DNA of 64,000 nt, from IMG/VR virus record IMGVR_UViG_3300047472_000191, positions 32,001-96,000 of that record; one strand, 5' to 3'. The notes below the pieces were generated by a model. The model saw nothing but the letters and a program-made list of their open reading frames with translations, was not told where the DNA came from and did no database searches. Both the position numbers and the translations under genes were made by a program. The DNA is from a virus. This document shows positions 1-64,000 of the stretch, one piece after another; the first letter of the stretch is position 1, and the number at the start of each line of letters is the position of its first letter.

Positions 1-2
1 TC

Positions 3-182
3 GGCTTCACCGTCGTCGGCAACGAAATCGCCGCGTTCGGCCGGTTCCTCCAGGCGATCACCCGAGTGTTCGACAATGACCGGCTGACGCAGATCTTCGT
101 GGACCGGGTCATCATCGGCTACCCCTTCAGCCAGGGCAACCCCACCAAGCTCGTGTTCTTCCCGGTTCAGCTCATCGACTGA
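3..182 (+). CDS. 3' end of a hypothetical protein (truncated by window edge)
   Basis: Open frame GFTVVGNEI...FFPVQLID* with high-GC3 codons, ending TGA 180-182, followed by a hairpin. Confidence 0.6.
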   Translation, partial: GFTVVGNEIAAFGRFLQAITRVFDNDRLTQIFVDRVIIGYPFSQGNPTKLVFFPVQLID

Positions 183-200
183 CCGACTCGCACGACCCCC

Positions 201-232
201 GGCGCCACCCCTCACTTCCGAGGGGTGGCGCC
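201..232 (+). terminator. stem-loop, probable intrinsic terminator
   Basis: GGCGCCACCCCTC / GAGGGGTGGCGCC 13-bp inverted repeat just after a stop codon. Confidence 0.6.
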
Positions 233-267
233 TAGTACGTTCCACCTGCAAGAGATAGGCTAGATCC

Positions 268-1200
268 ATGTCCGAAAAGCTAGATGCCGCCCTCGAATGG
301 CTGGAGGACGGGTACGTCCTTGCCAAGCTGCACGGCCTGACCCGCCGGGGCGTCTGCACCTGCGGTAAGCCCTGCGGCAAGCGCGCGGGCAAGCATCCAG
401 TGTTCAAGGACCCGCACGGCGAGCACGCCATCCGTACCCCCGAACAGGCCGAGGCCGCGTTCTCCAGCGGTTTGTACAACTTGGGGCTAGTTACCGGCAG
501 TCCTACCGGCATCGTCGTACTGGACGTGGACACGGACGAAGGCAAGGTGGGCCGGGAGTCTCTGGAGAAGCTGGCAGCCGCGCACGGCTGGGACGATCTG
601 ACCGCGACCCGGCAGCACCGGACCGGAGGCGGCGGGACGCAATTTCTCTTCAGCTACAAGGGACCGGTCCTCAAGACCACGCTGTCGGTGCTCGGACCAG
701 ACCTGGACTTCAAGGCCGGGGACGGCGGGGCGTTCATCGTGCTCCCTCCGTCGCGCAGTGCGAAGGGCCTGTACGAGGTGCTGTCGGACGACCCCATCCA
801 GAAAGCCCCCAGCTGGCTCCTGAAGCTCTGCGAGAGGCAGACCGACCCGACGGGCCGGGAGGGCACTGTTCAAGCCTCCAGCGTGGCGTGGACGGCCCCT
901 CCGGACGGTGCCACGGCTCAACGGTGGGACTACTACGCGGAGCGGGTCATCTGGGAAGCACGGGAGAAACTCCGGGACCTCCAGACCGCCAAGAGCGGCT
1001 GGACGATGGGGATCTTCTCCGCCTGCTGCACGATCTTCGAAATAGCGAATTCGCCCTGGAATACGGTCGGTGTCCGGGAAGCGGAGCGGCTGATCCGGCA
1101 GGTACTGCCTGTCGTGACCGACGGCAGCGACTTCAATCCGTGGGATGTAGTCGAGCAGGCAAAGCGCAGAACAGCAGGCAAGGGGCGCCCTGCCCCCTGA
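268..1200 (+). CDS. bifunctional DNA primase/polymerase (Prim-Pol, AEP family)
   Basis: CxC..C..GKHP, NLGLVTG, IVVLDVD, TGGGGxQ, FIVLPPS motifs. Confidence 0.88.
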   Translation: MSEKLDAALEWLEDGYVLAKLHGLTRRGVCTCGKPCGKRAGKHPVFKDPHGEHAIRTPEQAEAAFSSGLYNLGLVTGSPTGIVVLDVDTDEGKVGRESLEKLAAAHGWDDLTATRQHRTGGGGTQFLFSYKGPVLKTTLSVLGPDLDFKAGDGGAFIVLPPSRSAKGLYEVLSDDPIQKAPSWLLKLCERQTDPTGREGTVQASSVAWTAPPDGATAQRWDYYAERVIWEAREKLRDLQTAKSGWTMGIFSACCTIFEIANSPWNTVGVREAERLIRQVLPVVTDGSDFNPWDVVEQAKRRTAGKGRPAP

Positions 1201-1224
1201 CCTTGGAAGGCTTGGGAGGGTGTA

Positions 1225-1593
1225 ATGGATCTGACGGTTGGGCAGATGGCGCACGTGGTGCACGAGGCGAACCGGGCGTTACAGCGGATTGTCGGGGATG
1301 CCGTGGTATCCCCGACGTGGTGGGAGGCCCCACTGCATCAGCGGGACGGGCTCATGCACGGCGTGCGGAGGGCTCTTGCGGGCGCTACGCCGGAAGAGCT
1401 GCACGAGGAATGGGTGCAGTGGCGCACGGACCGGGGATGGCGGTACGGGCTGATCAAAGATGACTTTGCCAAGACCCATCCGTGTCTGGTCCCGTATGAC
1501 CAGCTGCCTGCCGAACAGCGGGTGAAGGATCATCTGTTGTTGGCGATCGTGACCACGCTGGCGGCGCACTTGTCTCCGGTGGAATCGGCCTAG
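1225..1593 (+). CDS. RyR (ryanodine receptor repeat) domain protein
   Basis: HEEW...GWRYG..KD...KTHPCLVPYDQLP..QRVKD signature. Confidence 0.85.
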   Translation: MDLTVGQMAHVVHEANRALQRIVGDAVVSPTWWEAPLHQRDGLMHGVRRALAGATPEELHEEWVQWRTDRGWRYGLIKDDFAKTHPCLVPYDQLPAEQRVKDHLLLAIVTTLAAHLSPVESA

Positions 1594-1628
1594 TTGCACA
1601 CCCCTAGTTCATTGTGCTAGGGTAGATA
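1594..1628 (+). promoter_or_regulatory. conserved phage promoter TTGCAC-N18-TAGGGT-AGATA (type copy of a dispersed family)
   Basis: Sigma70/HrdB-like -35, TG extension and -10. Related -10 boxes at 2258, 2530, 3249, 3840, 4227, 13198(-), 15009, 16188, 17378, 33694, 56155, 57962, 58834, 59326. Confidence 0.8.
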
Positions 1629-1664
1629 TATCGCAACGAGGAACACCGAACCGAGGAGACCCTC

Positions 1665-2177
1665 ATGCCCGTAACACCCCTGCTGCAACTCGATGTCGAC
1701 GGCGTGCTTTCGCCGGATAAAGCCTGGTCAAAGCCCCAGGGCTACAACGCGTTCCAGGTCTGGCGTACCGAGCTGGGTATCACCCAGAGGAAGCCCCAGC
1801 GCATGTGGCTGAACAAGAACCATGGGACGTGGCTCAAGGCACTCGACGTCGACATGATCTGGGCAACCGCCTGGGAGGGTGCTGCGAACTGGGAGATCGG
1901 CCCGCGCATCGGCCTGGATCCCATGGACCACATCACCTTCAGCAATCGCAGCTATCTGCGAAACCCCGACGGGTCTCACTGGAAGTTGGACGACGTGATG
2001 CTGAACGCGGACGGGCGGCCGTTCGTATGGGTGGATGACGGTATCTCGGGTGCGGACACCGTCAGGGTCGCACTGGAGTACCCGGCGCCTGCTCTCCTGT
2101 ACCGCGTCGATCCCCGGTGGGGGCTCACCATTGACGACATGACCAGCATCTGGCAGTGGATCGATGTCGTGTCGTAA
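1665..2177 (+). CDS. HAD-superfamily protein (RNA-repair-associated HAD type)
   Basis: LDVDGVL motif I, WATAW, PFVWVDD motif IV. Confidence 0.8.
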   Translation: MPVTPLLQLDVDGVLSPDKAWSKPQGYNAFQVWRTELGITQRKPQRMWLNKNHGTWLKALDVDMIWATAWEGAANWEIGPRIGLDPMDHITFSNRSYLRNPDGSHWKLDDVMLNADGRPFVWVDDGISGADTVRVALEYPAPALLYRVDPRWGLTIDDMTSIWQWIDVVS

Positions 2178-2202
2178 CGGGGTACGCACGTTCTGTAGCA
2201 GG

Positions 2203-2233
2203 GAAGCCTGTCAGCTCCGGCTGGCGGGCTTTC
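2203..2233 (+). terminator. intrinsic terminator
   Basis: AAGCCTGTCAGC-TCCG-GCTGGCGGGCTT followed by T-rich run. Confidence 0.65.
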
Positions 2234-2292
2234 TTGCGCGTAAGATCTCTTTTTCACTAGGGTAGATAAAATTATCTAGCGAGGGATGCAAC

Positions 2293-2523
2293 ATGGATCT
2301 GTCCAGTCTTGAGTCGGACCCGGTGAGCGCGGTCAATCCCAATGAGCTGCTGAACAGGCTGCGGGAGGCCTGTCAGCAGACGATGACGGACTTGGACGAC
2401 CCGGAGACTGCGGAAGAGGTTGCTAGCAACGAGGCGGTCATGGCGACGCTTTTCTTGCAGCTGGACGACTGGCTGTCCCGGAGGGGGTTCCTGCCCGCCG
2501 CGTGGCAGGACACAACCGAGTAG
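2293..2523 (+). CDS. hypothetical protein
   Basis: Follows promoter motif at 2234-2268 and GAGG RBS. Confidence 0.65.
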   Translation: MDLSSLESDPVSAVNPNELLNRLREACQQTMTDLDDPETAEEVASNEAVMATLFLQLDDWLSRRGFLPAAWQDTTE

Positions 2524-2691
2524 GTGTGCTAGGGTAGAACTATCCGCGTGAGGCAGGTTGGCGGTCGAATCGCAACACTCTACCGAACATACGAGTGATA
2601 GCTCACAGATTCGACTCAAATCACCCATAAACAAGCCTGACCCCGGTGTAATACCGGGGTCAAGTTGTGTTCCGAACAAGGAGAGTTCCCC

Positions 2692-3168
2692 ATGCACATG
2701 ATCACGGGCACCGCACTGTCTCTTTCCATGGCAGGAGGCCTGGTCCTCGCCGCTGCACCAGACTCCCAGGCAGCCCCGTCGCTACGCGTCCAAGCAGAGT
2801 CGATAGCCGAAAAACAGATCGGCGACCCCTACCGCTGGGGCGCCACCGGCCCTAACGCCTTCGACTGCTCCGGCCTCGTGAAGTACGCGTTCAGCAAGGT
2901 CGGAAAAACGATTCCCCGCACAGCCCAGCAGCAGTACAACGCCTCCCGCCACGAGTCCTGGCGCTCCCGCACGAAGGGCGACATCGTTGCCTTCGGCACG
3001 TCGGCCCGCCGCATCACGCACATCGGGATCTACGTGGGGTACTGGAAGGGCAAGAGCTGGATGATCAACGCGAACACAGGCGCCTACCGGGGCCGCAAGG
3101 TCGTCATCGCCCCCATCCTCGAATACCTCGGCGGCGGCCGTCACGCGTACTACGGACGCATCGGCTAA
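2692..3168 (+). CDS. secreted NlpC/P60 (C40) cell-wall peptidase
   Basis: Signal peptide ending SQA-A; GDPYRWGATGPNAFDCSGL; PRTAQQQ; GDIV; HIGIYVG. Confidence 0.92.
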   Translation: MHMITGTALSLSMAGGLVLAAAPDSQAAPSLRVQAESIAEKQIGDPYRWGATGPNAFDCSGLVKYAFSKVGKTIPRTAQQQYNASRHESWRSRTKGDIVAFGTSARRITHIGIYVGYWKGKSWMINANTGAYRGRKVVIAPILEYLGGGRHAYYGRIG

Positions 3169-3190
3169 GCAGTATCTGGTGCAGTAGACC

Positions 3191-3222
3191 AGGGCGGGAT
3201 ACCTACGGGTACCCCGCCCTTC
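3191..3222 (+). terminator. intrinsic terminator
   Basis: AGGGCGGGATACC-TACG-GGTACCCCGCCCT hairpin followed by T-rich tract. Confidence 0.6.
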
Positions 3223-3260
3223 GTCTTTTCAGGTACTAGGGTCTGCGCTAGTGTAGATAC

Positions 3261-3773
3261 GTGACTGACTCTCCTCTTCTCTCCGAGCGTGAGCGGGTCG
3301 TGCTCCGCCTCACCGCCGAAGGCCTCACCGCTGAGCAGATCGGGACCTTCCTGGACCTGACCCCCACCACGGTGCACGTACACCTGTTCCGGGTCCGTCA
3401 GAAGCTCGGCGCCCAGACCAACCCGCATGCAGTCCTCATAGCAGCCTGGCATCACGCGCATCTTCTGGCAGGTGCAGTTGCCAAGCACGGCACCGCGAAG
3501 GCTGTAGACGCGCACGACGAATATGAGACTCCGCTGTGTGGGCCGTGTGCGGAGCATGCTGAGATCCCGGTGCGCAAGCCGTCCTCGCCCTACCGTCGTC
3601 TCACACCGGTGGGTGAGCGGTTGAAGCGGGGGGAGGATGTGGCCTGCGGGACCATTCAGGCGGCGCGGCGGCATCTCCGGAACAAGGAGCGGCTCGACGA
3701 TCTCACCTGCGGGTGCCAGGAGGCGTATCAGGAGTGGTGGCGGGAGTACCGGCGCTTGCGCCCCTCCGCATGA
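3261..3773 (+). CDS. LuxR-type HTH regulator with C-terminal Cys/His (Zn) motifs
   Basis: LSERERVVLRLTAEGLT..QIG..LDLT..TV..HL..VRQKLG; later HGT..A..H..C..C and CGT..A..H..C.C. Confidence 0.8.
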   Translation: MTDSPLLSERERVVLRLTAEGLTAEQIGTFLDLTPTTVHVHLFRVRQKLGAQTNPHAVLIAAWHHAHLLAGAVAKHGTAKAVDAHDEYETPLCGPCAEHAEIPVRKPSSPYRRLTPVGERLKRGEDVACGTIQAARRHLRNKERLDDLTCGCQEAYQEWWREYRRLRPSA

Positions 3774-3885
3774 GCGACCCCCGGACAGGCTGGCATAGGC
3801 CCTTGTCCGGGGGTTTTGCGTTTCCTTCGAGTCGTATGCTAGGGTAGATATATCAGCCGGGCACACCAGAACCGAGGAGACCGCC

Positions 3886-4182
3886 ATGTCTGTACGCCTG
3901 ATCGCCATCGACCCCTGGGACTGCGGGTGCACCGAATGCATCATCGGCGAGTACAAGCCCCTGATGAGCGCGACGGACGACGACATCGCGGATCTGCTGG
4001 CGGGGCGCCTGCGGGACAACACCTATGACGGGTCGCTGGATGTCTCGATGAACTACCGGACCAGCAAGGACGACAACTCCCGGCTGACGTTGGAAATCGA
4101 GAGCGTCACGGTGACGTACACGGACTACGACGGCTCCGAGAGGACGTGGAGCCCCGACCCGTACCGCGCGGGCCTGGCGTAG
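3886..4182 (+). CDS. hypothetical protein (CGCTEC motif)
   Basis: Promoter motif at 3816-3850, GAGGAG RBS, clean codon usage. Confidence 0.75.
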   Translation: MSVRLIAIDPWDCGCTECIIGEYKPLMSATDDDIADLLAGRLRDNTYDGSLDVSMNYRTSKDDNSRLTLEIESVTVTYTDYDGSERTWSPDPYRAGLA

Positions 4183-4268
4183 TAGTTCGACCAGGGAGGC
4201 GGGTTGCATGCTCGCCTCCCTGCTGCTAGGGTAGATATAACGCAGACACCGAAACCGAGGAGACCGCG

Positions 4269-4508
4269 ATGGACGCCACCGAGATGTACGCCTTCCAGTA
4301 CAACGAGGAAAACGGCTACCTGCCGGAGGAGGTCTACATCCCCACCGACGAAGACGACCTGTCCGACCCCGAGCAGCGCGAGATCATCGAGATGGTCATG
4401 GACGGCTACCGCCTGACCAACGAGGCCCGCCGTGCCCAGCGTGACCGGGACCGCATCGCGTGCCTGACGCAGCTCCTTGCCGAGAACGGAATCGAGATCC
4501 CGGAATGA
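4269..4508 (+). CDS. hypothetical protein
   Basis: Promoter motif at 4204-4237, GAGGAG RBS. Confidence 0.75.
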   Translation: MDATEMYAFQYNEENGYLPEEVYIPTDEDDLSDPEQREIIEMVMDGYRLTNEARRAQRDRDRIACLTQLLAENGIEIPE

Positions 4509-4774
4509 CCGAGCGGATCACCTGGTCCGGCGACTGGTCCAAGAACGTGGGGACGGTGAACGGGGTCCACCTGTTCACCATCTACCGCAACCACGGCCAC
4601 AACCCCGCCGGTTTCCCCTTCCACTTTGAGCACCGCTTCGGCGGATTCTCCCAGGTCAAGAGGTGCTACGCGGCGGAGCCGGTCGCCAAGGAACGCTGCG
4701 AGACCGTGCTGATGAACATCATGACGAAGCTGGGGTTCGTCCCGGCGCCCGACCCGACTGAGGAGACCCCATGA
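4505..4774 (+). CDS. hypothetical protein
   Basis: ATGA overlap with upstream stop; operon context. Confidence 0.7.
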   Translation: MTERITWSGDWSKNVGTVNGVHLFTIYRNHGHNPAGFPFHFEHRFGGFSQVKRCYAAEPVAKERCETVLMNIMTKLGFVPAPDPTEETP

Positions 4775-5091
4775 ACAGTGTGCGTGCCGATGAGGTGCAC
4801 CTGCGAGACCGAATCACGATCAAGGATTCGGACGGAGAGTGGGTCACCGGCAAGGTCATCGAACTCGCCCTGTTCGGGGAGCAGTACGAAACCATCAGCA
4901 TCACGATCCTGACCGACTTCCCCAGGCTGGTGCGCGATCACTTCGTGCCTGATCACCTCATCACGTGCGAGCGCGGCACGGAGGACCCGGCCACCGTGAG
5001 GACTCGGGAACACGCCCGGGAGCAGGCCCGGAATGCCCTGCTGAAGAACTCTGCGCACGTCCCCATCGACCCCACTCACGACCCTCACTGA
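4771..5091 (+). CDS. hypothetical protein (paralog of 6258..6485)
   Basis: GAGGAG RBS, ATGA overlap; DRITIKDSDG-WVT.KV..LA. Confidence 0.7.
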   Translation: MNSVRADEVHLRDRITIKDSDGEWVTGKVIELALFGEQYETISITILTDFPRLVRDHFVPDHLITCERGTEDPATVRTREHAREQARNALLKNSAHVPIDPTHDPH

Positions 5092-5109
5092 GAACGGAAT
5101 CGAGACCCC

Positions 5110-5346
5110 GTGACCTCCATCAGCTACGAGGACGTCCTCACCGAAGCGAACCGCGTCGGCTCTTCCAGGGCGTCTGATGCCGGACTCATGGCGCAACTCT
5201 GTGCGAACGTCCTCCAGACCTTGGTGGGGGCCGTCTCCCCGAAGCTCGTGTGGGAGGGCGCGCAGAAACAGGGCCTGACCTCGCAAGACTTGATGCGCAT
5301 GGCGCGCGACGAACCCCGCGCAGTCCACAACCTGATGTGGATCTAA
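5110..5346 (+). CDS. hypothetical protein
   Basis: Operon context, codon usage. Confidence 0.65.
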   Translation: MTSISYEDVLTEANRVGSSRASDAGLMAQLCANVLQTLVGAVSPKLVWEGAQKQGLTSQDLMRMARDEPRAVHNLMWI

Positions 5347-5355
5347 GGAGACCTC

Positions 5356-5889
5356 ATGACCACCCCGGAGCAGCCGTCCCGTTTCCACGCCTCCCCCGCC
5401 GACATTGACGCGTTCCTCCGCGAGAACTTCGCCGAGGACGTCCTCCTGAACTTCTACCGGGCCGTCGGGGATGAGGTGCTGGACGAAGTACGGATCAGCG
5501 CCCAGGCGTTCAAGAACCTCAAGGCGCAGGGGCAGGCCAAGCACGTCTACCTGGCAGCTATCGACGACACCATGGACTACGTCTGGGATGACCGGTTCTT
5601 CCCGGCCAAGCTGCCGCAGATGACGCACCACAACCGGCCGTTCAACCCGCCCCGAACCGCGCAGGACTGGGGGCGCGGGTTCCTTCCTTGCACAAAGTGC
5701 GGCGGTCCTCCTGAGGACCACATCGGATGGGACCGGCGTCACCTGTACACCACGGTCTCCCAGGGCCCCGCCCCGGCCCCGGAGCCGGACCCCTCCCCGT
5801 GCTACCGCAAGAAGGTGCACGAGCCCCACAAGTGGCTGAAAGGCCGCAAGGCTGTCCCGTGCCCCGGCATCCCCAAGGAGTCTTCGTGA
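5356..5889 (+). CDS. hypothetical protein
   Basis: AAGGAG RBS; CxxC..H and C..H..H..C motifs at C-terminus. Confidence 0.7.
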   Translation: MTTPEQPSRFHASPADIDAFLRENFAEDVLLNFYRAVGDEVLDEVRISAQAFKNLKAQGQAKHVYLAAIDDTMDYVWDDRFFPAKLPQMTHHNRPFNPPRTAQDWGRGFLPCTKCGGPPEDHIGWDRRHLYTTVSQGPAPAPEPDPSPCYRKKVHEPHKWLKGRKAVPCPGIPKESS

Positions 5890-6248
5890 CCACCGAACAG
5901 CACCCCATGGCTGCCCTTCTCCAGTACATCGACGGCGCCCACCTGGACCCCGAGTACGTGGAAACCCTGATCGACCAGATCGCCTCCAAGGCCGTTGAGG
6001 GTGCCAGGACCCGCATGGTGAGGGCCGTGTGGGCGCAGATGTGGCCGATCGCGCAGAAAGACCGCCAGGGGCTCAGCCAGGCCTATGTCGGCGGCTGGGA
6101 CGACGCCACCGCGACCGCCGTGGACAACATCAAAAGCGCCTGGCTCCACACCTGCGCCGAGTGCAAGCAGCCCATCGGCTACACCGGATCCCGGTGGGCG
6201 CACGAAACCCATCCTGACGACAACCACGACGCCCGCCCCGTCCGATAG
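5886..6248 (+). CDS. hypothetical protein
   Basis: AAGGAG RBS, GTGA overlap; C-terminal CAECKQPI..W.H. Confidence 0.7.
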   Translation: MTTEQHPMAALLQYIDGAHLDPEYVETLIDQIASKAVEGARTRMVRAVWAQMWPIAQKDRQGLSQAYVGGWDDATATAVDNIKSAWLHTCAECKQPIGYTGSRWAHETHPDDNHDARPVR

Positions 6249-6257
6249 GAGCCCCTG

Positions 6258-6485
6258 ATGGCTTTCACCGACTCTGCTGCCGTATCCGATCTGTCTCTCG
6301 CGGACCGCATCGCCATCCGTGACGACGATGGCAAGACGTGGGTCACCGCCCGCGTGACCAACCTCGCCTATCTCGACGAAACCGCGATGACAGACACCCG
6401 CATCACGTTGCAGCTGGACGACGGGTCCATCCGCCAGTTCGACCGCAAGCCCACCGACCTGATCCTGTACAACTTTGAGAAGTAG
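6258..6485 (+). CDS. hypothetical protein (paralog of 4771..5091)
   Basis: AGGAG RBS; DRIAIRDDDG.TWVTARV..LA. Confidence 0.7.
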   Translation: MAFTDSAAVSDLSLADRIAIRDDDGKTWVTARVTNLAYLDETAMTDTRITLQLDDGSIRQFDRKPTDLILYNFEK

Positions 6486-6554
6486 ATACGGCCTACTTCG
6501 GACTAAACTCCGTGGTATGCGGTAAGCACTGAACACGATAGACTGTCACTACCC

Positions 6555-6588
6555 ACCCAGCCTCCTCGCGAGGCTGGGTTTCTTTTTG
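6555..6588 (+). terminator. intrinsic terminator
   Basis: ACCCAGCCTC / GAGGCTGGGT followed by TTCTTTTT. Confidence 0.75.
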
Positions 6589-6605
6589 CCCAGAGGAGAT
6601 CCGCT

Positions 6606-6821
6606 GTGACCATGGAAGAAGCAATGCGTAGGGTCACCGGGGTCATCCTCCACCCTGTCTTCGAAAAAGCCCGCCCCGATATCGTCGTGGCGCCCGGCCC
6701 CAACCGGACTGTATCCGTGAGCGGCCCGCAAAACCATCTGGACGGCATTTCACGGGCCTTACAGCGCACCGGCTTAGCGATACACCGTCCGGCCCCTGCA
6801 ACGCTCTTAGTGGTCTTCTGA
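6606..6821 (+). CDS. hypothetical protein (3 TTA codons)
   Basis: GAGGAG RBS before GTG. Confidence 0.55.
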   Translation: MTMEEAMRRVTGVILHPVFEKARPDIVVAPGPNRTVSVSGPQNHLDGISRALQRTGLAIHRPAPATLLVVF

Positions 6822-6831
6822 GGGCTGTGCA

Positions 6832-7398
6832 TTGCCGTCCACGACTCCGACCCCCGCCGCCGAACAGAAAATCCTGCTACGCGCCCGGGAGGTCGCTTTG
6901 ATCCGCAATACACCACGGCCGGGGGATATCGGCTTAACGTCCATAGAGGGCTATGTCGGGTTCCTTATCCGATTAGGCCAGTGGCTCAATGGAGACGGCT
7001 TTTCCCACTACGAGCACGCTTTCATCGTCCTCGAAGACGGCATGCTGATAGAGGCCATGCCGGGCGGTGCGCAGATCGTCCCGCTATCCGAATACGACGA
7101 CCGCGACGTGCTGTATGTGAGCCCCGCTGGTCTCACCGATGCGGACCGGAAACGGATATGCGATGCGGCACGGAATTTCGAGCACACGCCGTACAGCTTT
7201 CTCGACTACGCGGCGATAGCAGCCCACCGGTTACGGCTGCCCTTACCGGGGCTCCGGGATTACGTGGCAGCAACGGACCATCTCATTTGCAGTCAGTTGG
7301 TTGACCGGGCGTACGAAGACGCCGGGATCAAGATCTTTTCCGATTCGAGATGGGATGGCTGGGTGACCCCAGGAGCGCTGTACAAGCGGCTGAAGTGA
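6832..7398 (+). CDS. permuted papain-like NlpC/P60 amidase (YiiX/YebB-like)
   Basis: PGDI..., H(YE)HAFI, IEA..GG, PY, ICSQLVDRAY (His before Cys), VTPG.L. Confidence 0.8.
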   Translation: MPSTTPTPAAEQKILLRAREVALIRNTPRPGDIGLTSIEGYVGFLIRLGQWLNGDGFSHYEHAFIVLEDGMLIEAMPGGAQIVPLSEYDDRDVLYVSPAGLTDADRKRICDAARNFEHTPYSFLDYAAIAAHRLRLPLPGLRDYVAATDHLICSQLVDRAYEDAGIKIFSDSRWDGWVTPGALYKRLK

Positions 7399-7417
7399 CG
7401 GCTGTACGCTGACACAC

Positions 7418-7455
7418 GAACGCCCCCTCCTGCTTCGATCGGGAGGGGGCGTTCG
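7418..7455. terminator. bidirectional terminator between convergent genes
   Basis: GAACGCCCCCTCC / GGAGGGGGCGTTC. Confidence 0.7.
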
Positions 7456-7469
7456 TTGCGGTCTCGGGG

Positions 7470-8162
7470 TCAGCGAGTCCAGGGGGTCGGCTGACCCTTG
7501 GCTTCGCAGAGCCGGGCGTATGCCGTGGTCCTTGGCAGACCCAGTTCGTCCATGACCCGGGGGATGTCCACTGCCTCCCCTCCTTCGCGTGCCAGTAGCT
7601 CCTTGACCTGCTGGACTTCCTGCATCTTGCGGATACGGCGGGGACCGCGCGGCTGAGGGATCACCGTAGAAGTGCTGACGGGTGTGGGCTGGTGGCGCTT
7701 GTCCGCAATGAACTGGAGGATCTCTGGTGTCATCTCGAACCACTCGGTGCCCGGGATACGACAGACGGCAAATTTGCGGTGCAACGCGCGCTCCAGAGAT
7801 TCCCCGCCTTCGAGCAACAGCAGCACGGCGTCGTCCCGGAGGGAAAGCGTTCGCAGGCGGCGCCGGAGACTACCCGTGTAGCCGATCTTGATGCGGCCTC
7901 CGTTGGGGGCGAAATAGACCACATCAGGGTGCTTGTCATCCACGGGCGTCGGGACTGCGGTCGACCTCCCGATCAACTGCGCGTCGTTCCTGGTTGCTGA
8001 CCCATCTTCAGCGTCCCGTTCCTCGTGTGCCAGTGCAGTGGCCAGCATGTTCGGAAGGACGGATGCGGCCACCTCCAGCTGGTGCCGGGTACACAGCAGG
8101 ACCGGCGTCCGAATCGTGGGCGGTTTGGTGCAGGCCGGGGCGGTGCAGGTTTCAGAGTTCAT
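7470..8162 (-). CDS. GIY-YIG (T5orf172/MUG113-like) domain protein with C-terminal HTH
   Basis: VYF..NGGRIKIGYT..L.RR...L, LE..LHRKF...R..GTEWF; C-terminal ELGLPRTTAYARL. Confidence 0.8.
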   Translation of the reverse strand: MNSETCTAPACTKPPTIRTPVLLCTRHQLEVAASVLPNMLATALAHEERDAEDGSATRNDAQLIGRSTAVPTPVDDKHPDVVYFAPNGGRIKIGYTGSLRRRLRTLSLRDDAVLLLLEGGESLERALHRKFAVCRIPGTEWFEMTPEILQFIADKRHQPTPVSTSTVIPQPRGPRRIRKMQEVQQVKELLAREGGEAVDIPRVMDELGLPRTTAYARLCEAKGQPTPWTR

Positions 8163-8202
8163 GCACGTGTCCTTCGATTTGAGTTTGAGTGGGAGTTTGC
8201 TG

Positions 8203-9393
8203 TCAGGTTCCGCTCATGGTTTGGGTTTCAGTCGCTGGGTTTGCCCGCCGGTGCCACGCGGCACGTGCCTCCTTGAGCCGGGCGTACGCAGTGGACCGAG
8301 TGAGTTCGAGTTCGTTCTGAACCACCGGGATGTTCACTAGGTCAAACCCGAGCAGATCCATCAGTTCGAGAACAGCTGTGACCTGCGCGGTCTTCGTCGT
8401 GGCCCGGTCGGTCAAACTCACAGGCGTGGGCGCAGTTTGCTCCACAGGGGGTTCGGGTTTGAGTTTACCTGGCCCCTGAGCAGCAGCCTGCTCCGATTCG
8501 AGTTTGCCGGGCTCCTCAGGAAGTTCGGCAGGGAGTTCGAGTTCGTCAGAGAGTTCACCGGAGAGTTCGCCCGGAAGTTCGCTGGGCATCTCAGGGAGTT
8601 CGGCGGGGGCGAGTTCGGGTTCAGCCGGGGGTTCGGCGGGCTCCGTAGGAAGTTCGGGTTCGTTGGGGAGTTCGGCCGGTACGCGTTCAAGCACGGGACT
8701 GGGCGCCGCCGTCAGTTCCGGAACCCCCTCCGCAGGCGCCAGCTCTCCCATCCGCAGCCGTACCCGCTGAATCTGCGTCGTCTTCCGGCGCCACCCTCGC
8801 CCGTGCTTGTCCCTCAGCTCCGCCCTAGCCATGAGGCGCGCGCTCTCCAGCCGCAGCCCTGTCCGGTACGACGTGACCTCCCACAGGACCATTCGCCGCC
8901 ACAGCCGGGCTGTAGAGAATGGGGCCAGGAGCCACCGGGACTTTCTCACCCGTTCCATGCGGCGCCCGGTGACGGCCCCGATAAGCGCCCGGTACACGTG
9001 TGCGGCGATTTCTGAGCAGACCACCCACAGCAGCGGGAGGGCGCCGTGGCCGATCTGAGGTGCGAGACTGTTTCCGGCTGCGGAGACATTCAGGTACATC
9101 GTCACCGCTGTGAGCGTCCACGGAACTGCCCGCACCCACCCGAGGGGCATATCGGCCCGAATTAGCAGGAGGTGGGCCAGGGAGAATACGGGGATGGCTA
9201 TGTCGACGGCTACGGGGAGAATCCAGAAGGGACGGAATCCCCATTCCTGTGCCTGCTGTCCGACCGTATCGAAGGATGCGAGTAGGCCGAGTGCGCCGAC
9301 CCCGAACGCGCCTATGATCACCGCTACGAGAAGGTATCGTTCGAATCGCAGCAGGTCGGGGATTTTGTTGTCGGGGGGCTGATCCGGCGTCAT
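8203..9393 (-). CDS. DUF2637-like membrane protein (plasmid/AICE spread, Spd-like) with EL/P repeat linker and C-terminal HTH
   Basis: Four hydrophobic segments, LASF..V, P.AVD, LNV, H...P, RW.LAP..T.RLWRRM.LWE..SY. Confidence 0.75.
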   Translation of the reverse strand: MTPDQPPDNKIPDLLRFERYLLVAVIIGAFGVGALGLLASFDTVGQQAQEWGFRPFWILPVAVDIAIPVFSLAHLLLIRADMPLGWVRAVPWTLTAVTMYLNVSAAGNSLAPQIGHGALPLLWVVCSEIAAHVYRALIGAVTGRRMERVRKSRWLLAPFSTARLWRRMVLWEVTSYRTGLRLESARLMARAELRDKHGRGWRRKTTQIQRVRLRMGELAPAEGVPELTAAPSPVLERVPAELPNEPELPTEPAEPPAEPELAPAELPEMPSELPGELSGELSDELELPAELPEEPGKLESEQAAAQGPGKLKPEPPVEQTAPTPVSLTDRATTKTAQVTAVLELMDLLGFDLVNIPVVQNELELTRSTAYARLKEARAAWHRRANPATETQTMSGT

Positions 9394-9504
9394 TTCGCAT
9401 GTCCTTTCGAGGTAGATCAAGTGGTGGTAGTCTAGCACTTTTGTGCTGGTCAGAGACGGATATAGCCGCCCATCACTGGACGGCTATAGACCTGATTTCA
9501 CCGG

Positions 9505-10194
9505 TCAGGAACGGGGCTTTTTCCGTGGAATGTCCGGAAGCCACCAGTCCAATACCGCGTCAAGGAAATCCGACCGGGACGGGAACCCGTACCCCTCCCA
9601 GATGACGTCAATGACAGCCAGCTCCTGCCGAGAAGGCCGGAAAGGCTGCTGGGCAGTCTGTTTGATCCGGCCCCGAGCCGATCGCCGTCCTTCTACCTCC
9701 CCGAACAGACTGCCTGAATCGTCTTCATCGTCTTCATCCGGTTGGAGCCGTGCGAGGGCCCTTTCCCGGATTTCGAAGAAGGCCCCAGCGTTGTTTGCAG
9801 CGTTCACAGCCCGCCGGACCACCACGGCATTAGTGGGAGTCCGGCTCGTCTCCTGGGTCTTGGCCGCCTGGTACGTGTCGAACCTGTCCCGTACGTCCAA
9901 GGAGATGTTGACCGCGCACTGCATGGTCAGTTTCCCTGTCGGTCCAAGGTCCGGAAACGTGAGAGCGATCGGGTCGGGCCGGATGCTCTCCACCGGGGCA
10001 GGCTGTGCAGGCACCAGGACGGGTTCAGGGGCCTCCGGCTCGACAACGGGAGCCGGTTCCTCGGCGACAACCGGCAGAGGCGCTACAGGGGCCTCTGGAG
10101 CCTTTGCAACCCGGGGCTTCTCCCGCTGCGGTCGCCGGGCGAAAGCCGCCGCCAGATCCGGATCATCCGGAAGCCCGCCAAGCCGCTCGGTCAT
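9505..10194 (-). CDS. ParA partner / centromere-binding protein (ribbon-helix-helix-like)
   Basis: Overlaps the parA stop; disordered N-terminus; C-terminal GFPSRSDFLDAVL. Confidence 0.6.
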   Translation of the reverse strand: MTERLGGLPDDPDLAAAFARRPQREKPRVAKAPEAPVAPLPVVAEEPAPVVEPEAPEPVLVPAQPAPVESIRPDPIALTFPDLGPTGKLTMQCAVNISLDVRDRFDTYQAAKTQETSRTPTNAVVVRRAVNAANNAGAFFEIRERALARLQPDEDDEDDSGSLFGEVEGRRSARGRIKQTAQQPFRPSRQELAVIDVIWEGYGFPSRSDFLDAVLDWWLPDIPRKKPRS

Positions 10195-11162
10195 GCCGCG
10201 TCCACCTCGTCATCCAGGGCGAACCACGTCTGCACGACCTCCATCGCAAGGGACTGGTAGTCCCCGGCGAGCGCCCGGATAGACGGCAGCAGCTTGGGGT
10301 CCACCTCCTTGGAATTCCGCAGCTCCTGCGGCACCTTGCCAAGCTCACGGCACTTCACGGCCGCGGCCTCCACATGGCGGATGGCCTGATCGAACACCGG
10401 GGCGGTGCCCTGGAGATCCCTCTCCAGCTGCTCCTTGATGTTCTTCTGCACCTTCGTGGCCGACGTGTTCGTGGAGAACAGGACGACGCCCAGCAGCCGC
10501 AGAAGCGGGTTCAAGTCCAGTGCGGTGACGAAACGCCGGGCCACGACCCGCAGCCCCTTACGGGACGAAGGATCCGACTTGGACGGAATCAGCACCATGT
10601 CGCCGGACGTGAGCGCCTGTAGCTGGAGAACATCCGACCCGGGGGCTACGTCGAGGATGATGCAGTCGAACTCCTCGCGCAGCGGGTCGATCGCAGCCGC
10701 GTACATACCCATCCACGCGGTGCGATCCTCAGACTCGCCCTGGGACATGGCGATACGCCGCTGTACATACAGCTCCTCGACCACGTTCTCCAGCTCGGTA
10801 CCGCCCGGGACGACGTACAAGTTCGGGCGTGCGGGGCCGGTCGGGGCCAGAGGCTTGCCTTCCAGGATGGCGGCGGCTTGAGCGGAACCGTTGTCGTCGA
10901 GCTGAGTTTTGGTGATGCCGAGGTCTTCACAGTTGTTGCCCTGTTCGTCCATCTCGATGAGCAGGGTCTTTTTGCCGATGGCTGCCAGCGCCACAGCGAG
11001 GGCGGCTGCCGTGGACGATTTGCCGACGCCTCCCTTGCCGTTGACGATGACGATGATCTTTCGGAGCAGGTCGCCGTTGTCGATGAGCTGGAGTCGGCGG
11101 CGGAGTGCCTTCTTCACCGTGTCGAGCTGGACCAGCGTGATGCTGGCTTGGATGGCTGGCAT
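10191..11162 (-). CDS. parA: ParA family partition ATPase
   Basis: Deviant Walker A NGKGGVGKSS, LLIEMDEQGN, IILDVAP. Confidence 0.93.
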   Translation of the reverse strand: MPAIQASITLVQLDTVKKALRRRLQLIDNGDLLRKIIVIVNGKGGVGKSSTAAALAVALAAIGKKTLLIEMDEQGNNCEDLGITKTQLDDNGSAQAAAILEGKPLAPTGPARPNLYVVPGGTELENVVEELYVQRRIAMSQGESEDRTAWMGMYAAAIDPLREEFDCIILDVAPGSDVLQLQALTSGDMVLIPSKSDPSSRKGLRVVARRFVTALDLNPLLRLLGVVLFSTNTSATKVQKNIKEQLERDLQGTAPVFDQAIRHVEAAAVKCRELGKVPQELRNSKEVDPKLLPSIRALAGDYQSLAMEVVQTWFALDDEVDAA

Positions 11163-11277
11163 GGGGGTGCCTTCCTGTGACGGGTTGGGGTCGGGCCAGT
11201 CCCAGAGGTTACACAGGATGAGGGGAGATACAACGGTGACGGGTCGTTATGTACTCGTATGGGAGGCCCTGGACGCA

Positions 11278-11306
11278 CGAAAGGCCCGGCACGTGGCCGG
11301 GCCTTC
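11278..11306 (-). terminator. stem-loop between the deaminase operon and parA
   Basis: AAGGCCCGGC / GCCGGGCCTT. Confidence 0.55.
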
Positions 11307-11330
11307 GGTGTTTGGTGCGGAGTGCGCGCT

Positions 11331-11384
11331 TAGCACGCTAGAGGACATGACCATTAGCACGTCGTCTAGCACGGGTATTAGCAA
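11331..11384. repeat. 12-bp-phased TAGCAC repeats, candidate parS
   Basis: TAGCAC at 11331, 11355, 11367 and TAGCAA at 11379, upstream of parA. Confidence 0.5.
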
Positions 11385-11396
11385 AGCGGTGCGGGG

Positions 11397-12047
11397 CTAC
11401 GGCTTGAGGGGCTCCCAGCAGCCGCACTTGAAACGACAGTGGGTGTGCTGGCGGGTAGTCGGGTCCCAGTGACTGGTGAGGACGTGCCCGCACCCCCGGC
11501 GCTCACACACCGGCGGGTCATCGACCGGATACCGGTCCGTGTTGTACGCGATGGACCTTGGGTCCCGGTTGTCGCCCCACTCCCGCATGAGCCGTTCCCG
11601 CGTAACGATCCGGGTGATCCCCATGGCACCTATGAGCGCCTCGCATTGCGGGCAAGGTTCATCGGTGATGTAGATGGTGGCGCCCTTGAGGGCTTCCCGG
11701 CCTACTGCCGCGACAGCCTGGAGAACGGCGTTGTGCTCGGCGTGAATGGCAGAACAGCGCCAGCCCGGGGCGTTGTAGTCCCCGCCCGGCGGGACGTCCT
11801 CCTTGGACCGCAGGCCGCGCTCACAGCCCTTCTCCTCGAAGGAGCAGTGGGGTTTCCCGGAGCCGGTGCCGTTGTAGCCGGTGCCGACTATGTTCGGCGG
11901 GGACCCGGCCGTGATGACCGCGCCGACGTGGCGACGGGTGCAGATGGCCATCTCAGCTTCGCCATGGGCGTGTTTCAGGTTGACCTTGTCCCGGAGTTCC
12001 TTGCGCTGCTGCTCGTATTCCGGGCCGCGTTCGACGGGTCGTTCCAT
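11397..12047 (-). CDS. deoxycytidylate (dCMP) deaminase family protein
   Basis: C.RRHVGAVI, TGYNG, HAEHNA, PCPQC. Confidence 0.9.
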   Translation of the reverse strand: MERPVERGPEYEQQRKELRDKVNLKHAHGEAEMAICTRRHVGAVITAGSPPNIVGTGYNGTGSGKPHCSFEEKGCERGLRSKEDVPPGGDYNAPGWRCSAIHAEHNAVLQAVAAVGREALKGATIYITDEPCPQCEALIGAMGITRIVTRERLMREWGDNRDPRSIAYNTDRYPVDDPPVCERRGCGHVLTSHWDPTTRQHTHCRFKCGCWEPLKP

Positions 12048-12107
12048 GGTGTTCTCCGTTCCACGAAAAGAGGGCTGCACGGTTTCCCGTACAGCCCCCA
12101 GGGGTTG

Positions 12108-13154
12108 TTACAGCTGCTCTGCCAGCTTGCGCAGCTCCTGCGCGGGACCCGTCTCCAGCTGGTCCACCCACTCGGTCGGCCACTCGACTCCGGCCGCGCC
12201 ACGGATGTTGCCCGCGATCGCCGCGAGGGAGTCGCTGTCTCCGTTCGAGACGGCTGCACGCTGGAGAACCTGAACCGGCTTGTCCCAGAGACCGACGGTG
12301 CACAGCATGGCCCCGGCAAGCGCCTCGGGAGCCGTCCAGCCCTCACCCGTGATCTGGCAGGGGTCGCTGTCTCCGGCCCAGCCGTGGCGGAGCGCGTTCT
12401 GTGCCTCCATCAGGTACTTGGCGCACAGGTCGTATCCGGCCCGCAGGTACTCCTTGCTGGAGTGGTACTCGGACTGCTCCCACAGGTCACCGAGCACCCG
12501 GGTGGGGTAGCTAGTGCGCAGATGGGCATTCAGGGATTCCTCAATGAGGAAGTCCAGAAGCTCCATTCCCTCCATGCCGTCGTAGGCGCCGAGGGTTGCC
12601 GCCACCGTGAGCCCTGCCGCCGCCAGTGCTGCCGGGTGAGCGTGCGTTACGGCAGCTGACAGGTAGGCCAGGTTGATGGGGGACTCGTACAGGTCGTTGG
12701 ACAGTGCGATCGGTGCGACGCGCATGTTGGCGCCGCATCCCATGGTGTTGATGTCCGTGGCGTCCTGCCAGGTGTAGCCGTCGCGCAGCATGTCGCAGGC
12801 TCGCATGCAGGCGTTGCCGGGTGCCCGGCGGTTGTCGGGGTGCTGGGACCAGTAGACGTACTTACTGACCAGCTCGTCCGCGAAGCTCTCCGTGTACGTC
12901 CCGAGGTTGCTGGGTCGCATCTGGAGGAGGGCCCGGCCGGTGGCGATGGTCATCTGGGTGTCGTCGGAGATGAGTACCTTGCCGTCGGCGTCGCGGTAGC
13001 GCTTCGGGTGAGGGGCGTTGTCAAAGTCGGCGGTCTGCCAGTTCCGGCCGGGAAGGAAGTTCAGGATGTCGTTGGTGCGGTTGAACTCGCGGCTGTAGCC
13101 GAGGGCGTCTCCGAGGGCGCCTCCGATAAGCGAGGAAAGGGCCTTGGCATTCAA
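12108..13154 (-). CDS. ADP-ribosylglycohydrolase (DraG/ARH family)
   Basis: GDALG, SDDTQMT, GCGANMR, THAHP, NGDSDS..AIAG. Confidence 0.93.
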   Translation of the reverse strand: MNAKALSSLIGGALGDALGYSREFNRTNDILNFLPGRNWQTADFDNAPHPKRYRDADGKVLISDDTQMTIATGRALLQMRPSNLGTYTESFADELVSKYVYWSQHPDNRRAPGNACMRACDMLRDGYTWQDATDINTMGCGANMRVAPIALSNDLYESPINLAYLSAAVTHAHPAALAAAGLTVAATLGAYDGMEGMELLDFLIEESLNAHLRTSYPTRVLGDLWEQSEYHSSKEYLRAGYDLCAKYLMEAQNALRHGWAGDSDPCQITGEGWTAPEALAGAMLCTVGLWDKPVQVLQRAAVSNGDSDSLAAIAGNIRGAAGVEWPTEWVDQLETGPAQELRKLAEQL

Positions 13155-13228
13155 GGGTGCTCCTGAGGTGGGGTGGTTGGGTTGATGTATCTACCCTAGC
13201 ACACTTGTGAAATGATGCGCAAGCGTGA

Positions 13229-13444
13229 TCAGTCCGACTGCCGGGCAATCGCCGCGTTGGACCACATCATGACCTCTTCCAGATGCGTCACCGCGAGCGC
13301 CTTCTCCCGCCCCTCCGGCAACAAGAAGTTGAGCAGCAGAGCGAACATCAGACACTGATTCCTCACCTCCTCATGCTGGCTCACCCGCTCCGGCGTCTTC
13401 GGCGGGTGATACGCGAACCGGTTCCTCAGGTCGTCATCGTTCAT
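13229..13444 (-). CDS. Acb2/Tad1-like small helical protein (putative immune-signal sponge)
   Basis: RF.YHPP...H..VR...P.GREKALAVTHLEEVMMWSNAAIAR. Confidence 0.7.
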   Translation of the reverse strand: MNDDDLRNRFAYHPPKTPERVSQHEEVRNQCLMFALLLNFLLPEGREKALAVTHLEEVMMWSNAAIARQSD

Positions 13445-13501
13445 CGGTCGTCTCCTTCTCGTAGTTCCGCAGGAACCTGCGGACAGTCTTCGGGGGTCTC
13501 C

Positions 13502-13708
13502 TCAGTCTTCGAAGCAATCGCACCGAACACCGGTACGGATCGCACAGGACTCCTTGTGATTCGCCAGCACATGCACGCAAGGGATCTCTCCCCAGACGAA
13601 CCAACGCATGTAGTGGCGCCGGGGGTTGCCCTCCTCATCCCTGGGTGAGAGCGCCCCGCACTCGGTCTTGGTGCACCCATCCAGGACGTCAGAACACATT
13701 CCACACAT
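13502..13708 (-). CDS. hypothetical Cys-rich protein
   Basis: GGAGG RBS; start overlaps the upstream stop. Confidence 0.55.
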   Translation of the reverse strand: MCGMCSDVLDGCTKTECGALSPRDEEGNPRRHYMRWFVWGEIPCVHVLANHKESCAIRTGVRCDCFED

Positions 13709-13896
13709 CAGATCCCCTCCAGATACGCGTCAAGGGCCTGCTCGCCTCCACTGCGGAGAACGTGCAGACCCTTCTCTATGTCGGTCGGATAGGTGGCGGC
13801 GTACGCGGCGTACCAGTCGTCATCGGCGGCCGGGCCCAGGTACCAGAGTGCCGCCGTGAGGATGGCATCCCCAAGGGCTTTCTGGGCAGTGTTCAC
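13708..13896 (-). CDS. hypothetical protein
   Basis: GTG start next to tRNA 3' end; codon usage. Confidence 0.55.
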   Translation of the reverse strand: MNTAQKALGDAILTAALWYLGPAADDDWYAAYAATYPTDIEKGLHVLRSGGEQALDAYLEGI

Positions 13897-13897
13897 G

Positions 13898-13972
13898 TGC
13901 CCCCGGTGAGATTCGAACTCACGCTGTACGGCTTTTGAGGCCGTCGTCTCCTGGCCGCTGGACTACGAGGGC
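13898..13972 (-). tRNA. tRNA-Leu(CAA), short variable arm, no encoded CCA
   Basis: Acceptor GCCCTCG/CGGGGGC+A; anticodon arm ACGGC-CTCAAAA-GCCGT; T arm GTGAG-TTCGAAT-CTCAC. Confidence 0.9.
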
Positions 13973-14083
13973 GGGCCCTGCAATTAATGCTGCAATGGGT
14001 GTTCGTGCTGGTCAGAGTACGGCTGAGGGGGACCGCCGTCAAACAGTCCCCCTCTAGCACCCGAACCCGAGAGGATCCTATCA

Positions 14084-14917
14084 CTACTCCAGTGCGAGAC
14101 GCCCCCCGTGGACCTCGGTCTGACCGACCATCGCCCGCCGCCCGGCGGCACTGCCGTGCTCCCAGCCGTGGGTACTCCACTGCCCGCCAGTACGGGCGTT
14201 CCGGAGCCCGTCAAGCTCTTCGAACATCTGGGCAATCCGGGCGGCGGTGTCGACAAGTACCACCTCGTATCCCCTGCCCGCCTCCTGGACGGCATCCGCC
14301 CGCTTGAGCCGGATCCGCTCGGCGGCCTCCGAGTAAAACGCCAGGCAGAACGAACGGCGCCGCGTACGGATCTCAGAGTTGAGGTGCCTCACGAAGTCCT
14401 TGGGATCGTTCCCGTCGTTCTTCATCGCTGTGATGAGGCGCTGAATGTGGGCGATGGACGGTTCCTGCCGGGTCTCCGCGATGTACTTGATGCCCGCGTT
14501 GACCTCTTGCAGCATCAGGGACGGGAGCAGCACCTTGAGGATCTCCATGGCCGACTCGGTGGCGTAGGCCACGAGTTCCTCTTGTTCGCCCTTCCCGTGC
14601 GGGATGCTGCGTACGTACCCTCTGCCTCCGATGGCGTTCAGTACCTCGATGACGCCGTAGCCCCGGGTCGTATTGAGGCCGTAGGACGTCGGGTAGGTGA
14701 ACGTGTGGATGACGATGTCTTCCCGCTGGTACTGCCCGCTGTGCGGGTCCAGCTTCGCGGTGTCTACCCGGTGCTTGTCTGCGAGCCGGTACACCCGCTC
14801 CATGGCGACGTCGCGTTCTTCCTGCGTAGTGCCGGGGTCTTCGGCGAGTCTCAGCAGGCTTTTGATCTTTTCCTGGATGCGCTCGGAGGCGCCTGGGGCG
14901 GTGGTCGGGTCGGTCAT
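14084..14917 (-). CDS. DUF2786-type domain protein
   Basis: N-terminal IQEKIKSLLRLAED..TT.EE...A.....L..KH; C-terminal G..AGRRA.VG. Confidence 0.75.
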   Translation of the reverse strand: MTDPTTAPGASERIQEKIKSLLRLAEDPGTTQEERDVAMERVYRLADKHRVDTAKLDPHSGQYQREDIVIHTFTYPTSYGLNTTRGYGVIEVLNAIGGRGYVRSIPHGKGEQEELVAYATESAMEILKVLLPSLMLQEVNAGIKYIAETRQEPSIAHIQRLITAMKNDGNDPKDFVRHLNSEIRTRRRSFCLAFYSEAAERIRLKRADAVQEAGRGYEVVLVDTAARIAQMFEELDGLRNARTGGQWSTHGWEHGSAAGRRAMVGQTEVHGGRLALE

Positions 14918-15054
14918 TTTTCCTCGAAACGTGATGGGGGTTAGGTGCCTCAGCATATCAGGGTAGATAGATCTTGGATTTGGGTTGCGCCGTCTTCTCA
15001 GAGCGTGCTAGTGTAGATACATCGAACAGGGACACCAGAACCGAGGAGACCCCC

Positions 15055-15540
15055 ATGGCTGCCACCACCTACGCCCCCAAGACGATCAGCCCCAAGCAGT
15101 CCGCCTACATCGCGAGCCTCTTGGAGCTGCGGGAGGTCCCTCGGATCTTCGTCCTCCAGTTCACCGAGGACATGACCGCGTCGGCCGCCTCGGACCTGAT
15201 CGATTCGCTCAAGGAATGCCCCTGGAAGAACGACAAGCCCCAGGTCAAGAAGGGGGAGCCCGTCGGCGAGGGCTTCTACTGCCACGGAGAGAACTACTAC
15301 AAGGTTCAGACCTCCAAGACCTCTGGCAAGCGCTACGCGAAGATCTGGAACGGCAAGGGCTGGGACTACGCCTCGGGCGCGCTCTTCAAGCTCACCGACG
15401 CCAACAAGCTCACGGAGGCGCAGGCGGTGAAGTTCGGCAAGAAGACCGGACACTGCTGCATCTGCTCCAAACTCCTGACGAACCCCGAGTCCGTTTCGGC
15501 CGGAATTGGGCCGATTTGCAAGGGCAACATGGGCTGGTAA
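15055..15540 (+). CDS. DUF6011-type zinc-finger protein
   Basis: ISPKQ..YI..LL N-terminus; CCICSKLLTNPESV..GIGPIC. Confidence 0.8.
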   Translation: MAATTYAPKTISPKQSAYIASLLELREVPRIFVLQFTEDMTASAASDLIDSLKECPWKNDKPQVKKGEPVGEGFYCHGENYYKVQTSKTSGKRYAKIWNGKGWDYASGALFKLTDANKLTEAQAVKFGKKTGHCCICSKLLTNPESVSAGIGPICKGNMGW

Positions 15541-15591
15541 GACCCAACTGGGGGCCTTCGGGCCCCTTTCACCTTTTTGAGAGGAAACCCC

Positions 15592-16143
15592 ATGGAAGAT
15601 ATGGTCATCTGGCCGGGCACGCTGGACTACGAGGACTCCGGGGAGGGTGGCCTGTTCGCCTGGATGATCGTCCCCGAGTACATCGGCGACGGTGAGCCCT
15701 ACGGGACCGCCGCCAACACCTACGGCAACAACTGCCACGTAGACGTGACCGCGTACCTGTCCCGGCCCCGGGTCCTGCTCAAGTCCCCGGACGTGTGCGT
15801 GAGTCCCGAGGGGCGCAAGGTGTTCATGCCGTGGAAGCACCGGGACAGCTGGTTCGACCACTCTCAGGCGATCGACAAGCGCCTGAATCTCGACCCGAAC
15901 ATTGACGGGGACCGGAGGCTCCGGATGGCCCTCTTGCAGACCCTCGGTGCCGATGACATCAGCGTTCCGATGCTGGCGTCGGTGTTCCTCGGGTCGACGG
16001 GTCAGAGCCTGTACAGCAACCGTCAGGGCGGCTACTTCGCCGCGACAAAGGACGACCTGACCCTGAACGGGAAGACGCTGTACAACGCCTTCCAGCAGGT
16101 GTACGGGGTCGATCCGATCATCTTGACATTTTTGGATACGTGA
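15592..16143 (+). CDS. hypothetical protein
   Basis: GAGG RBS, codon usage; ends ILTFLDT. Confidence 0.7.
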   Translation: MEDMVIWPGTLDYEDSGEGGLFAWMIVPEYIGDGEPYGTAANTYGNNCHVDVTAYLSRPRVLLKSPDVCVSPEGRKVFMPWKHRDSWFDHSQAIDKRLNLDPNIDGDRRLRMALLQTLGADDISVPMLASVFLGSTGQSLYSNRQGGYFAATKDDLTLNGKTLYNAFQQVYGVDPIILTFLDT

Positions 16144-16227
16144 CCGTACCGGGGAGGGGGCCATTTGCGGTTCCCCTCCCCTTTCGCTAGGGTAGATACA
16201 ACGTACTTGAACCGCCCGGAGGTTCCC

Positions 16228-17337
16228 ATGGCCGATCTCAGTATCCCCCGCAGCATGATCAACATGTTCCCCTACGACACACACCCGTGGACCGCCGCCA
16301 AATTTGTGTCCGAGCTGGAACGCCGCCACCTGGGGGCTATCGAGTGGCTCGAACAGGCCGAATGGCTGCCAGTTGCCGACGCCCTGCTGGGGGAGGACGG
16401 AAAGATGCCCGCCGTCCCCATGTCGAGGAGTTCCGTCCTTAACTACCACCTACAGATGACTGCACAGGAAGTTGCCGTCCACCGCCTGTGGAACCGGCAC
16501 CGGGTCGTGTTCGACGTCCACCCCGGGCTGACCCGTCATCTGCGGTCGTCCGGCAGCGACAAGTTCCCGCCGATGGTGCTTCAGAGCCTGACCCACATCA
16601 ACCCTGTGGTGTTCCTCGAAGAGCCGGTGAACATGCGGGACTCGGCAGACAAGCCGGTCCGGCTGGTCGGATGGTACGTAGCAGGCATGAGCGCCCGTAA
16701 GGGGTATATCGACACCACGGACTCCCGGGCGCGTGCATTCCATCTCACTGCCGTTTCTGAGGTGCTGAGCCCCGACGGAAAGGAAGTGATCGACTGGGAC
16801 CACTGCCGGATCACGATGCCGGTCACGGGGGCCGATGCCACGGTGGGCGAACTCATTGAGCAGGCTCTCGACGCGTTCCAGTGGGATCCGACGATTTCCG
16901 GGCAGACTCAAGACTTGCAGCGGAAGTTCATCTCGGATCTGCTGTATGTGGCGGTGCCTCACATGCTGTACCTCGTGTCGCAGGGGCTGGAGAGCCAGCC
17001 GAAGCCGTTCCACACGCCTGCGGCACCGAGGAAGAACCGTTGGGACCGTAAGCAGGGCGGCGGCAGGGTCACCAGGCAGCTGGTGGGGTTCCGTACGGGG
17101 CCTGCGCTGGCGACTATCGACCGGTGGGGGGATGCCGCGTCTGATCCTCGGGAGGCGAAGGGTCCGCAGGGGCTGCGGCGGTCTCCTGTGGCCCATATGA
17201 GGCGGGCGCACTTCCACACGTTCCTGGCGGGCCCCCGGGATGCGGCGGAGCGCGAGAAGCGCGTGAAGTGGCTGCCGCCGATCCCGGTCAACGCGGACGG
17301 GCCGTCTACGGAGACGGTGGCAGTGAAGATCAAGTAG
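16228..17337 (+). CDS. AcrVA2/FinQ-like protein
   Basis: W...R.VF.V.P.L...L N-terminal block; C-terminal SP.AHMRRAHFH.F..GPR...KWLPPIPVN; own promoter. Confidence 0.55.
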   Translation: MADLSIPRSMINMFPYDTHPWTAAKFVSELERRHLGAIEWLEQAEWLPVADALLGEDGKMPAVPMSRSSVLNYHLQMTAQEVAVHRLWNRHRVVFDVHPGLTRHLRSSGSDKFPPMVLQSLTHINPVVFLEEPVNMRDSADKPVRLVGWYVAGMSARKGYIDTTDSRARAFHLTAVSEVLSPDGKEVIDWDHCRITMPVTGADATVGELIEQALDAFQWDPTISGQTQDLQRKFISDLLYVAVPHMLYLVSQGLESQPKPFHTPAAPRKNRWDRKQGGGRVTRQLVGFRTGPALATIDRWGDAASDPREAKGPQGLRRSPVAHMRRAHFHTFLAGPRDAAEREKRVKWLPPIPVNADGPSTETVAVKIK

Positions 17338-17415
17338 TACTGGGGGAGGGGACTTGAGTTCCCCTCCCCCTTAGTGTTAGGGTAGATATATCGCAATCGA
17401 CGGATGGGACACACC

Positions 17416-17646
17416 ATGATCACTCGCACGAACGACTACCCCACCGGCAGCGCGGACGGCATGTCATTCATCTGCAACCGATGGGTGTTCACCGGCCCCA
17501 AGGGCTACCGCGTCAAGCCCAACGACGACGGCACGTTCAACGTGTACTCGTACGCGCACATGCAGGAGCGAGTGGTCGGCACGTTCGGTATGAACCTGAC
17601 GGAGGACGCGGCGCACGCCCTGGCGGCGTCCCTCGCAAAGCACTGA
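17416..17646 (+). CDS. hypothetical protein
   Basis: Follows promoter motif 17354-17388. Confidence 0.65.
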   Translation: MITRTNDYPTGSADGMSFICNRWVFTGPKGYRVKPNDDGTFNVYSYAHMQERVVGTFGMNLTEDAAHALAASLAKH

Positions 17647-17651
17647 AGCCG

Positions 17652-17702
17652 GATACGCCGAAGGGGCGGGAGTCTTCTGACTCTCCGCCCCTTCGGCGTA
17701 TC
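17652..17702. terminator. long bidirectional hairpin between convergent genes
   Basis: GATACGCCGAAGGGGCGGGAGTC-TTCT-GACTCTCCGCCCCTTCGGCGTATC. Confidence 0.75.
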
Positions 17703-17708
17703 TGCGGC

Positions 17709-18242
17709 CTAGTAGTTGCCGTTGCTCAGGATCTCTCCGCGCGAGTCGTAGACCGTGACCAGCCCGTTCTTGCTGTCCTTGCCCCGGCTGGTCTGCCAGT
17801 CCGTGAAGGCGCTGGCGATCAGCTTGCCGTCGCTCTGGTGCGGGCCCATCATGCCGCCGCTGTAGTCGGTGTAGATGTCGGCGGTGTCCAGAACGTCGTT
17901 CTTCTTGTCGGCGCCCTGGATCTTGGTGACGTGACCGGCGGCGGCCTTCTCGGTGGCCGTACCGTTCTTGGCCACGTACGCCTTGAACTCCTGTACCGGG
18001 CTCTGCGCGGCGCCCGCGTCCTCGCCAGCGGTCAGGGTAGGACGGCTGCTGTGAGGGGAGGAGTCGTCGGTCGTGCCCTTGCTGCCGTTGGACGACGCGG
18101 CGACCGCGACAACTCCGACCGCGACGAAACCGATGAAGACGTAGAGGCAGCCCTTGCCCTTGCGCTTCTTCTTCGGCTCGGGCTGCGGGGCGTACTGCGG
18201 GCCCTGGTTGGGCAACGGCTGCTGCGGGTCCTGCTGAGACAT
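17709..18242 (-). CDS. membrane-anchored extracytoplasmic protein (possible superinfection exclusion)
   Basis: Q/P-rich N-terminus, KKKRKGK, single TM segment, Ser/Thr linker, small globular domain. Confidence 0.7.
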   Translation of the reverse strand: MSQQDPQQPLPNQGPQYAPQPEPKKKRKGKGCLYVFIGFVAVGVVAVAASSNGSKGTTDDSSPHSSRPTLTAGEDAGAAQSPVQEFKAYVAKNGTATEKAAAGHVTKIQGADKKNDVLDTADIYTDYSGGMMGPHQSDGKLIASAFTDWQTSRGKDSKNGLVTVYDSRGEILSNGNY

Positions 18243-18474
18243 GGGAGTTCCCCCTGAGGTGAGTTGGGGCCATCGCAGCGCGTGCCAGCGAAGGCGGAGA
18301 GCAGCATACGGCACTGTCCGTGTCCGATCAATCTACCCTCTCACCGCTTTGCACTTGCAGCGCTAATTGCAGGACTAGTTGTAGGCTGACGTAAACGTGA
18401 TCGGTAAGCTACCGTAAACGTCACCGGAAACAATCAGGCCAAGTACGCCGGTCCTGTAGCACCTGTAGGGGATC

Positions 18475-18741
18475 ATGAGCCTCATAAACGACTTGGTGAG
18501 CATCGAATCCCGACGCGGCACCTATCCCGGCCCCCAGTGCACCGTCGCGCGAATCATGGGCCAGATCAGCGAAGACGACCGCGCCCAGCTGTGCCGCGTC
18601 CTCGACAACCCCGACATCCCCGGCTCCGTCATCGCCGGGGCGCTCACCAGCAACGGATACCCGGTGGCCGACAAAACGGTTCTGCGGCACCGCAAGCGCG
18701 GCACCGCGTCTGGCTGCCACTGCCCCAAGGGTGATGAGTGA
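18475..18741 (+). CDS. small Zn-binding HTH-like protein
   Basis: C.V..I...LD....L...GY.V...TV.RHR....C.C; coupled to the phosphoesterase gene. Confidence 0.7.
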   Translation: MSLINDLVSIESRRGTYPGPQCTVARIMGQISEDDRAQLCRVLDNPDIPGSVIAGALTSNGYPVADKTVLRHRKRGTASGCHCPKGDE

Positions 18742-19988
18742 ACGGGGGCCTCTCCAGCGACCTGGAGGCGTTACTACGGCTCCCCGCCGGACAAGCAGGA
18801 CCCTCACGTACCGGTCACACCCCGACCTCCCCCGTCGGCCGCGAATGGCAGCCCGGAGTCGCGTTCAACCCCGACGGCGCCATGACCGTGGTCACCGCCC
18901 CAACTGCCACAGGCCCGCAGGATCCTGACGCCTGGAAGGCTGCTGTTGAGGAACTCGGGCTCGCGGTCCCCGAGGGCTGGACCGTGCAGCTCACCGAAGC
19001 CAAATACGATCCCGCCGCCTGGACCCGCTCCGCCGAAGGTGCGGACGCCGTCACCCAGGCCGTGTGGCGCCTGAAATTCCGGGTGGCCCCGTCCTCCCTG
19101 GCCGGGTACGGCGCTGAGGACGTCGCGACGATGGTTCGGGACGCCATGCGCGTCAAACGCACTCGTAGGGCCCTTGTAGCCCCGTCTCGGGGCCTTGTCG
19201 TCGCCTACTCAGACCCCCAGACAGGCAAAGTGGACCGTCGCGGTGGTACTCCGGAACTTGTATCCCGCATCGCGGAAAAGTTTGACCGGCTCCAGGACCA
19301 CGTCCGCGACCTCAAGGCCCTCGGCCGCCCCGTGGACTCCGCGTACTGGATGGACGCCGGAGACTGCGTCGAAGGACAGCAGAACGTCGCCTCGCAGCTC
19401 GCCACGAACGATCTGACCATGACCGAGATGGTCCGGCTGCACCGCCGTCTGACCTTCGATGGACTGACCCGGCTCGCCCGGCAGTTCGACTCCGTGACCG
19501 CAGCAGTGTGCGCCTCCAACCACGCCCAGCACCGCATCAACGGCAAAGTCGTCGGGCCTCCCTCAGACGACTGGGGCATCGAGACGATGCAGCAAGTCGC
19601 CGACGCGTTCAACTGCAACCCCGACGCGTTCGGCCACGTCAAGTTCGTCCTGCCTGAAGAATGGCAGGAGACGGTGAGTATCGACGTCGCCGGAACGGTC
19701 GTCGGCCTCTCCCACGGGCACCAAGTACGAGGTCCCGGCAAGGTCGTGGACTGGTGGCGCGGCCAGACTTTCGGAGAGCAGCCGGTGGCAGCCGCCAAGA
19801 TCCTCCTGACCGGGCATTTCCACCACTTCCGGGCCGAGGAAGTCGGCTCCGGCAAGCTCTGGCTGCAAGCCCCCGCCCTGGACAACGGCTCTTCCTGGTA
19901 CGCCAACCGCTCCGGGGACGACTCCCGGGCCGGACTGATGGTCTTTTCCGTAGGTCCGGACGGCTGGTCCGACCTTGTCATCCTCTGA
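18738..19988 (+). CDS. calcineurin-like metallophosphoesterase / nuclease
   Basis: SDPQ.GK, GDCVEG, SNH, HGHQ, GHFHH motifs. Confidence 0.85.
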   Translation: MNGGLSSDLEALLRLPAGQAGPSRTGHTPTSPVGREWQPGVAFNPDGAMTVVTAPTATGPQDPDAWKAAVEELGLAVPEGWTVQLTEAKYDPAAWTRSAEGADAVTQAVWRLKFRVAPSSLAGYGAEDVATMVRDAMRVKRTRRALVAPSRGLVVAYSDPQTGKVDRRGGTPELVSRIAEKFDRLQDHVRDLKALGRPVDSAYWMDAGDCVEGQQNVASQLATNDLTMTEMVRLHRRLTFDGLTRLARQFDSVTAAVCASNHAQHRINGKVVGPPSDDWGIETMQQVADAFNCNPDAFGHVKFVLPEEWQETVSIDVAGTVVGLSHGHQVRGPGKVVDWWRGQTFGEQPVAAAKILLTGHFHHFRAEEVGSGKLWLQAPALDNGSSWYANRSGDDSRAGLMVFSVGPDGWSDLVIL

Positions 19989-19999
19989 GGGGAGTTCCC

Positions 20000-20329
20000 G
20001 TGTCTCACGACGACGCCGAATCCGACGGTGAAGAGCTGGCGATCCCTCCGGGGATGCTCCCCCTGATCCACATCGAAGAGCCGGAGGTTGCCGCACTGCG
20101 GTGGACGCCCACCACGTTCTTCATCGACCTGTTCATGTCCGTCGCGGGCATCATGGAGGCCATCGCCGGTTTCTACGGTGACCAGGCCCGATCCCTCGCC
20201 GCCCGCGCCTCCCTCAAGGAGGAACTGAAGGACCGCGCGATCCGGCAGCAGATCAGAGCCGAGGAACGCCGCCGGATGCAGCTCCACACCCTGGAAGACA
20301 TCGCCTACTTACCCGAGGCCACAGAGTGA
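20000..20329 (+). CDS. hypothetical protein
   Basis: GGGGAG RBS before GTG. Confidence 0.6.
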   Translation: MSHDDAESDGEELAIPPGMLPLIHIEEPEVAALRWTPTTFFIDLFMSVAGIMEAIAGFYGDQARSLAARASLKEELKDRAIRQQIRAEERRRMQLHTLEDIAYLPEATE

Positions 20330-20417
20330 TAGGGTAGCCGTAGGCGGTCCGGCCGGGTTCCCGGCAAGGTCCGCATACCGCAGTCAGGGCCGAGACGGTC
20401 GGTCAGGTCTGCTTCCA

Positions 20418-20453
20418 CGAAACCCCCCCGGTGGTCTTCACCGGGGGGTTTCG
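20418..20453 (+). terminator. intrinsic terminator
   Basis: CGAAACCCCCCCGGTG / CACCGGGGGGTTTCG. Confidence 0.7.
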
Positions 20454-20536
20454 TCATTTCCGGCATTCCCCTGCCTCTTGACTTTTCCGTACAATGATCA
20501 GACAAGTGCGGATTAGCTGGAGAAAGAGGGCAGGGC

Positions 20537-22240
20537 GTGGCACGCAACGCATGGGCGGACCGTCTCGCCACCCTCTACGAATTACAGGCAAAACAGGATT
20601 CACACCGCAATCCCGCCGTATGGGTAAAAGACATCCTCGGCGAGGACATGTGGTCCATGCAGACCGCCATTTGTGAGAGCGTCCGGGACCACCGATTCAC
20701 TGCCGTCCAGTCCTGCCACGCCGCCGGGAAAAGTCATCTGGCCTCCCGGCTGGCCGCCTGGTGGATCGCCACCACGCCCATGGAAGAGGTCTTCCTCGTC
20801 ACCACGGCGCCCACAGCCCGCCAGGTGGCCTCCATCCTCTGGCGCTACATTCAGCGCGCCCACAACCTTGCCAAAGAGCGGGGCTTCACCATCCCCGGGC
20901 AGATCCTTTCCTCACCCATCCCGTCGTGGAAGATCAACGGGGAACTTGTCGGTATCGGGCAGAAGCCGCCGGACAAGGAAGACTCTGCCTTCCAGGGTTT
21001 CCACGCCGAAAAGATCCTGGTCGTCATCGACGAAGCGTGTGGTGTCGACCGTTCCATCTGGGACGCCGTGGACTCCCTCGTGACCAACGAATCGTCCCGG
21101 GTGCTGGCCATCGGAAACCCTACCGACCCGGCTTCCCATTTCCGGCAGGTGTGCTCCCCGGAATCCCCGCTAGGTGAGAAGTGGAACAAGCTGCGGATCG
21201 ATGCCCTGCGGTCCCCGCTGATGACGGAAGAGGCGTGCTCCCGGTACCCGAAGCTGGTGGAGTACATGAAGGCGGAGGGGATCCCCTTCTCCACCGAGGC
21301 GGTGTCCTCCACGCTCCAGAAGACTCTGGTGGGTCCGACGTGGGTGTATGAGTCCATGATCGGATGGGGCAAGGAATCTTCGCTGTTCAATGCGAAGGTC
21401 CGGGCGATCTTCCCCGAGACGTCCGCTGAGGGCACCATCCCGCTGGCCTGGGCCGAGGCAGCCATGGCCCGGTGGGAACGCTGGCGCGACGGCACGTACA
21501 TCATCGACCCCGACACCGAAGAGCCGGTGTGCGTGGAAGAGCCGCGCGCCCAGCAGATCGGTGAGATCGTCATCGGCGCGGACATCTCCGACGGCGGCGA
21601 GGACGAGACAGTCGCGGCCGTCCGGCAGGGCGATGTAGTCCGCGAACTGCTGGCTTTCCCCTCCAAGGACCCGCTGACCACTGCGGACGATCTCCAGATC
21701 ATTGCCGCCAAACACGGGGCGCCGACGAACGCGAAATACATCGTGGACGGTATCGGCGTCGGCTCCGGTGTCGTGGCCAAGCTGCGCCGGGACGGTCAGG
21801 ATACGTACGCGTTCATCGCCGCCGCCAACTCCGGCCGCAAGGACACCACACAGAAGATGTCGTTCATCAACGACCGTGCGGCGGCCTGGTGGAATCTGCG
21901 GGAGCTGCTGAACCCCTCCCGCAAGGGCGGCGCCACGATCGCGTTCCCCCGGGACGAAAAGCTGCTGGCGGAGCTGACCTGCCCGCGCTACGACACACAG
22001 CCCGGTACCCCGAAGTACAAGATCGAAAAGAAGGAAGACATCAAGACCCGGCTGGGGCGGTCGACCGACCGGGCCGACGCTGTCATTCACGCGTTCTGGA
22101 TGCCGTACGGACCGGCTCCTTTCGAGGCGCCGAAGGACCACGACTGGAAGGCCTCCGACGAACGCTATACCGACAACGATTCAGAGGCCGTGGTGGAGAC
22201 ATGGGATACCACCACGGATATGGAACTCTCGGGCTGGTAG
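20537..22240 (+). CDS. terL: terminase large subunit
   Basis: Walker A SCHAAGKS, TAPT..Q, Walker B VVIDEA, IGNP; RNase H-like GADIS..G.D and DRADA. Confidence 0.95.
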   Translation: MARNAWADRLATLYELQAKQDSHRNPAVWVKDILGEDMWSMQTAICESVRDHRFTAVQSCHAAGKSHLASRLAAWWIATTPMEEVFLVTTAPTARQVASILWRYIQRAHNLAKERGFTIPGQILSSPIPSWKINGELVGIGQKPPDKEDSAFQGFHAEKILVVIDEACGVDRSIWDAVDSLVTNESSRVLAIGNPTDPASHFRQVCSPESPLGEKWNKLRIDALRSPLMTEEACSRYPKLVEYMKAEGIPFSTEAVSSTLQKTLVGPTWVYESMIGWGKESSLFNAKVRAIFPETSAEGTIPLAWAEAAMARWERWRDGTYIIDPDTEEPVCVEEPRAQQIGEIVIGADISDGGEDETVAAVRQGDVVRELLAFPSKDPLTTADDLQIIAAKHGAPTNAKYIVDGIGVGSGVVAKLRRDGQDTYAFIAAANSGRKDTTQKMSFINDRAAAWWNLRELLNPSRKGGATIAFPRDEKLLAELTCPRYDTQPGTPKYKIEKKEDIKTRLGRSTDRADAVIHAFWMPYGPAPFEAPKDHDWKASDERYTDNDSEAVVETWDTTTDMELSGW

Positions 22241-22297
22241 GGCGAAAATTCCGAATGTTAGCATAAGCCGGACAGATGCATAGACTAGGGGAGCACC

Positions 22298-23854
22298 GTG
22301 GCGGATGAGAAGTTAGGCGACGACAACCTGCCTCAGGGCGGTGTTCTCGCCGATTACGCCCTGGATTACCCGGACAAACCTCTCGTCAAAACGGCCAGTG
22401 GTGCCCCCGAGGTGGCTCTTGAAGCCGAAGAGGGAAGCCTTTACACCTGGTCCGACTCTTTCGCCGCTTCCTGGTCCGGTGTCCCCGGCCGCATCCTTCT
22501 CGACGAGAACGAATTCGAAAGTCTTTCGTTTGAGGAGATGCTCGGCCGGGACGGTAAGGCCCGGACCATTCAGCAGGTCCTTACTCTCCCGATCCGGTCG
22601 GCGCCGTGGAAGATCCTCCCGGGCCCTGGGGACAGCGGCGAGGCTGCCTTCGTTCAGGACGCGCTGACCAAGCCCGCCAACCTGGGCGGTATGAAGACCC
22701 CGATGCGGCTGCTCATCGCACAGGCCCTGTCTGCCCGTACCAACCGCAAGGCGTGCTTCGAGAAAGTCTTCGTGGAGCGGGACGGCAAGATCGTATACGA
22801 CCGGCTGGCCTTCCGGCCCTCCCCGACCACTGCGATAGCCCGCGACCCGAAGACGGGTGCGTTCCGGGGCTTCCGGCAGCGCCCAGTGTCCGTCGGCGGC
22901 GCCGTGTGGCCGAACATCTGGATAGACATCCCCGCCCAGTACAGCTGGGTGCACCTGAACAACCAGCACATCAACGCCGCACGCGGACACTCCGACATGG
23001 AGCTGATCTACTGGCTGCACGACAAGAAGCAGAAGGTGCTGTTCCTCTGGGCCTCGTTCCTGGAAGCGAACGCCACCGGCCGGTACGTCGTGCAGGCCGA
23101 GGACGAGACCCGGGCCAAGCAGTACGCAAAGGCCCTGCGGTACGTCAAGAACGGCGGCGTCCTCGGTACGTCCTCGGAGATCAAGATCGACACCCTGGAG
23201 CTGGGCACCGGGGCGGCCGGGCTGTTCAGGGACTTCATCGACTACCTGGACAACCAGATGGCAGCGTCGGTGTTGGCCGGGTTCACCAACCTCCCCGACA
23301 GTCCCGGCGGGTCCTACGCGCTGTCCAAGGACCAGTCGGACTTCTTTCTCCAGTCCCTCACCGGCACCGCGAAGGAGCTGGCCGAGTCCATCACGAACTA
23401 CGTGATCGCCGACCTGGTCATGTACAACTACGGGCCGAAGGGCGTCTGCCCAAGTTTCGAGTTCGGGCCGCTGTCCGAGGGCGACTTGGAGACGGTCAAG
23501 GGGCTGCTGCTCGGCTTCGGTACGACCCCGACGGAACTCCGTGTCCCGCAGGCCTTCATGACCGAGCTGACCAAGATGATGGGCACCTATCTGGACATGC
23601 CCATGGAAGAGGTCAACAAGGAGTTCCAGCAGCTGGAGGACCGCATCGACCAGCGGATGGATCTGGAGCTGGAGACCAAGAAGGCCGGTCTGGACGCCCA
23701 GAAGCAGATGGCGGCGCAGGGCGGTCCTCAGGCGGGTGCCGCCGTGGGCGCGGCCAATCAGCAGAAGAAGGCTGAGATGGCGAAGGCCGGGGCGAAGATC
23801 AATAAGGCGGCGCAGATGGTCCAGCAGAAGGCTGCGGCCGTAAAGGGCAAATAA
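22298..23854 (+). CDS. portal protein (Mu gp29/DUF935-like)
   Basis: Follows TerL; FIDYLDNQM..SVL, GGSYALS...DFF. Confidence 0.88.
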   Translation: MADEKLGDDNLPQGGVLADYALDYPDKPLVKTASGAPEVALEAEEGSLYTWSDSFAASWSGVPGRILLDENEFESLSFEEMLGRDGKARTIQQVLTLPIRSAPWKILPGPGDSGEAAFVQDALTKPANLGGMKTPMRLLIAQALSARTNRKACFEKVFVERDGKIVYDRLAFRPSPTTAIARDPKTGAFRGFRQRPVSVGGAVWPNIWIDIPAQYSWVHLNNQHINAARGHSDMELIYWLHDKKQKVLFLWASFLEANATGRYVVQAEDETRAKQYAKALRYVKNGGVLGTSSEIKIDTLELGTGAAGLFRDFIDYLDNQMAASVLAGFTNLPDSPGGSYALSKDQSDFFLQSLTGTAKELAESITNYVIADLVMYNYGPKGVCPSFEFGPLSEGDLETVKGLLLGFGTTPTELRVPQAFMTELTKMMGTYLDMPMEEVNKEFQQLEDRIDQRMDLELETKKAGLDAQKQMAAQGGPQAGAAVGAANQQKKAEMAKAGAKINKAAQMVQQKAAAVKGK

Positions 23855-23938
23855 AAAACCGAACCCCGCCAGGAGCTGTGCTCAACTAGCGGGGTTCGAT
23901 CACCCAACCACCCAAAATGGATATTACTGGGAGGGTGT

Positions 23939-24568
23939 ATGTCGGAGCAAGCGCAGCAAATGGCCCAAAGCGAATCTTCACAACATGAGGCTGAGATTGC
24001 TGCCGTGGTTGCCATTTTGGTGGCCGGGCCTCCGCTCGTCACCGCGATACAGGCTATTTCAGCTGTGTTGAAAACTCCCAAAAAGCTCGCACTCGGTCTA
24101 CTCGCCCTCATCAAGTACAAACCCGGCAAAAAGACGAAGGCGACCGCAGCCGGACCCGTCGCAGCCGCCATAAAAAAGAACATGCGCTTCCGGGCCGCCT
24201 ATGTGATCAACGCTGTCCGGCGGCTCGCCGACGCCCCCGACCTTCCCGCAGCACTCGCCCGGGAAAAGCAGCTGTTTGCCGCTCACAAAGAAGCCGCCGC
24301 ACGCCGCACAGCCGCCGCGAAAGCCTCCGCCGACATGGCTGCAACCAGCAACAGCCGCACCCTGGGCTGGGGCGGAATTCTCGACGATCGCACCACCCCC
24401 GACTGCCGCTGGCTCATCGGGAAAAACTATTCCGTCGACAATCCGCCTGAAGGCCTGCACCCCGGAGGACGGCACCCGCGCTGCCGCTGCTACCCGACCC
24501 CGGCCTACCCTGGAAAACCCGTCGTCACGGAACTCCCCGCGCACCTCCGAGGAAATTCGCCGCTATAG
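23939..24568 (+). CDS. MuF-like minor head protein
   Basis: W...LDDRTTPDC..L.G, PG..HPRCRC. Confidence 0.82.
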   Translation: MSEQAQQMAQSESSQHEAEIAAVVAILVAGPPLVTAIQAISAVLKTPKKLALGLLALIKYKPGKKTKATAAGPVAAAIKKNMRFRAAYVINAVRRLADAPDLPAALAREKQLFAAHKEAAARRTAAAKASADMAATSNSRTLGWGGILDDRTTPDCRWLIGKNYSVDNPPEGLHPGGRHPRCRCYPTPAYPGKPVVTELPAHLRGNSPL

Positions 24569-24651
24569 GTACTAGCCTCCCAGATTGACGAATAAACAGG
24601 TAGTTTGGTATCCGGCATGCCAGCTGAAAACTCGCGCGAGGAGACCGAACC

Positions 24652-24975
24652 ATGGCCACAGCTTTAACCGTCATTTCCGCTTCCAATGGCGGTCTGACCA
24701 CCTTCCCGCCCGTCGCGGCGGACACCACGGGAAACACGTTCACGAACGACGGCCGCACCTGGCTGTTCATCGACGGCGGCGCCGCCGGTGGAACTCTCGT
24801 CGTGAAGTCGAACGTCATTCTCCCCACGGGCCTGGTCGTGCCGGACAAGACGTACACCATCGCCGCGACCACCACGTACCTGCTCGACCCGTCCGACTTC
24901 CCGTACGTCGTCACCGGCGACACGGTCAAGGTCACGGCGTCCGTCAACACCATCAAGCTCGCCGCGTTCCACTAA
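24652..24975 (+). CDS. small beta-rich virion-associated protein
   Basis: GAGGAG RBS; G.TF.NDG...L; head-cluster location. Confidence 0.7.
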   Translation: MATALTVISASNGGLTTFPPVAADTTGNTFTNDGRTWLFIDGGAAGGTLVVKSNVILPTGLVVPDKTYTIAATTTYLLDPSDFPYVVTGDTVKVTASVNTIKLAAFH

Positions 24976-25005
24976 ACCCGACGTAACCTTTCTGGAGCGC
25001 AGGAC

Positions 25006-26982
25006 ATGAGTGCAGAGACAGGGGCGTTAGCGACCACCCCGCATCCGTTAGGAAAACCGAACGGACCGGGGCTATTTCACGACAAGTCGTTGAGCCTGCC
25101 GCCGTACATCGAAAATATCGCGCATTCCCTCATGACTAAGCGCGGGATGGACAAGTCCAAGGCCATACAGACCGCAATTGGGGTCTGTCAGCGCTGGGCG
25201 GCCGGGGGCGGCGACGTCAAGCCTGAAGTACACGCTGCCGCACAGGCTGCTGTCGCTGCCTGGGAAGCCGCCAAGGCCAAGGCCCGCGCGACCCCCAACA
25301 AGGGCGACGTGAAGCTGTCCCAGCCGATGACCCTCCTGCGCTCCATCCTGGATGGCTCCAGTGCGGTGGAACTGGCTCAGATCGCGGCGGAGCCCACGGG
25401 TCAGCCGGTGAAGGCCAAGACCTCGAAGCAGCCCGCCAAGGCCCCCCAGAAGGGCCAGCAGCAGACCAAGCACCAGCTGCCGCCGGGGGCCGTCGGCTGG
25501 AAGCACAACTGGGTTCCCGTCGACAAGAACGGCAACGCGGTCGGTCCGTCGCAGAAGGACAAGTCTGCGTCAGAGATCAAGGACATGGCGGGCCACGACC
25601 AGGCCACCAAGGATGCGATCGCCTCGGCGTACCACAACAAGGCAGTGGCGGACGGCAAGAAGGCGGCCACCAAGGCGAAGTCGGCCAAGAAGGCTGCCGC
25701 TGCGGCTGCCAAGCGGGCTGCGAAGGCGAAGGCCGCTGCCGCCAAGAAGGCACTCCGGGCCAAGGTGGTTGCCGCCAAGAAGGCGGCGGTGGCCACCAAG
25801 AGGACCGCAGCTGCTGCTGCGAAGGCCAAGGCGGCGAAGGACAAGGCGCGTAAGCAGCTGGTCAGTCAGGCCACCAAGCAGGCTATTGCGGACAAGAAGG
25901 CGGGCCGGTCTCTGACGCCGTCTCAGCAGAGGCTGCTGGACGCGTACAACGGTCAGCAGGCCGCGACGCTGGACAACCTGCGCAACAACGTATCCCTGTC
26001 CCAGCCGATGCAGACTCTCCGCGCCGTGCTGGATGACCCGTCGGCAGTGGATCTGGCGGCCCCCGGCTCCCGGGGTTACATCTACACCCACAACTGGCAC
26101 CTGAAGGCGGGGGTGAACCTGCCGAACAGGGGACAGCTGCCGAAAAGCCACGGGAAGACCGTGGGTCACAAAGTTGTGGGGAAGGACTTTGCGTCTCCGG
26201 AGATCAACAAGGCCAAGGCGGCATTCGCCGCTGGTCACAAGGCCCCGAAGGTGAAGGCGACCGCCCCGAAGGTGCAGGGGGCCGCCCCAAAGGCGCCGGG
26301 AGCTGCCCCGCCTGACGGGAAGCCGTCCGAAATCCTCAAGTACACCGCCGCCAAGAAGGCTCACACGGCGGCCTATCACGCTGTCGGCAAGGCGCAGCAG
26401 GAGAACACCGTCAAGGCGCATGAGGCCGCCGTCAAGGCGCTTCTGGAGTCCCACCAGGCCAACTTGAAGGTGGGTCTGAACGGCGCGGCGAAATCCTCAC
26501 TGCAAGGGGCTCAGGTGCACGCGCAGAAGGCACTCTCTCTGGGTGGCAAGCCGACTGCCTCGACCCTGGACGCCCCGTTCACGCCGCATGAGGAAGTGCA
26601 GATTCAGACGGCGGTGCACAAGCTCAGCCAGATGTCAGACACCCAGTTCGCGGGACTGGCGAAGACCCACGGGAACGTCTCGAAGACCGCTACTCGCAAG
26701 GAGCGGATGCAGGCCGAGGCGGTACGACGTGCGGAGCAACTCCGGGTGGGGCTGGCTCCGACCAGTAACCCCGTGGCGCTGTCCCAGCCGGTGGAGCTGG
26801 GGGCGTCTGCGGAGTTCGGCGGGGACTCCGGCGGCCCGGTCCCCACGGTCAGTTCCCAGGACGGTCCCCGGGTCTCTGTAAACACTCTGATGGCCAACGT
26901 CCCGAAGCGCGTGCTCACCGATGCCGCGAAGAAGGCGCAGAAGAAGCGGCGCGGGGATGCCCGAAAGGGTGTCAAGAAGTGA
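25006..26982 (+). CDS. Ala/Lys-rich head-cluster protein (putative internal cargo/polyprotein)
   Basis: N-terminal LP.YI..IA..L...G...S.AI..A.....RWA.G domain; histone-like AK tract; repeated VxLSQP and xHNW motifs. Confidence 0.75.
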   Translation: MSAETGALATTPHPLGKPNGPGLFHDKSLSLPPYIENIAHSLMTKRGMDKSKAIQTAIGVCQRWAAGGGDVKPEVHAAAQAAVAAWEAAKAKARATPNKGDVKLSQPMTLLRSILDGSSAVELAQIAAEPTGQPVKAKTSKQPAKAPQKGQQQTKHQLPPGAVGWKHNWVPVDKNGNAVGPSQKDKSASEIKDMAGHDQATKDAIASAYHNKAVADGKKAATKAKSAKKAAAAAAKRAAKAKAAAAKKALRAKVVAAKKAAVATKRTAAAAAKAKAAKDKARKQLVSQATKQAIADKKAGRSLTPSQQRLLDAYNGQQAATLDNLRNNVSLSQPMQTLRAVLDDPSAVDLAAPGSRGYIYTHNWHLKAGVNLPNRGQLPKSHGKTVGHKVVGKDFASPEINKAKAAFAAGHKAPKVKATAPKVQGAAPKAPGAAPPDGKPSEILKYTAAKKAHTAAYHAVGKAQQENTVKAHEAAVKALLESHQANLKVGLNGAAKSSLQGAQVHAQKALSLGGKPTASTLDAPFTPHEEVQIQTAVHKLSQMSDTQFAGLAKTHGNVSKTATRKERMQAEAVRRAEQLRVGLAPTSNPVALSQPVELGASAEFGGDSGGPVPTVSSQDGPRVSVNTLMANVPKRVLTDAAKKAQKKRRGDARKGVKK

Positions 26983-27557
26983 CTCTAGCTGGGGTTTTCG
27001 CTACCATCATGAGTTATACTTATCTCATGATGGTGACGGATGCGCAGCGCGAGGAACGACTGTGGGCCCGGGTGGAACCCGACGGGATCTGCTGGCGGTG
27101 GACAGGAGACACCACCAAGTCGGGGTATGCCGTTGTGACTTGGAAGGGCAAGATCTGGCGGGTACACCGTCTGATCTGGGAAAAGCTAGTCGGCCCCTGC
27201 CCCGAAGGGCTGGAGCCGGATCACCTCTGCCGGGTGCGGCACTGCGTAAATCCCGACTGCATCGAGTGGGTGACGCCGGAGGAAAACAAACGGCGCATGC
27301 ACGTGGCACGCGGTACCCAGACTTGGAACGGTGCCAAGACGCACTGCCCCCAAGACCACGAGTACACACCTGAGAACACCGGTCGTGACAAGAAGAACCG
27401 GCGCTACTGCAAGACGTGCAACCGGGAGAAGGCCAACAAGCGCCGTATCTCTTGGACGTACGAGGAGTGGGAAGCCAAGAAGGCCAAGGACAGGGCGTAT
27501 TACTACGCCAAAGTTGCTGCGCGGGCAGATGAGATTGATAAGGCAGGTACGCCGTGA
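26979..27557 (+). CDS. HNH endonuclease
   Basis: CWRWTG...GY, VHR, DHLCRVRHCVNP..I..VT..EN, KTHCPQDH. Confidence 0.9.
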   Translation: MTLAGVFATIMSYTYLMMVTDAQREERLWARVEPDGICWRWTGDTTKSGYAVVTWKGKIWRVHRLIWEKLVGPCPEGLEPDHLCRVRHCVNPDCIEWVTPEENKRRMHVARGTQTWNGAKTHCPQDHEYTPENTGRDKKNRRYCKTCNREKANKRRISWTYEEWEAKKAKDRAYYYAKVAARADEIDKAGTP

Positions 27558-30500
27558 CACCCGATTACTCGCAGGAGTACGAGTTAGTGTTCGTGGAGGT
27601 GTTACCGCCGGGCTATACGGTAGTTGACCCCTCCGCGATCGACCCCTCCGCAATCGAGCTGTCAAACAACCCGGCCGGTGCGTTAGCATTCCGTTATAAG
27701 CACGGATGGCACTTAATAAACCCCCTGATCCCCTCCCGGGGACTCAGCGGCGGCGGTCTCGCCCGGCAGCACGGCCACCTCTCCGGCGGCTACACCACCG
27801 GCCACTTCCACAAGGGCGCGGACGGCAAGGTCCACTTCAAGGCCGCCAACCGGTACGCCGACAAGGCCGACTGGGAAAAGGAAGTCAAGGCCGGAGCTGC
27901 GGGCGTCGCCGCCAAGCAGGAAGCGGCAAAGGCTGCCGTCCAGAAGGCCGAGGACGCCACCAGCCTCACGGAGAAGCTGGCCGGGGAGAAGGCCCCCAAG
28001 GCGGCCCAGGCTGCGGCCCACGCGGCTGCCGCTGCGGCCCACCAGGACGCGGTCAAGCAGTTCCAGGCGATGGGGCAGGACGGTCTCAAGTCCGGGGTGC
28101 TGACGCATTCGGCCCACAGTGCGATCCACGCGTCCAAGGCGGACCAGCTGGGCTCGGCCGCCAAGGCGGAGAAGGCCCAGAAGCTGATCCAGCGCAAGGA
28201 GCTGGCAACCGGCCTGTCCAAGAAGGCCAACAACCTCAGCTTCTCGTCGCACGGGTCTACGGCGCTCCCGAAGGACAAGGCCGCGCTTCACCAGAAGGCT
28301 GCGGCGGCTCACACGGCCGCCCAGAAGGCCCACGAGCTGGCTGGGAACCCCAACACGGCCGAGACCCACGGAATGGCCGCTGCGAAGCACGAGACGCTCG
28401 CCGCGCACCAGCTGGAGAAGCACAAGCAGCTGGAGCACGGGGCCGGGGTCAAGTCGAACAAGGCTGTGACTGCCTCCAAGAGCGCCCACATCGCGGGCGA
28501 AGAGGGTGACTCCCTGCCCTCTCAGATCGCCGCGCACCAGCACGCTGCACAGGCCCACGGAGAGGCCTCCGCCGCGCACAACAGCCTCGGTAACATCAAG
28601 GCTGCGCAGGATCACCTGACCAGCAAGATGGCCCACAACGGTCACGCTGCCCAGCTGAAGGAGAAGCACGCCAAGCACGAGGCGGCGACGGCCGAGCACA
28701 ACCAGCTGAAGGGCGCCGCCAACGCGGCGTACCAGAAGGCCATCGGCATGCCTGAGGGCACGGTGTTCGAGAAGACCGCCAAGGCAGATGCCCTCAAGGA
28801 GGCGTCCGAGAAGACCGGCGCTGCCATACAGCACGGCGCGAAGCACGGCCTGCCCGACGATCAGCTGATAACGGCGAAGCACGAGCAGCTGACCGATTTC
28901 GCCAAGCAGTTGACGGGTGAGGTCGAGCAGGAGCACAAGGCCACGGCGAAGCTGAACCAGGCTGCGTTCGACGCCACCGACAAGGCCAAGGCGGCGTCCC
29001 TGGATGCCCAGGTCTCCGGCGCGCTCGCGGACCACTGGGCGGCTCACGACGCGCATCAGGCTGCTGCGGAAGCCGGTCAGGCGGCGGGCCACGGGGCGGA
29101 CATCCAGCAGTTCCACGCGAAGCAGAAGGAAGCCCACCTGGACAAGATCGCCAAGATCCAGGAAGAGCAGGACGCCGCCAAGAAGGCCGCTGCCGAGGCC
29201 AAGAAGGCTGCACAGCTCAAGGCGATCGACATGTCGGACGCCGCCAAAGCGGCCAGCCTCGACGCCGAGAACACGCCCCACGGCAAGACCCTGGTCGGCA
29301 AGCACCTGGACGCTGCCGCCGCGCACCTGGACGCCGCCGACGCGGCAAAGGACGCCAGTGGCGGGGCAAAGCTGGTCGAGCACCACACGGCCATGGCGAA
29401 AGAGCACACCGCAACGGCCAAGAAGGTCAGTGCGGACGTCTCGAAGGCCGACCAGACGGCCGGGGACCACTTCAACAAGGGCGACGACGCCGAAACCACC
29501 GGGGACCACAGCGCTGCGGTCCAGCACTACAAGAAGGCCGCCGAGGAAGCCGATAAGGCTGGGAACATCACGCTCAAGGCCAACGCCCTGCACTCCGTCG
29601 CCAACATCACGGGGACGAAAGAGGACCACAAGGCGGCCGGTAAGGCTGCACTGAAGGTCCAGATCGCGGAGAACAAGAAGGCCAAGCCCAGCGAGTTCAT
29701 CCAGAACAAGTACGAAAACATGGCGGAGGAGCACCTCGCTGCCATCGACGCGGGCAGCACCGCTCCGAAGGCCTCCGAGGCGCCCGCGCAGGCGGAGGGC
29801 AAGGTTCTCAAGCCGGTAGGCAAGTTGACCGGTACTGGCAAACAGCTCGGTTCCCACGCCAATGAGGTACTGGTCGACGAGGCCGGGAACCAGTGGCTGA
29901 AGAAGGCCGACGCCAAGGGGTATTCCCGGGTACTGGACCCGGCGCTCGCCTCCCTTCAGCGCAAGGTCGGCATCGAGACGCCTGTCTTCGTGAAGACGAA
30001 GGAGGGGCACCTCCAGGGCATGATCCCTGGTGCGGCGGACGCCTTCCCCGGTGGCAAATTCGACCCGGAGAAGCTGTCCCCTGAGGACGTCACCAAGATG
30101 CTCCAGCACCAGGTGCTGGATTTCGCGACGGGCAACCAGGACACCCACTCAGGGCAGTGGCTGCGTAACCCGGACGGGTCTCTCACGCAGATCGACCAGG
30201 CCCAGGCGTTCAAGTTCGGTGTCGGCAAGGGGTCGGGCGGCTACGGCAAGGGTGACCCGACGACTACGTACCCGCCGAACCACCCGGATACCGAGGTGTA
30301 TCCGAAGCTGTGGGCTGCCGCCCAGGCAGGCAAGATCGAAATCCCGGACCCCAGCGGGGACAACGAGTTCGCTAAGACGATCCAGGCGATTCAGGACATG
30401 CCGGACGAACAGTTCAAGGCACTGTTCAAGCCGTACGCCACACAGGTAGTCGCCAACGGCGGCAACCCGGGCGGGCACGCCACGGTGGACGAGTTCCTGA

Positions 30501-33382
30501 ACGCCATCACCGAGCACAAGAACAGCATCGGCAGCGACTTCCAGAAGCTGTACAACAAGCTCCCGGAGTCCTCGAAGATCAGTACTGCGGCGCCGGAGGC
30601 CCCCGAACCGCACGTACCTACAGGTGCAACGGCAGACACGAAGAAGAACGCGCTGGAAGCCATCCAGACGTACGCGGTGTCCGGGAACGGCCAGCCGCTG
30701 ACCCCGTGGATGACGCAGATGGCCAAGGAAGCCGGGCTGACCGACGCCGAAATCCACCAGGCGTTCAAGGACGGCCCGAAGGATATAGCGCTCCAGGAGG
30801 TCGCGAAGCAGGCCGCCAACGGCACCTTGCTGAACAGCGGCGCGATCACCAAGGCCAAGGACGCCGGTGCGAGCCTCAAGGAAATCCACGAGGTCATACA
30901 GGCCGCCAAGAATCCTGCCCCGGCCTCCGGCAACAGCGGACTGTCCAAGAAGGAGCAGGCCCTCAAGGCGCTCGCGGAGCACGAGCAGAGCGATGGAGAC
31001 ATCGCCAAGGGCGGCCAGCTGGAGAAGGCTGCTGTGGCGGCGGGGGCGTCTCAGCAGGAACTGGTGCAGGCGGCGCACCACCCCGAGACGTACCTGAAGT
31101 CCCTTGAGGGCAAAACGGGTTCCGCTGCTCCGGCGACGGCCCCGGAGCCGTCGGGTCTGTCCGCGAAGCAGGAGGCCTTGAAAAAGGTTGCCGAATTTTC
31201 GAGCAACCCGCCCGAGGACTGGACCGTGATGAAGTTCCAGGAAGTCCAGAAGGCAGCGAAAGCGGCAGGGGCTTCCCCCGCCGAGGTGCAGGAAGCTAAG
31301 TACACCCCGGAGAAGTTCCTCAAGAGTCTTCCGGCCGCCGCGCCGTCCGTCGCCGCTCCGTCGGCCCCTGCGGCAGTCGCCCCTGCGGCTCCCAGCGCCC
31401 CGGCAGGCCCGAAGGTCGACCCGTTCAAGCCGCAGGCCAAATGGACCAAGGGCGTTGCGGGACTCAAGATGCCGTCCGGCGAAACGCAGGAAACCGACGT
31501 CGTCGCCGGTCCGAAGGGGCTCGTCGTCCACAAGACGACCAATGGCCCCGGCTGGACCGTGTCCTCTTCCGACGGCCTCTCCCTGGGCAACAAGTTCAAG
31601 ACCCAGAAGGAAGCCAAGCTCGCCGCCGAGTGGATGGCGAAGAACCACGGCGCCACCGGGGCGATCACGCTCGACAACCACAAGGCGTGGGGGGCGTCTC
31701 ACCCGGAGGAGCTGACCAAGTTCAAGCAGGGGGTCGTCAACAGCCAGTGGAACAAGGACGCCCAGGCGACGCTGGACGCGCACAACGGCATGGCCCCTGC
31801 TGGAACTGCTGCTCCGGCCGCGATGACCGCTAAGGAGGACGCGCTCAAGAAGCTGGCAGAACACAACCTGCCGGAAAACGGCGACGACTGGGATTACGAC
31901 AAGAACGCGGACCTGAAGGACTCCGCATCTGCTGCGGGCGCCAGCCCGGCCGAGATCGCCTCTGCGGCAGGAAAGCCGAAGACGTACATCAAGTCCCTGG
32001 GGAACGCAGCTGCGGCGACGCCTGCGAGCCCCAGCACTCCGGGCCATGCCACGCTGCCGTCTACACCTGCGGGTCAGACGGGCTGGAAGAAGACGACGCA
32101 CCCCGTAACGGGCAATGCCGCCTACGTCCACCCGGAATCGGGTATCCACATCAGCAAGAAGCCGTACGGCACGATGTGGCAGCTGTCCACCCCGAGCGGG
32201 GCCGTGATCGGTGTCCAGTACTCGTTGAAGGATGCCAAGCACGCGGCGGCGCAGCTCACGAAGCCGTTCACGCCGGGCTACAGCAAGTACCAGGACGAGA
32301 TCAAGCTGAAGCAGGTCGCTTCCGCGTTCGGCAAGGACTCGAAGGCGTTCAAGGACGCAGAGACGGCGTTCAAGGACAAGCACGGAAGCGTGCCGGAGGT
32401 CCAGCCTGCGTCGGCGCCGAAGCCGTACACGCCGGGGTCCCCGCAGGCCGCTACGGTCAAGAAGCAGCCGCCGAACCCGGTCACGGATGCGTTCACGATC
32501 ACCGGCAGCCAGTCAAAGGACGCGCACAACCTCAAGGCGATCCTCGCGGCCAACGGACCGACCTCGCCGAAGTTCCTGAACGCCAAGGCGGAATGGGAGA
32601 AGAAGTACGGGAAGACCTTCGATCCGTCGTTCAAGTCGCCGTACGCCGCCACGGTTCATCCGGCGCATGCGGGCTTCACCCCGTCGAACCCGAAGTCTTA
32701 CACCACACAGGACTCCCAGGACCCGGCGGAGCTGGCGAAGGTGACCAAAATGCACTGGTCCCAGGACACCCTGGACCAGGGATTCCGGTCGGCTTCGATC
32801 ACCGCGTCTCTGAACGGGGACTGGAAGCCCAAGCACGAAGACACCGGCGACGGCAGCGGCCCGATGATCTACTCCGGGGGTTCCTACGACGCCATCAACA
32901 ACCAGTTGCGCGGTGACGCCCAGTCGGACCTGATGCCGATCGGCCCCACGGGCGGCGACTGGGACGACGTCATCGCACACGCGGACAAGCTGTTCGACGA
33001 GGTGCCCCCGCTGACGCAGAACGTTGTTCTGTCCCGCAAGGTCGGCTCGGACGGCGGGGCGTTCCCGAAGTCCCCGCCGCCGATGACGCCGGGCGCCGTG
33101 TTCACCGACCACGGCTATGTGTCCACGTCCAAGAGCCGGGATGTCTGGTCCGGTCCTGTGCAGATGGAGGTCCGGGTTCCCAAGGGCATGAAGGTGCTGG
33201 ACCTGAACCACACCACGGGCTCGAACCACCCCAGTGAGCTGGAGGTTCTGCTGCCGCGCGGTGTCCGCTACCGGGTCATCTCGGACGGTCCGGCCCTGCA
33301 CTATTCAGGCGCGGGGCAGCAGAACCGGCACATTGTGGTGGAAGTACTGCCGCCGCTCCCGAATGACAGCGCGATAAACTAG
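27554..33382 (+). CDS. giant multidomain virion-associated effector: helical A/H/K region, kinase-like domain, helical repeats, C-terminal VIP2-like ADP-ribosyltransferase
   Basis: DFATGNQDTHSGQW...IDQAQAF (HipA/PI3-4K-like); YSGGSY..INNQLR, LSR, FTDHGYVSTS, ELEVLLPRG (R-STS-ExE). Confidence 0.85.
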   Translation: MTPDYSQEYELVFVEVLPPGYTVVDPSAIDPSAIELSNNPAGALAFRYKHGWHLINPLIPSRGLSGGGLARQHGHLSGGYTTGHFHKGADGKVHFKAANRYADKADWEKEVKAGAAGVAAKQEAAKAAVQKAEDATSLTEKLAGEKAPKAAQAAAHAAAAAAHQDAVKQFQAMGQDGLKSGVLTHSAHSAIHASKADQLGSAAKAEKAQKLIQRKELATGLSKKANNLSFSSHGSTALPKDKAALHQKAAAAHTAAQKAHELAGNPNTAETHGMAAAKHETLAAHQLEKHKQLEHGAGVKSNKAVTASKSAHIAGEEGDSLPSQIAAHQHAAQAHGEASAAHNSLGNIKAAQDHLTSKMAHNGHAAQLKEKHAKHEAATAEHNQLKGAANAAYQKAIGMPEGTVFEKTAKADALKEASEKTGAAIQHGAKHGLPDDQLITAKHEQLTDFAKQLTGEVEQEHKATAKLNQAAFDATDKAKAASLDAQVSGALADHWAAHDAHQAAAEAGQAAGHGADIQQFHAKQKEAHLDKIAKIQEEQDAAKKAAAEAKKAAQLKAIDMSDAAKAASLDAENTPHGKTLVGKHLDAAAAHLDAADAAKDASGGAKLVEHHTAMAKEHTATAKKVSADVSKADQTAGDHFNKGDDAETTGDHSAAVQHYKKAAEEADKAGNITLKANALHSVANITGTKEDHKAAGKAALKVQIAENKKAKPSEFIQNKYENMAEEHLAAIDAGSTAPKASEAPAQAEGKVLKPVGKLTGTGKQLGSHANEVLVDEAGNQWLKKADAKGYSRVLDPALASLQRKVGIETPVFVKTKEGHLQGMIPGAADAFPGGKFDPEKLSPEDVTKMLQHQVLDFATGNQDTHSGQWLRNPDGSLTQIDQAQAFKFGVGKGSGGYGKGDPTTTYPPNHPDTEVYPKLWAAAQAGKIEIPDPSGDNEFAKTIQAIQDMPDEQFKALFKPYATQVVANGGNPGGHATVDEFLNAITEHKNSIGSDFQKLYNKLPESSKISTAAPEAPEPHVPTGATADTKKNALEAIQTYAVSGNGQPLTPWMTQMAKEAGLTDAEIHQAFKDGPKDIALQEVAKQAANGTLLNSGAITKAKDAGASLKEIHEVIQAAKNPAPASGNSGLSKKEQALKALAEHEQSDGDIAKGGQLEKAAVAAGASQQELVQAAHHPETYLKSLEGKTGSAAPATAPEPSGLSAKQEALKKVAEFSSNPPEDWTVMKFQEVQKAAKAAGASPAEVQEAKYTPEKFLKSLPAAAPSVAAPSAPAAVAPAAPSAPAGPKVDPFKPQAKWTKGVAGLKMPSGETQETDVVAGPKGLVVHKTTNGPGWTVSSSDGLSLGNKFKTQKEAKLAAEWMAKNHGATGAITLDNHKAWGASHPEELTKFKQGVVNSQWNKDAQATLDAHNGMAPAGTAAPAAMTAKEDALKKLAEHNLPENGDDWDYDKNADLKDSASAAGASPAEIASAAGKPKTYIKSLGNAAAATPASPSTPGHATLPSTPAGQTGWKKTTHPVTGNAAYVHPESGIHISKKPYGTMWQLSTPSGAVIGVQYSLKDAKHAAAQLTKPFTPGYSKYQDEIKLKQVASAFGKDSKAFKDAETAFKDKHGSVPEVQPASAPKPYTPGSPQAATVKKQPPNPVTDAFTITGSQSKDAHNLKAILAANGPTSPKFLNAKAEWEKKYGKTFDPSFKSPYAATVHPAHAGFTPSNPKSYTTQDSQDPAELAKVTKMHWSQDTLDQGFRSASITASLNGDWKPKHEDTGDGSGPMIYSGGSYDAINNQLRGDAQSDLMPIGPTGGDWDDVIAHADKLFDEVPPLTQNVVLSRKVGSDGGAFPKSPPPMTPGAVFTDHGYVSTSKSRDVWSGPVQMEVRVPKGMKVLDLNHTTGSNHPSELEVLLPRGVRYRVISDGPALHYSGAGQQNRHIVVEVLPPLPNDSAIN

Positions 33383-33402
33383 AACGGACGTTGGAGGACA
33401 CC

Positions 33403-33609
33403 ATGGCGAACGAGCCCTCGAAAGAGCCCACCCCGGACGGGTGGAAGGCCGGTGACCTTGTGTGGGAGGTTGCCCCGGATGAGGTGACGCCTGTCATGCA
33501 GGCGGAGCTGGAGGAGCATCTTGCGAATCAGCGCAAGGAAGCTCAGCGGGACTCCGTGACCGAGAAGGTGCGGGCGCAGATGGCGAAGCGTCGGCAGGCG
33601 GCCAGCTAG
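33403..33609 (+). CDS. small protein immediately downstream of the ART gene
   Basis: GGAGG RBS; GWKAGDLVW followed by a helix. Confidence 0.65.
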   Translation: MANEPSKEPTPDGWKAGDLVWEVAPDEVTPVMQAELEEHLANQRKEAQRDSVTEKVRAQMAKRRQAAS

Positions 33610-33737
33610 CCCGGATTCCGGCCGATACCCCGATTCCTTTTGGGAGTCGGGGTATCGGCATGCCTGGGGGTTGCACACCCCTCTAGCATGTGCTAGGGTA
33701 GATATATCGAAGGCAGGAACTACTCAAGGAGAACAGC

Positions 33738-33998
33738 ATGACTGTCAGCTTCCGGACCTGGGTCCTCAAGGAGGGCCAGAACCGGTTCAACCTGAAGATG
33801 CGCCAGCTGGCCGACCAGATCCTCCGGGACGCCTGCTCCCAGGGCAAGGGCAACAGCTATGAGCACCTCGTAGTGCACATGCTGAACGAGCACAACTGCT
33901 CGATGGAAGAGGCGGACCTGCTGTACTGGGCGGGCCTGGAGTGGGCCTCGGCTACAGGCCACAAGGGGCTCATCGAGCACCCCTACGAGCTGTCATGA
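33738..33998 (+). CDS. hypothetical protein with its own early-type promoter
   Basis: TTGCAC-N17-TAGGGTAGATA at 33671-33704; AAGGAG RBS. Confidence 0.7.
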   Translation: MTVSFRTWVLKEGQNRFNLKMRQLADQILRDACSQGKGNSYEHLVVHMLNEHNCSMEEADLLYWAGLEWASATGHKGLIEHPYELS

Positions 33999-34006
33999 CG
34001 GCCAAA

Positions 34007-34045
34007 ACGTAAGCCCCCTGGTCACATTGACCAGGGGGCTTACGT
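34007..34045. terminator. bidirectional terminator
   Basis: ACGTAAGCCCCCTGGTC / GACCAGGGGGCTTACGT. Confidence 0.8.
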
Positions 34046-34051
34046 ATGTGA

Positions 34052-35896
34052 TCAGCTGGCCCGGTTACGCAGGATCTCCACCTTGTCCCCGGTCAGCTGC
34101 CAGCCCTTCAACGACTTCCCGGTAGCCTTGTTCTTGATCACCTTCTCCTCGAACCCGGCAACCTTGGCCTGCGCCACGAACGCCGAAGCCGAATGCACAC
34201 GGTCCTCGATCTTGTTCCCCATGAAAGCCCTCCAGGCATCAGCCAGAGTGCGCGGGTGAATGAAAATCGCATCACCCTGCATGTCCTCGGTGCGGTAAAA
34301 CGCCGGGGCCGTCACGAACGACTTGCCCGAAATCTTGATCGGCTCAAACGCCGTCATCCCATGCCCGGCCCAGTCCCCGTACTCGTGCAGAGCCCACGGC
34401 AGCACGTCCGTGGTCAGGGCGTTGTCCCAGGAGTTCGCGTACTTCAGATCCTCCTGCACCCACGCCCACACCCGGCCGTAGGTGGCGCCCTTCTTGCCCC
34501 ACGCCTTCGGATCCCCCAGAAGGTGATCAATGAAGCAGGCCCCTGCGAGAAGGACCGCGTACTTGTCCCCGAGACGTCCCGGGCACGGCTTCGTCTCATC
34601 GATCAGAGCCTCGACGTCGTCCAGCCAGCGCAGGATCTCCGCCACGACCGTCCCCGCCATCGCAGCCATCCCGTGGGCGCCCGGGTACTTGCGCATCAGA
34701 GACGTCACGTCGGTCCACTGCGACAGATGCTCACGGCCCGGGACCTGCGACTTCCGGTTGGTCGGATCCGTCAGCTCCAGCAGGATGATCCGGTCCATCA
34801 GGGCCTTCTGGGACTTCAACCCCAGGTGCTCCCCGGTCAGCAGAATCGTTCCTGTCATGTGGGAGTGCTGTGACGCCTTGAACCCCGACTCGTGCGACCG
34901 CATCATCTTCGTGCCGTCCGACGTGGACAGCCGCAGCATCTCAAAAACCACCTTCGGCTCATCCAGGTCGTCTATGTGGACGAACCCCGACCGGGTGGAA
35001 GCGATCTTCTGCCGGACATCCGGCACCGTGCCCTGCGACGGACCCGACGTGTTGCCCGTGAGGATCTGCCGGAGCATCGACAGTGCACCCGTCGTCTTGC
35101 CCGACCCCGACGGGGCCTCCACAGCCATCACCGGGAAATGAGACGTGTGCTGGATGATCCCGGACTGGACCAGGGACATCACCATCCACGACGCTACAAC
35201 CGCCAGAGGCGTTTCGTCATGGAACGTCAGCACCTGGGACAGTACGTCCTTGACCTCGGCCAGGCCGTTCTTAGCCATCCCGTAGGCGAACGGGGCATCC
35301 CCCGACGTCGACAGCTGAGCAGACGGACGGTACGGGGCCGACAGATCAAACACCGTCTCCCCGGGCCTCAGGATGCCCTCGTGCGACACGAACACGTTCA
35401 AGTCGGGGTGGTACCCCAGCTGGTCCACGATCGTCGCCTCAGGCGGCTTCTGGGCGTTGATGTAGCGCAGCAGCCGGACACCCTGGGAGACACCGCCGCC
35501 AAGCGCACCGTCCGGGCACATCACCGAGACACCCGCCGACGTCAGCCACAACGTCAGCTTGCGCGGGTCAGACAGGGTCTTCTCATCCAGGATCCGGCGG
35601 AGTTCCTTCCCGTCCGCCTGACGCACGATCACGACATCCCACGCCCGGCGTTCCGTCGTGTCATCCGCGATGATCCCGAGTGCCTTGATGTCAAAGTTGC
35701 CGTACGGCTCTTCATCAAAGATGTACTTGCCCGGCTCCGTCGGATCCTTCGCACGCGTACGCACGTGGATCACGCCCTCCTGCGAGCAGAGCCAGCCCGT
35801 ATCAAGATCAGCATCCGTGACAAGGGTGGAAGCAGCAGGCGTGTCGGTTGCCTGCGGGGTGATAGGGGAGATAGTCTCAGACACAGAGAGATGCAC
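34052..35896 (-). CDS. P-loop replication helicase/initiator (primase-associated helicase type)
   Basis: Walker A EAPSGSGKTT, Walker B VHIDD, ILLTGE, arginine-finger ALMDR; adjacent to iteron-like repeats. Confidence 0.75.
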   Translation of the reverse strand: MHLSVSETISPITPQATDTPAASTLVTDADLDTGWLCSQEGVIHVRTRAKDPTEPGKYIFDEEPYGNFDIKALGIIADDTTERRAWDVVIVRQADGKELRRILDEKTLSDPRKLTLWLTSAGVSVMCPDGALGGGVSQGVRLLRYINAQKPPEATIVDQLGYHPDLNVFVSHEGILRPGETVFDLSAPYRPSAQLSTSGDAPFAYGMAKNGLAEVKDVLSQVLTFHDETPLAVVASWMVMSLVQSGIIQHTSHFPVMAVEAPSGSGKTTGALSMLRQILTGNTSGPSQGTVPDVRQKIASTRSGFVHIDDLDEPKVVFEMLRLSTSDGTKMMRSHESGFKASQHSHMTGTILLTGEHLGLKSQKALMDRIILLELTDPTNRKSQVPGREHLSQWTDVTSLMRKYPGAHGMAAMAGTVVAEILRWLDDVEALIDETKPCPGRLGDKYAVLLAGACFIDHLLGDPKAWGKKGATYGRVWAWVQEDLKYANSWDNALTTDVLPWALHEYGDWAGHGMTAFEPIKISGKSFVTAPAFYRTEDMQGDAIFIHPRTLADAWRAFMGNKIEDRVHSASAFVAQAKVAGFEEKVIKNKATGKSLKGWQLTGDKVEILRNRAS

Positions 35897-35984
35897 CTCT
35901 CGCTAGCACCCCCCGACCTGCGACCGGTCGGGGGGTTCTTTCATGTTGATGGTGCAGACCCTAACACGTCGATCACGGCTAACG

Positions 35985-36232
35985 GGTTACCCCCCGACAC
36001 GTAACCGCCCGGGTAACCTGACCCCGCATTCTTAGCTTGTCTAACGAGTTCAAGATCATCTTTTACCAAACGAATGGACGTTACTCCAAAGTTACTTCTA
36101 GAGTTACCTTTCAAACACCCCCTCTGACCTGCATGGTTACCTGGTTACCTCGTTACTTCCGTATGTGCCTATACGCGCATGCGCGCACATCACGCGCGAT
36201 GTGGCGCCCTCATATTTCTGGAACGGGTAACC
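35985..36232. repeat. GTTAC/GTAAC iteron-like cluster, putative replication origin
   Basis: About ten GTTAC(C/T) or GTAACC copies (35986, 36001, 36013, 36080, 36091, 36103, 36136, 36144, 36152, 36227) in AT-richer non-coding DNA upstream of the helicase. Confidence 0.65.
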
Positions 36233-36333
36233 GCGTCTCGGGGGCCTCGGGGAGCCTGCACGTGGATGGCTTCAAAGCGGCTGCAACGAACGCTGCGGGA
36301 GGTCTGCGGGGAAGCCTGCGACCAGAACGTAAG

Positions 36334-36373
36334 ATGGCCACCTACACCAGGTGCAACTGGTGTAGGTGGCCAT
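36334..36373. repeat. perfect 17-bp inverted repeat
   Basis: ATGGCCACCTACACCAG-GTGCAA-CTGGTGTAGGTGGCCAT. Confidence 0.85.
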
Positions 36374-36407
36374 TTGTGCCGCGAGACCATCAAAAAGAGG
36401 CTCTGTC

Positions 36408-36884
36408 ATGATACCTGCTGGCATCCAGGTGCTTGAGGACGGAACGATCATCGGGAAACGGGGTGTGCCCGTGCGCACGCATCCGGATACCCGGGGTTAT
36501 CACTACGTTCGCTTGTACATCGAAGGCCGCCGACAGCGACGGTTCGTCCACCCTCTCGTGTGTGAAGCCTTCCATGGTCCGAAGCCGTTCCCGGAAGCGC
36601 AGGTCAGGCACCTGAATGGCATCAAATCGGACAATCGGGCTAACAATCTCAAATGGGGGACCTCCGCAGAGAACGCTGCGGACAAAAAGGTGCATGGAAC
36701 TGCTTGGGACGTTGCCAGGGGAGAACAGCACTGCCGCGCCAAACTGACTGACCAGCAGGTCTTGAAAATCCGGGAGCGTTACGCCGCAGGCGACATCCTG
36801 ATGCGAGAACTGGCAGTCATGTACGGGGTGGGTGAAAGCAGGATCAGCACCATCGTCAACCGAAAAGGTTGGACCCACATCTGA
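36408..36884 (+). CDS. HNH endonuclease with C-terminal HTH
   Basis: GY..V.L, VH.LV.EAF.GP, VRHLNG.K.DNR..NL.WGT..EN; GE.H..AKLT. Confidence 0.9.
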   Translation: MIPAGIQVLEDGTIIGKRGVPVRTHPDTRGYHYVRLYIEGRRQRRFVHPLVCEAFHGPKPFPEAQVRHLNGIKSDNRANNLKWGTSAENAADKKVHGTAWDVARGEQHCRAKLTDQQVLKIRERYAAGDILMRELAVMYGVGESRISTIVNRKGWTHI

Positions 36885-36901
36885 AATAGCCCGCATTCCA
36901 C

Positions 36902-36951
36902 AGGCCCCCGTTAGCAGCCGTCCAGTGCTGTTACCGGGGGCCTTCCCTTTT
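36902..36951 (+). terminator. intrinsic terminator
   Basis: AGGCCCCCG...CGGGGGCCT followed by TCCCTTTT. Confidence 0.6.
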
Positions 36952-37036
36952 CATTCGACTGCTGCTAGGCAATACTAGGATCATTGGCTAGTATTAGGCG
37001 CAGTCACGATTTCATGGACAGAGCGAGGTAAAGAGG

Positions 37037-38665
37037 ATGGCGGAACGCGAATTGCTGTTATCCCCTCAGGATGACGGTGCCGCTGTCGAGCTGTCTTCTC
37101 GGGTGTACCGCAAGCGGATCCTTCCGAAGGCCACGATCCACTACCGTGGCCGCAAGATCACTTTCGATGACCAGTACCTGCACGACCTCGCCAACTCCTT
37201 CCAGCAGGGCGCCTACGATCAGGTGGCCTTCATGATGGCCCCGGACAACAACAGCCACACCCTGGACCCGGAGCGGTTCCGTGGTGAGATCAAGGATGTT
37301 GAGGTCGGTGACGATGGCCTGTACGGCATCTTCCAGGTCACCCCTGAGGCTGCCAAGGTGCTGGAGCAGAACCCGAAGTTAGGTGTTTCTGCGCGCATCC
37401 TCGAAAACTACTCGCGCTCGGATGGGAAGCAATTCCCCCGGGCGCTTCAACATGTCTTGGGGACCCTCGATCCGGTAATCCCCGGACTGGGTAGCTGGGA
37501 AGAGGTTGCCCTGTCCAACGGGATCGATCCGGGCAATGTGATTGACCTGTCTGAACTTTCCTACGAGGAGTTGGAGCCCGTGACCACACGCGCTGAAAAC
37601 CTACAGCAGGTGGCTGCGGCTACCGACATGACCGTGGAAGATCTCGAAGCGCTCGACATGACTGACGACGAGCTGGCGATTTTCGCGTCAGCGTTCGTCG
37701 ACACCGAGCCTGCGGCAGAGGCTGCGGCCGAATCCGCCGAGGATGACGAGCTGGTCGAAGAGCCCGGCGAGCAGGGCGATCTTTTCGCTGCGGCGGACGA
37801 GGCCACCGACGAGGCTCTCCCTTCCGAGGAGGAGATCGAAGCCGCTGTGGAGGCCCTCTCCGATGAGGAGCTGACCGCCCTGGCGGCCGAACTCGGCATC
37901 CCGGCCGACGAGGAGCTGGAAGCCGCCGAAGAGGCGGGCGAGGAAGAGGCCACGGCCGAGGTGGAGACCGCCGAAGAGGCCGAAGAGGTTGCTGAGCCCA
38001 CCGATGCCGAACTGGCGGAGCGCCTGGGCACTGGTGAGTTCGGCAGCGGCATCGACGAACCCGTTGAGGACCCGGACCTGGGTGACCTGACCGACGAGGC
38101 CCTGGCCGAGATGACGGAGATGTGGGAGACCGCTCACGCCGCCGACGACGCCACGGGCGCGGAGGAAGCTGCCGCTGTCGCCGCCGAAGCCGCCGAGACG
38201 GCTGAGACTGCTGTGGAGGCCACGGAGGTGGCTGCCGAAGCGGCTGAGACCGTTGCGGAAACCCCGCAGCTGGTCGGCGCCGGATCGGTTTCCCTGTCCA
38301 ACGAGGCCGCCCCCGAGGTTGTGGCCCTGTCCAACCAGGTGAGCACTCTTCAGCAGCAGCTCGCGGAGCAGCAGTTCGACACCCTCAAGCGGGAGTACGT
38401 CCGCCAGGGGGTTCCCTCGGCTCTGGTCGACCTGGCCCGTCCGGTCCTGGTCGCCGGTCGTGCCCTGGAGTTCTCCAACAGCGTGGGCGACACGGTGGAT
38501 CCGGCGGACATCGTCCGGCAGCTTCTGGACTCCGCCACCGGCTACATCGATCTGGCCCGCGAACGCGGTCACAGCTACTCGCCGGAAGCCGAGGACAAGG
38601 CGGCGATGGCAGCCGAAGAGGACAAGCGTCTCGCCTCCCTGTGGGGCGAGCAGTACGGCATCTGA
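37037..38665 (+). CDS. prohead protease (Mu gpI-like) fused to acidic scaffold
   Basis: N-terminal H...PE...G.I..V....DGLY, GVSARI, L.HV..T.DP.IPGL; long Glu/Ala-rich scaffold; precedes capsid genes. Confidence 0.8.
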   Translation: MAERELLLSPQDDGAAVELSSRVYRKRILPKATIHYRGRKITFDDQYLHDLANSFQQGAYDQVAFMMAPDNNSHTLDPERFRGEIKDVEVGDDGLYGIFQVTPEAAKVLEQNPKLGVSARILENYSRSDGKQFPRALQHVLGTLDPVIPGLGSWEEVALSNGIDPGNVIDLSELSYEELEPVTTRAENLQQVAAATDMTVEDLEALDMTDDELAIFASAFVDTEPAAEAAAESAEDDELVEEPGEQGDLFAAADEATDEALPSEEEIEAAVEALSDEELTALAAELGIPADEELEAAEEAGEEEATAEVETAEEAEEVAEPTDAELAERLGTGEFGSGIDEPVEDPDLGDLTDEALAEMTEMWETAHAADDATGAEEAAAVAAEAAETAETAVEATEVAAEAAETVAETPQLVGAGSVSLSNEAAPEVVALSNQVSTLQQQLAEQQFDTLKREYVRQGVPSALVDLARPVLVAGRALEFSNSVGDTVDPADIVRQLLDSATGYIDLARERGHSYSPEAEDKAAMAAEEDKRLASLWGEQYGI

Positions 38666-38704
38666 CCGGGGCTCCCGGCAGCAACTCTAGAAGGAGAGAA
38701 AACC

Positions 38705-39166
38705 ATGGGTATGAGCCCCGTCTTCAAGCACGGTTCGCCGCAGACCTTCCAGGTCCTCAGCTCGGCTGCTGTTCGCGCGGGCCGTCTGGTGGAGTACGTC
38801 ACCGAGTCCAGCACCACCAAGGTCCAGGAGGCCGGTGTCACCTCCCTCAAGGTGGCCGGTGTCGCGATCGACGACGCGGTGGGCACTTCCACCCCGGGTG
38901 CGGACATCACCTACGGCACCGGCGTCACCCGACGCGCCTACGACACCTCCACGATGGTCGACACCATCGGCGTCTCCACGTGCGGCGTCTGGAACCTGGT
39001 CGCGGGTGCGGCCGTCGCCGCGTTCGACGTCCTCAAGGCCGGTGCTGCGGGCACCGTCGTCACCTGGGTGTCCGGTACCGATTCACCGGCCGCCATCATC
39101 GGCATCGCGCAGGCCGCGATCTCCAACGGTGCCACCGGCCCCGTTTCGCTCCGTCTCGGCGTCTGA
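38705..39166 (+). CDS. capsid decoration/cement protein
   Basis: Small Gly/Ala/Val-rich beta protein between scaffold and major capsid; AGAAVAA.D.L.A.A.G, IIG.A..A. Confidence 0.75.
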   Translation: MGMSPVFKHGSPQTFQVLSSAAVRAGRLVEYVTESSTTKVQEAGVTSLKVAGVAIDDAVGTSTPGADITYGTGVTRRAYDTSTMVDTIGVSTCGVWNLVAGAAVAAFDVLKAGAAGTVVTWVSGTDSPAAIIGIAQAAISNGATGPVSLRLGV

Positions 39167-39207
39167 TCCGTCCGAGTCTGAACAGATCTAGAAAGGACGA
39201 CTGAGAC

Positions 39208-40128
39208 ATGCCTCAGACCACTGTCGGAACCGTTTCTTCGAACGATGGCTTCCGCCTCACAGTCAACACGCTGCTCAAGCGGCCGACCGTCATCCGGGAG
39301 CGCATTCTCCGGCTGGCCGACCAGCAGTTCATCACCGACACGGTGTTACGCAAGGTGCAGGACGTTCCGTCCGGCGTCGTGCTGTACAACGAGTCGACTC
39401 CGCTGTACGCCAACGGCGGCCCGTCGGTCGTCGCGGAGGGCGGCGAGATTCCGCTGATCACGGCGAACCTCGGCATCGGCAAGGCGGCCCGTACCATCAA
39501 GCGCGCCTTCGGTATCGAGTTCACCGAGGAGATGCGTCGGCGCAACGACATGGACCGTGTCAACACGTCCATCGCGCAGGTCGTCAACTCCATGAAGGCC
39601 GCCTGGGAGGACGCGTTCCTCTCCGCCGCCATCGCGGGTCTCGCGTCGACCGCTTCGGGTACCGCGTGGGCGACCGCCACGGACGTCCGGTCCACTCTGG
39701 CGAACGCGATGCTGGCGATCCAGCTGGCCGACGCGGAGTCCACGGACCAGACTGGCGTGCAGAAGTTCGGGTTCGAGCCGGACACGCTGATTCTGCATCA
39801 CGCGCGTGCGATGGACCTGGCGCTCAACTCCGACATGAACAAGTACTTCACCGGTTCCGGCGCCCCGAACTCCGCGTACGCCGACAAGCTGACCCTCCCG
39901 GGCCTGCTGTTCGGTCAGTTCAAGGTCGTCAAGTCGTGGCGTGTCCCGACCAACTCGGCGATCCTCCTGGAGGCCGGGACGATCGGTGGCATCGCCGATG
40001 AGCGTGCGTTGGACGTGACGCCGCTGGAGCACAACAGCACCAACGAAACGTGGCGCTGCAACGTGGTCCGCCAGTCCGCGATCTTCCTGGATCAGCCTAA
40101 GGCGGGACGCGTCATAACGGGTATCTAG
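39208..40128 (+). CDS. major capsid protein (HK97 fold)
   Basis: VAEGGEIP, K.......TEEMRRRN, FEPDTL, DQPKA...ITGI; position. Confidence 0.88.
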   Translation: MPQTTVGTVSSNDGFRLTVNTLLKRPTVIRERILRLADQQFITDTVLRKVQDVPSGVVLYNESTPLYANGGPSVVAEGGEIPLITANLGIGKAARTIKRAFGIEFTEEMRRRNDMDRVNTSIAQVVNSMKAAWEDAFLSAAIAGLASTASGTAWATATDVRSTLANAMLAIQLADAESTDQTGVQKFGFEPDTLILHHARAMDLALNSDMNKYFTGSGAPNSAYADKLTLPGLLFGQFKVVKSWRVPTNSAILLEAGTIGGIADERALDVTPLEHNSTNETWRCNVVRQSAIFLDQPKAGRVITGI

Positions 40129-40188
40129 CCCACAACGGACAACACACACCTGGCACGGCGAATACACATCGAAGGAGTCATACCAGTC

Positions 40189-40488
40189 ATGGCAGAAGAG
40201 AACGTTCTGTTCCGGGTCACCCGGCCGAACACGTCGATCTTCCACCCGGACCGGTCGGTCAGCCTGCTTCCGGTGCAGACCGGCGGCGAGATCGAGCTTC
40301 CCCGGAAGACGGCGGACTACCACGTCCGTAACGGCGTCGGCGTGATCGTCGATGCGGCCGAGGACGCCCCGGAGAAGACCCCGGAGCCCGAGCAGGCCCC
40401 GGAGGCGCCCAAGGAGCCTGTGAAGGAGCCGGAGGCGCCCACGGCTCCGGTCAAGCGCGCCCCCGGGCGCCCGGCCAAGACCGCGTAA
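40189..40488 (+). CDS. small head-associated protein
   Basis: AAGGAG RBS; P/E-rich tail ending KRAPGRPAK. Confidence 0.7.
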   Translation: MAEENVLFRVTRPNTSIFHPDRSVSLLPVQTGGEIELPRKTADYHVRNGVGVIVDAAEDAPEKTPEPEQAPEAPKEPVKEPEAPTAPVKRAPGRPAKTA

Positions 40489-40512
40489 CACCAGTCAGAG
40501 GGGAGGGCCGTC

Positions 40513-40965
40513 ATGTCGTACGCCACGATTGCCAGCGTCAGGACGGCCCTCGCCGCTGGTGGCGTAGTAGACCCGACCAGCGCGACGTCGCTGTCCGATG
40601 CGGATCTTCAGGACAAGATCGATGAGGCGGATGCCCTGATCGACGGGTATTTGACCGCCCGGTACGCGCTGCCGATCACCGGGACTGTCCCGCCCATCGT
40701 CCTCATGGTGTCGCGGGACCTTGCCGCGTCGTACGCCACGATTACGTACCTGGGCAGCATTCCTCTCCAGCCGACGCATCCCGTGCAGATCAAAGCGGCC
40801 TCGGCCATGGCCACGCTGGAGAAGATCCGCACCGGGGACATCATGCTGTCCCTGCCGGGCGCCGGATCCGAGCAGCGCACCGACAACCCGGCGGTAGAGA
40901 ACCTCTACGACGGGTCCATGTTCACGCTGGGCCAGTTCGACTTGTCTCAGGACTGGGGCTGTTGA
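40513..40965 (+). CDS. head-to-tail adaptor (Mu gp36/DUF1320-like)
   Basis: MSYAT, I.EA..LIDGYL..RY.LP, A...LE.I..G...L. Confidence 0.85.
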   Translation: MSYATIASVRTALAAGGVVDPTSATSLSDADLQDKIDEADALIDGYLTARYALPITGTVPPIVLMVSRDLAASYATITYLGSIPLQPTHPVQIKAASAMATLEKIRTGDIMLSLPGAGSEQRTDNPAVENLYDGSMFTLGQFDLSQDWGC

Positions 40966-41411
40966 TGGGCTCGTTCACCGAGAATGCGGACGAGCTGATC
41001 CGGGCGACCGAGCACGACCTTGTGGGGTCGCTGACGGTGGACCAAATCTACGCACACTACCAAGAAGTGGGCGATTCGTTCAATCACCCCCAGGGCGGTA
41101 TTGCGCGTGCCCTCGCCACGGGGCTCCTCAACAAATACCCCGAGATCGTACGCAAGCTGGCAGACGCTGTTCTCGACGGCCGGGAAGCCATGCAGCAAGC
41201 CATGATCGACGGCATGGAAGCCCTGAACCTGGAGTACTACGAGCTGGCCCCGCGCGAGTTCCACGACCTGCGGGCTTCCGGATCCCCCGAGGTCATGGAG
41301 GGCGAAGAGCAGGTGTACCACCGGCCTCCGAACGTCCACCGGCTCTCCGAGGAGGAGCTACGGGCGAAGCAGGAGCTGAGGGCATTGGGGATCTTCGGTG
41401 CTGACTTCTGA
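40965..41411 (+). CDS. neck/tail-completion protein
   Basis: VDQIYAHYQE, AP.E..DLR.SG; position. Confidence 0.65.
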   Translation: MGSFTENADELIRATEHDLVGSLTVDQIYAHYQEVGDSFNHPQGGIARALATGLLNKYPEIVRKLADAVLDGREAMQQAMIDGMEALNLEYYELAPREFHDLRASGSPEVMEGEEQVYHRPPNVHRLSEEELRAKQELRALGIFGADF

Positions 41412-41844
41412 CTTCATCGCCTGGCTGGCTGCGCAGGAGATCAACGGCGAACCCATGCCGGTGATCTACCAGGGCCCGAACGGGCCGGGTGCGGAACCCC
41501 GGGAACACATCGTGGTCACCCCGGTCCCGGGCGGCGGCATGCAGGTGGACGGGCACATCGAGCAGCGGGTGTTCCAGATCAAAACCGTAGGCACGATGGG
41601 GCTGAATTCCCGGAACTGGAACGACGTCTTTTCTAAGACGGAAGACCTGGCCCAGCGTATCGACAAGCTCATCATGAATACGTGGCGGCCGGTGATCGGC
41701 GGGGAACAGGTTGTGTACATGTCCCGTTTCGGTACCCGGGTACGGCAGGGCGGCCCGTCCGGGCAGCCTATCGACAACGCCAACCGTCCGGCTTTCCAGA
41801 CTATGTATGTAGTCGAGGCCGAGTCCAACATCTACGACGACTGA
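41398..41844 (+). CDS. tail terminator-like protein
   Basis: Position before tail tube; GGG...DG..E...FQI. Confidence 0.65.
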   Translation: MLTSDFIAWLAAQEINGEPMPVIYQGPNGPGAEPREHIVVTPVPGGGMQVDGHIEQRVFQIKTVGTMGLNSRNWNDVFSKTEDLAQRIDKLIMNTWRPVIGGEQVVYMSRFGTRVRQGGPSGQPIDNANRPAFQTMYVVEAESNIYDD

Positions 41845-41853
41845 GGAAACGCC

Positions 41854-42105
41854 ATGGCAGACGACAAGACCCCGGAAAAGACGGCCCCGAAGACCGCTGT
41901 GGCGCGAGCCCAGGCACCGGCTCCCGAGCCTGCGCCGGAACCCCTGGTGTTTCTCTACCTGGGGCAACCCCACACCAGTTTCGAACTGTCCGGGATGGGT
42001 CTGGCCGACCTCGTTCCCGAGGGGACAGCGTATTCCCCGAAGGACGCCGACATGGTTCGGATGATGTGCCTCAAGTACGGGATCCGTTACTCCGAAGGGG
42101 AGTAA
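41854..42105 (+). CDS. hypothetical protein
   Basis: GAGG RBS, operon context. Confidence 0.65.
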   Translation: MADDKTPEKTAPKTAVARAQAPAPEPAPEPLVFLYLGQPHTSFELSGMGLADLVPEGTAYSPKDADMVRMMCLKYGIRYSEGE

Positions 42106-42249
42106 ATAGCCCGTCGTCGACAACCGTGATCCGGGTCCTTATACTTGCCACTGGCAGGCTTTTAAGGTCCGGGCGTAAGGCCGAATTGCCGTAATCACGG
42201 GCCAAGAAAACGCCCCTTCCCGAAGGAACGGGAAGGGCTATCGAAGGAA

Positions 42250-42843
42250 GTGATTACTATTCCCGGCAGCATAAACCCGAAGAACGTTGTCGTCGGCGTA
42301 GCGTCGGCCTGGATTCAGCCGTACGACCCGAGCGTTCCGGCTCTCCTGCCTGCGGTCACCATCGCCAAGGGTGCGGACTGGGGCGGCAACTGGCAGAACC
42401 TCGGCGCCACCGACCAGGGCTGGAAGCTCCAGATCGGTACGTCCACCAAGTCGATCACGATCGAAGAGCAGTCCACACCCGCTCTCGTCATGGCCGACAA
42501 CCACAGCTACCAGGTGACCGGTGACCTCGCCGAGGACACCCTCCAGCACGCCTTATGGGCGTACGGCGGCGGCCAGCTGGTCACCACGGCGGCGGCGTCC
42601 GGCGTCCCCGGCTACCAGACCCTGAGCCTCCAGGACAACCTGAACTACTGGGCGATCGGCCTGGAGACCATCAACGTGCAGGGCTTCTGGCGCCGGTACC
42701 TGATCCCTCAGGGCGTCGTCGGCACCAACGTGGACACCTCGTTCCGCCGGTCCAACGAGAAGCGCATGTACTCCTTCCAGTTCGAAGGCACCTGCGCCCC
42801 GTCCCAGCTCGTCATCCAAGAGATGGTGGCCGCTGCACTTTAG
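42250..42843 (+). CDS. major tail (tube) protein
   Basis: N.VVG.A, W..LGAT..G, L.E.TL; precedes chaperone and tape measure. Confidence 0.85.
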   Translation: MITIPGSINPKNVVVGVASAWIQPYDPSVPALLPAVTIAKGADWGGNWQNLGATDQGWKLQIGTSTKSITIEEQSTPALVMADNHSYQVTGDLAEDTLQHALWAYGGGQLVTTAAASGVPGYQTLSLQDNLNYWAIGLETINVQGFWRRYLIPQGVVGTNVDTSFRRSNEKRMYSFQFEGTCAPSQLVIQEMVAAAL

Positions 42844-42894
42844 TGCTGTACACGTCAAGTTCTACTCACCCGGCACAGCGAGAAAGGTTTCACC

Positions 42895-43281
42895 ATGGCA
42901 TTCGTTGCTCACGAGGCGATCGAGCCGCTCGACTACGATTTCACGCACTTCATGGACGGTTCCGAGGCGAAGGGGACCGTGCCGGAGCCGAGCCAGCAGG
43001 CCATGGCGGGGTACCGCAAGGCCGTTCTGGCGGTCGTCCGCGACTACAAGGACGTTCAGGACGTCGACCCGGACACGTTAAGCAACGACGAGCTTGACCG
43101 GATCACCGACCGCGCCGAGGAGCTGGAGAAGCGCATGGACGAGCTGACGGCCCGTCTCTGCAAGAACACTCCGTCCGTGGAGACGCTCAGCAAGCTGCCG
43201 TGGCGCCACAAGGTGATGTTCTCGAAGTGGCTCCAGGAGCAGTTCAACCCGGGAAAATTGACGGGCGTTACGAAGGACTGA
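42895..43281 (+). CDS. tail assembly chaperone (gpG-like)
   Basis: Between tail tube and tape measure; slippery GGGAAAA at 43251. Confidence 0.85.
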   Translation: MAFVAHEAIEPLDYDFTHFMDGSEAKGTVPEPSQQAMAGYRKAVLAVVRDYKDVQDVDPDTLSNDELDRITDRAEELEKRMDELTARLCKNTPSVETLSKLPWRHKVMFSKWLQEQFNPGKLTGVTKD

Positions 43282-43490
43282 CTGGGGGAGAGGACCAGCG
43301 GCGTCTGTATTACACGCTGCTGAAACTCTTCCACGTCACCCGGCAGCAATGGGATGCAATGCCCTGGCATGATCAGCGGATGTACATCGAACAGCTGAAC
43401 AAGGATCCCGAGTACAACGAGGACGGGGAATCCGGCGGGTCAGATGCGCAGGAACTGACTAGCTGGGACGACCTTCCTCCGGGGGCCTAA
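42895..43490 (+). CDS. tail assembly chaperone, -1 frameshift product (gpGT-like)
   Basis: The -1 frame after GGGAAAA stays open (GKIDGRYEG...WDAMPW...) to TAA 43490. Confidence 0.75.
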
Positions 43491-43515
43491 TAAGACTCGC
43501 CGTGCCGGGTGGAGA

Positions 43516-43553
43516 CCGCAGGGCCGAAGCTGTAAAAGGCTTCGGCCCTGCGG
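43516..43553 (+). terminator. stem-loop upstream of the tape measure gene
   Basis: CCGCAGGGCCGAAGC / GCTTCGGCCCTGCGG. Confidence 0.55.
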
Positions 43554-43646
43554 GCATTCTAGGCTCTGGCTAATCGCCCCTTTTAGCAGGTAATCTTGGA
43601 ATCTGCAACGCAATGCGGGTCAAGGGGATGATGAGAGGGAGCGCCA

Positions 43647-46600
43647 GTGTCCGGAACGTATTCGGCCGGAGACATCGAAGCCTCCCTCAAGTTAGACAGG
43701 TCTGAGTTCAACCGGGAACTCACGCAGGCCAAGCGGGATGCTGAGGATTTCCAGAAGCAGACCTACAAGCCGAGGGTTTCCCTGGATGATACCGAGGCCA
43801 AGACAAAAATCCAGGCGCTCAAGGACGAACTCCAGAGCCTTCACAACATCACGGTCTCTGCCGCGTTATCGGGTTTCGACTCTGCCAGCACCCACTTAGC
43901 GGCCCTCCAGGCGCAAGCCGACCACCTCAATGGCATGGTCATCACGATTTATGCCGACGTGGACACGACGGCGGCAGCAGCCTCTCTCACCGCACTGCGG
44001 GCAGCCGCCAGTGACAACATCACCATCCATGCGGACGTGGACACGCGGGTAGCTGCGGCGTCTCTTGCACGTTTGCGTGCGGCTGCTGCCGACCCCATCA
44101 ACATCCCCACTGGGGGCGGGGATCCTGGCGGTCCTGCACCAAGGCCTCGCCCTGGTGTCCCCGATGGGGATGATGAGAGGAACCGGAAGCTCAAGGACCC
44201 GTTCAAGATCCCGGGGGCGCTGTTCAGCCTTCCGGGGCTCATTGCCTCTGTTCTGCCTCAGCTCCCGGCCCTGACGACCCTGCTGGGCGGTGCTACGGCT
44301 GCGGTGGTCTCGTTCGGTGTCGCGGCGGGCGGTGCCCTCGGTGTGTACGGCGCCGCGACCATGGGCGCGGTCAAGCAGGCGACGGCACACAAGAAGGCCG
44401 TGGAGTCCACGGGCAAGGCGCTTGAGGCGGCCCAGGCACGGCTGGCTGGGACCACGGCCGGTACGGCTGCGTACACGAACGCTCTGAAGGCGGTCACGGA
44501 GGCGGAGAAGGCGCACAAGGAGGCGCTCAAGGATCTGACTCCGGCGGAGAAGCAGTTCACTGACTCCCTGAACGGTGTACAGACTGCCTGGCAGTCGTTC
44601 ATCAAGTCCACCGAGGTGTACACGCTCAAGCCGGTTGCGACCGTCCTGGACGGGGCGAAAGCCGCGCTGCCTCAGCTCATCCCTCTGGTCAAGGATCTCG
44701 CCCCCGCTTTCCAGAGCGTGGCCGTGGCCATGAAGAACTGGCTGAGTGGCGACGGTCTGCACCGGTTCGTCTACTTCCTCCGGACTACTGGTGTGCCGAT
44801 CGTGCTCCACATGATCGCCGGGTTCCGGACGTTCATGGCGGCAGGCGGTGCGCTTATGCGCGCGTTCGGGCCGATTGCAGTAAAAATGTCCGAGTACTTC
44901 GAGACACTGGGCAAAAAATCGGAGGCGTGGGCACAGGGCGGGGGAGTGCTCCGGTTCCGCGATCACTTCTTTGAGGCCTGGCACCAGCTCAAGCCGATTT
45001 TCAGTGAGCTGATCACCCTCGTCGGGCACATCTGGGAGATCCTTCAGGGGACCGGCAGCCCCAACGCGAACGCTCTCGTAGGTGTGCTGCACGGGCTGAA
45101 CACGGCCATCGGGAACCTTCAGCCCGCAGCGGTGAAGTCTCTGGGCGAGATCTTCCAGTCCATCAGCGACGTGGCGATCCAGCTGGCTCCGGTCATCGGG
45201 ATCACGTCCAAGGCGATCGTCGACATCATCAACGTGCTGCCGCCCGGGACGATCCGGGCTATCGCGGACGCCATGATCGCGTGGAAGCTGGCCGTCCTCG
45301 GATGGAATGCCGCCATTGCGGCCTGGGCCTTCCTCACCTCGATTATCGCAGGCCTGACGCTGGCCTGGCGCACCCTCAGTTTTGTTTTCGCGGCTTCTCC
45401 GATCGGTGTCATTGTCACGGGCCTTATCCTGCTTGTCGGGATCATTGTCCTGATCGCCACGAAGACCACCTGGTTCCAGACACTTTGGAAATACACCTGG
45501 GAAGGCATAAAAATTGCCGCCCACGCTGTATGGGTCAACGTGTTGCAACCTACTTTCCATGGGATTTGGGTTGGCCTCCAGGAAATCGGCAAATGGGGTG
45601 TATGGCTGTGGAACAACGCCCTTAAACCGGCATGGAACGGGATCGCCAGCGGCGCTTCCTGGCTATGGGGCTACCTCAAGCCGGTGCTTGTGGGCATCGG
45701 AAACGCATTCATGCTGGTCGGCAAGGTCATCTGGATTTTCTGGTCCACCTACGCCAAGGTCGTCTTCATTATTTTCGAAGCGGCTATCAAGGCGCTCTGG
45801 CTGTACGTCCTCAAACCGGTGTTCGGGTGGATCGCCGCAGGCTGGCACGCCCTGGGTACGGGCGTGATGTGGGTCTGGCATCACCTGCTCAAGCCTGCCT
45901 GGGACCTGGTGGTCGCCGGAGCCATTTACGTGTGGAACCACGGCGTCAAGCCCGCCATCGGGTGGATCACCGCAGGCTGGCATGCCGTGGGTGACGGCGT
46001 GATGTGGGTGTGGCGGCACCTGCTCAAGCCTGCCTGGGACATGGTGTCGGATGGTGCCACCAAGCTGTGGAAAAACTACATTTCGCCGGTATTCAACGGA
46101 ATCAAGAACACCATCAGCGACAAGTGGGACTGGATCAAGGCGCACGTATTCAGCCCGATGGGTGATTTCTTCACCAAGAAGATCCCCGGCTGGGCCGACA
46201 CGATGAAGGGCAAACTGGTCACCGCCTTCGATACCGCTTGGAAGGGTATTCAGAAGGTCTGGGACAACGTCAAAAAGGCGATCGGGTCGCCTATCTACCT
46301 GGTCGCGAAGTACGTCTGGAATGACGCGATTTACGGGATCATGGACAAGATCTCCGGATTCGTGCACCAGAAGAACCCGCTCGGGAAAATCCCGCTGGAC
46401 AACATCCCGCACTTCGCAGCCGGTGGCCCGGTACGGGGAGGTACCCCCGGCAAGGACTCCGTGCTGTCCATGCTGATGCCCGACGAGCACGTCCTCACCC
46501 GCGAGGACGTCGCAGCCATGGGTGGTCAGCACGCCGTGGCTCGCTTCCGTTCCGCCCTGCACGGCGGCGCCCCTGTCCAAGGCGCCAACAACACGGGCCA

Positions 46601-48305
46601 CTTCGGCATCGGCGGCTGGATCGGCGACGCAGGCTCCGCCCTGGCCGGGACTGTCAGCAAGGGCCTGGGCGTACTCAAGGACGCCGTCCTGGGGGCTGTC
46701 GGGGTCGTGGTTAACCCGCTTCTGAACGCCGCCGAGAAGACCGTCGACAAGCTCATCCCAGCCAACGGCGGCTGGGAAAACCTGGCCAACGGAACGTTGA
46801 AGCAGCCGATCGAATGGATCAAGGGCTTCATCAACAAGGAAGACAAGAAGGCCCAATCCGTCGGCGGCGTCATCCCGGCCGGACAGCACCTCGCGATCAT
46901 CGACGCAGCCCTGAAGGCTGCGGGAGCCCCTCCGCCCGGAACTAAGGAGCAGTGGGAAGCCGGGATGAACACGCTGATTCAGCGTGAGTCCGGGTGGAAC
47001 GCCTCCGCCATCAACAACTGGGACTCCAACGCGAAGGCCGGGCACCCCTCGCAGGGTCTGACGCAGACGATCCCGTCCACGTTCAACGCCTACGTTCCGC
47101 CAGCGCTGCGGAGCCTGGGCATCCTCAACCCGATTGCCAACGTCGCGGCCTCCGTCCGCTACATCAAGTCCGTGTACGGCGGCATCCAGAACGTTCAGCA
47201 GGCCAACGCCAACAAGGCCCCCAAGGGCTACTGGACCGGTACCTCTGGGGCCGCTCCGGGTATGGCCTGGGTCGGTGAGCGCGGTCCCGAGCTGATCGAC
47301 TTCCACGGCGGGGAGACGGTCTACAACAACGGCGACTCGATGCGCATGCTGCGTTCCGGGCTGCTCGGGGGCCTGCACGGCTACGCCTCCGGTACCGCGA
47401 AGCAGCGGTCCACCGTGCGCCGGACTTACCACGAACTGGACAGCGACACGGCCCGGCGCAACGCCGCACAGAAGGCCTACAACGCGGCGCACACGAAGTA
47501 CCTGAACGCGACCACGGCCAAGGAGCAGCAGGCCGCGCGCAAGGAGATGGACAAGTACCAGAAGCGGATCGACAACGCGAACAAGGAGATCGCGGCCGAC
47601 AACAAGTTGATCAAGCTGCACGACAAGAAGTACAAGGCCGCCTCGGATGCCGTCCGCCGGGAGCGGGCCGATGCTGCGGCTCTGGCGGCTGCTCGCAAGA
47701 AGAAGCGGGACGCACAGATCTCTGCGGCCCGGACGGCGGCGCAGAACTTCATCAACAACGCGAAGGCCAAGATCGACGCGAAGCTCCAGGTGGCGACCGA
47801 TGCCCGCAACGGGTATTACGACGCGGCGAAGCAGAGCGGACAGCTGACCAACCTGACGGGCAACCGGGCGGCCGGGTTCACCCAGCAGCTTCAGGCGAAA
47901 ATCACTGCAATCAAGAACTTCCAGGCAAACCTGCACAAGCTGGCTACTCTCGGCCTCTCGCAGGGGGTTATCCAGCAGATCGCGGCCATGGGGGCGGACC
48001 AGGGCGGGGCGCTGGCTCAGTCGCTTGCCCGGACGACGACGGCGGCCGATGCGAAGGGTCTCAACGCGAAGTACGCGGAGCTGGACAAGGTGGCAGGGCA
48101 GTACGCGGATTCGGCTGCGAATGACGGGTACGGTCTGAGTTCCCTAAAGGCCCAGTCAGCAGTTCTTTCCAAGACGAAGATTACGGTAACGGCGCCGAAT
48201 ACGATCATGGTTACTATTGACGGAAAGACCTTCAAGGCCCACACCGAAAAGGTTGTTGAATCGAAGGTGACCGAGATCGTGGACAAGGCTGGAAAGAAGA
48301 AGTGA
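43647..48305 (+). CDS. tape measure protein with lytic transglycosylase domain
   Basis: 1552 aa helical; Trp-periodic LKPAW repeats; FAAGG; IQRESGWN..AINNWDSNA..G.PSQGL.Q.I..TF. Confidence 0.93.
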   Translation: MSGTYSAGDIEASLKLDRSEFNRELTQAKRDAEDFQKQTYKPRVSLDDTEAKTKIQALKDELQSLHNITVSAALSGFDSASTHLAALQAQADHLNGMVITIYADVDTTAAAASLTALRAAASDNITIHADVDTRVAAASLARLRAAAADPINIPTGGGDPGGPAPRPRPGVPDGDDERNRKLKDPFKIPGALFSLPGLIASVLPQLPALTTLLGGATAAVVSFGVAAGGALGVYGAATMGAVKQATAHKKAVESTGKALEAAQARLAGTTAGTAAYTNALKAVTEAEKAHKEALKDLTPAEKQFTDSLNGVQTAWQSFIKSTEVYTLKPVATVLDGAKAALPQLIPLVKDLAPAFQSVAVAMKNWLSGDGLHRFVYFLRTTGVPIVLHMIAGFRTFMAAGGALMRAFGPIAVKMSEYFETLGKKSEAWAQGGGVLRFRDHFFEAWHQLKPIFSELITLVGHIWEILQGTGSPNANALVGVLHGLNTAIGNLQPAAVKSLGEIFQSISDVAIQLAPVIGITSKAIVDIINVLPPGTIRAIADAMIAWKLAVLGWNAAIAAWAFLTSIIAGLTLAWRTLSFVFAASPIGVIVTGLILLVGIIVLIATKTTWFQTLWKYTWEGIKIAAHAVWVNVLQPTFHGIWVGLQEIGKWGVWLWNNALKPAWNGIASGASWLWGYLKPVLVGIGNAFMLVGKVIWIFWSTYAKVVFIIFEAAIKALWLYVLKPVFGWIAAGWHALGTGVMWVWHHLLKPAWDLVVAGAIYVWNHGVKPAIGWITAGWHAVGDGVMWVWRHLLKPAWDMVSDGATKLWKNYISPVFNGIKNTISDKWDWIKAHVFSPMGDFFTKKIPGWADTMKGKLVTAFDTAWKGIQKVWDNVKKAIGSPIYLVAKYVWNDAIYGIMDKISGFVHQKNPLGKIPLDNIPHFAAGGPVRGGTPGKDSVLSMLMPDEHVLTREDVAAMGGQHAVARFRSALHGGAPVQGANNTGHFGIGGWIGDAGSALAGTVSKGLGVLKDAVLGAVGVVVNPLLNAAEKTVDKLIPANGGWENLANGTLKQPIEWIKGFINKEDKKAQSVGGVIPAGQHLAIIDAALKAAGAPPPGTKEQWEAGMNTLIQRESGWNASAINNWDSNAKAGHPSQGLTQTIPSTFNAYVPPALRSLGILNPIANVAASVRYIKSVYGGIQNVQQANANKAPKGYWTGTSGAAPGMAWVGERGPELIDFHGGETVYNNGDSMRMLRSGLLGGLHGYASGTAKQRSTVRRTYHELDSDTARRNAAQKAYNAAHTKYLNATTAKEQQAARKEMDKYQKRIDNANKEIAADNKLIKLHDKKYKAASDAVRRERADAAALAAARKKKRDAQISAARTAAQNFINNAKAKIDAKLQVATDARNGYYDAAKQSGQLTNLTGNRAAGFTQQLQAKITAIKNFQANLHKLATLGLSQGVIQQIAAMGADQGGALAQSLARTTTAADAKGLNAKYAELDKVAGQYADSAANDGYGLSSLKAQSAVLSKTKITVTAPNTIMVTIDGKTFKAHTEKVVESKVTEIVDKAGKKK

Positions 48306-48306
48306 T

Positions 48307-49635
48307 ATGCCGGTTGTAGTCCCCACAGGATCCCCGGTCTCCTCTTCGACCACGGACTCGACGTCTTTCGACGGACGTATCCGGGTCATAGACGACCCGG
48401 CGTTCGGCGGTGTCCGCATCAAGATCGACTACTCGTTGGACCTCAACTTGTGGTCCAACCCTTTCCAGTGCACGGTGTACCGGAAGCACGAAGACGGCTC
48501 CGTGTACACGGTGCGTGGCGGAGACCCCTACCTCAACTACGCAGGCAAGGGCTGGCTGTACGACCAGGAAGCCCCCCTTGGCCAGCCCGTCTCCTACTAC
48601 GTCGTACCCATCGACGCCGACGGGGGCACGGGGGTCCAGTCGGCTGTCGCCTCCATTCTCACGGGCACTCCGGCGGGCGGTTTCAACAGCCCCGACATGT
48701 GGCTGGTCAACCTCGCCGATCCCAGCGCCTCGGTGCGGGCACGCGGCCTCAACACGCTTGCCGGTAACTACAACGGGCGCAGCGACAAACAGACGGTCCT
48801 CGGCAGCCCCTTCCCCACGGTGACGCCGGACACCCGGAACGGACTGAGCACCCAGATAACTGTGCTCACGGTCGGGCAGCAGGAATTCGTTGCCATGCAG
48901 AAGCTCTTGAAGCAGAGCATCATCATGCGGAAGTCGTCGTTATGGGAAAGGCCTGACGGCTATTTCACCGTGGACGACGCCTCCTATGCAGCCCAGACCG
49001 CCGGAACAGGGCGAGGCGCGTACGCCTGGCAGATGGGCCTTACCGAGGTAAACCGCCCCAATACGTACGGCCAGACCGTCGCCAGTCCCTCTTTCACCTT
49101 TGCCTCATATCGGGATCAGTTCCCGCTGTTCAGTGATGCCCCCATGCTGCCGTTCGATGCCATCCAGGGCGGCAACGTCATGGACCCCAACACGTCCAGC
49201 CTGGAAACCGACGATTCACAGTGGGTGGCAAACACCAACACGACCAAAACGTGGTCGGCGGAACAGGCCAAGCAGGGCACGCACTCCCTGAAAATGGTCG
49301 CCACGACCGTCGGCGTTTTCGGAGCGTTCACCGGGCCGCGCTTCCCGGTGAACCCGGACGCCGTCTACACGTTCACGGCGTGGCTGTACAGCCCGAACGG
49401 CCTGGTGGCGGACCTTCAGCTCGACTGGAAGGACGGTGCGGGCGGCTACCTCGCCAGTGATTCCCTCGGTGAGTGGGGGCGGACGGTGGCGCTCACCCCC
49501 AACATCTGGACCAAGGTCGCTCTGTCCGTCAAGCCGGTTCCCGGGGCAGCTCTGGTCACGCCGCTGGTCCGTCTGACCGCAACAGCGGGCGGCCAGGTCG
49601 GTTATGCGGACAGCATGAGTCTGGAGAACATCTGA
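48307..49635 (+). CDS. minor tail protein (distal-tail-like) with C-terminal carbohydrate-binding module
   Basis: Follows tape measure; YD.EAP.G..V.Y; C-terminal beta-sandwich. Confidence 0.75.
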   Translation: MPVVVPTGSPVSSSTTDSTSFDGRIRVIDDPAFGGVRIKIDYSLDLNLWSNPFQCTVYRKHEDGSVYTVRGGDPYLNYAGKGWLYDQEAPLGQPVSYYVVPIDADGGTGVQSAVASILTGTPAGGFNSPDMWLVNLADPSASVRARGLNTLAGNYNGRSDKQTVLGSPFPTVTPDTRNGLSTQITVLTVGQQEFVAMQKLLKQSIIMRKSSLWERPDGYFTVDDASYAAQTAGTGRGAYAWQMGLTEVNRPNTYGQTVASPSFTFASYRDQFPLFSDAPMLPFDAIQGGNVMDPNTSSLETDDSQWVANTNTTKTWSAEQAKQGTHSLKMVATTVGVFGAFTGPRFPVNPDAVYTFTAWLYSPNGLVADLQLDWKDGAGGYLASDSLGEWGRTVALTPNIWTKVALSVKPVPGAALVTPLVRLTATAGGQVGYADSMSLENI

Positions 49636-50783
49636 TGCTCTCCCACTCGTTGCGCCTGGAACGGATGCTGGCCGACGGCACCCCCCTGAAGATCGAACCC
49701 GTACTGGAGTGGTCCCCGGACTGGGCCAACTGGTACCCGCTGACCGTGATCAGCGGAAGCCACACCCAGGACCGCACCAGCACCGTCCGGTGGACCTTGA
49801 GCGGCACCATCGCCAAGACGGTGCCCGTGGGGTTCGACGGCATCCACCCTTACGGCTGCCGCCTCCGGCTCCAGCTGGCGGTGTCCTGCCTGGGGTCCTC
49901 CCCCGAGTACATCCCCGCAGGCATGTACTCCGTCACCTCTGTGACGGAGAACTTCAACAACCTGGGCATTTCAGGCTCCAGCTTCGAACAGGACGTCATC
50001 GACTCCACGTTCCCCGTGGTCCGCAACCTGCCGGACAACCGGACGATGACCTACCGGAGGCAGGCAGAAAAGCTCATCACCGAGGCAGTTCCGGACGCCC
50101 GGTTCCTCTGGGATCCCCGGCTGTCGATGAACACCGCGATGACCTCCATGGCCGTGGACAGCGACCGCTGGTCCATCATCCACGGACAGTCCAACGATGC
50201 CTCCGTAGCCACGGCGCTGGGCGCAGACGCCCTCTGTGACGCCTCAGGGGCCTTCTCCTTCGTCCAGCGCCCTTCGCTGACCGACACGCCCGTCTGGACC
50301 GTCTCCGAGGACACACAGACCAAGATCTCCGCAACGTTCGCCTACGACCGGCAGGGCGTGTTCAACTTGGTCGCGGTCACTGGAACCCCCGCCGACGGCG
50401 GCAGCCCCATCGGGCCGGTATTCGTATGGGACGACGACCCGCACTCCCCGACCTATGCCGGTCCCGACCCGGTGAACCATCCGGAACTTGCCGGGCACTT
50501 CGGCGTCAAACCCTACCGGTACGACTCCCCGCTGATCACCGGCGACCGGCAGGCCTGGCAGGTCGGCCGGGCCATCCTGTCCGACATCGTGGGGGAGTCC
50601 AAGACGGTCTCTTTCTCCAGCCGCTTCCACCCCTGCCAGGAAGCCGGGGACGTCGTCCTGATCACCCGGACGAACGGGCGGCTGGAAAGCCACCTGGTGG
50701 ACTCCATCGGCTACACGTGGGCCTCCGGCGCCGCGTCCTACACCACTCGCAGCACCAAGCAGGAGGTCACGGTCCGTGTCTGA
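49635..50783 (+). CDS. minor tail / baseplate hub protein
   Basis: PYG..L.L, DR.GVFN.V.V.G, SPTY.G...FG.KP..Y.SPL. Confidence 0.8.
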   Translation: MLSHSLRLERMLADGTPLKIEPVLEWSPDWANWYPLTVISGSHTQDRTSTVRWTLSGTIAKTVPVGFDGIHPYGCRLRLQLAVSCLGSSPEYIPAGMYSVTSVTENFNNLGISGSSFEQDVIDSTFPVVRNLPDNRTMTYRRQAEKLITEAVPDARFLWDPRLSMNTAMTSMAVDSDRWSIIHGQSNDASVATALGADALCDASGAFSFVQRPSLTDTPVWTVSEDTQTKISATFAYDRQGVFNLVAVTGTPADGGSPIGPVFVWDDDPHSPTYAGPDPVNHPELAGHFGVKPYRYDSPLITGDRQAWQVGRAILSDIVGESKTVSFSSRFHPCQEAGDVVLITRTNGRLESHLVDSIGYTWASGAASYTTRSTKQEVTVRV

Positions 50784-51537
50784 TGCCGCAAGCCTGTTGT
50801 CCAAACTGACCACCAGCGAACGCGCCGTAAAAACCCTCCGCGCCGTCGTGTCCGCCTACCGGGAAGACGGCCTGGTCAATCTCCGGTACGGGACATCGAG
50901 CCTGTACGGGATCCCTTGCCTGGCTTCCTACACCGACCGCAGCATCGGGGACGTGGTGCAGGTGCTGGACCTCGGTCACAGCGTCTGGGTGGTCCTGGGA
51001 CGCATCGGCGGCGGTGACTCGGAATTCGTCTTTCCGACCACACAGAACAACGGCTACCAGCAGTACTATTTGGACACTCTGACCAGCCGTGGCATGACGG
51101 ACATCGGGTACGAGGGGTACATCGGGTCCTCCGGGACCAACAATGAGCGGCCCCTCATGCTGGCCTGGTCGTACTACAACGGCAGCAGCAACAGCCTGAA
51201 CAGCATCAGTGCAGGCCGGACCTTCGCGACCGTCTGTGTAGCCCGGAGCAATCTTCTCCACGGAAAGCGGGAGGCCGTAGAAATGCGGCTCTGCCCGCAC
51301 AACTACAACGCACTGCCGAGCACCATCACGCTGGACACTGCATCGTTCAGCCCGGTCACGTTCCGTCTGGAAGTCGGGGAAATACGCAATGTCGCCCTCC
51401 CCGCCGACTGGTTCGCCGCCATGACGGCAACAACCCCGACCATCAAGGGATTCGCCGTTCAACCTGTTACGGCAACCCCATCACAAGCCGGTTACGCAAT
51501 TTTCAGCCAGATCTCCGGCGGCTTCAGATCGTTTTAA
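50776..51537 (+). CDS. minor tail protein
   Basis: N-terminal OB-fold-like LASY....GDVV.V...VLGRI. Confidence 0.7.
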   Translation: MSDAASLLSKLTTSERAVKTLRAVVSAYREDGLVNLRYGTSSLYGIPCLASYTDRSIGDVVQVLDLGHSVWVVLGRIGGGDSEFVFPTTQNNGYQQYYLDTLTSRGMTDIGYEGYIGSSGTNNERPLMLAWSYYNGSSNSLNSISAGRTFATVCVARSNLLHGKREAVEMRLCPHNYNALPSTITLDTASFSPVTFRLEVGEIRNVALPADWFAAMTATTPTIKGFAVQPVTATPSQAGYAIFSQISGGFRSF

Positions 51538-51572
51538 TCGGTATAGTTGTTCGACAGTAAAGGAGGAAATCC

Positions 51573-52208
51573 GTGGGAGCCACGTTCAGCGCGTTTTCTG
51601 CACTTCCGGTGCCGGATACCGCAGCCAGCAATGACGTCCCCTACTGGTTATCCCAGCTGGTGGCCGTCCTGGACACCAAACTCGTTCTCGCCGCTACCTC
51701 CACGGCGGACCGGGACAGCCGCTACTTCAGCGCCCCGTCCGGTGTGATCTGCGTCGTCCGTGACGGCACCGGGACCGTTCTCGGCGTGTACGTGAAGACG
51801 TCCAACGCCGGAACGTCCGTCTGGTCGACCATCTGGACGGCACCTGTCCCGCAGACTCCGGTCAACATCCCCCTTTCGGACGGGGTGCAGGTAGCGAACG
51901 GCAAGCCGCCTATCGCTGTCTACAACCCCGCCGCGAACACCTGGACTTTCTGGGGAAACGTCGGTTTCACCAACGGCACGAACATACCGACCAACACCAT
52001 TCTCGGAACTGTTCCGGCGGCGGTTTCTCTCAGCACGGTTCAGCCCTACTACGAAGGTATTGCCCCCACGTCGGTCGGAGGAACCGGCAGCCCGTCCGGA
52101 GGGGCAAAAATTTCTTTCTCGGTCGGTGGCAACATCGTGATATTCCTCCCGTCCGGCGTCTCTCCGGCCTGGGTCGGTTTTGACGGCATTGTGCTTCCGG
52201 GCGCGTAG
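51573..52208 (+). CDS. minor tail protein
   Basis: LP.PD, ST.DRD..Y..P.G motif; AGGAGG RBS. Confidence 0.7.
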   Translation: MGATFSAFSALPVPDTAASNDVPYWLSQLVAVLDTKLVLAATSTADRDSRYFSAPSGVICVVRDGTGTVLGVYVKTSNAGTSVWSTIWTAPVPQTPVNIPLSDGVQVANGKPPIAVYNPAANTWTFWGNVGFTNGTNIPTNTILGTVPAAVSLSTVQPYYEGIAPTSVGGTGSPSGGAKISFSVGGNIVIFLPSGVSPAWVGFDGIVLPGA

Positions 52209-52219
52209 GGGGAATTGAC

Positions 52220-53284
52220 GTGGCGCGTTTCATTTACGGTGGTGGTGGTGACGGGGACATCATCAAACCCACAGGTGTTCCGTACATCAACGCCAGTGCA
52301 AACGTGTTCGACGCACGCACCGGCGGAACTCAGATAGCGGATCTCCAGAACATTTCCGGATCCGCTATCACCTCGGTGGCCACGGACGCGTTCGGGCAGG
52401 CCATCTTCTACGGCCCCGACAACTACATTGGCGTCCTCTGGCTCGACTTCGGCAGCGGCGTCCGATGGGCGGTATCCCCCAAGGCGGTAGACCTCGCCGC
52501 GTTACGGGCGATCGGCGTGCAGCGGGCAGCTGACGCCGCCGCAACGACCCCGACCGCGAAGGCAGGGCTCCCGTACAACGCGGCGGATCCACTGGAACAA
52601 GCGCTTGCGGCAGCCCTTGACCCCCTGGTCATCCCCCGGTTCGCGTCCCAGTCGGCCCGGGACGCGGCCTTTCCGTCTCCCCAGGGCGGTGACAGGTGCT
52701 GGCGGACTGACCTGGCCCTTGAGCAGGTCTTCAACGGCAAGCTGGGTCTGTGGCGGAACAACAGTTTCGCCTACAACTTCGGGTCCGTGGGCGGGTCGGT
52801 GACGGTCGCCAACACGGTTACCGAAACCCAGCTGTCAGTGACAACGGTCCCTGCGAATACTCCGGCTGGGGCGACGTTCAAGGTGACGGGTTACGGCTCA
52901 ATCGTTCAAGCCGCCAACGCGACCCCCACCCTGACGCTGCGGCTCAAGGTCGGGGGCGTATCGGGTGTGAGCCTAGCGGCGAACTCCTGGACGGCGGCCA
53001 CCAACGCAACACCGAGTGCGCGTGCTTGGCAGGTCCAAGGATTTGTCACCCTGAATTCAACCGGTGCCAGCGGGACCTGGTTCGGGAACCTGACGGGTTC
53101 TTCTACTATCACCAGCACTACGCCCCTCTTCAGCTCCGGGGCGTCCTTGCGCAGTGACGGTACTTCGCTTACCACAAGGGACTCTACGGTCTCTCAAAAC
53201 CTCTCTCTGACCGCTCAATGGGACGCCGCGTCCGCATCGAACAGCGTTATTCAGTACGGCTGGGCCTGGGAAAGGGTCTGCTGA
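52220..53284 (+). CDS. tail fibre / receptor-binding protein 1
   Basis: MARFIYGGGGDG N-terminus; PRFAS.SARDAAFP.P..GD; Thr/Ser-rich C-terminus. Confidence 0.75.
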   Translation: MARFIYGGGGDGDIIKPTGVPYINASANVFDARTGGTQIADLQNISGSAITSVATDAFGQAIFYGPDNYIGVLWLDFGSGVRWAVSPKAVDLAALRAIGVQRAADAAATTPTAKAGLPYNAADPLEQALAAALDPLVIPRFASQSARDAAFPSPQGGDRCWRTDLALEQVFNGKLGLWRNNSFAYNFGSVGGSVTVANTVTETQLSVTTVPANTPAGATFKVTGYGSIVQAANATPTLTLRLKVGGVSGVSLAANSWTAATNATPSARAWQVQGFVTLNSTGASGTWFGNLTGSSTITSTTPLFSSGASLRSDGTSLTTRDSTVSQNLSLTAQWDAASASNSVIQYGWAWERVC

Positions 53285-54255
53285 TGGCCAGATTCCTCTA
53301 CGGCGGAGGTGGGGACGGAGACGTCATCAAGCCCACGGGTACGCCGTTCCTCAACACCACAGCGCTGGTCTACAACTCCCGGTCGGGAGGCACGCTGATT
53401 ACCGATCTCCAGAACATTTCCGGTACCTCTATCGGTCAGGTGACCACCGACTCCAACGGGCAGGCCATCTTTTTCGGGCCGGACAACTACATCGGTACGC
53501 TGTGGCTCGACTTCGGCAGCGGCAGCGGCGTGCGGTGGGCTCTGTCGCCCAAGGCCGTGGACCTGGCCGCTACCCGGGCTATCGCGGTACAGCGGACGGC
53601 AGACGCGGCAACTCCGAGCTTCACCACGAAGGCTCACCTGCCCTACAACGCGGCGGACCCGCTGGAACAGGCCCTCGCGACAGCTCTGGACCCTCTGGTC
53701 ATTCCCCGGTTCGCCACAGCAGCAGCCAGGGACACCGCGTTCCCGGCTCCGGCGAACGGTGACCGGTGCTACCGGACCGACCTTGCTGCCGACCAGGTGT
53801 ACACCGGAACGGCCTGGGTGACTCTGGTACAGGCAGGGCCGTGGACACAGGCGAACCTTTCCATATCTCCGACGTCGGGCAGTTTCTCTGTAGGTACTGG
53901 ATCGCTCACTATCCGGTACCAAATCCAGGGGAAGGGTGTGGAGTTCTACATCGGCTTGACTGTGGCGGGGGACACCACGGTGGGGAACGGTGTGTGGACC
54001 GTCACCGGATTACCTTTCAGCATCTCGGCATCCAGCATTTTGGTGACGACTTTCCCGGGTCAGGTGTTCACCGGCTCCGCGCGTTTTATGGCGATTGCGC
54101 AGGCGGAAACAGCCACTACGCTTTCCCTGTGGTCCTATGCATCAACGGGTTCTACCGCAGTTACCCGGATCGGCGGCAGTGGTTCCACCCCCGGCGGCGG
54201 AACCTGGCAGGCCGGTAACTTCCTCCGCGTGGGCGGTATCGCAGAACTCGCCTGA
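53284..54255 (+). CDS. tail fibre / receptor-binding protein 2 (N-terminal paralog of previous gene)
   Basis: MARFLYGGGGDG N-terminus; same PRFA..AARD..FP.P..GD; different C-terminus. Confidence 0.75.
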   Translation: MARFLYGGGGDGDVIKPTGTPFLNTTALVYNSRSGGTLITDLQNISGTSIGQVTTDSNGQAIFFGPDNYIGTLWLDFGSGSGVRWALSPKAVDLAATRAIAVQRTADAATPSFTTKAHLPYNAADPLEQALATALDPLVIPRFATAAARDTAFPAPANGDRCYRTDLAADQVYTGTAWVTLVQAGPWTQANLSISPTSGSFSVGTGSLTIRYQIQGKGVEFYIGLTVAGDTTVGNGVWTVTGLPFSISASSILVTTFPGQVFTGSARFMAIAQAETATTLSLWSYASTGSTAVTRIGGSGSTPGGGTWQAGNFLRVGGIAELA

Positions 54256-54284
54256 CATCCGGGCGGACTAGGAAAGGGAACAGC

Positions 54285-54563
54285 ATGACGGAATACACAC
54301 GACGCTACCCAAGCGGTTCGTCGGACTTCTATCCGAACGGCACCACTCTTCAGGTCAGCTACGTCGTTGCGGGTACCGACGGTTCTTCTATCGAAGGCAC
54401 ACTCGACACGCACGGGCTTCTCACAGAGGACCAGATAGACGAACTCGCCTTCGCCATTCAGACCGCGTGTTCCGGTCTTCCCTGGCTGTCGACATCCTTC
54501 GTTACGGTCCTGGAGGACGGCCGCCGGGCATTTTCTGTCTCTCCGGTAACACCTCCACAATAG
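54285..54563 (+). CDS. hypothetical protein (possible fibre chaperone)
   Basis: Follows the fibre genes. Confidence 0.6.
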   Translation: MTEYTRRYPSGSSDFYPNGTTLQVSYVVAGTDGSSIEGTLDTHGLLTEDQIDELAFAIQTACSGLPWLSTSFVTVLEDGRRAFSVSPVTPPQ

Positions 54564-54635
54564 GGACGTTCTAACGAAATAGCCTCCCTTGGTACGATCC
54601 AAAGAGGCTAATTCTGGTTCCCGAGGGGCAATTCA

Positions 54636-55028
54636 ATGAGCGTTCCGTTAGACACCCTCATAACCACGGGTGCAGTGGTCTTCGGGAGCTTATCGACCTA
54701 CGCAGGGACGCGGTACATGGGTCGGAATACGAACGCCACCGAAAACCGCAAGGTAAAGCTCAGTGAGTTCGAGACGTTCAAAGAGGCGTACTACGAGCAG
54801 ATCGCTGAGTTCAAGGAACGCTACGCGACTCAAGAAGCGAAGATGAACAAGGTGGAACGTCTGCTTCGCCTGGCTCTCAAGCACATCCGGGACCTGCGCA
54901 CCGACATGCGGCAGCACGACGTCATTCCGTCCCACGGGACGCCGTCCGAGCTGGAGAGCCTGCTGTGGACTCTCACGGATGAGGACGATGCGGAGGTCAC
55001 CGCGTCGCACCCCGGATCGGGGGAGTGA
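54636..55028 (+). CDS. membrane protein with coiled coil (lysis cassette)
   Basis: N-terminal TM segment followed by coiled coil. Confidence 0.65.
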   Translation: MSVPLDTLITTGAVVFGSLSTYAGTRYMGRNTNATENRKVKLSEFETFKEAYYEQIAEFKERYATQEAKMNKVERLLRLALKHIRDLRTDMRQHDVIPSHGTPSELESLLWTLTDEDDAEVTASHPGSGE

Positions 55029-55591
55029 TGCGCGTTCCCCGGGCCCAGCTCCGTCAGGCCCTGATAGCAGCGGGCGCACAGAGCGGGACATGGGCACAGC
55101 CCGGAACGGCCGAGACTCTGGCAGCTGTGGCCCTCGCCGCGTCGGGGGTTCAAGGGGAAGCGGACTGCGATACGACGGACGGCCTGCGAGTCACCGTCTT
55201 CCAGATCGAGACGCGTCCCGCAGACACCGGACGGCGTACCCCGCGAGATCGGGAGTGGCTCACCGACGGCCTCTCCAACGCGTGCTTGGCGGCCGTAGCG
55301 CTCACGCACATGAACGGGCTGAAGATGTGGCCCGAGTACACGTCCGGCGCCTACCGGCGCTACCTCCCGGAGGCGCATCCCCCGTCCATACAGCGGCCTG
55401 AGGACGACGTTCCGTACCAGGAGGCCCCCGTGTTCCCCGGCGTCCCGCTACGGCTCCTGATGCGCGCCTGCGGATGGATCGCCCCGTCCAACGTAGACGC
55501 CGACCGGATCGCCGGGATCAACGGCTTTCCCTCCGCCGCAGACGTTCCCGCAGGGCACGTTGTGCGGATCCCCGTACAGCGGGGCTGGTAA
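55028..55591 (+). CDS. lysozyme-like (SLT) fold plus LysM-like domain, catalytic Glu apparently replaced
   Basis: L..AG...A..LAAVALAASG, FQI, N...A, W..Y.SGAY.RYL; C-terminal IA.ING....V.AG.V.RIP. Confidence 0.6.
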   Translation: MRVPRAQLRQALIAAGAQSGTWAQPGTAETLAAVALAASGVQGEADCDTTDGLRVTVFQIETRPADTGRRTPRDREWLTDGLSNACLAAVALTHMNGLKMWPEYTSGAYRRYLPEAHPPSIQRPEDDVPYQEAPVFPGVPLRLLMRACGWIAPSNVDADRIAGINGFPSAADVPAGHVVRIPVQRGW

Positions 55592-55627
55592 TCGGCCCCG
55601 TGCTGAAAACCGAGTGAGAGGACTCTC

Positions 55628-55846
55628 GTGAACAAGTTCCTGAATCGTGCCTTCCTGAAGGACGTTGCGGACCGCACCGTCTCCACCTACGTACAGGCGT
55701 TCGTGGGTCTGGAACTGTCCGACATGACCAACCTGACGTCCATCGGCGCCACCAAGGCCGTTGCGATCGCCGCGCTGCCTGCGGCGTTAGCCGTGCTCAA
55801 GGCCGCGCTCAAGGGCGCCGCCAAGCAGGACACCGCTGGCGTCTGA
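55628..55846 (+). CDS. holin (r1t-like)
   Basis: F.KD.A.R.V.T..QAF.G and two hydrophobic helices. Confidence 0.8.
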   Translation: MNKFLNRAFLKDVADRTVSTYVQAFVGLELSDMTNLTSIGATKAVAIAALPAALAVLKAALKGAAKQDTAGV

Positions 55847-55856
55847 CCTGCTGAGA

Positions 55857-55890
55857 AGGGGGCGGCGGTTCTCTGGAGCTGCCGCCCTCC
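55857..55890 (+). terminator. terminator at end of late operon
   Basis: GGGGGCGGCGGTTC / GAGCTGCCGCCCTC. Confidence 0.55.
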
Positions 55891-55941
55891 CCGCTATATG
55901 ATCAGCCTTGGATGCAGGACTTCCAGCGGAGGTACATAAGC

Positions 55942-56130
55942 GTGACCGCTATGCAACACACGGCGCAGGACCGGTGCGACCGGTGCCGGGCGCAGGGCTA
56001 CACCACGTGGGACATCGCGGGTAAGTCGCTTACGTTCTGCGGGCACCACACCAACGCTTACGGGGACGTCCTGACCCAACGGGGCTACACCCTCCGCGTG
56101 GACGACACCATCGCCCTTAACAGCAGGTAA
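55942..56130 (+). CDS. small actinobacterial Zn-finger protein
   Basis: DRCDRC.A..Y....L.FCGHH. Confidence 0.75.
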   Translation: MTAMQHTAQDRCDRCRAQGYTTWDIAGKSLTFCGHHTNAYGDVLTQRGYTLRVDDTIALNSR

Positions 56131-56164
56131 TAGGGCCACATCCGTCTAAACTGCTAAGGTAGAT

Positions 56165-56390
56165 ACCGATCACCCCATGGTCTTCCGCCGGAAACTCTGG
56201 CGGACGCACGAAAGGTCAGGTGATTGCCCCTCATGACGGACAGCATCAAGAACCAGCAGCCCGATATGACGGAAACGTCCTGACCTAGGAGTGTGATCCG
56301 ACATCTCCCTGGCGGCCGGTCTGAAATACCCGGCCGTCTCGGAGAGGGATCAACCCGACGAGCCCCGGCAAACCCTGCCGGGGCTCCCGT
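56165..56390 (+). ncRNA. candidate structured leader / non-coding RNA
   Basis: Follows TGCTAAGGTAGATA promoter motif; several hairpins and the long-range helix AGGTCAGG/CCTGACCT. Confidence 0.4.
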
Positions 56391-56412
56391 ATACCCCGAG
56401 AAGGAGAGAACT

Positions 56413-57957
56413 GTGACCGCGCTACTTGAGGCGCCCGTCAAGCCGCCTCTGCGGCCGTATCAGGCGGCAGGCGTCCAGTTCCTCCGGGACCACCCCCGCG
56501 CGTATTTGGCGGACGATCCTGGGCTCGGAAAAAGTCGACAATTGCTGGAAGCGTCCGTGGGCAAGACCCTGATTCTCGCCCCCGCCATGATCCTGGACTC
56601 CGGTACCTGGCGGAACGAGGTCAACCGGTGGGCCGACGACCCCAGCCGGTTCACGTACGTCCCCTACACGTCTCTGTGCCACCGGGAGACCACCCCCGGA
56701 GCCTTCCTGTACGAGCGGATCGCCAAGCACGACACAGCCGTGATCACCGAAGATCAGGTACTAGACGAGAACGGCAAGCTGCTACAGGGCTTCAAGCCCA
56801 TTCTGACTGCCAAGGGGGAGCACAAGCGGCAGCCCTCCCGGTCCAAGGTCGTCCCGATACCGCGTCCCGAGTACAACCAGCACTGGGACACGATCATCTG
56901 CGACGAAGCCCAGCTGCTCAAAGGCCGCAAAACCACCTGGGTCGACGCCCTCAAGATCCTGTCCCGGAACGCGGACCGGCTGTGGATGGCCTCCGGTACA
57001 CCGATCTCCAACTTCGCCCCCGAGCTGTTCGCCCCGCTGCAACTGCTGTACCCGGAACTGAGCGGCAAGGGGCAGAAGCTCGGATCGTTCTGGCGGTGGG
57101 CCGGGACGTGGTTCCACATCACAGAGTCCCAGTTCCGAGAGCACGAGAAGATCATCGGAGATCTTCTGCACTGCTACCCGGAGTGCCTCGACCAGCCCGC
57201 CTGGGACCCGTGCGAGCACTACGAGCGGTTCTTCAAGCAGAACCTCGGAGACCGGTACATACAGAGGCTGCGGGACGACGTACTGCCGGACCTTCCCCCG
57301 CTGGAGATGCAGACCGTACTCACCCCGATGACCAAGAGGCAGGGTGTGGAGTACCGGAAGATGAAGAAGGACTCGCTGGCCTACGCTCTGGACGGCAACA
57401 TGATGGTCGCCTGGTCCAAGGGCGCCGCGCACGTGAAGCTGGACAAGATGGCAACCGGTCTGGGTCTCTTCACCGGGGGTATCGAGGAGTCCGGCAAGCT
57501 GGACCAGCTGCGGTACGACCTCAGCGAGCGGGTGTATCCCACACTGGTGGTCGCGCACTATCAGGACACCGTCACCGCGTGCGCGGAGGTAGCCAGGTCG
57601 CTCGGTAAGAAGGCGGAGCAGATCGACGGCCGGACCAGCAAGGGGGACCGGCTGCGGTTCGTGGAAGCCTTCCAGGCTGGCAAGCTGGACGTGCTGGTCG
57701 GGTCTCTGGAGACGATCTCGGAGGGTCTGACGCTCACGGCCGCTGACTTGATCATTTTCGTTGAGCACTCCTGGAAGCCGTCCCGGAATCAGCAGGCGCT
57801 CCGCCGGGTGCACCGGCTGGGGCAGACGCGCCCGGTCACGGCCTACGACTACGTCACGCCGAAGAGCGTGGATGAGGGCAAGCGGGAGCTGTTGGCTACG
57901 AAGCAGGATCGGGCGATGAGGGCTTTGACCTGGGGGGTTGTTCGAGACCTCCTTTAG
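56413..57957 (+). CDS. SNF2-family helicase
   Basis: LRPYQ, LADDPGLGKS, ICDEAQ, SGTP, EGLTL, Q...RVHRLGQ; AAGGAG RBS before GTG. Confidence 0.93.
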   Translation: MTALLEAPVKPPLRPYQAAGVQFLRDHPRAYLADDPGLGKSRQLLEASVGKTLILAPAMILDSGTWRNEVNRWADDPSRFTYVPYTSLCHRETTPGAFLYERIAKHDTAVITEDQVLDENGKLLQGFKPILTAKGEHKRQPSRSKVVPIPRPEYNQHWDTIICDEAQLLKGRKTTWVDALKILSRNADRLWMASGTPISNFAPELFAPLQLLYPELSGKGQKLGSFWRWAGTWFHITESQFREHEKIIGDLLHCYPECLDQPAWDPCEHYERFFKQNLGDRYIQRLRDDVLPDLPPLEMQTVLTPMTKRQGVEYRKMKKDSLAYALDGNMMVAWSKGAAHVKLDKMATGLGLFTGGIEESGKLDQLRYDLSERVYPTLVVAHYQDTVTACAEVARSLGKKAEQIDGRTSKGDRLRFVEAFQAGKLDVLVGSLETISEGLTLTAADLIIFVEHSWKPSRNQQALRRVHRLGQTRPVTAYDYVTPKSVDEGKRELLATKQDRAMRALTWGVVRDLL

Positions 57958-58004
57958 GTGCTAGGGTAGATACATACCCGAGAGACACCACCAAGGAGAC
58001 TTTC

Positions 58005-58211
58005 ATGGAGCCCCAGACTGAGATCGTGTACGTAGTCGCATCCGCCCCCCACAAGGCCATCGCCTTCATCAACGGCACAGACGCCCAGCCGAACAGCGTC
58101 TTCACCGTCAGGTCGGCAGCCGAAACTGTGGCGCGGTGGAAGTCCCAGGACTATGGCTACGACATGCACGTCTATGGGGCCCGGGTCACCGTCGAACTGC
58201 TGGAGGACTGA
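58005..58211 (+). CDS. hypothetical protein
   Basis: Promoter motif 57938-57972, AAGGAG RBS. Confidence 0.7.
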   Translation: MEPQTEIVYVVASAPHKAIAFINGTDAQPNSVFTVRSAAETVARWKSQDYGYDMHVYGARVTVELLED

Positions 58212-58214
58212 GCC

Positions 58215-58841
58215 GTGCCGAGTATCACCCCCCAGGCCGCCCCGACTGCCCAGGTGCGGCCCACCCCCGTCGTCTATCCGAGAGTCAACGAAGACGACGC
58301 CGTGATCATGGGTCTCGACCCTGGCGGCAAGGAAGGCGACGACAAGGGCGGGCACGTCGGGGTCGCCCTGGCCTGCCGGTCCTATGTCGCGGACCCTGCG
58401 GCCCCGGGAGGCTGGTCCCTTCAGTCGCCCGGTTGGAGGGTCTACGACACCTTCGAAATGTCCCCGGACGAGTTCATCCGGTGGTTCGTTACCAATACGT
58501 CCGCGATCGACCTGATTTTCGGTGAGATGTTCCGGCTGGACAAGGAACGCGCCTACACGCTGATCGGGTCCAGCATGCCGACGTCACAGCTCATCGGCTG
58601 GGTCCGCATGCACTGCATGCTGTACGCCCCGACCATTCAGGTGAACTGGCAGTCGAACATGGTCCTGAAAGGCCCGACTGCGGCGATCCTGCGGGAAAAG
58701 GGGATCAAGCCGGTGTCCCCGCCCGGGAAGAACGCCGCCCGGTTCAGCACGGGGGACCACCAGCGAAGCTCTGAACTCCACCTCTGGCACGGCCTGATGC
58801 GCGCTGGGCTTGTCGAGGGAATTAGCTCTGACATAGGGTAG
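58215..58841 (+). CDS. RuvC-like Holliday junction resolvase
   Basis: IMGLDPG...GVA, IFGE.F, QLIG, H.RS...H. Confidence 0.7.
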   Translation: MPSITPQAAPTAQVRPTPVVYPRVNEDDAVIMGLDPGGKEGDDKGGHVGVALACRSYVADPAAPGGWSLQSPGWRVYDTFEMSPDEFIRWFVTNTSAIDLIFGEMFRLDKERAYTLIGSSMPTSQLIGWVRMHCMLYAPTIQVNWQSNMVLKGPTAAILREKGIKPVSPPGKNAARFSTGDHQRSSELHLWHGLMRAGLVEGISSDIG

Positions 58842-58887
58842 ATAAGACCACTGTGCCGCCGCGCCTACACACTCCAGGAGACACCGT

Positions 58888-59151
58888 ATGACGACAGCCC
58901 CCAGCGAAGAGAGCGTTTGGCAGGAAAAGCGAACCCGCCAGCACGCTCTGTACCCCCGGCAGCGTGAAGCCCTCCAGTTGTACGCCCGGGGACTGAGGTA
59001 CAGCGAGATCGCAGATGAGATGGACCTCGCCATCGGCACCGCCCGTTCCTACGTCGGAGCCGCCCGCGTGGCCCTCGGAGCCGCCGACCCGACAGAAGCA
59101 GTACGGATCGCCGCCGAGCGCGGTGAGATCGAACTCGCAAGCAACATCTAG
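58888..59151 (+). CDS. LuxR/sigma-region-4 HTH regulator
   Basis: L.PRQRE.L.L.A.GL...EIA..M.L..GT..SY...A...LG. Confidence 0.85.
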   Translation: MTTAPSEESVWQEKRTRQHALYPRQREALQLYARGLRYSEIADEMDLAIGTARSYVGAARVALGAADPTEAVRIAAERGEIELASNI

Positions 59152-59164
59152 GCGAACCCCCGCA

Positions 59165-59198
59165 AGGGAGGCACCGGTTGATCCGGTGCCTCCCTTTT
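59165..59198 (+). terminator. intrinsic terminator
   Basis: AGGGAGGCACCGG / CCGGTGCCTCCCT followed by TTT. Confidence 0.8.
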
Positions 59199-59365
59199 GT
59201 GTTTTCTGATGCAGCACGCTTCGCAGGACTTGTTGCAGGGCTATTTCAGCGTATGATCGGGGACAGCCCCGGAGAATTGCCGCCCAGTGGTGGGCCGGAG
59301 CGCTAGTAGCAACTCCCAACGTTGCTAGGATAGAACCATCATCCCCGCTGCTTCGGAGCCCCTCC

Positions 59366-60358
59366 ATGACCACACCCCTGCCACCCCTCAAGGTCAGCTA
59401 TTCCCAGCTCACGACGCTTCGCGACTGTCCCTTGAAGTTCCGCTGGCACTACTACGACGGCTACCGGGTCATCGCGAAGGATCCGAAGCTGGACCTCGGC
59501 TCCGCCTGGCACGAGTGCGTTCTTGAGAACCACTACAACGTGATCAAGGACTACCAGGACCACACCCTTGACGGCCGCTCTCCGCAGCGGGGAAGCGCCG
59601 ATGAGGAGAGTCTTCTCTCCGTCGCCCGTAACACCGTGGAAGCCGCCCTCACCGCCGCCCTGAAGGGTGAGCAGTACAGCGCGCTGTACCCCGAGGACTA
59701 CGACGTTCTGCGGTGGATGTACGCCGGTTACACCGCTCACTACGGCTGCGACCCGCACTGGCGCATCCTCGACGTGGAACACAAGGGCTTGGCCCCGCTC
59801 GGGCAGATCATCACCCCCGCCGGTCGCCGGGATGTCGTTCTGGACTACCGGATCGACCTCGTGGTGGAAGACCTGGAGCTGGGCGGCGTCTTCGCCGTCG
59901 AGTCAAAGTCCGCGAAGACCCTTTCCACCCGGTTTGCTATGGAACTGGACGACCAGACCGGTTTGTACGAATGGGCGTTCCGTACCAGCAACCACCCGCA
60001 GGCCAAGACGATCAACGGATGCGTCCGCTCCGAAGCCAAGAAGGCTATGAACGTCGGCGACAAGCCGGGGGCTACCAAGGGCAAGGCGCAGACCCTGGAA
60101 GCGCGTCACCAGCGCCTCATGGTGCCCCGCACACCCACAGAGCTGACTGCTATCTCCCGGGACGCCCTGGCCGCCTCGCAGGCAGCTTACGGCGGCAACC
60201 TGCCGATCTACAGCGGCCCCAACCCGGGCGAATGCCAGTGGAAGTGCCAGTTCAAGGATGTCCACATCGAGTTCCGCAAGGGTCGTCCGATCGCCCAGCT
60301 GATGCAGGAACACGGCTTCCGCCAGGTCCCCACCGAGTTCAACGGCCTTTCGGCCTGA
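59366..60358 (+). CDS. PD-(D/E)XK (RecB/Cas4-like) exonuclease
   Basis: SYSQL....CP, G.AWH, RIDLV, VESKS, Q..LY, C.WKC. Confidence 0.85.
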   Translation: MTTPLPPLKVSYSQLTTLRDCPLKFRWHYYDGYRVIAKDPKLDLGSAWHECVLENHYNVIKDYQDHTLDGRSPQRGSADEESLLSVARNTVEAALTAALKGEQYSALYPEDYDVLRWMYAGYTAHYGCDPHWRILDVEHKGLAPLGQIITPAGRRDVVLDYRIDLVVEDLELGGVFAVESKSAKTLSTRFAMELDDQTGLYEWAFRTSNHPQAKTINGCVRSEAKKAMNVGDKPGATKGKAQTLEARHQRLMVPRTPTELTAISRDALAASQAAYGGNLPIYSGPNPGECQWKCQFKDVHIEFRKGRPIAQLMQEHGFRQVPTEFNGLSA

Positions 60359-60372
60359 CGAGAGGAGCTTCC

Positions 60373-60585
60373 ATGCCCGCACACAAAGGGTCGGCCCATC
60401 ACCTGGCCGTACTCAACGAAACATCCGTCCGGGAAGCCCGCCGGGAGTACCGCCTCGGAGGGATCTCCGTCCGGGAACTCGCAGACCGCTACGGCGTGAC
60501 CACCGGGGCCATGCGACGGGCCATCCACGGAATCACCTGGGCCCACGTCACGGCTACCCCCCTGGAGGACAGCGATGCCGCGTGA
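60373..60585 (+). CDS. small HTH protein resembling the DNA-binding tail of HNH endonucleases
   Basis: G..H..A.L....V...R..Y..G.....ELA..YGV........I....W.HV. Confidence 0.75.
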   Translation: MPAHKGSAHHLAVLNETSVREARREYRLGGISVRELADRYGVTTGAMRRAIHGITWAHVTATPLEDSDAA

Positions 60586-60712
60586 TCTGATCCCCGTCCG
60601 CTGCCAGAGCTGCGCATTCCCCGGCATGGTCACACGGACTCTCTGGCAGCGCGTCCTGGGCCAGCTGGCCTGCGGGAACTGCCGCAAAACCACCGCCTGG
60701 AAGGAACGCTGA
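60575..60712 (+). CDS. small Zn-ribbon protein (45 aa)
   Basis: GGAGG RBS; MPRDLIPVRCQSC...CGNC; below the ORF-track cutoff. Confidence 0.6.
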   Translation: MPRDLIPVRCQSCAFPGMVTRTLWQRVLGQLACGNCRKTTAWKER

Positions 60713-60714
60713 GC

Positions 60715-61239
60715 ATGATCGGCAAGACCACCACCCTCCTGTTCACCGGGGCCCGCTGGCACCCCAACCCGGAGATCGCCACCACGGCGCTCGCCCGGTA
60801 CGTCCTGAACGAGGCCCCGGGCTGGGTCGTCGTCCGGCACGGGGCCTGCCCCGGAGATCAGTCCATCGACCAGGCGATATCCGAGTGGATACGCGACTGC
60901 GGCGAGGCCCTCGGTGTCATCGAAGATCCGATGCCCGCCGACTGGGACAACTGCGGACCCGGCTGCCCGCCTTACGGAATCATCGGCCACCGCATCTTCA
61001 AGCGGCCCGGCGACGTAGAGCACCCCGGCAAGCTGGACACCTACTGCCCGCAGGCCGGTCCCCGCCGCAACGCCGAAATGGTCAACAAGCGCCCCCGGGC
61101 GGACCGGGCGATCGCGGTTCCGTACGGCCGGTCGTTCGGCACCCGCAACTGCATCGGCCTGGCCCACGCCGCCGACATCCCCACCACGGTCCTCACCGAC
61201 CGAAACGTTCCTGCTGTCCTGATGGAGGCCCTGTTCTGA
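60715..61239 (+). CDS. SLOG-superfamily (YspA/DUF2493-like) protein
   Basis: LFTG.R, V.HGACP, ADW, AGPRRN.EMV, GT.NC. Confidence 0.8.
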   Translation: MIGKTTTLLFTGARWHPNPEIATTALARYVLNEAPGWVVVRHGACPGDQSIDQAISEWIRDCGEALGVIEDPMPADWDNCGPGCPPYGIIGHRIFKRPGDVEHPGKLDTYCPQAGPRRNAEMVNKRPRADRAIAVPYGRSFGTRNCIGLAHAADIPTTVLTDRNVPAVLMEALF

Positions 61240-61955
61240 TGGCCGAGATACTCACCTTCAGTTCCAAGATCACCGCAACGCTGGTCCAGTTCACCGGAGA
61301 CGACACCGGTATCTGCAACGCGGCCCGCGTCTCCACCCTCGGAGACCTGGCCGAAGGCGCCGGATGTCCCACCAAGAACGCTGGTCTGATCAACTTCCTG
61401 ATGCGGGACCGGCACGGCAGCCCCTTCGAGCACGGCTCCATGACGTTCTTCGTCAAGGCCCCGATCTTCGTGTTCCGCGAGTTCATGCGGCACCGCGTCG
61501 GATTCAGTTACAACGAAGAATCCGGCCGCTACAAGCAGCTCGCCCCCGAGTTCTACTACCCCGCCCCCGGCCGCAACCTCGTGCAGACCGGCAAGCCCGG
61601 CGCCTACACCTTCGAGCCCGGCGACGCCGAGCAGTACGGGGCCGTCTCGTCCAACCTCAAGCGGATCGCCATCGACGCTTACGAGGCCTACGAGTACATG
61701 CTCAAGTGCGGCATAGCCCGCGAAGTGGCCCGCATGTGCCTGCCGGTGAACATCTACAGCTCCGCCTACGTCACCTGCAACCCGCGCTCCCTCATGCACT
61801 TCCTGGGCCTGCGCACCCACCGCGAGGACGCCACCTTCGTGAGCCATCCCCAGCGGGAAATCGAGCTGGCTGCCGAGCAGATGGAAGAGGTCTTCAAGGG
61901 CCTCTTCCCCGCCACCTGGACGGCATTCGAGAAGAACAAGCGCGTAGCACCTTGA
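61239..61955 (+). CDS. thyX: flavin-dependent thymidylate synthase
   Basis: AARVS, HGSPFEH, RHR..SYNEESGRY, REVAR..LP, Q.EI. Confidence 0.96.
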   Translation: MAEILTFSSKITATLVQFTGDDTGICNAARVSTLGDLAEGAGCPTKNAGLINFLMRDRHGSPFEHGSMTFFVKAPIFVFREFMRHRVGFSYNEESGRYKQLAPEFYYPAPGRNLVQTGKPGAYTFEPGDAEQYGAVSSNLKRIAIDAYEAYEYMLKCGIAREVARMCLPVNIYSSAYVTCNPRSLMHFLGLRTHREDATFVSHPQREIELAAEQMEEVFKGLFPATWTAFEKNKRVAP

Positions 61956-62443
61956 TCAAAGTTCCGGTAACAGACAGGCACGGCACGATAGTGGCCTGGA
62001 CGCTGATGGATGAAGAGGCTGCGGGTCGTCTGCCCGCGCCCCTTCGTTCGAACGGTAGCGGTTACGTCACCATGAACGTTCCGCACCCCGTAGTCGAGGG
62101 CCGGTATTACACGCTCGGACTGCACCGCTGGGTGCTAGGGGTTCCCTACGGCAAGCCGGTCCAGGTTGATCACATCAACCATGATCCGCTGGATAACCGC
62201 CGTTCGAACCTGCGGGAAACGAGTGCTAGCGGTAACCAACAAAACCGTAAGCCCGGGGCCGACAGTCGCAATGTCTCAGGGCTACCTGGTGTCGGGTACC
62301 GGCGCGAGAACGCTGATAGGGGATGGGCTCCCTGGTATGGGCGCAAAAAGTACCAGGGCAAATCGTATCGAACCGGTTACTTCCACACGCCGACCGAAGC
62401 TTACGAAGCACTGCAAATTCGGATGAAAGGTGTCGCGCCATGA
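61952..62443 (+). CDS. HNH endonuclease with AP2-like domain
   Basis: LHR.VL, VDHINHDPLDNRRSNLR, N..N, SG..GV, G.F.T..EA. Confidence 0.88.
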   Translation: MIKVPVTDRHGTIVAWTLMDEEAAGRLPAPLRSNGSGYVTMNVPHPVVEGRYYTLGLHRWVLGVPYGKPVQVDHINHDPLDNRRSNLRETSASGNQQNRKPGADSRNVSGLPGVGYRRENADRGWAPWYGRKKYQGKSYRTGYFHTPTEAYEALQIRMKGVAP

Positions 62444-62871
62444 CCGAGCGGATGATCAAGAACACTCGGCACGCTGTCCAGCACCCGTGGCCGGAGGACG
62501 TGTATCTCCAGGGCGGGGGCCACGGCCTGGTGTTCTCCAGTGACGGCAACGACTACACCACTGCGTTCGTGGAGGCCTTCCCCGGCAGCACGTTCCTCCG
62601 GGGTGAAGGGCCGACCGTAGCGGAGGCCGAAGACGCCGCGTGGAAGCAGTTCCTGGTGTGGCGGGACTGCGACGGCTCCGGACAGCCTCACGGACCCTAC
62701 GAGCGCCGTCAGTACCGCAACGGGGCCGGGTTCTGTACCCGCTGCGGAATCTGGATGAACAAGGTGTTCGAGCCGCTCCCCGAGGACCCTGACCGGAAGC
62801 CCTCCAGGCTGGAGCAGTTCCTCACCGCCATCGTCAGCAAGGACGACTCTCCGAAGGGGGAGGAGCAGTGA
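62440..62871 (+). CDS. hypothetical protein
   Basis: ATGA overlap; TAF.EAFP..F.RGEG; C..H..C..C. Confidence 0.7.
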   Translation: MTERMIKNTRHAVQHPWPEDVYLQGGGHGLVFSSDGNDYTTAFVEAFPGSTFLRGEGPTVAEAEDAAWKQFLVWRDCDGSGQPHGPYERRQYRNGAGFCTRCGIWMNKVFEPLPEDPDRKPSRLEQFLTAIVSKDDSPKGEEQ

Positions 62872-63140
62872 CCGACAACGCGCCCCGGGCAGTCACTCCG
62901 GAGGAGCTTTCCGCGATCCTCCGCAGCGACGACGACGGCCCTGACGCCCTGTACCCGTGCCGCATCGGCATCTTCTGCGACGGGTGCGAAACCGTTGAAG
63001 AGCGAGACTTTCTCGTCAACGACCGCACCACCAAGCCCGAACGCCTGGAGCTGATCCGGGCGTTCGTCCGGACCCTCGGTTGGCTCGCGGACGCGGTTGA
63101 GGATCTGTGCCCGCCGTGCCGCCGGAAGGGTCAGGCATGA
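62868..63140 (+). CDS. hypothetical Zn-binding protein
   Basis: CDGC...GW...DLCP.C. Confidence 0.7.
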   Translation: MTDNAPRAVTPEELSAILRSDDDGPDALYPCRIGIFCDGCETVEERDFLVNDRTTKPERLELIRAFVRTLGWLADAVEDLCPPCRRKGQA

Positions 63141-63307
63141 ACTGGGTGTGGGACCTGCTGGAGCGCCGACGGGAACGGCGGGCCGCCCGGGAGTACGCCC
63201 GGATCATCAACACCCCGATGTCCCTCGCAACGGCCCTGGCTATTCGGAACGCCGAAGTCGCGGGCGACGCCCCCCGGCGCACGGTCAAGCGGACGGAGCA
63301 GCCGTGA
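63137..63307 (+). CDS. hypothetical protein
   Basis: ATGA overlap, operon context. Confidence 0.55.
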   Translation: MNWVWDLLERRRERRAAREYARIINTPMSLATALAIRNAEVAGDAPRRTVKRTEQP

Positions 63308-63543
63308 ACGCGTACTGGAGCTATCTCCTGACCGCTGTGGGCATCTACGGCCTTCTCCTGCTCAGAGCCAAGAAGTCGATCGGGTGGGTCGTCGGGCTGG
63401 CTGCACAGACTCTGTGGCTCGCCTATGCGATCGCCACCAGGCAGTGGGGGTTCATCCTGTCCGCCGCCTGCTACGGAACTGTCAACACCCTCGGTCTGAT
63501 CGCCTGGCGCAAGGCCGAACGAGAGCAGGAGACCACGACGTGA
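63304..63543 (+). CDS. small three-TM membrane protein (PnuC-repeat-like)
   Basis: W...L...G..G..L...K...GW..G...Q.LW..YA. Confidence 0.65.
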   Translation: MNAYWSYLLTAVGIYGLLLLRAKKSIGWVVGLAAQTLWLAYAIATRQWGFILSAACYGTVNTLGLIAWRKAEREQETTT

Positions 63544-63920
63544 GCGAGAACGTAGGCGTAGGTGTCTGGGTCACCAAGGACAGCGGGGAGCGGGAGGCCT
63601 ACGAGACCGGGATGGTCCGGGATGTACAAGGCCCCGATAAGCCTCGGTTTGACCTCCTGTGGGCCGAAAATGTCCCGTATGAGGAGCAGTTCCTCACCCG
63701 GGTGGCGGCGTTGGCTCAGCGCGGTGCGGCCAAGTACGGGGACAGAAACCACGAGAAGAGCAGGACGCCGGAGGAGATGGCTCGGTTTAAGGCCTCTGCG
63801 CTACGGCACCTGATGCAGTGGCTTGCAGGGGAGACCGACGAAGATCACATGGCGGCGGTGACCATGAACCTGTTCATGGCCGAGTCGTGCCGGTGGCGGA
63901 TGGACAACCCGCCGAAGTAG
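63540..63920 (+). CDS. dATP/dGTP diphosphohydrolase domain protein (DUF5664-like)
   Basis: TG.VRD, KPRFDLL, GA.KYG.RN, SA.RH, EDH.AA...N. Confidence 0.85.
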   Translation: MSENVGVGVWVTKDSGEREAYETGMVRDVQGPDKPRFDLLWAENVPYEEQFLTRVAALAQRGAAKYGDRNHEKSRTPEEMARFKASALRHLMQWLAGETDEDHMAAVTMNLFMAESCRWRMDNPPK

Positions 63921-64000
63921 GCCCTCCAGGGGGTTGCTGTCAGCGGCCCCCTGTAGTCTGATTACTTCCGCTGCAACGAAGCCTGTTCGGCGGCTCGGGT

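Follow-up and report, generated by a model that had tools for sequence, protein, structure and literature searches.

The virion and lysis genes of an uncultured phage are marked by the rare leucine codon TTA, and this enrichment is specific both to the codon and to the reading frame. We regard the marking as probably a translational gate that would act through the UUA-reading tRNA-Leu(UAA). The phage is represented by a linear IMG/VR virus record (IMGVR_UViG_3300047472_000191) of 124,939 bp with a GC content of 63.8% and a CheckV completeness of 97. The window, the whole stretch analysed here, consists of 64,000 nucleotides corresponding to bases 32001-96000 of the record, and positions below are window positions.

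Genes of the phage genome were predicted with a home-made caller. The start codons behind 5'-proximal TTAs are backed by alignment with relatives; for example, 17 of 17 relatives share the aligned ATG start of the gene at 25006, and the giant gene aligns from residues 3-7 onwards, counted from the 27554 start. The late block was defined by position alone as window 18738-55846 on the + strand, and the virion/lysis class as this block together with a GH25 endolysin and two pectate-lyase-fold tailspikes, all TTA-bearing and far outside the block, and the C92-like ORF at 6832 (Table 1). Just one of 50 copies of the early promoter motif lies inside the block, which independently supports the class assignment.

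In-frame TTA occurs 37 times in the whole genome, in 23 genes, with 26 in the late block and ten in the four dispersed genes; the window holds 31 in 20 genes. An earlier, sequence-only reading had counted at least 34 in 21 genes, which is slightly high, but the pattern it described holds and each coordinate it listed falls in frame within a called gene (Table 1). By position, the block contains 26 TTA in 10,752 codons versus 11 in 23,466 elsewhere (OR 5.2, p 2e-6). By functional class, the figures are 36 in 13,389 versus 1 in 20,829 (OR 56, p 5e-14), a contrast that includes the four dispersed genes assigned post hoc, with their TTAs already seen, and that exceeds the positional one for which no such choice was made. 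The 36 codons are spread over 22 of the 37 genes of the class, versus a single TTA among 146 other genes, so that the claim that TTA marks virion and lysis genes is upheld, also outside the block. The early, partition, helicase and nucleotide genes are free of TTA as had been stated, the sole exception being the codon at 1279, itself on the earlier list. This is the distribution by which bldA-dependent genes are recognised, an in-frame TTA in a high-GC genome otherwise nearly free of it. Within the late block, 15 of 33 genes have no TTA. The gene at 37037, previously labelled a protease, matches no family.

The control against other AT-rich codons that the same reading had called for gave a clear answer: between the virion/lysis class and the rest, CTA (OR 0.75), ATA (1.12), TTT (0.79) and TAT (0.94) are not enriched, nor is CAA. 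Off-frame TTA is likewise not enriched (OR 1.37 and 1.16 in frames 2 and 3, not significant), and the two gene classes have equal GC3 (0.827 vs 0.842) and equal GC.

Table 1. Genes with in-frame TTA in the window, the phage tRNA, and the state of each TTA in related phages
Feature	Position	Strand	TTA codon (position)	Relatives
RyR-domain gene, 122 aa, early operon (lone exception)	1225..1593	+	19 (1279)	none aligned
188-aa ORF, weak YaeF/C92 papain-fold matches below cut-offs	6832..7398	+	35, 48, 134, 138 (6934, 6973, 7231, 7243)	codons 35 and 134 kept in G2 (80% identical over full length, ATG start aligned)
tRNA, anticodon CAA; reads UUG, not UUA	13897..13972	-
PHROG 284 'exonuclease', 416 aa, first TTA gene of late block	18738..19988	+	12 (18771)	4/11 aligned; weakly conserved
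109-aa gene upstream of terminase	20000..20329	+	104 (20309)	at least one TTA in 11/11
Large terminase	20537..22240	+	16 (20582)	15/15 with site aligned
Mu-type portal (PF06074)	22298..23854	+	6 (22313)	16/17, despite first 50 residues merely 47-64% identical
Head-region gene, 107 aa	24652..24975	+	5 (24664)	17/17
Head-region gene, 658 aa	25006..26982	+	8, 15 (25027, 25048)	codon 8 16/17; codon 15 8/17
Head-module protein, 1942 aa, C-terminal ADP-ribosyltransferase domain (PF03496)	27554..33382	+	11, 17, 44, 54 (27584, 27602, 27683, 27713)	12/13, 11/13, 9/13, 0/13
542-aa gene preceding scaffold	37037..38665	+	8, 115 (37058, 37379)	at least one TTA in 15/15, at positions 6, 8, 115, 144, 179, 188/189
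Major capsid protein	39208..40128	+	47 (39346)	codon 47 in 15; codon 17 in 4, with codon 47 CTG
Tail tube, by synteny with Crosby major tail protein	42250..42843	+	102 (42553)	13 relatives: codon 102 in 2; codon 33 in 11 (codon 102 CTG in 9/9 aligned of those)
Tail assembly chaperone, by position	42895..43281	+	62 (43078)	11 relatives: codon 62 in 7; codon 45 in 4, with codon 62 CTG
Tape measure protein	43647..48305	+	16, 74, 84 (43692, 43866, 43896)	3-8 TTA in each of 11 aligned, nearly all in first ~140 codons, positions shifting
Minor tail gene	48307..49635	+	212 (48940)	kept in G3
Tail-region gene	51573..52208	+	26 (51648)	kept in G3
Tail-fibre-region gene	52220..53284	+	95 (52502)	ACG in G3; not conserved
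Tail-fibre-region gene	53284..54255	+	243 (54010)	none aligned
130-aa gene before holin, no family match	54636..55028	+	5, 19 (54648, 54690)	both kept in G3
r1t-type holin (PF16945)	55628..55846	+	54 (55787)	kept in G3

The conservation in related phages that had been proposed as a check was found: of 97 site-by-lineage comparisons, 67 (69%) preserve TTA, whereas in these alignments each of 25 other rare codons reaches just 0-30% (Mann-Whitney, p 4e-14). Pairwise with the relative G2, 7 of 11 TTA sites are conserved, compared with 5 of 33 for TTG, 0 of 12 for CTA and 12 of 57 for CTT. The late-class bias recurs in G2 (25 vs 6, OR 7.2), where four left-arm genes, one of them Acb2/Tad1-like, carry TTA and are not assignable to virion or lysis functions, and in the relative G3 (25 vs 0). 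At the level of whole genes, TTA is present in 19/19 relatives for the capsid, 11/11 for the tail tube, 11/11 for the chaperone and 8/8 for the tape measure (at least 80% coverage), in 1 of 140 other-class pairs, and in none of 18 relatives for the scaffold gene. Where a site is lost in the capsid, tube or chaperone, it is CTG wherever aligned and another TTA stands in the same gene, CTG to TTA being a change of two bases.

Outside the clade, the late genes of relatives, among them the Streptomyces phage Crosby, are nearly devoid of TTA. Sixteen loci with capsids 34-42% identical contain 3 TTA vs 63 CTA in 54,685 codons, and 44 non-clade endolysin homologues contain no TTA; the clade loci L081-L084 contain 41 TTA vs 7 CTA in 15,087 codons. 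Retention, positional turnover and absence from non-clade relatives together argue that the marking is under selection, which has probably both placed and kept TTA in the majority of the main virion, tailspike and lysis genes and excluded it from early, replication and partition genes.

The host is likely Streptomyces-like, on the grounds of a ParA 64-68% identical to Streptomyces plasmid ParA, a DUF2637 protein for which 299 of 318 matching plasmid records are from Streptomyces, an endolysin C-terminal half whose best matches are Streptomyces phage lysins, and genome synteny with Crosby. ParA and DUF2637 are the only plasmid-type features seen. No WhiB gene was found in the phage. The isolate genomes searched contained no relative, and a MAG labelled Bacillota, in which no WhiB match occurs, includes one related contig.

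If the marking acts as a translational gate, each marked gene would require the host tRNA-Leu(UAA) that reads UUA (in Streptomyces, bldA); virions would be assembled and cells lysed solely where this tRNA is available and active, and genome replication and ParA-type partition would be independent of it. Ribosomes stalled at start-proximal TTAs would block further initiation, and the stalls may destabilise polycistronic late mRNAs, through which late genes without TTA would be gated too. A gate predicts TTA specifically in virion and lysis genes and under selection, which is the pattern observed; we infer the tRNA mechanism, the Streptomyces-like host and any connection with bldA or host development. 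The strength and timing of the limitation that bldA imposes on TTA translation are disputed, even in Streptomyces. A single 5' UUA is described as making SCO4263 bldA-dependent (PMC8505568), and a polycistronic mRNA with UUA is described as apparently destabilised when bldA is absent (PMC2000904). That nearly all major virion and lysis genes of the phage and its close relatives are marked, and the early genes hardly at all, points to virion production being dependent on a single scarce tRNA of the host. We also put forward, tentatively, a wider possibility, that of a lineage of ~125-kb actinophages with a genome-wide codon lock, in which selection and positional turnover would maintain one TTA or more in nearly all major genes of the virion, tailspikes and lysis, bldA and hence the developmental or nutritional state of the host would license morphogenesis and lysis, and TTA-free replication and partition genes would let the genome persist as an episome. 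If true, the phage would be the first demonstrated case of a bacterial virus that switches its late genes as a whole by way of host tRNA availability.

The codons might instead tune translation rate with no switch, as a slow 5' ramp or as pauses that space ribosomes or aid folding on heavily translated late mRNAs in any host state. Many TTAs do lie near the 5' end, as the sequence-only reading had observed, 15 of 35 falling within codons 2-20, and GC3 of late-class genes is 0.73 over the first 20 codons vs 0.84 for the remainder. A ramp should however use every rare codon, and TTA alone is strongly enriched there (OR 13.8 vs 0.7-4.5 for other AT-rich codons); early genes show no 5' TTA effect, several TTAs are deep inside genes (codons 212, 243 and 279), and the tape measure and terminase, which are low-copy proteins, have TTA counts equal to or above that of the capsid. 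Rate tuning is thus an unlikely account of the pattern. It is extremely improbable that the pattern is functionless, a product of composition, of a foreign late module or of shared ancestry. Many sites are indeed common to close relatives by descent, so that raw counts across contigs are not independent; yet GC and GC3 do not differ between the classes, neither other AT-rich codons nor off-frame TTA share the enrichment, TTA outlasts other rare codons in the same alignments, a lost TTA is replaced elsewhere in the gene in spite of the two base changes required, and dispersed virion and lysis genes are marked too.

The sole tRNA of the phage has the anticodon CAA, and none with a UAA anticodon was found in the phage genome. 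The same anticodon occurs at 7 of 7 distinct relative loci covering the site, the tRNA being either an 83-nt class II or a 76-nt form. L026 was not counted as an eighth, since it and L018 are one and the same site in G2. A late-codon bias served by a phage-encoded tRNA was rejected on this ground, the anticodon being CAA and not UAA here and in the relatives. That the phage nevertheless controls UUA decoding and sets the late timing itself, through this tRNA or another phage factor that reads UUA, helps to read it, or spares the host UAA tRNA from UUG, seems very unlikely. The constancy of the anticodon while the tRNA bodies differ would fit such control, as would the lack of a tRNA in four distant TTA-free relatives, of which three have a completeness of 91% or more, and a TTG use in the phage that is not unusual when compared with theirs. 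However, under established decoding rules a C34 anticodon is expected to decode UUG alone, a nearby deaminase is closest to ComEB-type dCMP deaminases and not to tRNA deaminases (with a score below the cut-off), and the co-occurrence of tRNA and TTA comes from a single clade and so represents one evolutionary event. A bolder variant of the codon lock, in which the conserved tRNA(CAA) would be part of the switch, is highly improbable. We also give hardly any credence to in-frame UUA being the target of a ribosome-dependent nuclease or other codon-specific host or phage factor with tRNA supply not limiting: frame specificity fits any ribosomal A-site mechanism, but no such factor appeared among the phage genes scanned, and we know of no UUA-specific nuclease.

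The proposed gate through tRNA-Leu(UAA) resembles the Streptomyces bldA regulon (adpA, actII-ORF4, redZ, SCO4263) in its very rare, often 5', in-frame TTA. In that regulon TTA is described as tying translation to a single tRNA-Leu(UAA), with co-transcribed genes also affected (PMC2000904, PMC8505568). The codon usually resides there in one regulator per pathway, whereas the phage has it in the majority of its structural and lysis genes, with 36 codons in 22 genes. According to PMC10732093, Streptomyces phages usually lack UUA, and the UUA of the phage Hau3 terminase was proposed as a sensor of host growth stage (Smith et al. 2013, as cited there). Hau3, a Streptomyces phage, is, as portrayed in that source, like our phage in having UUA in the terminase, a late gene, but a 10-nt insert that breaks the frame follows each of its two UUAs, and translational bypassing was proposed to be needed in the absence of the tRNA. 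This reverses the logic of the proposed gate, and the TTAs described here are ordinary in-frame codons in 23 genes with conserved protein on both sides. Bypassing of the Hau3 type was rejected for our phage, as the reading frames run on without a break and the alignments with relatives extend to either side of every TTA. For Streptomyces phage CW39 the authors list nine genes with in-frame TTA, of which two encode HNH endonucleases and the other seven are hypothetical, and suggest that they depend on bldA; the account given of these genes contains neither a virion/lysis bias nor a conservation test (PMC13350457).

Crosby and its group are the nearest cultured relatives, with terminase and capsid ~40% identical to those of the phage, and Crosby shares the gene order of portal, MuF, giant protein, capsid, tail, lysis, helicase, exonuclease, RecA-like and DNA polymerase I genes. 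It differs in its size of 54 kb, its GC content of 68%, its WhiB gene, its lack of a tRNA in the first 50 kb, and its TTA content (0 in 8,699 late codons and 1 in 15,569 overall). Outside the actinophages, papillomaviruses have late genes whose codon usage suits the tRNAs that differentiated cells provide, and tRNAs of T4-type phages serve late-gene codons. Those viruses show a broad multi-codon bias or supply tRNAs of their own, whereas here one codon is involved and its tRNA is not phage-supplied; common to all are virion-gene codons whose decoding varies, or in our phage would vary, with host state or infection stage.

The phage record of 124,939 bp is linear, with a CheckV completeness of 97, a GC content of 63.8% and one tRNA. 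Genes were called with a home-written finder that combined codon log-odds (with 32 long high-GC3 ORFs as training set), a Shine-Dalgarno bonus and dynamic programming. The finder was re-run with TTA scored neutral to keep start selection from being biased against TTA, and 183 genes were obtained; the sole start moved was that of the giant gene for a 1942-aa head-module protein, shifted to its present position on the basis of relatives. The plus-strand block at window positions 18738-55846 holds the large terminase, a Mu-type portal, a MuF-like gene, an HNH gene and the giant gene, whose product ends in an ADP-ribosyltransferase, followed by capsid, tail, tape measure and minor tail genes and an r1t-type holin. 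The gene order is that of Streptomyces phage Crosby, of the nearest cultured relative group. Elsewhere lie genes for a primase-polymerase, ParA, a DUF2637 protein, a dCMP-deaminase-like protein, an ADP-ribosylglycohydrolase (which coexists with the ADP-ribosyltransferase-ended giant gene), an SNF2 helicase, a PD-(D/E)XK nuclease, ThyX, a RecA-like protein and DNA polymerase I. A megablast search with 6.4 kb against the phage collection gave no nucleotide match.

In-frame TTA codons mark the virion and lysis genes. The whole genome has 37 of them in 23 genes; the window accounts for 31, in 20 genes. The block contributes 26, in 18 of its 33 plus-strand genes; four genes outside it carry 10 together, and the remaining 146 genes hold a single one, at window position 1279 in a RyR-domain gene. 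All positions listed in the sequence-only reading are in-frame TTA codons in our gene calls, and its claim that they mark virion and lysis genes was borne out, with 36 in the late (virion and lysis) class against 1 in the 146 other genes. The four dispersed genes encode a GH25 endolysin, two tailspikes and a product with weak YaeF/C92 papain-fold matches (see table). Since marked virion and lysis genes also lie outside the block, TTA tracks gene function and not genome position alone. The endolysin gene is about 72 kb from the holin gene, on the opposite strand of the left arm, and the tailspike genes are tandem paralogues outside the tail block (fetched locus L032:12085-17970) with a common N-terminus starting MPLP..GL.

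Features of the phage and its relatives, with positions in the window, the whole record (genome) or fetched loci (L-numbers)
Feature	Position	Strand	Remarks
GH25 endolysin, 515 aa	genome 13547-15094 (= L030:13547-15094)	-	TTA codons 93, 279
Tailspike 1, pectate-lyase fold, 837 aa	genome 108085-110598		TTA codons 3, 7
Tailspike 2, pectate-lyase fold, 1101 aa, K1-lyase C-terminal domain	genome 110665-113970		TTA codons 3, 7
ORF, weak YaeF/C92 papain-fold matches	window 6832-7398		four TTA
Giant gene, 1942 aa	window 27554-33382	+	ADP-ribosyltransferase end
ADP-ribosylglycohydrolase	window 12108-13154	-	
Acb2/Tad1-hairpin-domain protein, 70 aa (relative G2)	L026:16170-16382	+	TTA codon 6
tRNA(CAA), phage genome	window 13897-13972	-	76-nt, without long variable arm
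tRNA(CAA), relatives	L003:2930-3005, L015:2458-2533		76-nt, without long variable arm
tRNA(CAA), relatives	L001:175-257, L005:292-374, L009:3613-3695, L011:2599-2681, L018:4232-4314		83-nt class II, long variable arm
21-nt promoter-like motif, examples	window 1617, 2257, 3248, 3839, 4226, 15008, 16187, 17377, 33693, 57961, 58833		

The four dispersed genes joined the late class after their TTAs were known, though on independent family evidence, and for this reason both a positional and a functional figure are given. By position only, the block has 26 TTA in 10,752 codons against 11 in 23,466 for the rest (OR 5.2, p 2e-6). By function, the late class has 36 in 13,389 codons and the other genes 1 in 20,829 (OR 56, p 5e-14); TTA-bearing genes number 22 of 37 and 1 of 146, respectively. 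When TTG counts were scaled by the CTA/CTG ratio, about 1.4 TTA were expected in the late class against 35 observed, and about 3.5 in the other genes against 1 observed; from these scaled leucine-codon counts, the signal is mainly an excess in late genes. It is also biased to the 5' end, 15 of 35 late-class TTA lying within codons 2-20 (703 of 13,378 codon positions; OR 13.8, p 7e-11). Over the same codons other AT-rich codons gave odds ratios of 0.7-4.5, and early genes, those outside the late class, had no such TTA effect.

Several ways in which such a pattern could arise artificially were considered. A different composition or a foreign origin of the late module was rejected, because GC, GC3 (0.827 in the late class, 0.842 in other genes), other AT-rich codons and off-frame TTA are alike between the classes: late-versus-other odds ratios were 0.75 for CTA, 1.12 for ATA, 0.79 for TTT, 0.94 for TAT and 0.91 for CAA, and those of TTA in frames 2 and 3 were 1.37 and 1.16, not significant. 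False 5' TTAs from wrongly called starts were rejected by relative alignments for the head genes, the tape measure and gene 54636. TTA is present in upstream extensions of five non-late genes. Two of these extensions overlap the preceding gene, that of 62323-62871 is unsupported, as the relative G3 aligns from residue 35 only, and the other two possible extensions are at genome 100340 and genome 105169. A call-independent GC3 frame test, which misses TTAs near gene starts, flagged 13 uncalled candidates; those inspected either faced called genes on the other strand or proved to be the reverse reading of a stop codon on the minus strand, and one was in an intergenic gap, in a plus-strand ORF running antisense into the ParA gene. 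No DNA or RNA motif was seen around the TTAs in the 30 contexts inspected, where the adjacent codons are GC-rich.

The terminase search recovered 17 IMG/VR contigs at 83-91% identity and one MAG contig at 88%, and the capsid search 20 loci at 86-99% and 16 loci at 34-42%. Two long members of the clade of TTA-bearing close relatives, G2 (89 kb) and G3 (50 kb), were compared in full length and have a DNA identity of 75-89% to the window. Both repeat the class bias, with 25 late and 6 other TTA in G2 (OR 7.2, p 7e-7) and 25 late and 0 other in G3 (p 6e-5). Four TTA genes not assigned to virion or lysis functions lie in the left arm of G2, one of them for a small Acb2/Tad1-hairpin-domain protein, a candidate anti-defence sponge.

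Conservation in related phages was confirmed: over nine lineage representatives TTA persisted in 67 of 97 site-by-lineage comparisons (69%), against 0-30% for each of 25 other rare codons, and mean retention per site was 0.71 for TTA versus 0.18 for other rare codons (Mann-Whitney p 4e-14). TTA is found at terminase codon 16 in 15/15 relatives, at codon 5 of gene 24652 in 17/17 and at portal codon 6 in 16/17, though N-terminal protein identity of the portal is just 47-64%. In the capsid, tail tube, chaperone and tape measure genes TTA is present in every relative aligned, at alternative sites. All 19 capsid genes carry it at codon 47 (15) or codon 17 (4), the alternative site then being CTG or CTC; the tail tube does so in 13/13 (codon 102 in 2, codon 33 in 11) and the chaperone in 11/11 (codon 62 in 7, codon 45 in 4), and each tape measure that aligned carries 3-8 TTA within the first ~140 codons. 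In none of 18 relatives does the scaffold gene contain TTA, four small head-completion genes likewise lack TTA in any relative, and other-class genes have it in 1 of 140 gene-by-relative pairs. Because a lost site is accompanied by another TTA in the same gene, and a change from CTG to TTA takes two base substitutions, these alignments point to selection that favours having a TTA in particular genes.

The clade loci L081-L084 have 41 TTA versus 7 CTA in 15,087 codons, while the 16 loci with capsids 34-42% identical (GC 57-70%) have 3 TTA versus 63 CTA in 54,685 codons; one of the latter, with a GC content equal to that of the phage, has 0 TTA versus 22 CTA. In Crosby a single TTA occurs in 15,569 codons, outside the late genes. 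Among endolysins, TTA is missing from the aligned parts of 44 non-clade homologues; the only close relative (L103) keeps both sites, and codons 3 and 7 are kept as TTA in both tailspike paralogues of L101. Judged from these loci, the TTA trait is absent outside the clade. One distant relative, L099, is nearly the size of the phage (124,491 bp, direct terminal repeats, completeness 100); its capsid is 36% identical, its fetched locus has 70% GC and only 3 TTA in a 21-kb stretch, and it is without tRNA.

The host is likely Streptomycetaceae-like, as judged by homology. ParA shares 64-68% identity with Streptomyces plasmid ParA across 96-99% of its length, and its twelve best records are 11 Streptomyces and 1 Nocardia, all genera listed being actinobacteria. 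The DUF2637 protein matched 318 plasmid records (299 Streptomyces, 9 Kitasatospora) at up to 57.6% identity. For the C-terminal half of the endolysin, the best matches are Streptomyces phage endolysins (63/101 named Streptomyces phages, 3 Lomovskayavirus C31), and the nearest cultured terminase and capsid homologues are from Streptomyces phages. The MAG contig L001 (15,906 bp, phage-only, terminase 88% identical) was binned in a fragmented 4.1-Mb MAG labelled Bacillota, which has no WhiB match and contains tRNA gene arrays with tRNA-gene flanks of 57-71% GC. It is probably mis-binned, and the binning of a phage-only contig of 15.9 kb is weak host evidence either way. Isolate genomes and plasmids searched gave no close relative, WhiB is absent from the phage, and the endolysin used as an Atlas query yielded no host signal. 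Two sequencing runs, both labelled rhizosphere metagenome, contained at least half of the sampled words, and the better of the two may be the source sample; seven more runs contain small shares, and there was no RNA run among those listed.

Control of gene expression by rare codons and their tRNAs is a classic and still debated subject of Streptomyces biology. The phage has no tRNA with a UAA anticodon, so decoding of its 37 UUA codons must fall to the host. A generic rare-codon ramp, which would account for TTA near gene starts, does not fit, since only TTA behaves in this way among rare codons. We propose instead that a UUA-reading host tRNA, such as Streptomyces bldA, would gate the late genes. 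At least one TTA per gene would fit the bldA one-codon model; a single UUA codon suffices for bldA dependence, according to PMC8505568. [quoted passage not shown] Such a gate may sense development or nutrient state, or simply delay late translation. The sequence-only reading had interpreted the codons as a possible bldA-dependent developmental switch. Retention, turnover and clade restriction support selection on TTA in virion and lysis genes; the observation is confirmed and extended, and the interpretation as a whole is partly supported.

Every clade member covering the site has a tRNA with anticodon CAA, and four TTA-free distant relatives have no tRNA. The tRNA bodies differ: the 76-nt form looks unrelated to the 83-nt form, and its missing arm is unusual for a leucine tRNA. 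No link of tRNA(CAA) to UUA decoding was found. Editing of the tRNA by the neighbouring deaminase (window 11397-12047) was unsupported, the best match, below cut-off, being a ComEB-type dCMP deaminase, which this protein looks like.

Streptomyces phages are usually without UUA, and the Hau3 terminase is a known exception for which translational bypassing was proposed when the tRNA is absent (PMC10732093). For CW39, the part of PMC13350457 at hand lists nine TTA genes and reports no class bias, in contrast to the virion and lysis bias of the present phage. The literature searched, supplementary files and Smith et al. 2013 excepted, describes neither a TTA marking that spans virion and lysis genes nor its upkeep by positional turnover. 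PMC7650747 does not mention TTA, bldA or 'rare codon', nor PMC10276819 TTA, bldA or UUA. Repeated re-installation of TTA by selection in the same late genes is unusually clean evolutionary evidence that the codon as such is functional, and phage late genes offer a simple experimental system for rare-codon control. If the gate is real, the phage would tie its particle production to the physiological state of a multicellular host that differentiates, and carrier or episomal states could be kept stable without a classical repressor switch. TTA marking could also serve as a sequence signature for late genes and for host inference in uncultured actinophages.

With regard to transcription, a 21-nt motif with the consensus TGTGCTAGGGTAGATACATCA has 50 copies genome-wide (12-mer core, at most 1 mismatch), typically 40-50 nt upstream of a same-strand gene and with a TTG-containing element ~18 nt further upstream. 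It looks like an extended -10 promoter, and its -10 element TAGGGT fits the published streptomycete consensus TAG-purine-purine-T. One of the 50 copies is inside the late block, ahead of the small gene 33738-33998; the dispersed TTA genes are without copies of their own. No promoter common to late genes emerged from a k-mer search of 16 upstream regions, and consensus terminator scans as well as promoter scans gave counts at chance level. By eye only, a hairpin followed by a T run was seen directly upstream of the endolysin and of the first tailspike. The non-coding gaps at window 35885-36557 and genome 119054-119777 each contain many TTA trinucleotides (17, both strands), which are not codons.

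Follow-up and report, generated by a model that had tools for sequence, protein, structure and literature searches.

The head module of a soil actinophage (124,939 bp; the window is the 64,000-nucleotide stretch analysed here) appears to encode a system that would cut and label enzymes so that they are loaded into the virus head, and we give this explanation as a whole (a protease, its cut motif and a tag acting as docking label) a probability of about 0.55. A 542-aa protein would be a serine protease that matures the head, belonging to the assemblin/HK97 fold class and carrying a very acidic linker and a scaffold-like C-domain. It would cut after Leu or Phe at sites of the form [VIL]-x-[LFM] with Ser, Ala or Gly as the next residue, and in doing so would release itself, chop its own scaffold part into short pieces and cut a cargo chain at each module border. 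The cargo would be a basic 658-aa protein plus a 1942-aa ADP-ribosyltransferase protein, which are one gene in Bogota-type relatives. Every large cargo piece would retain a tag whose distance from the new N-terminus is 6 to 55 residues (consensus: aromatic residue, then x-[KRT]-H-[GN]-W, then hydrophobic residue), and this tag would be a docking label recognised by some head component, not a removable T4-type leader, that holds or places the released piece inside the head, or aligns it for ejection. Catalysis, cleavage, packaging, the label role and injection are steps that we infer; a literature search found no experiment on cleavage, packaging or injection for any member of the family. A sequence-only reading had proposed a modular system of tagged cargo polyproteins; its protease-scaffold protein and its motifs at domain borders hold up, relatives conserve both motif and tag, and the Mu-I-type assignment (by sequence) and the T4-like leader role do not hold up.

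The head module and the 542-aa protein

The main features of the region are as follows (positions in the window):
22298..23854, + strand: portal protein (Mu type), giving the head-module context (Pfam Portal_Mu, E 4.5e-39)
23939..24568, + strand: MuF-like minor head protein, 209 aa, with no cargo fused to it (Pfam Phage_Mu_F, E 9.7e-9; 36.4 bits, cut-off 29.6)
25006..26982, + strand: putative 658-aa basic cargo polyprotein, net charge +60 (motif enrichment)
26979..27557, + strand: HNH endonuclease gene between the two cargo genes (Pfam HNH_3, E 1.9e-13)
27554..33382, + strand: putative 1942-aa cargo protein (Pfam ADPrib_exo_Tox; Bogota homology)
37037..38665, + strand: putative 542-aa protease-scaffold protein, net charge -96 (homologs, structure model, charge)
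37094..37516, + strand: its predicted protease domain, residues 20-160, assemblin/HK97-type fold (model and invariant residues)
37553..38287, + strand: its acidic linker, residues 173-421, net charge -79 by charge count, variable in length among homologs
38333..38662, + strand: its helical, scaffold-like C-terminal domain (helices in the model; conserved motif copies)
39208..40128, + strand: major capsid protein (Pfam Phage_capsid_4, phrog_1650)

The 542-aa protein has 523 homologs, and none of the 120 listed carries a Pfam family; the protein itself matched no Pfam or PHROG family and showed no profile tie to S78, Mu gpI or any solved chain. Its likeness to head proteases lies in the modelled fold: the top 26 VIA rows for its N-domain model are without exception herpesvirus proteases or T4 gp21 (Z 5.4-7.9; alignments of 111-131 residues, rmsd 3.5-4.8 Å, model residues 12-168), a fold match that is middling, as Z stays under 8. 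The best PDB rows from Foldseek are again herpesvirus proteases or T4 gp21, with nothing in the PDB at E <= 0.001, and 79 BFVD models, many named prohead protease, match at E <= 0.001. His74, Ser118 and His139, the candidate catalytic residues, are invariant in 120/120 homologs, and the loop bearing His74 is a low-confidence region of the model. The modelled fold and the invariant His/Ser/His sustain the proposal of a head protease with a scaffold-like part. The label "Mu-I-type" fails at the level of sequence (no Pfam match; hhalign probability against Mu gpI 0.3%), and what is shared with Mu is fold class and gene order, not sequence family; the protein is a sequence family of its own whose layout resembles herpesvirus UL26 and Mu I/Z.

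Could the protein instead be a scaffold with a dead protease-like fold, its motif being cut by a host protease or another phage protease? Its relatives are annotated "scaffolding protein" or "hypothetical protein" and no sequence family marks it as a peptidase, but the invariance of His, Ser and His argues against this, as do the absence of a second protease gene from the Pfam and PHROG matches in the head module and the fact that the motif accompanies the 542-type protein in three distant phage groups; we regard this alternative as very improbable.

Cut-site-like motifs in the protease and the cargo

The candidate sites are these:
25309..25377, + strand: junction 1, double site VKLS ... VELA around a 19-aa spacer (conserved in relatives)
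25990..26058, + strand: junction 2, double site VSLS ... VDLA around a 19-aa spacer (comparison with relatives)
26773..26784, + strand: site VALS preceding the basic C-terminal tail (66 aa) of the 658-aa protein (motif match)
27653..27664, + strand: site IELS, residues 34-37 of the 1942-aa protein (motif match)
37085..37096, + strand: site VELS, residues 17-20 of the 542-aa protein (AVELSS, 16-21), kept in 115/120 homologs
37505..37552, + strand: double site closing the protease domain, VALS 157-160 and IDLS 169-172 (111/120 and 95/120 homologs)
38288..38332, + strand: double site ahead of the C-terminal domain, VSLS 418-421 and VALS 429-432 (homolog conservation)

All of the motif strings first quoted for the 542-, 658- and 1942-aa proteins are present in their translations. 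The 542-aa protein has 7 matches to the pattern [VI].L[SA] (1.10 expected) and the 658-aa protein has 6 (0.96 expected), 0/1000 shuffles being as high in either case, and these are the only two of the phage's 209 scanned ORFs at 0/200 shuffles. The 1942-aa protein has 2 matches with 2.28 expected, so its meaningful site is the N-terminal one only. The capsid protein and the terminase have one match each, the portal, MuF and 153-aa proteins none, and all ORFs outside the region together 64 (52.6 expected); the capsid protein has no tag and no match to a narrower 5-residue site pattern. The pattern is a short one and was chosen with the sequences already in view, so these shuffle counts are not formal probabilities, and conservation among relatives is the stronger evidence; the relatives are kin to one another, so counts over them are not of independent events. 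Across the 64 proteins of the cargo family there are 149 matches with 61.5 expected, and in two distant phages, each with sites in its cargo as well, the motif again goes together with the 542-type protease: Microbacterium phage Magritte gp19 (7 matches, 0.63 expected) and Microcystis phage Mwe-JY05 (4 matches, 0.62 expected). The N-domain proteins fused to HK97-type S78 proteases (the three with S78, plus P0183) have 0 sites and 0 tags.

Within the 542-aa family the motif is retained at eight positions, one of them a poorly aligned column (418-421, with xSLS-like strings in roughly 75/120 homologs). VELS 17-20 marks the boundary between a disordered leader (pLDDT under 50 at residues 1-19) and the fold, whose first modelled strand starts at residue 22. 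The pair that closes the protease domain (EVALSN, 156-161; VIDLSE, 168-173) is "release"-like, and the second pair (SVSLSN, 417-422; VVALSN, 428-433) includes site 429-432, kept in 92/120 homologs. Four of these five named sites lie in or beside low-confidence border segments of the model, in agreement with their earlier placement at domain boundaries. Three further copies in the C-domain (VDLA at 464, LEFS at 477, IDLA at 504; kept in 108/120, 119/120 and 112/120 homologs) fall inside modelled helices and may be structural.

The 658-aa protein matches no Pfam or PHROG family. Its sites (VKLS 102, VELA 121, VSLS 329, VDLA 348, VALS 590) predict pieces 1-104, 105-123, 124-331, 332-350, 351-592 and 593-658. 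Junctions 1 and 2 are identical at 50/84 nt and differ by 5 synonymous codon changes, which points to selection on the peptide. Junction 2 opens an extra module that is absent from relatives of about 390 aa. The second module is bracketed by two junction copies, and two relatives (L006 and P0156) have an additional ADP-ribosyltransferase between TVKLAN and EVTLSQPM; in cargo relatives the motif falls exactly on the module borders. The first piece is a domain that other phages have too:
25006..25317, + strand: cargo N-domain, residues 1-104 (36 homologs)

The stand-alone N-domain start M-SAET aligns with the L-SAxT of internal copies; 29 proteins begin M-S-A/E-x-T, and in 6/6 internal or extended N-domain copies outside S78-type proteins [hydrophobic]-x-[LM] immediately precedes SA[QK]T. 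On the strength of the conserved positions in the 542-aa family, the module borders and the agreement of stand-alone starts with the predicted internal cut points, the motif is probably the cleavage site of the 542-aa protease, a reading from sequence and model to which we give somewhat more weight than to the whole explanation.

The motif might alternatively go uncut, as a linker or recombination joint of swappable modules or as a short strand-forming contact in proteins that act intact. Modules do sit between duplicated junction sequences, three motif copies lie within helices of the 542-aa model, and polyvalent phage proteins such as the N4 virion RNA polymerase can be packaged unprocessed (PMC5512222). 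However, the synonymous changes between the junctions, the fixed position of the motif in a protease-fold protein that swaps no modules, the start of stand-alone proteins exactly one residue past the motif, and the similar sites of same-fold herpesvirus proteases (PMC4498786) make an uncut motif rather unlikely.

The 1942-aa protein consists of a 37-aa leader, the site, a tag module, a long Ala/Lys/His-rich region and the following C-terminal domain:
32870..33283, + strand: ADP-ribosyltransferase domain, residues 1773-1910 (Pfam PF03496 ADPrib_exo_Tox, E 1.9e-11; 44.1 bits, cut-off 23.4)

The R, STS and ELE motifs of the enzyme can be read directly in the translation. The string DPSAIDPSAIELSN, previously taken for the start of the protein, is present at residues 25-38, with 24 residues preceding it. 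In relatives LDFS or LDLA stands in place of IELS 34-37. The protein is homologous to residues 385-1186 of gp9 of Streptomyces phage Bogota, in which the counterparts of the 658- and 1942-aa proteins form a single gene; here they are split, with the HNH gene at the GTGA start/stop overlap that joins the two cargo genes, a location it occupies in only 2/9 IMG/VR relatives whose locus spans the insertion place (L006 and L008). ADP-ribosyltransferase genes that are split have V..LP where the upstream site would be, and fused forms retain V.L[SA][NQ]; we read V..LP as the likely decay of a site no longer needed.

The tag downstream of the sites

Three xH[GN]W peptides were found where they had been reported:
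25495..25515, + strand: tag copy 1, GWKHNWV (short GWKH[GN]W.PV kind; translation)
26074..26100, + strand: tag copy 2, YIYTHNWHL, 10 residues past the VDLA site (translation)
27689..27715, + strand: tag copy 3, FRYKHGWHL, in the 1942-aa protein (translation; alignment)

H[GN]W occurs twice in the 658-aa protein (0.02 expected). Copy 3 is the core of a module of ~60 aa in which G42, H50, W52, R62 and G63 are invariant in 28 sequences, and a search for this module in 1.84 billion proteins gave 33 clusters, 28 of them true. Its region in the 1942-aa protein (residues 42-69) has pLDDT under 50, and the tag, which is conserved, is probably a disordered linear motif. It lies downstream of a site in relatives, at the distances given below for its three types, in favour of the docking-label reading. 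The enzymes attached after it there include ADP-ribosyltransferase, 2H phosphoesterase and a zincin-like peptidase, with motif and tag conserved. Among predicted fragments of at least 60 aa, 63 have exactly one tag, which favours the label, and 53 have none, which speaks against it; N-domain fragments are tag-free in 31/33 cases. The likening of the tag to a T4 leader does not survive, since the tag lies after the site and the predicted cut would leave it on the mature fragment. The 104-aa conserved N-domain, or the leader upstream of the 1942-aa site, is at least as good a candidate for the loading signal.

An explanation that we consider possible though unlikely builds on this: the sites are cut and the N-domain does the loading (a role that falls to the leader ahead of the site where the genes are split), the xH[GN]W peptide serving the mature fragment otherwise, for example as a metal- or DNA-binding element or as its portal-first end at ejection. 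In other phages the N-domain occurs in fusions with head proteases of HK97 or 542 type (3 of its 36 homologs carry Peptidase_S78, and P0169 has a 542-type protease), stand-alone ADP-ribosyltransferase proteins conserve the leader Y-E-L-x-F-V-x-x-L-P, and the tag, which would remain on the fragment, sits in a module with several conserved histidines, H50 being invariant and H43 and H54 also kept in a first 8-sequence alignment. On the other hand, the 1942-aa protein is without the N-domain and would require its own signal, the leader position resembles a decayed site rather than a signal conserved in fused forms, and nothing supports metal or DNA binding by the tag.

The tag could also be an exosite that docks the protease itself and sets the upstream site into its active cleft at a fixed distance. 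The spacing is tight for two tag types (site 9-17 residues upstream in 33/33 FRYKHGW-type tags and 6-7 in 4/4 HQWKH.W-type tags), the tag alone is predicted to be disordered, and tags occur solely in lineages with the 542-type protease. Yet the site lies 27-55 residues upstream in 29/30 GWKH.W.PV-type tags; at least eight conserved protease-family sites and the last 658-aa site (VALS 590) have no tag, so that the tag is unnecessary for whatever the site does; and a site-plus-tag cassette that recombination moves whole would have constant spacing even with no mechanistic link. We think an exosite improbable, and retain the docking label as the preferred role.

Comparison with known systems

The T4 prohead protease cuts at Leu/Ile-x-Glu, and a capsid-targeting leader precedes the site on T4 internal proteins and Alt and is removed. 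The present system resembles that of T4 in head-protease fold (gp21, 5jbl, Z 7.2), in a packaged ADP-ribosyltransferase, here predicted, and in a single short site common to scaffold and cargo; it differs in having its conserved peptide after the site, a cargo chain of several modules, and protease and scaffold in one fusion protein.

The herpesvirus protease-scaffold fusion, as described in PMC4498786, has a Ser-His-His triad and two kinds of site, one for release (YLQA-T) and one for maturation (VQA-S). The likeness to UL26/UL26.5 extends to the protease fold class, an N-terminal protease with a C-terminal scaffold part, a site closing the protease domain, sites ahead of the capsid-binding end, a site of the form hydrophobic-x-small/aliphatic then Ser/Thr, and an invariant Ser with two His. 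In contrast, there is no sequence similarity, Leu/Phe rather than Ala would precede the cut, paired sites lie 11-28 residues apart, the motif also punctuates enzyme cargo and the host is bacterial.

In giant phages (SPN3US gp245) one prohead protease cuts many head proteins, some of them ejected, at a short motif; these are another phage group with another motif, and no post-site tag is described in the available portions of PMC7411985, PMC10052503 and PMC5694885. Polyvalent proteins and MuF toxins are similar in having multi-domain effector chains beside portal and MuF genes, ADP-ribosyltransferase and 2H phosphoesterase domains and predicted delivery with DNA (PMC5512222, PMC5576092). For polyvalent proteins processing by an embedded metallopeptidase has been proposed (PMC5512222); here the MuF protein is separate (209 aa), and the head protease and the module borders have a site in common. 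With Mu gpI/gpZ (AF083977) the module shares the order portal, MuF, protease-scaffold, capsid and the encoding of protease and scaffold in one gene; it differs in showing no Pfam Mu-like match and in having the cargo chain between the MuF and protease genes.

The head gene module

The virus record of 124,939 bp is judged 97% complete and has a G+C content of 64%. Among named phages, Streptomyces phages of the Bogota/UNTPL group come closest, with about 56-60% protein identity, and a megablast comparison of the region with named phages gave no match. The genes considered here are as follows:

20537-22240, terminase
22298-23854, Mu-type portal protein (Portal_Mu, E 4.5e-39), upstream of the 542-aa gene
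23939-24568, MuF protein as a separate gene (Phage_Mu_F, E 9.7e-9), upstream of the 542-aa gene
24652-24975, 107-aa open reading frame between the MuF gene and the first cargo gene, with strong codon bias (GC3 0.88)
25006-26982, 658-aa protein (putative cargo)
26979-27557, HNH endonuclease, between the two cargo genes
27554-33382, 1942-aa protein with a C-terminal ADP-ribosyltransferase (putative cargo)
33379-36900, inserted island that splits the head module, carrying a primase/polymerase-like gene on the reverse strand as well as a second HNH gene
36366-36884, second HNH endonuclease, inside the island
37037-38665, 542-aa protein (putative protease-scaffold)
between the 542-aa and capsid protein genes, 153-aa protein
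39208-40128, major capsid protein

The reverse-strand 614-aa protein of the island matches phrog_5177 (DNA polymerase/primase) at E 3e-102, and Bogota too carries reverse-strand genes at this position.

A conserved site motif and its candidate protease

The strings from which the sequence-only reading had built its idea of a modular capsid-cargo code, a short [VI]xL[SA] site and an xH[GN]W peptide (the tag), are all present in the translations at the places quoted. For the [VI].L[SA] motif, the 542-aa protein has 7 matches where 1.10 are expected, and the 658-aa protein has 6 where 0.96 are expected; 0/1000 shuffles reached the observed count in either case. Among 209 likely open reading frames of the phage these two proteins are the only ones with 0/200 shuffles, and the remaining genome has 64 matches where 52.6 are expected. 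The 1942-aa protein is not enriched (2 matches, 2.3 expected), and in it the N-terminal site alone matters. A 1107-aa open reading frame outside the window (G000:C1:110647-113970, on the phage's own record) has 5 matches versus 1.8 expected. Because the motif was chosen after it had been seen, the case rests on its conservation and not on shuffle counts. The pattern [VIL]x[LMF][SAGT] was scored over 120 homologs of the 542-aa protein.

Conservation of the candidate sites in the 542-aa protein (residues; place; homologs with the motif)
17-20; disordered leader meets the fold; 115/120
157-160; end of the protease domain; 111/120
169-172; twelve residues past the 157-160 site; 95/120
429-432; before the C-domain; 92/120
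464-467; within the C-domain; 108/120
477-480; within the C-domain; 119/120
504-507; within the C-domain; 112/120

One further xSLS-like copy, at 418-421, falls in a poorly aligned column of the 120 homologs. The sites form pairs whose spacing is 11-12 residues within the protease protein, 19 residues within the cargo and roughly 28 around the transferase leader.

What kind of protein carries these sites? The 542-aa protein has 523 homologs at E ≤ 0.001, and 0 of the 120 listed have a Pfam family on record. Pfam and PHROGs searches with the 542-aa and 658-aa proteins found nothing, even with isolated pieces at E ≤ 5, and the 542-aa profile gave only two irrelevant rows (E 0.03-0.07) among solved chains. 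The protein had earlier been called a Mu-I-type protease, a name that its sequence does not bear out: it has no Pfam match to Mu-like_Pro, and hhalign of a 30-sequence profile with Mu gpI gave a probability of 0.3%. Membership in the Peptidase_S78 (HK97) sequence family fared no better, with no Pfam match for the isolated domain even at E ≤ 5 and an hhalign probability of 0.8% for the 542-aa family against three S78-bearing proteins. The Mu-like order of head genes (portal, MuF, protease-scaffold, capsid protein) is present on comparison with the Mu record, and a single row named COG4388 among the predicted viral structures of BFVD matches the structure model at E 6.2e-5.

That model, built from 30 homologs (mean pLDDT 71), consists of a beta-rich domain (residues 22-143), a long acidic middle of low confidence and a helical C-domain (426-539). 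With Foldseek its best PDB rows are all herpesvirus proteases, with T4 gp21 at probability 0.97 and 0 rows at E ≤ 0.001. The top 26 VIA rows are likewise herpesvirus proteases or T4 gp21 only (Z 5.4-7.9, rmsd 3.5-4.8 Å, alignments of 111-131 residues spanning model residues 12-168). BFVD contributes 79 matches at E ≤ 0.001, among which prohead protease, HK97 family, "prohead scaffold and peptidase" and Mu-like I are common names. The modelled protease domain points, with a support that we call moderate because Z stays below 8, to the assemblin/HK97-type fold of prohead serine proteases. His74, Ser118 and His139 are invariant in 120/120 homologs, the His74 loop being poorly modelled (residues 65-77, pLDDT < 50). 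Judged by this model the 542-aa protein is a head protease, with predicted catalysis, fused to a scaffold-like part, and it lies outside the Mu-I family. Its net charge is -96, to which the linker part contributes -79, and in a search for a nested scaffold start, Glu codons inside the gene were found to mimic ribosome-binding sites. Neither Pfam nor PHROGs names the family, existing annotations call its relatives "hypothetical" or "scaffolding" protein, and our literature search found no paper on it.

The herpesvirus likeness extends to the arrangement of the sites. In UL26, as described in passages of PMC4498786, the protease is followed by a release site (YLQA-T), the scaffold is detached from the capsid protein by a cut at a maturation site (VQA-S), and the protease has a Ser-His-His triad. 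The site layout of the 542-aa protein parallels this release/maturation layout.

The motif recurs with this type of protease in more distant phages. In Microbacterium phage Magritte the 542-type protein, annotated "scaffolding protein", contains the motif 7 times (0.63 expected), and the 1991-aa cargo protein starts with a leader followed by an ILELA site. The gene order is shared by Microcystis phage Mwe-JY05, whose 542-type protein has 4 matches (0.62 expected; 2/500 shuffles reach 4) and whose cargo and MuF-like protein have VELA sites; abstracts on Ma-LMM01 yielded no N-terminal data. There are 0 site matches in homologs of the N-domain (residues 1-104 of the 658-aa protein) that are fused to HK97-type S78 proteases (P0181, P0186 and P0187) and in P0183, a contrast that is weak because only about 2.5 matches would be expected in total. 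In one homolog, P0169, an N-domain cargo start and a 542-type protease share a single chain, which may be an assembly or deletion product. By these sequence comparisons the motif appears to travel with the 542-type protease, and it behaves like a cleavage site of that protease.

The N-domain also indicates where the cut would fall. Twenty-nine proteins start with M-S-A/E-x-T at a fixed distance from a GPGLF anchor, and in 6/6 proteins outside the S78-type class in which the N-domain is extended or lies inside the chain, a hydrophobic residue, any residue and Leu or Met directly precede SA[QK]T, for example AIEL|SAQT, PLEL|SAKT, AVDL|SAQT, ALEM|SAQT and IAAL|SAKT. Since the start of the stand-alone N-domain is the internal SA[QK]T position, the cut is predicted to lie between Leu and Ser; this coincidence is the sharpest evidence that a putative site sits at module borders. 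In split transferase genes a decayed V..LP is left at the upstream site position; fused forms retain V.L[SA][NQ] there.

Putative cargo modules and the headers that follow the sites

The single 1186-aa gene product gp9 of Bogota, annotated "ADP-ribosyltransferase", combines the N-domain, both peptides (GWKHGWIPV near residue 135 and AFRYKHGWILINP near residue 392) and the transferase, and by this comparison the two cargo genes of the window are one unit. In the 9 IMG/VR relatives with the junction inside their locus, an upstream gene and a separate transferase gene encode the chain, and in split loci the upstream TGA stop is overlapped by the transferase GTG start (GTGA). An HNH gene lies exactly in this overlap in the window and in 2/9 relatives (L006 and L008), and looks like a homing insertion at the gene joint. 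The HNH gene at 26979-27557 recreates the GTGA start/stop overlap on both its sides. In relatives that lack the HNH gene the upstream protein measures about 390 aa, as against 639 aa in L006 and L008.

Cut in silico, a typical upstream cargo protein gives the N-domain (104 aa), a spacer (19 aa), a basic piece (about 205 aa) and a tail (about 56 aa). In the 658-aa protein a second basic module is inserted between two copies of the junction (the double sites that enclose the spacer). These copies are identical at 50/84 nt, with 5 synonymous codon changes, so it is the peptide that is conserved. In L006, L008 and P0156 an extra ADP-ribosyltransferase lies between TVKLAN or DVKLSH and E/PV.LSQPM. 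Such an extra transferase in the upstream cargo gene is seen in L006:3534-5450, L008, P0156 and P0185, with the header NPDEPR.PDGKW straight after the VKL[AS] site. The 658-aa protein has a net charge of +60 with long Ala/Lys runs, and the opposite extreme charges of the protease-scaffold and this cargo could help to co-load the cargo.

The transferase of the 1942-aa protein matches PF03496 at 44.1 bits (cut-off 23.4), its R / S-T-S / E-x-E motifs can be read in the translation, and its activity is predicted. The relatives' head modules add a second ADP-ribosyltransferase, a 2H/LigT domain or an ATLF-like zincin. The N-domain found no named family at a score of at least 0.9 in an atlas look-up; Phage_Mu_F is on record for 0/36 N-domain homologs (361-1152 aa), and MuF is not fused to cargo in the window. 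Polyvalent proteins and MuF-linked effectors, as described in parts of PMC5512222 and PMC5576092, share with the present proteins the presence of several effector domains per chain in the head module; the MuF/portal fusion is absent here. Residues ~770-1000 of the 1942-aa protein (29860-30560) look kinase-like by eye (GNQDTHSGQW and IDQAQAF strings); searches of Pfam and of PDB sequences with residues ~770-900 gave no match, and three or four repeats of about 60 aa ending in ...Y[IL]KSL follow the kinase-like stretch.

A profile of the tag module, about 60 aa around FRYKHGW, was searched exhaustively against 1.84 billion cluster representatives (E ≤ 0.001), a word-index search for shorter tagged proteins having given 2 matches only. 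It found 33 clusters; the five ranked lowest are FG-GAP repeat proteins with no relation to the module, and the tag module is therefore confined to this phage group. Those low-ranking proteins, P0150-P0154, have a look-alike N.FRYK.GWNL string and were dropped as members. Pfam was run on 22 true members (those other than P0121, P0122 and P0125-P0128), and 19/22 end in an ADP-ribosyltransferase, 3 of the 19 also matching LigT/2H phosphoesterase (one just under the cut-off). Of the other three, P0146 carries an ATLF-type zincin and P0138 an HExxH string of zincin-like form that was read directly and has no Pfam match; the scan of P0148 gave no match. Residues G42, H50, W52, R62 and G63 are invariant in a 28-copy alignment. 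Folded alone, the module has a mean pLDDT of 55, and because residues 42-69, which include the tag itself, are below 50, the model fits a linear motif that would need a partner. A literature search on the tag strings found nothing relevant (one unrelated match).

The site precedes the tag by 9-17 residues for the FRYKHGW kind (33/33), by 6-7 for HQWKH.W (4/4) and by 27-55 for GWKH.W.PV (29/30). Two more regex matches are chance or odd-looking (P0122 at residue 491, and P0176 at residue 350, 46 residues from a site), and P0184 repeats AIELVGPKGY.HGW three times. Among in silico pieces of at least 60 aa, 63 have one tag, 5 have two and 53 have none; some untagged pieces are products of spurious cuts inside folded domains, and 31/33 N-domain pieces have no tag. 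The tag is probably not needed for the site itself, because the protease's own sites and the last 658-aa site are without one. The same slot, directly after a site, is filled by other headers, HPR...GG.F or NPDEPR.PDGKW, in 10 cases in 9 proteins of relatives, and RYVRT..GA..YG.PIG follows a VELA/LELA site in the cargo of both Magritte and Mwe-JY05 and in the Mwe-JY05 MuF-like protein. RYVRT..GA..YG.PIG is a second header kind, common to phages of different host phyla.

A possible two-part cargo code

In T4 the site is Leu/Ile-x-Glu and the leader stands before it and is removed. The proposal that the tag is a leader of this type fails on its position: it is downstream of the site and would be kept on the mature piece after a cut. 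The 1942-aa protein does have a 37-aa leader ending in a site, yet its conserved tag comes after that site, and the T4 consensus differs from [VIL]-x-[LFM] followed by Ser/Ala/Gly here.

From the sequence patterns, conservation, modelled fold and modular swaps we infer the following steps. The acidic protease-scaffold protein (-96) would co-assemble with the basic 658-aa cargo (+60) inside the procapsid; the protease would then cut after the Leu/Phe of the motif, releasing itself, chopping the scaffold part and freeing the cargo modules; and the header would stay on each large module, either docking it to a head component or aligning it so that it leaves together with the DNA at ejection. The finding is real and coherent, and head-protease-processed capsid cargo is already known as a kind. 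Protease-processed ejection proteins of giant phages, for example, are described in parts of PMC7411985, PMC10052503 and PMC5694885. What is distinct here is a protease family without a Pfam or PHROGs name, an assemblin-like site and the unusual order of site then header.

A wider idea, to which we give roughly one chance in four, is that xH[GN]W is a local form among interchangeable header labels placed after head-protease cut sites, and that one conserved head component reads these labels. If true, a portable code in two parts, cut site and retained header, would be common to tailed phages and would set which proteins stay in the capsid and reach the host, and capsid cargo would be predictable from sequence alone. 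To our knowledge, the proteins that are carried in the head and injected ahead of gene expression have been identified in just a few model phages. A shared cut site and retained label would make such cargo (here ADP-ribosyltransferases, RNA-end phosphoesterases and peptidases) predictable across a large set of uncultured actinophages from soil. The analysis also delimits a large head-protease family that is absent by name from current profile libraries. A literature search found no virion proteomics for this Streptomyces phage group; its cultured members in the Bogota group make the idea directly testable.

Finally, TTA codons, which are rare, cluster close to the 5' ends of the late genes (20537-40128). 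They are codon 16 of the terminase, 6 of the portal protein, 5 of the 107-aa open reading frame, 8 and 15 of the 658-aa protein, 11, 17, 44 and 54 of the 1942-aa protein, 8 of the 542-aa protein and 47 of the capsid protein.
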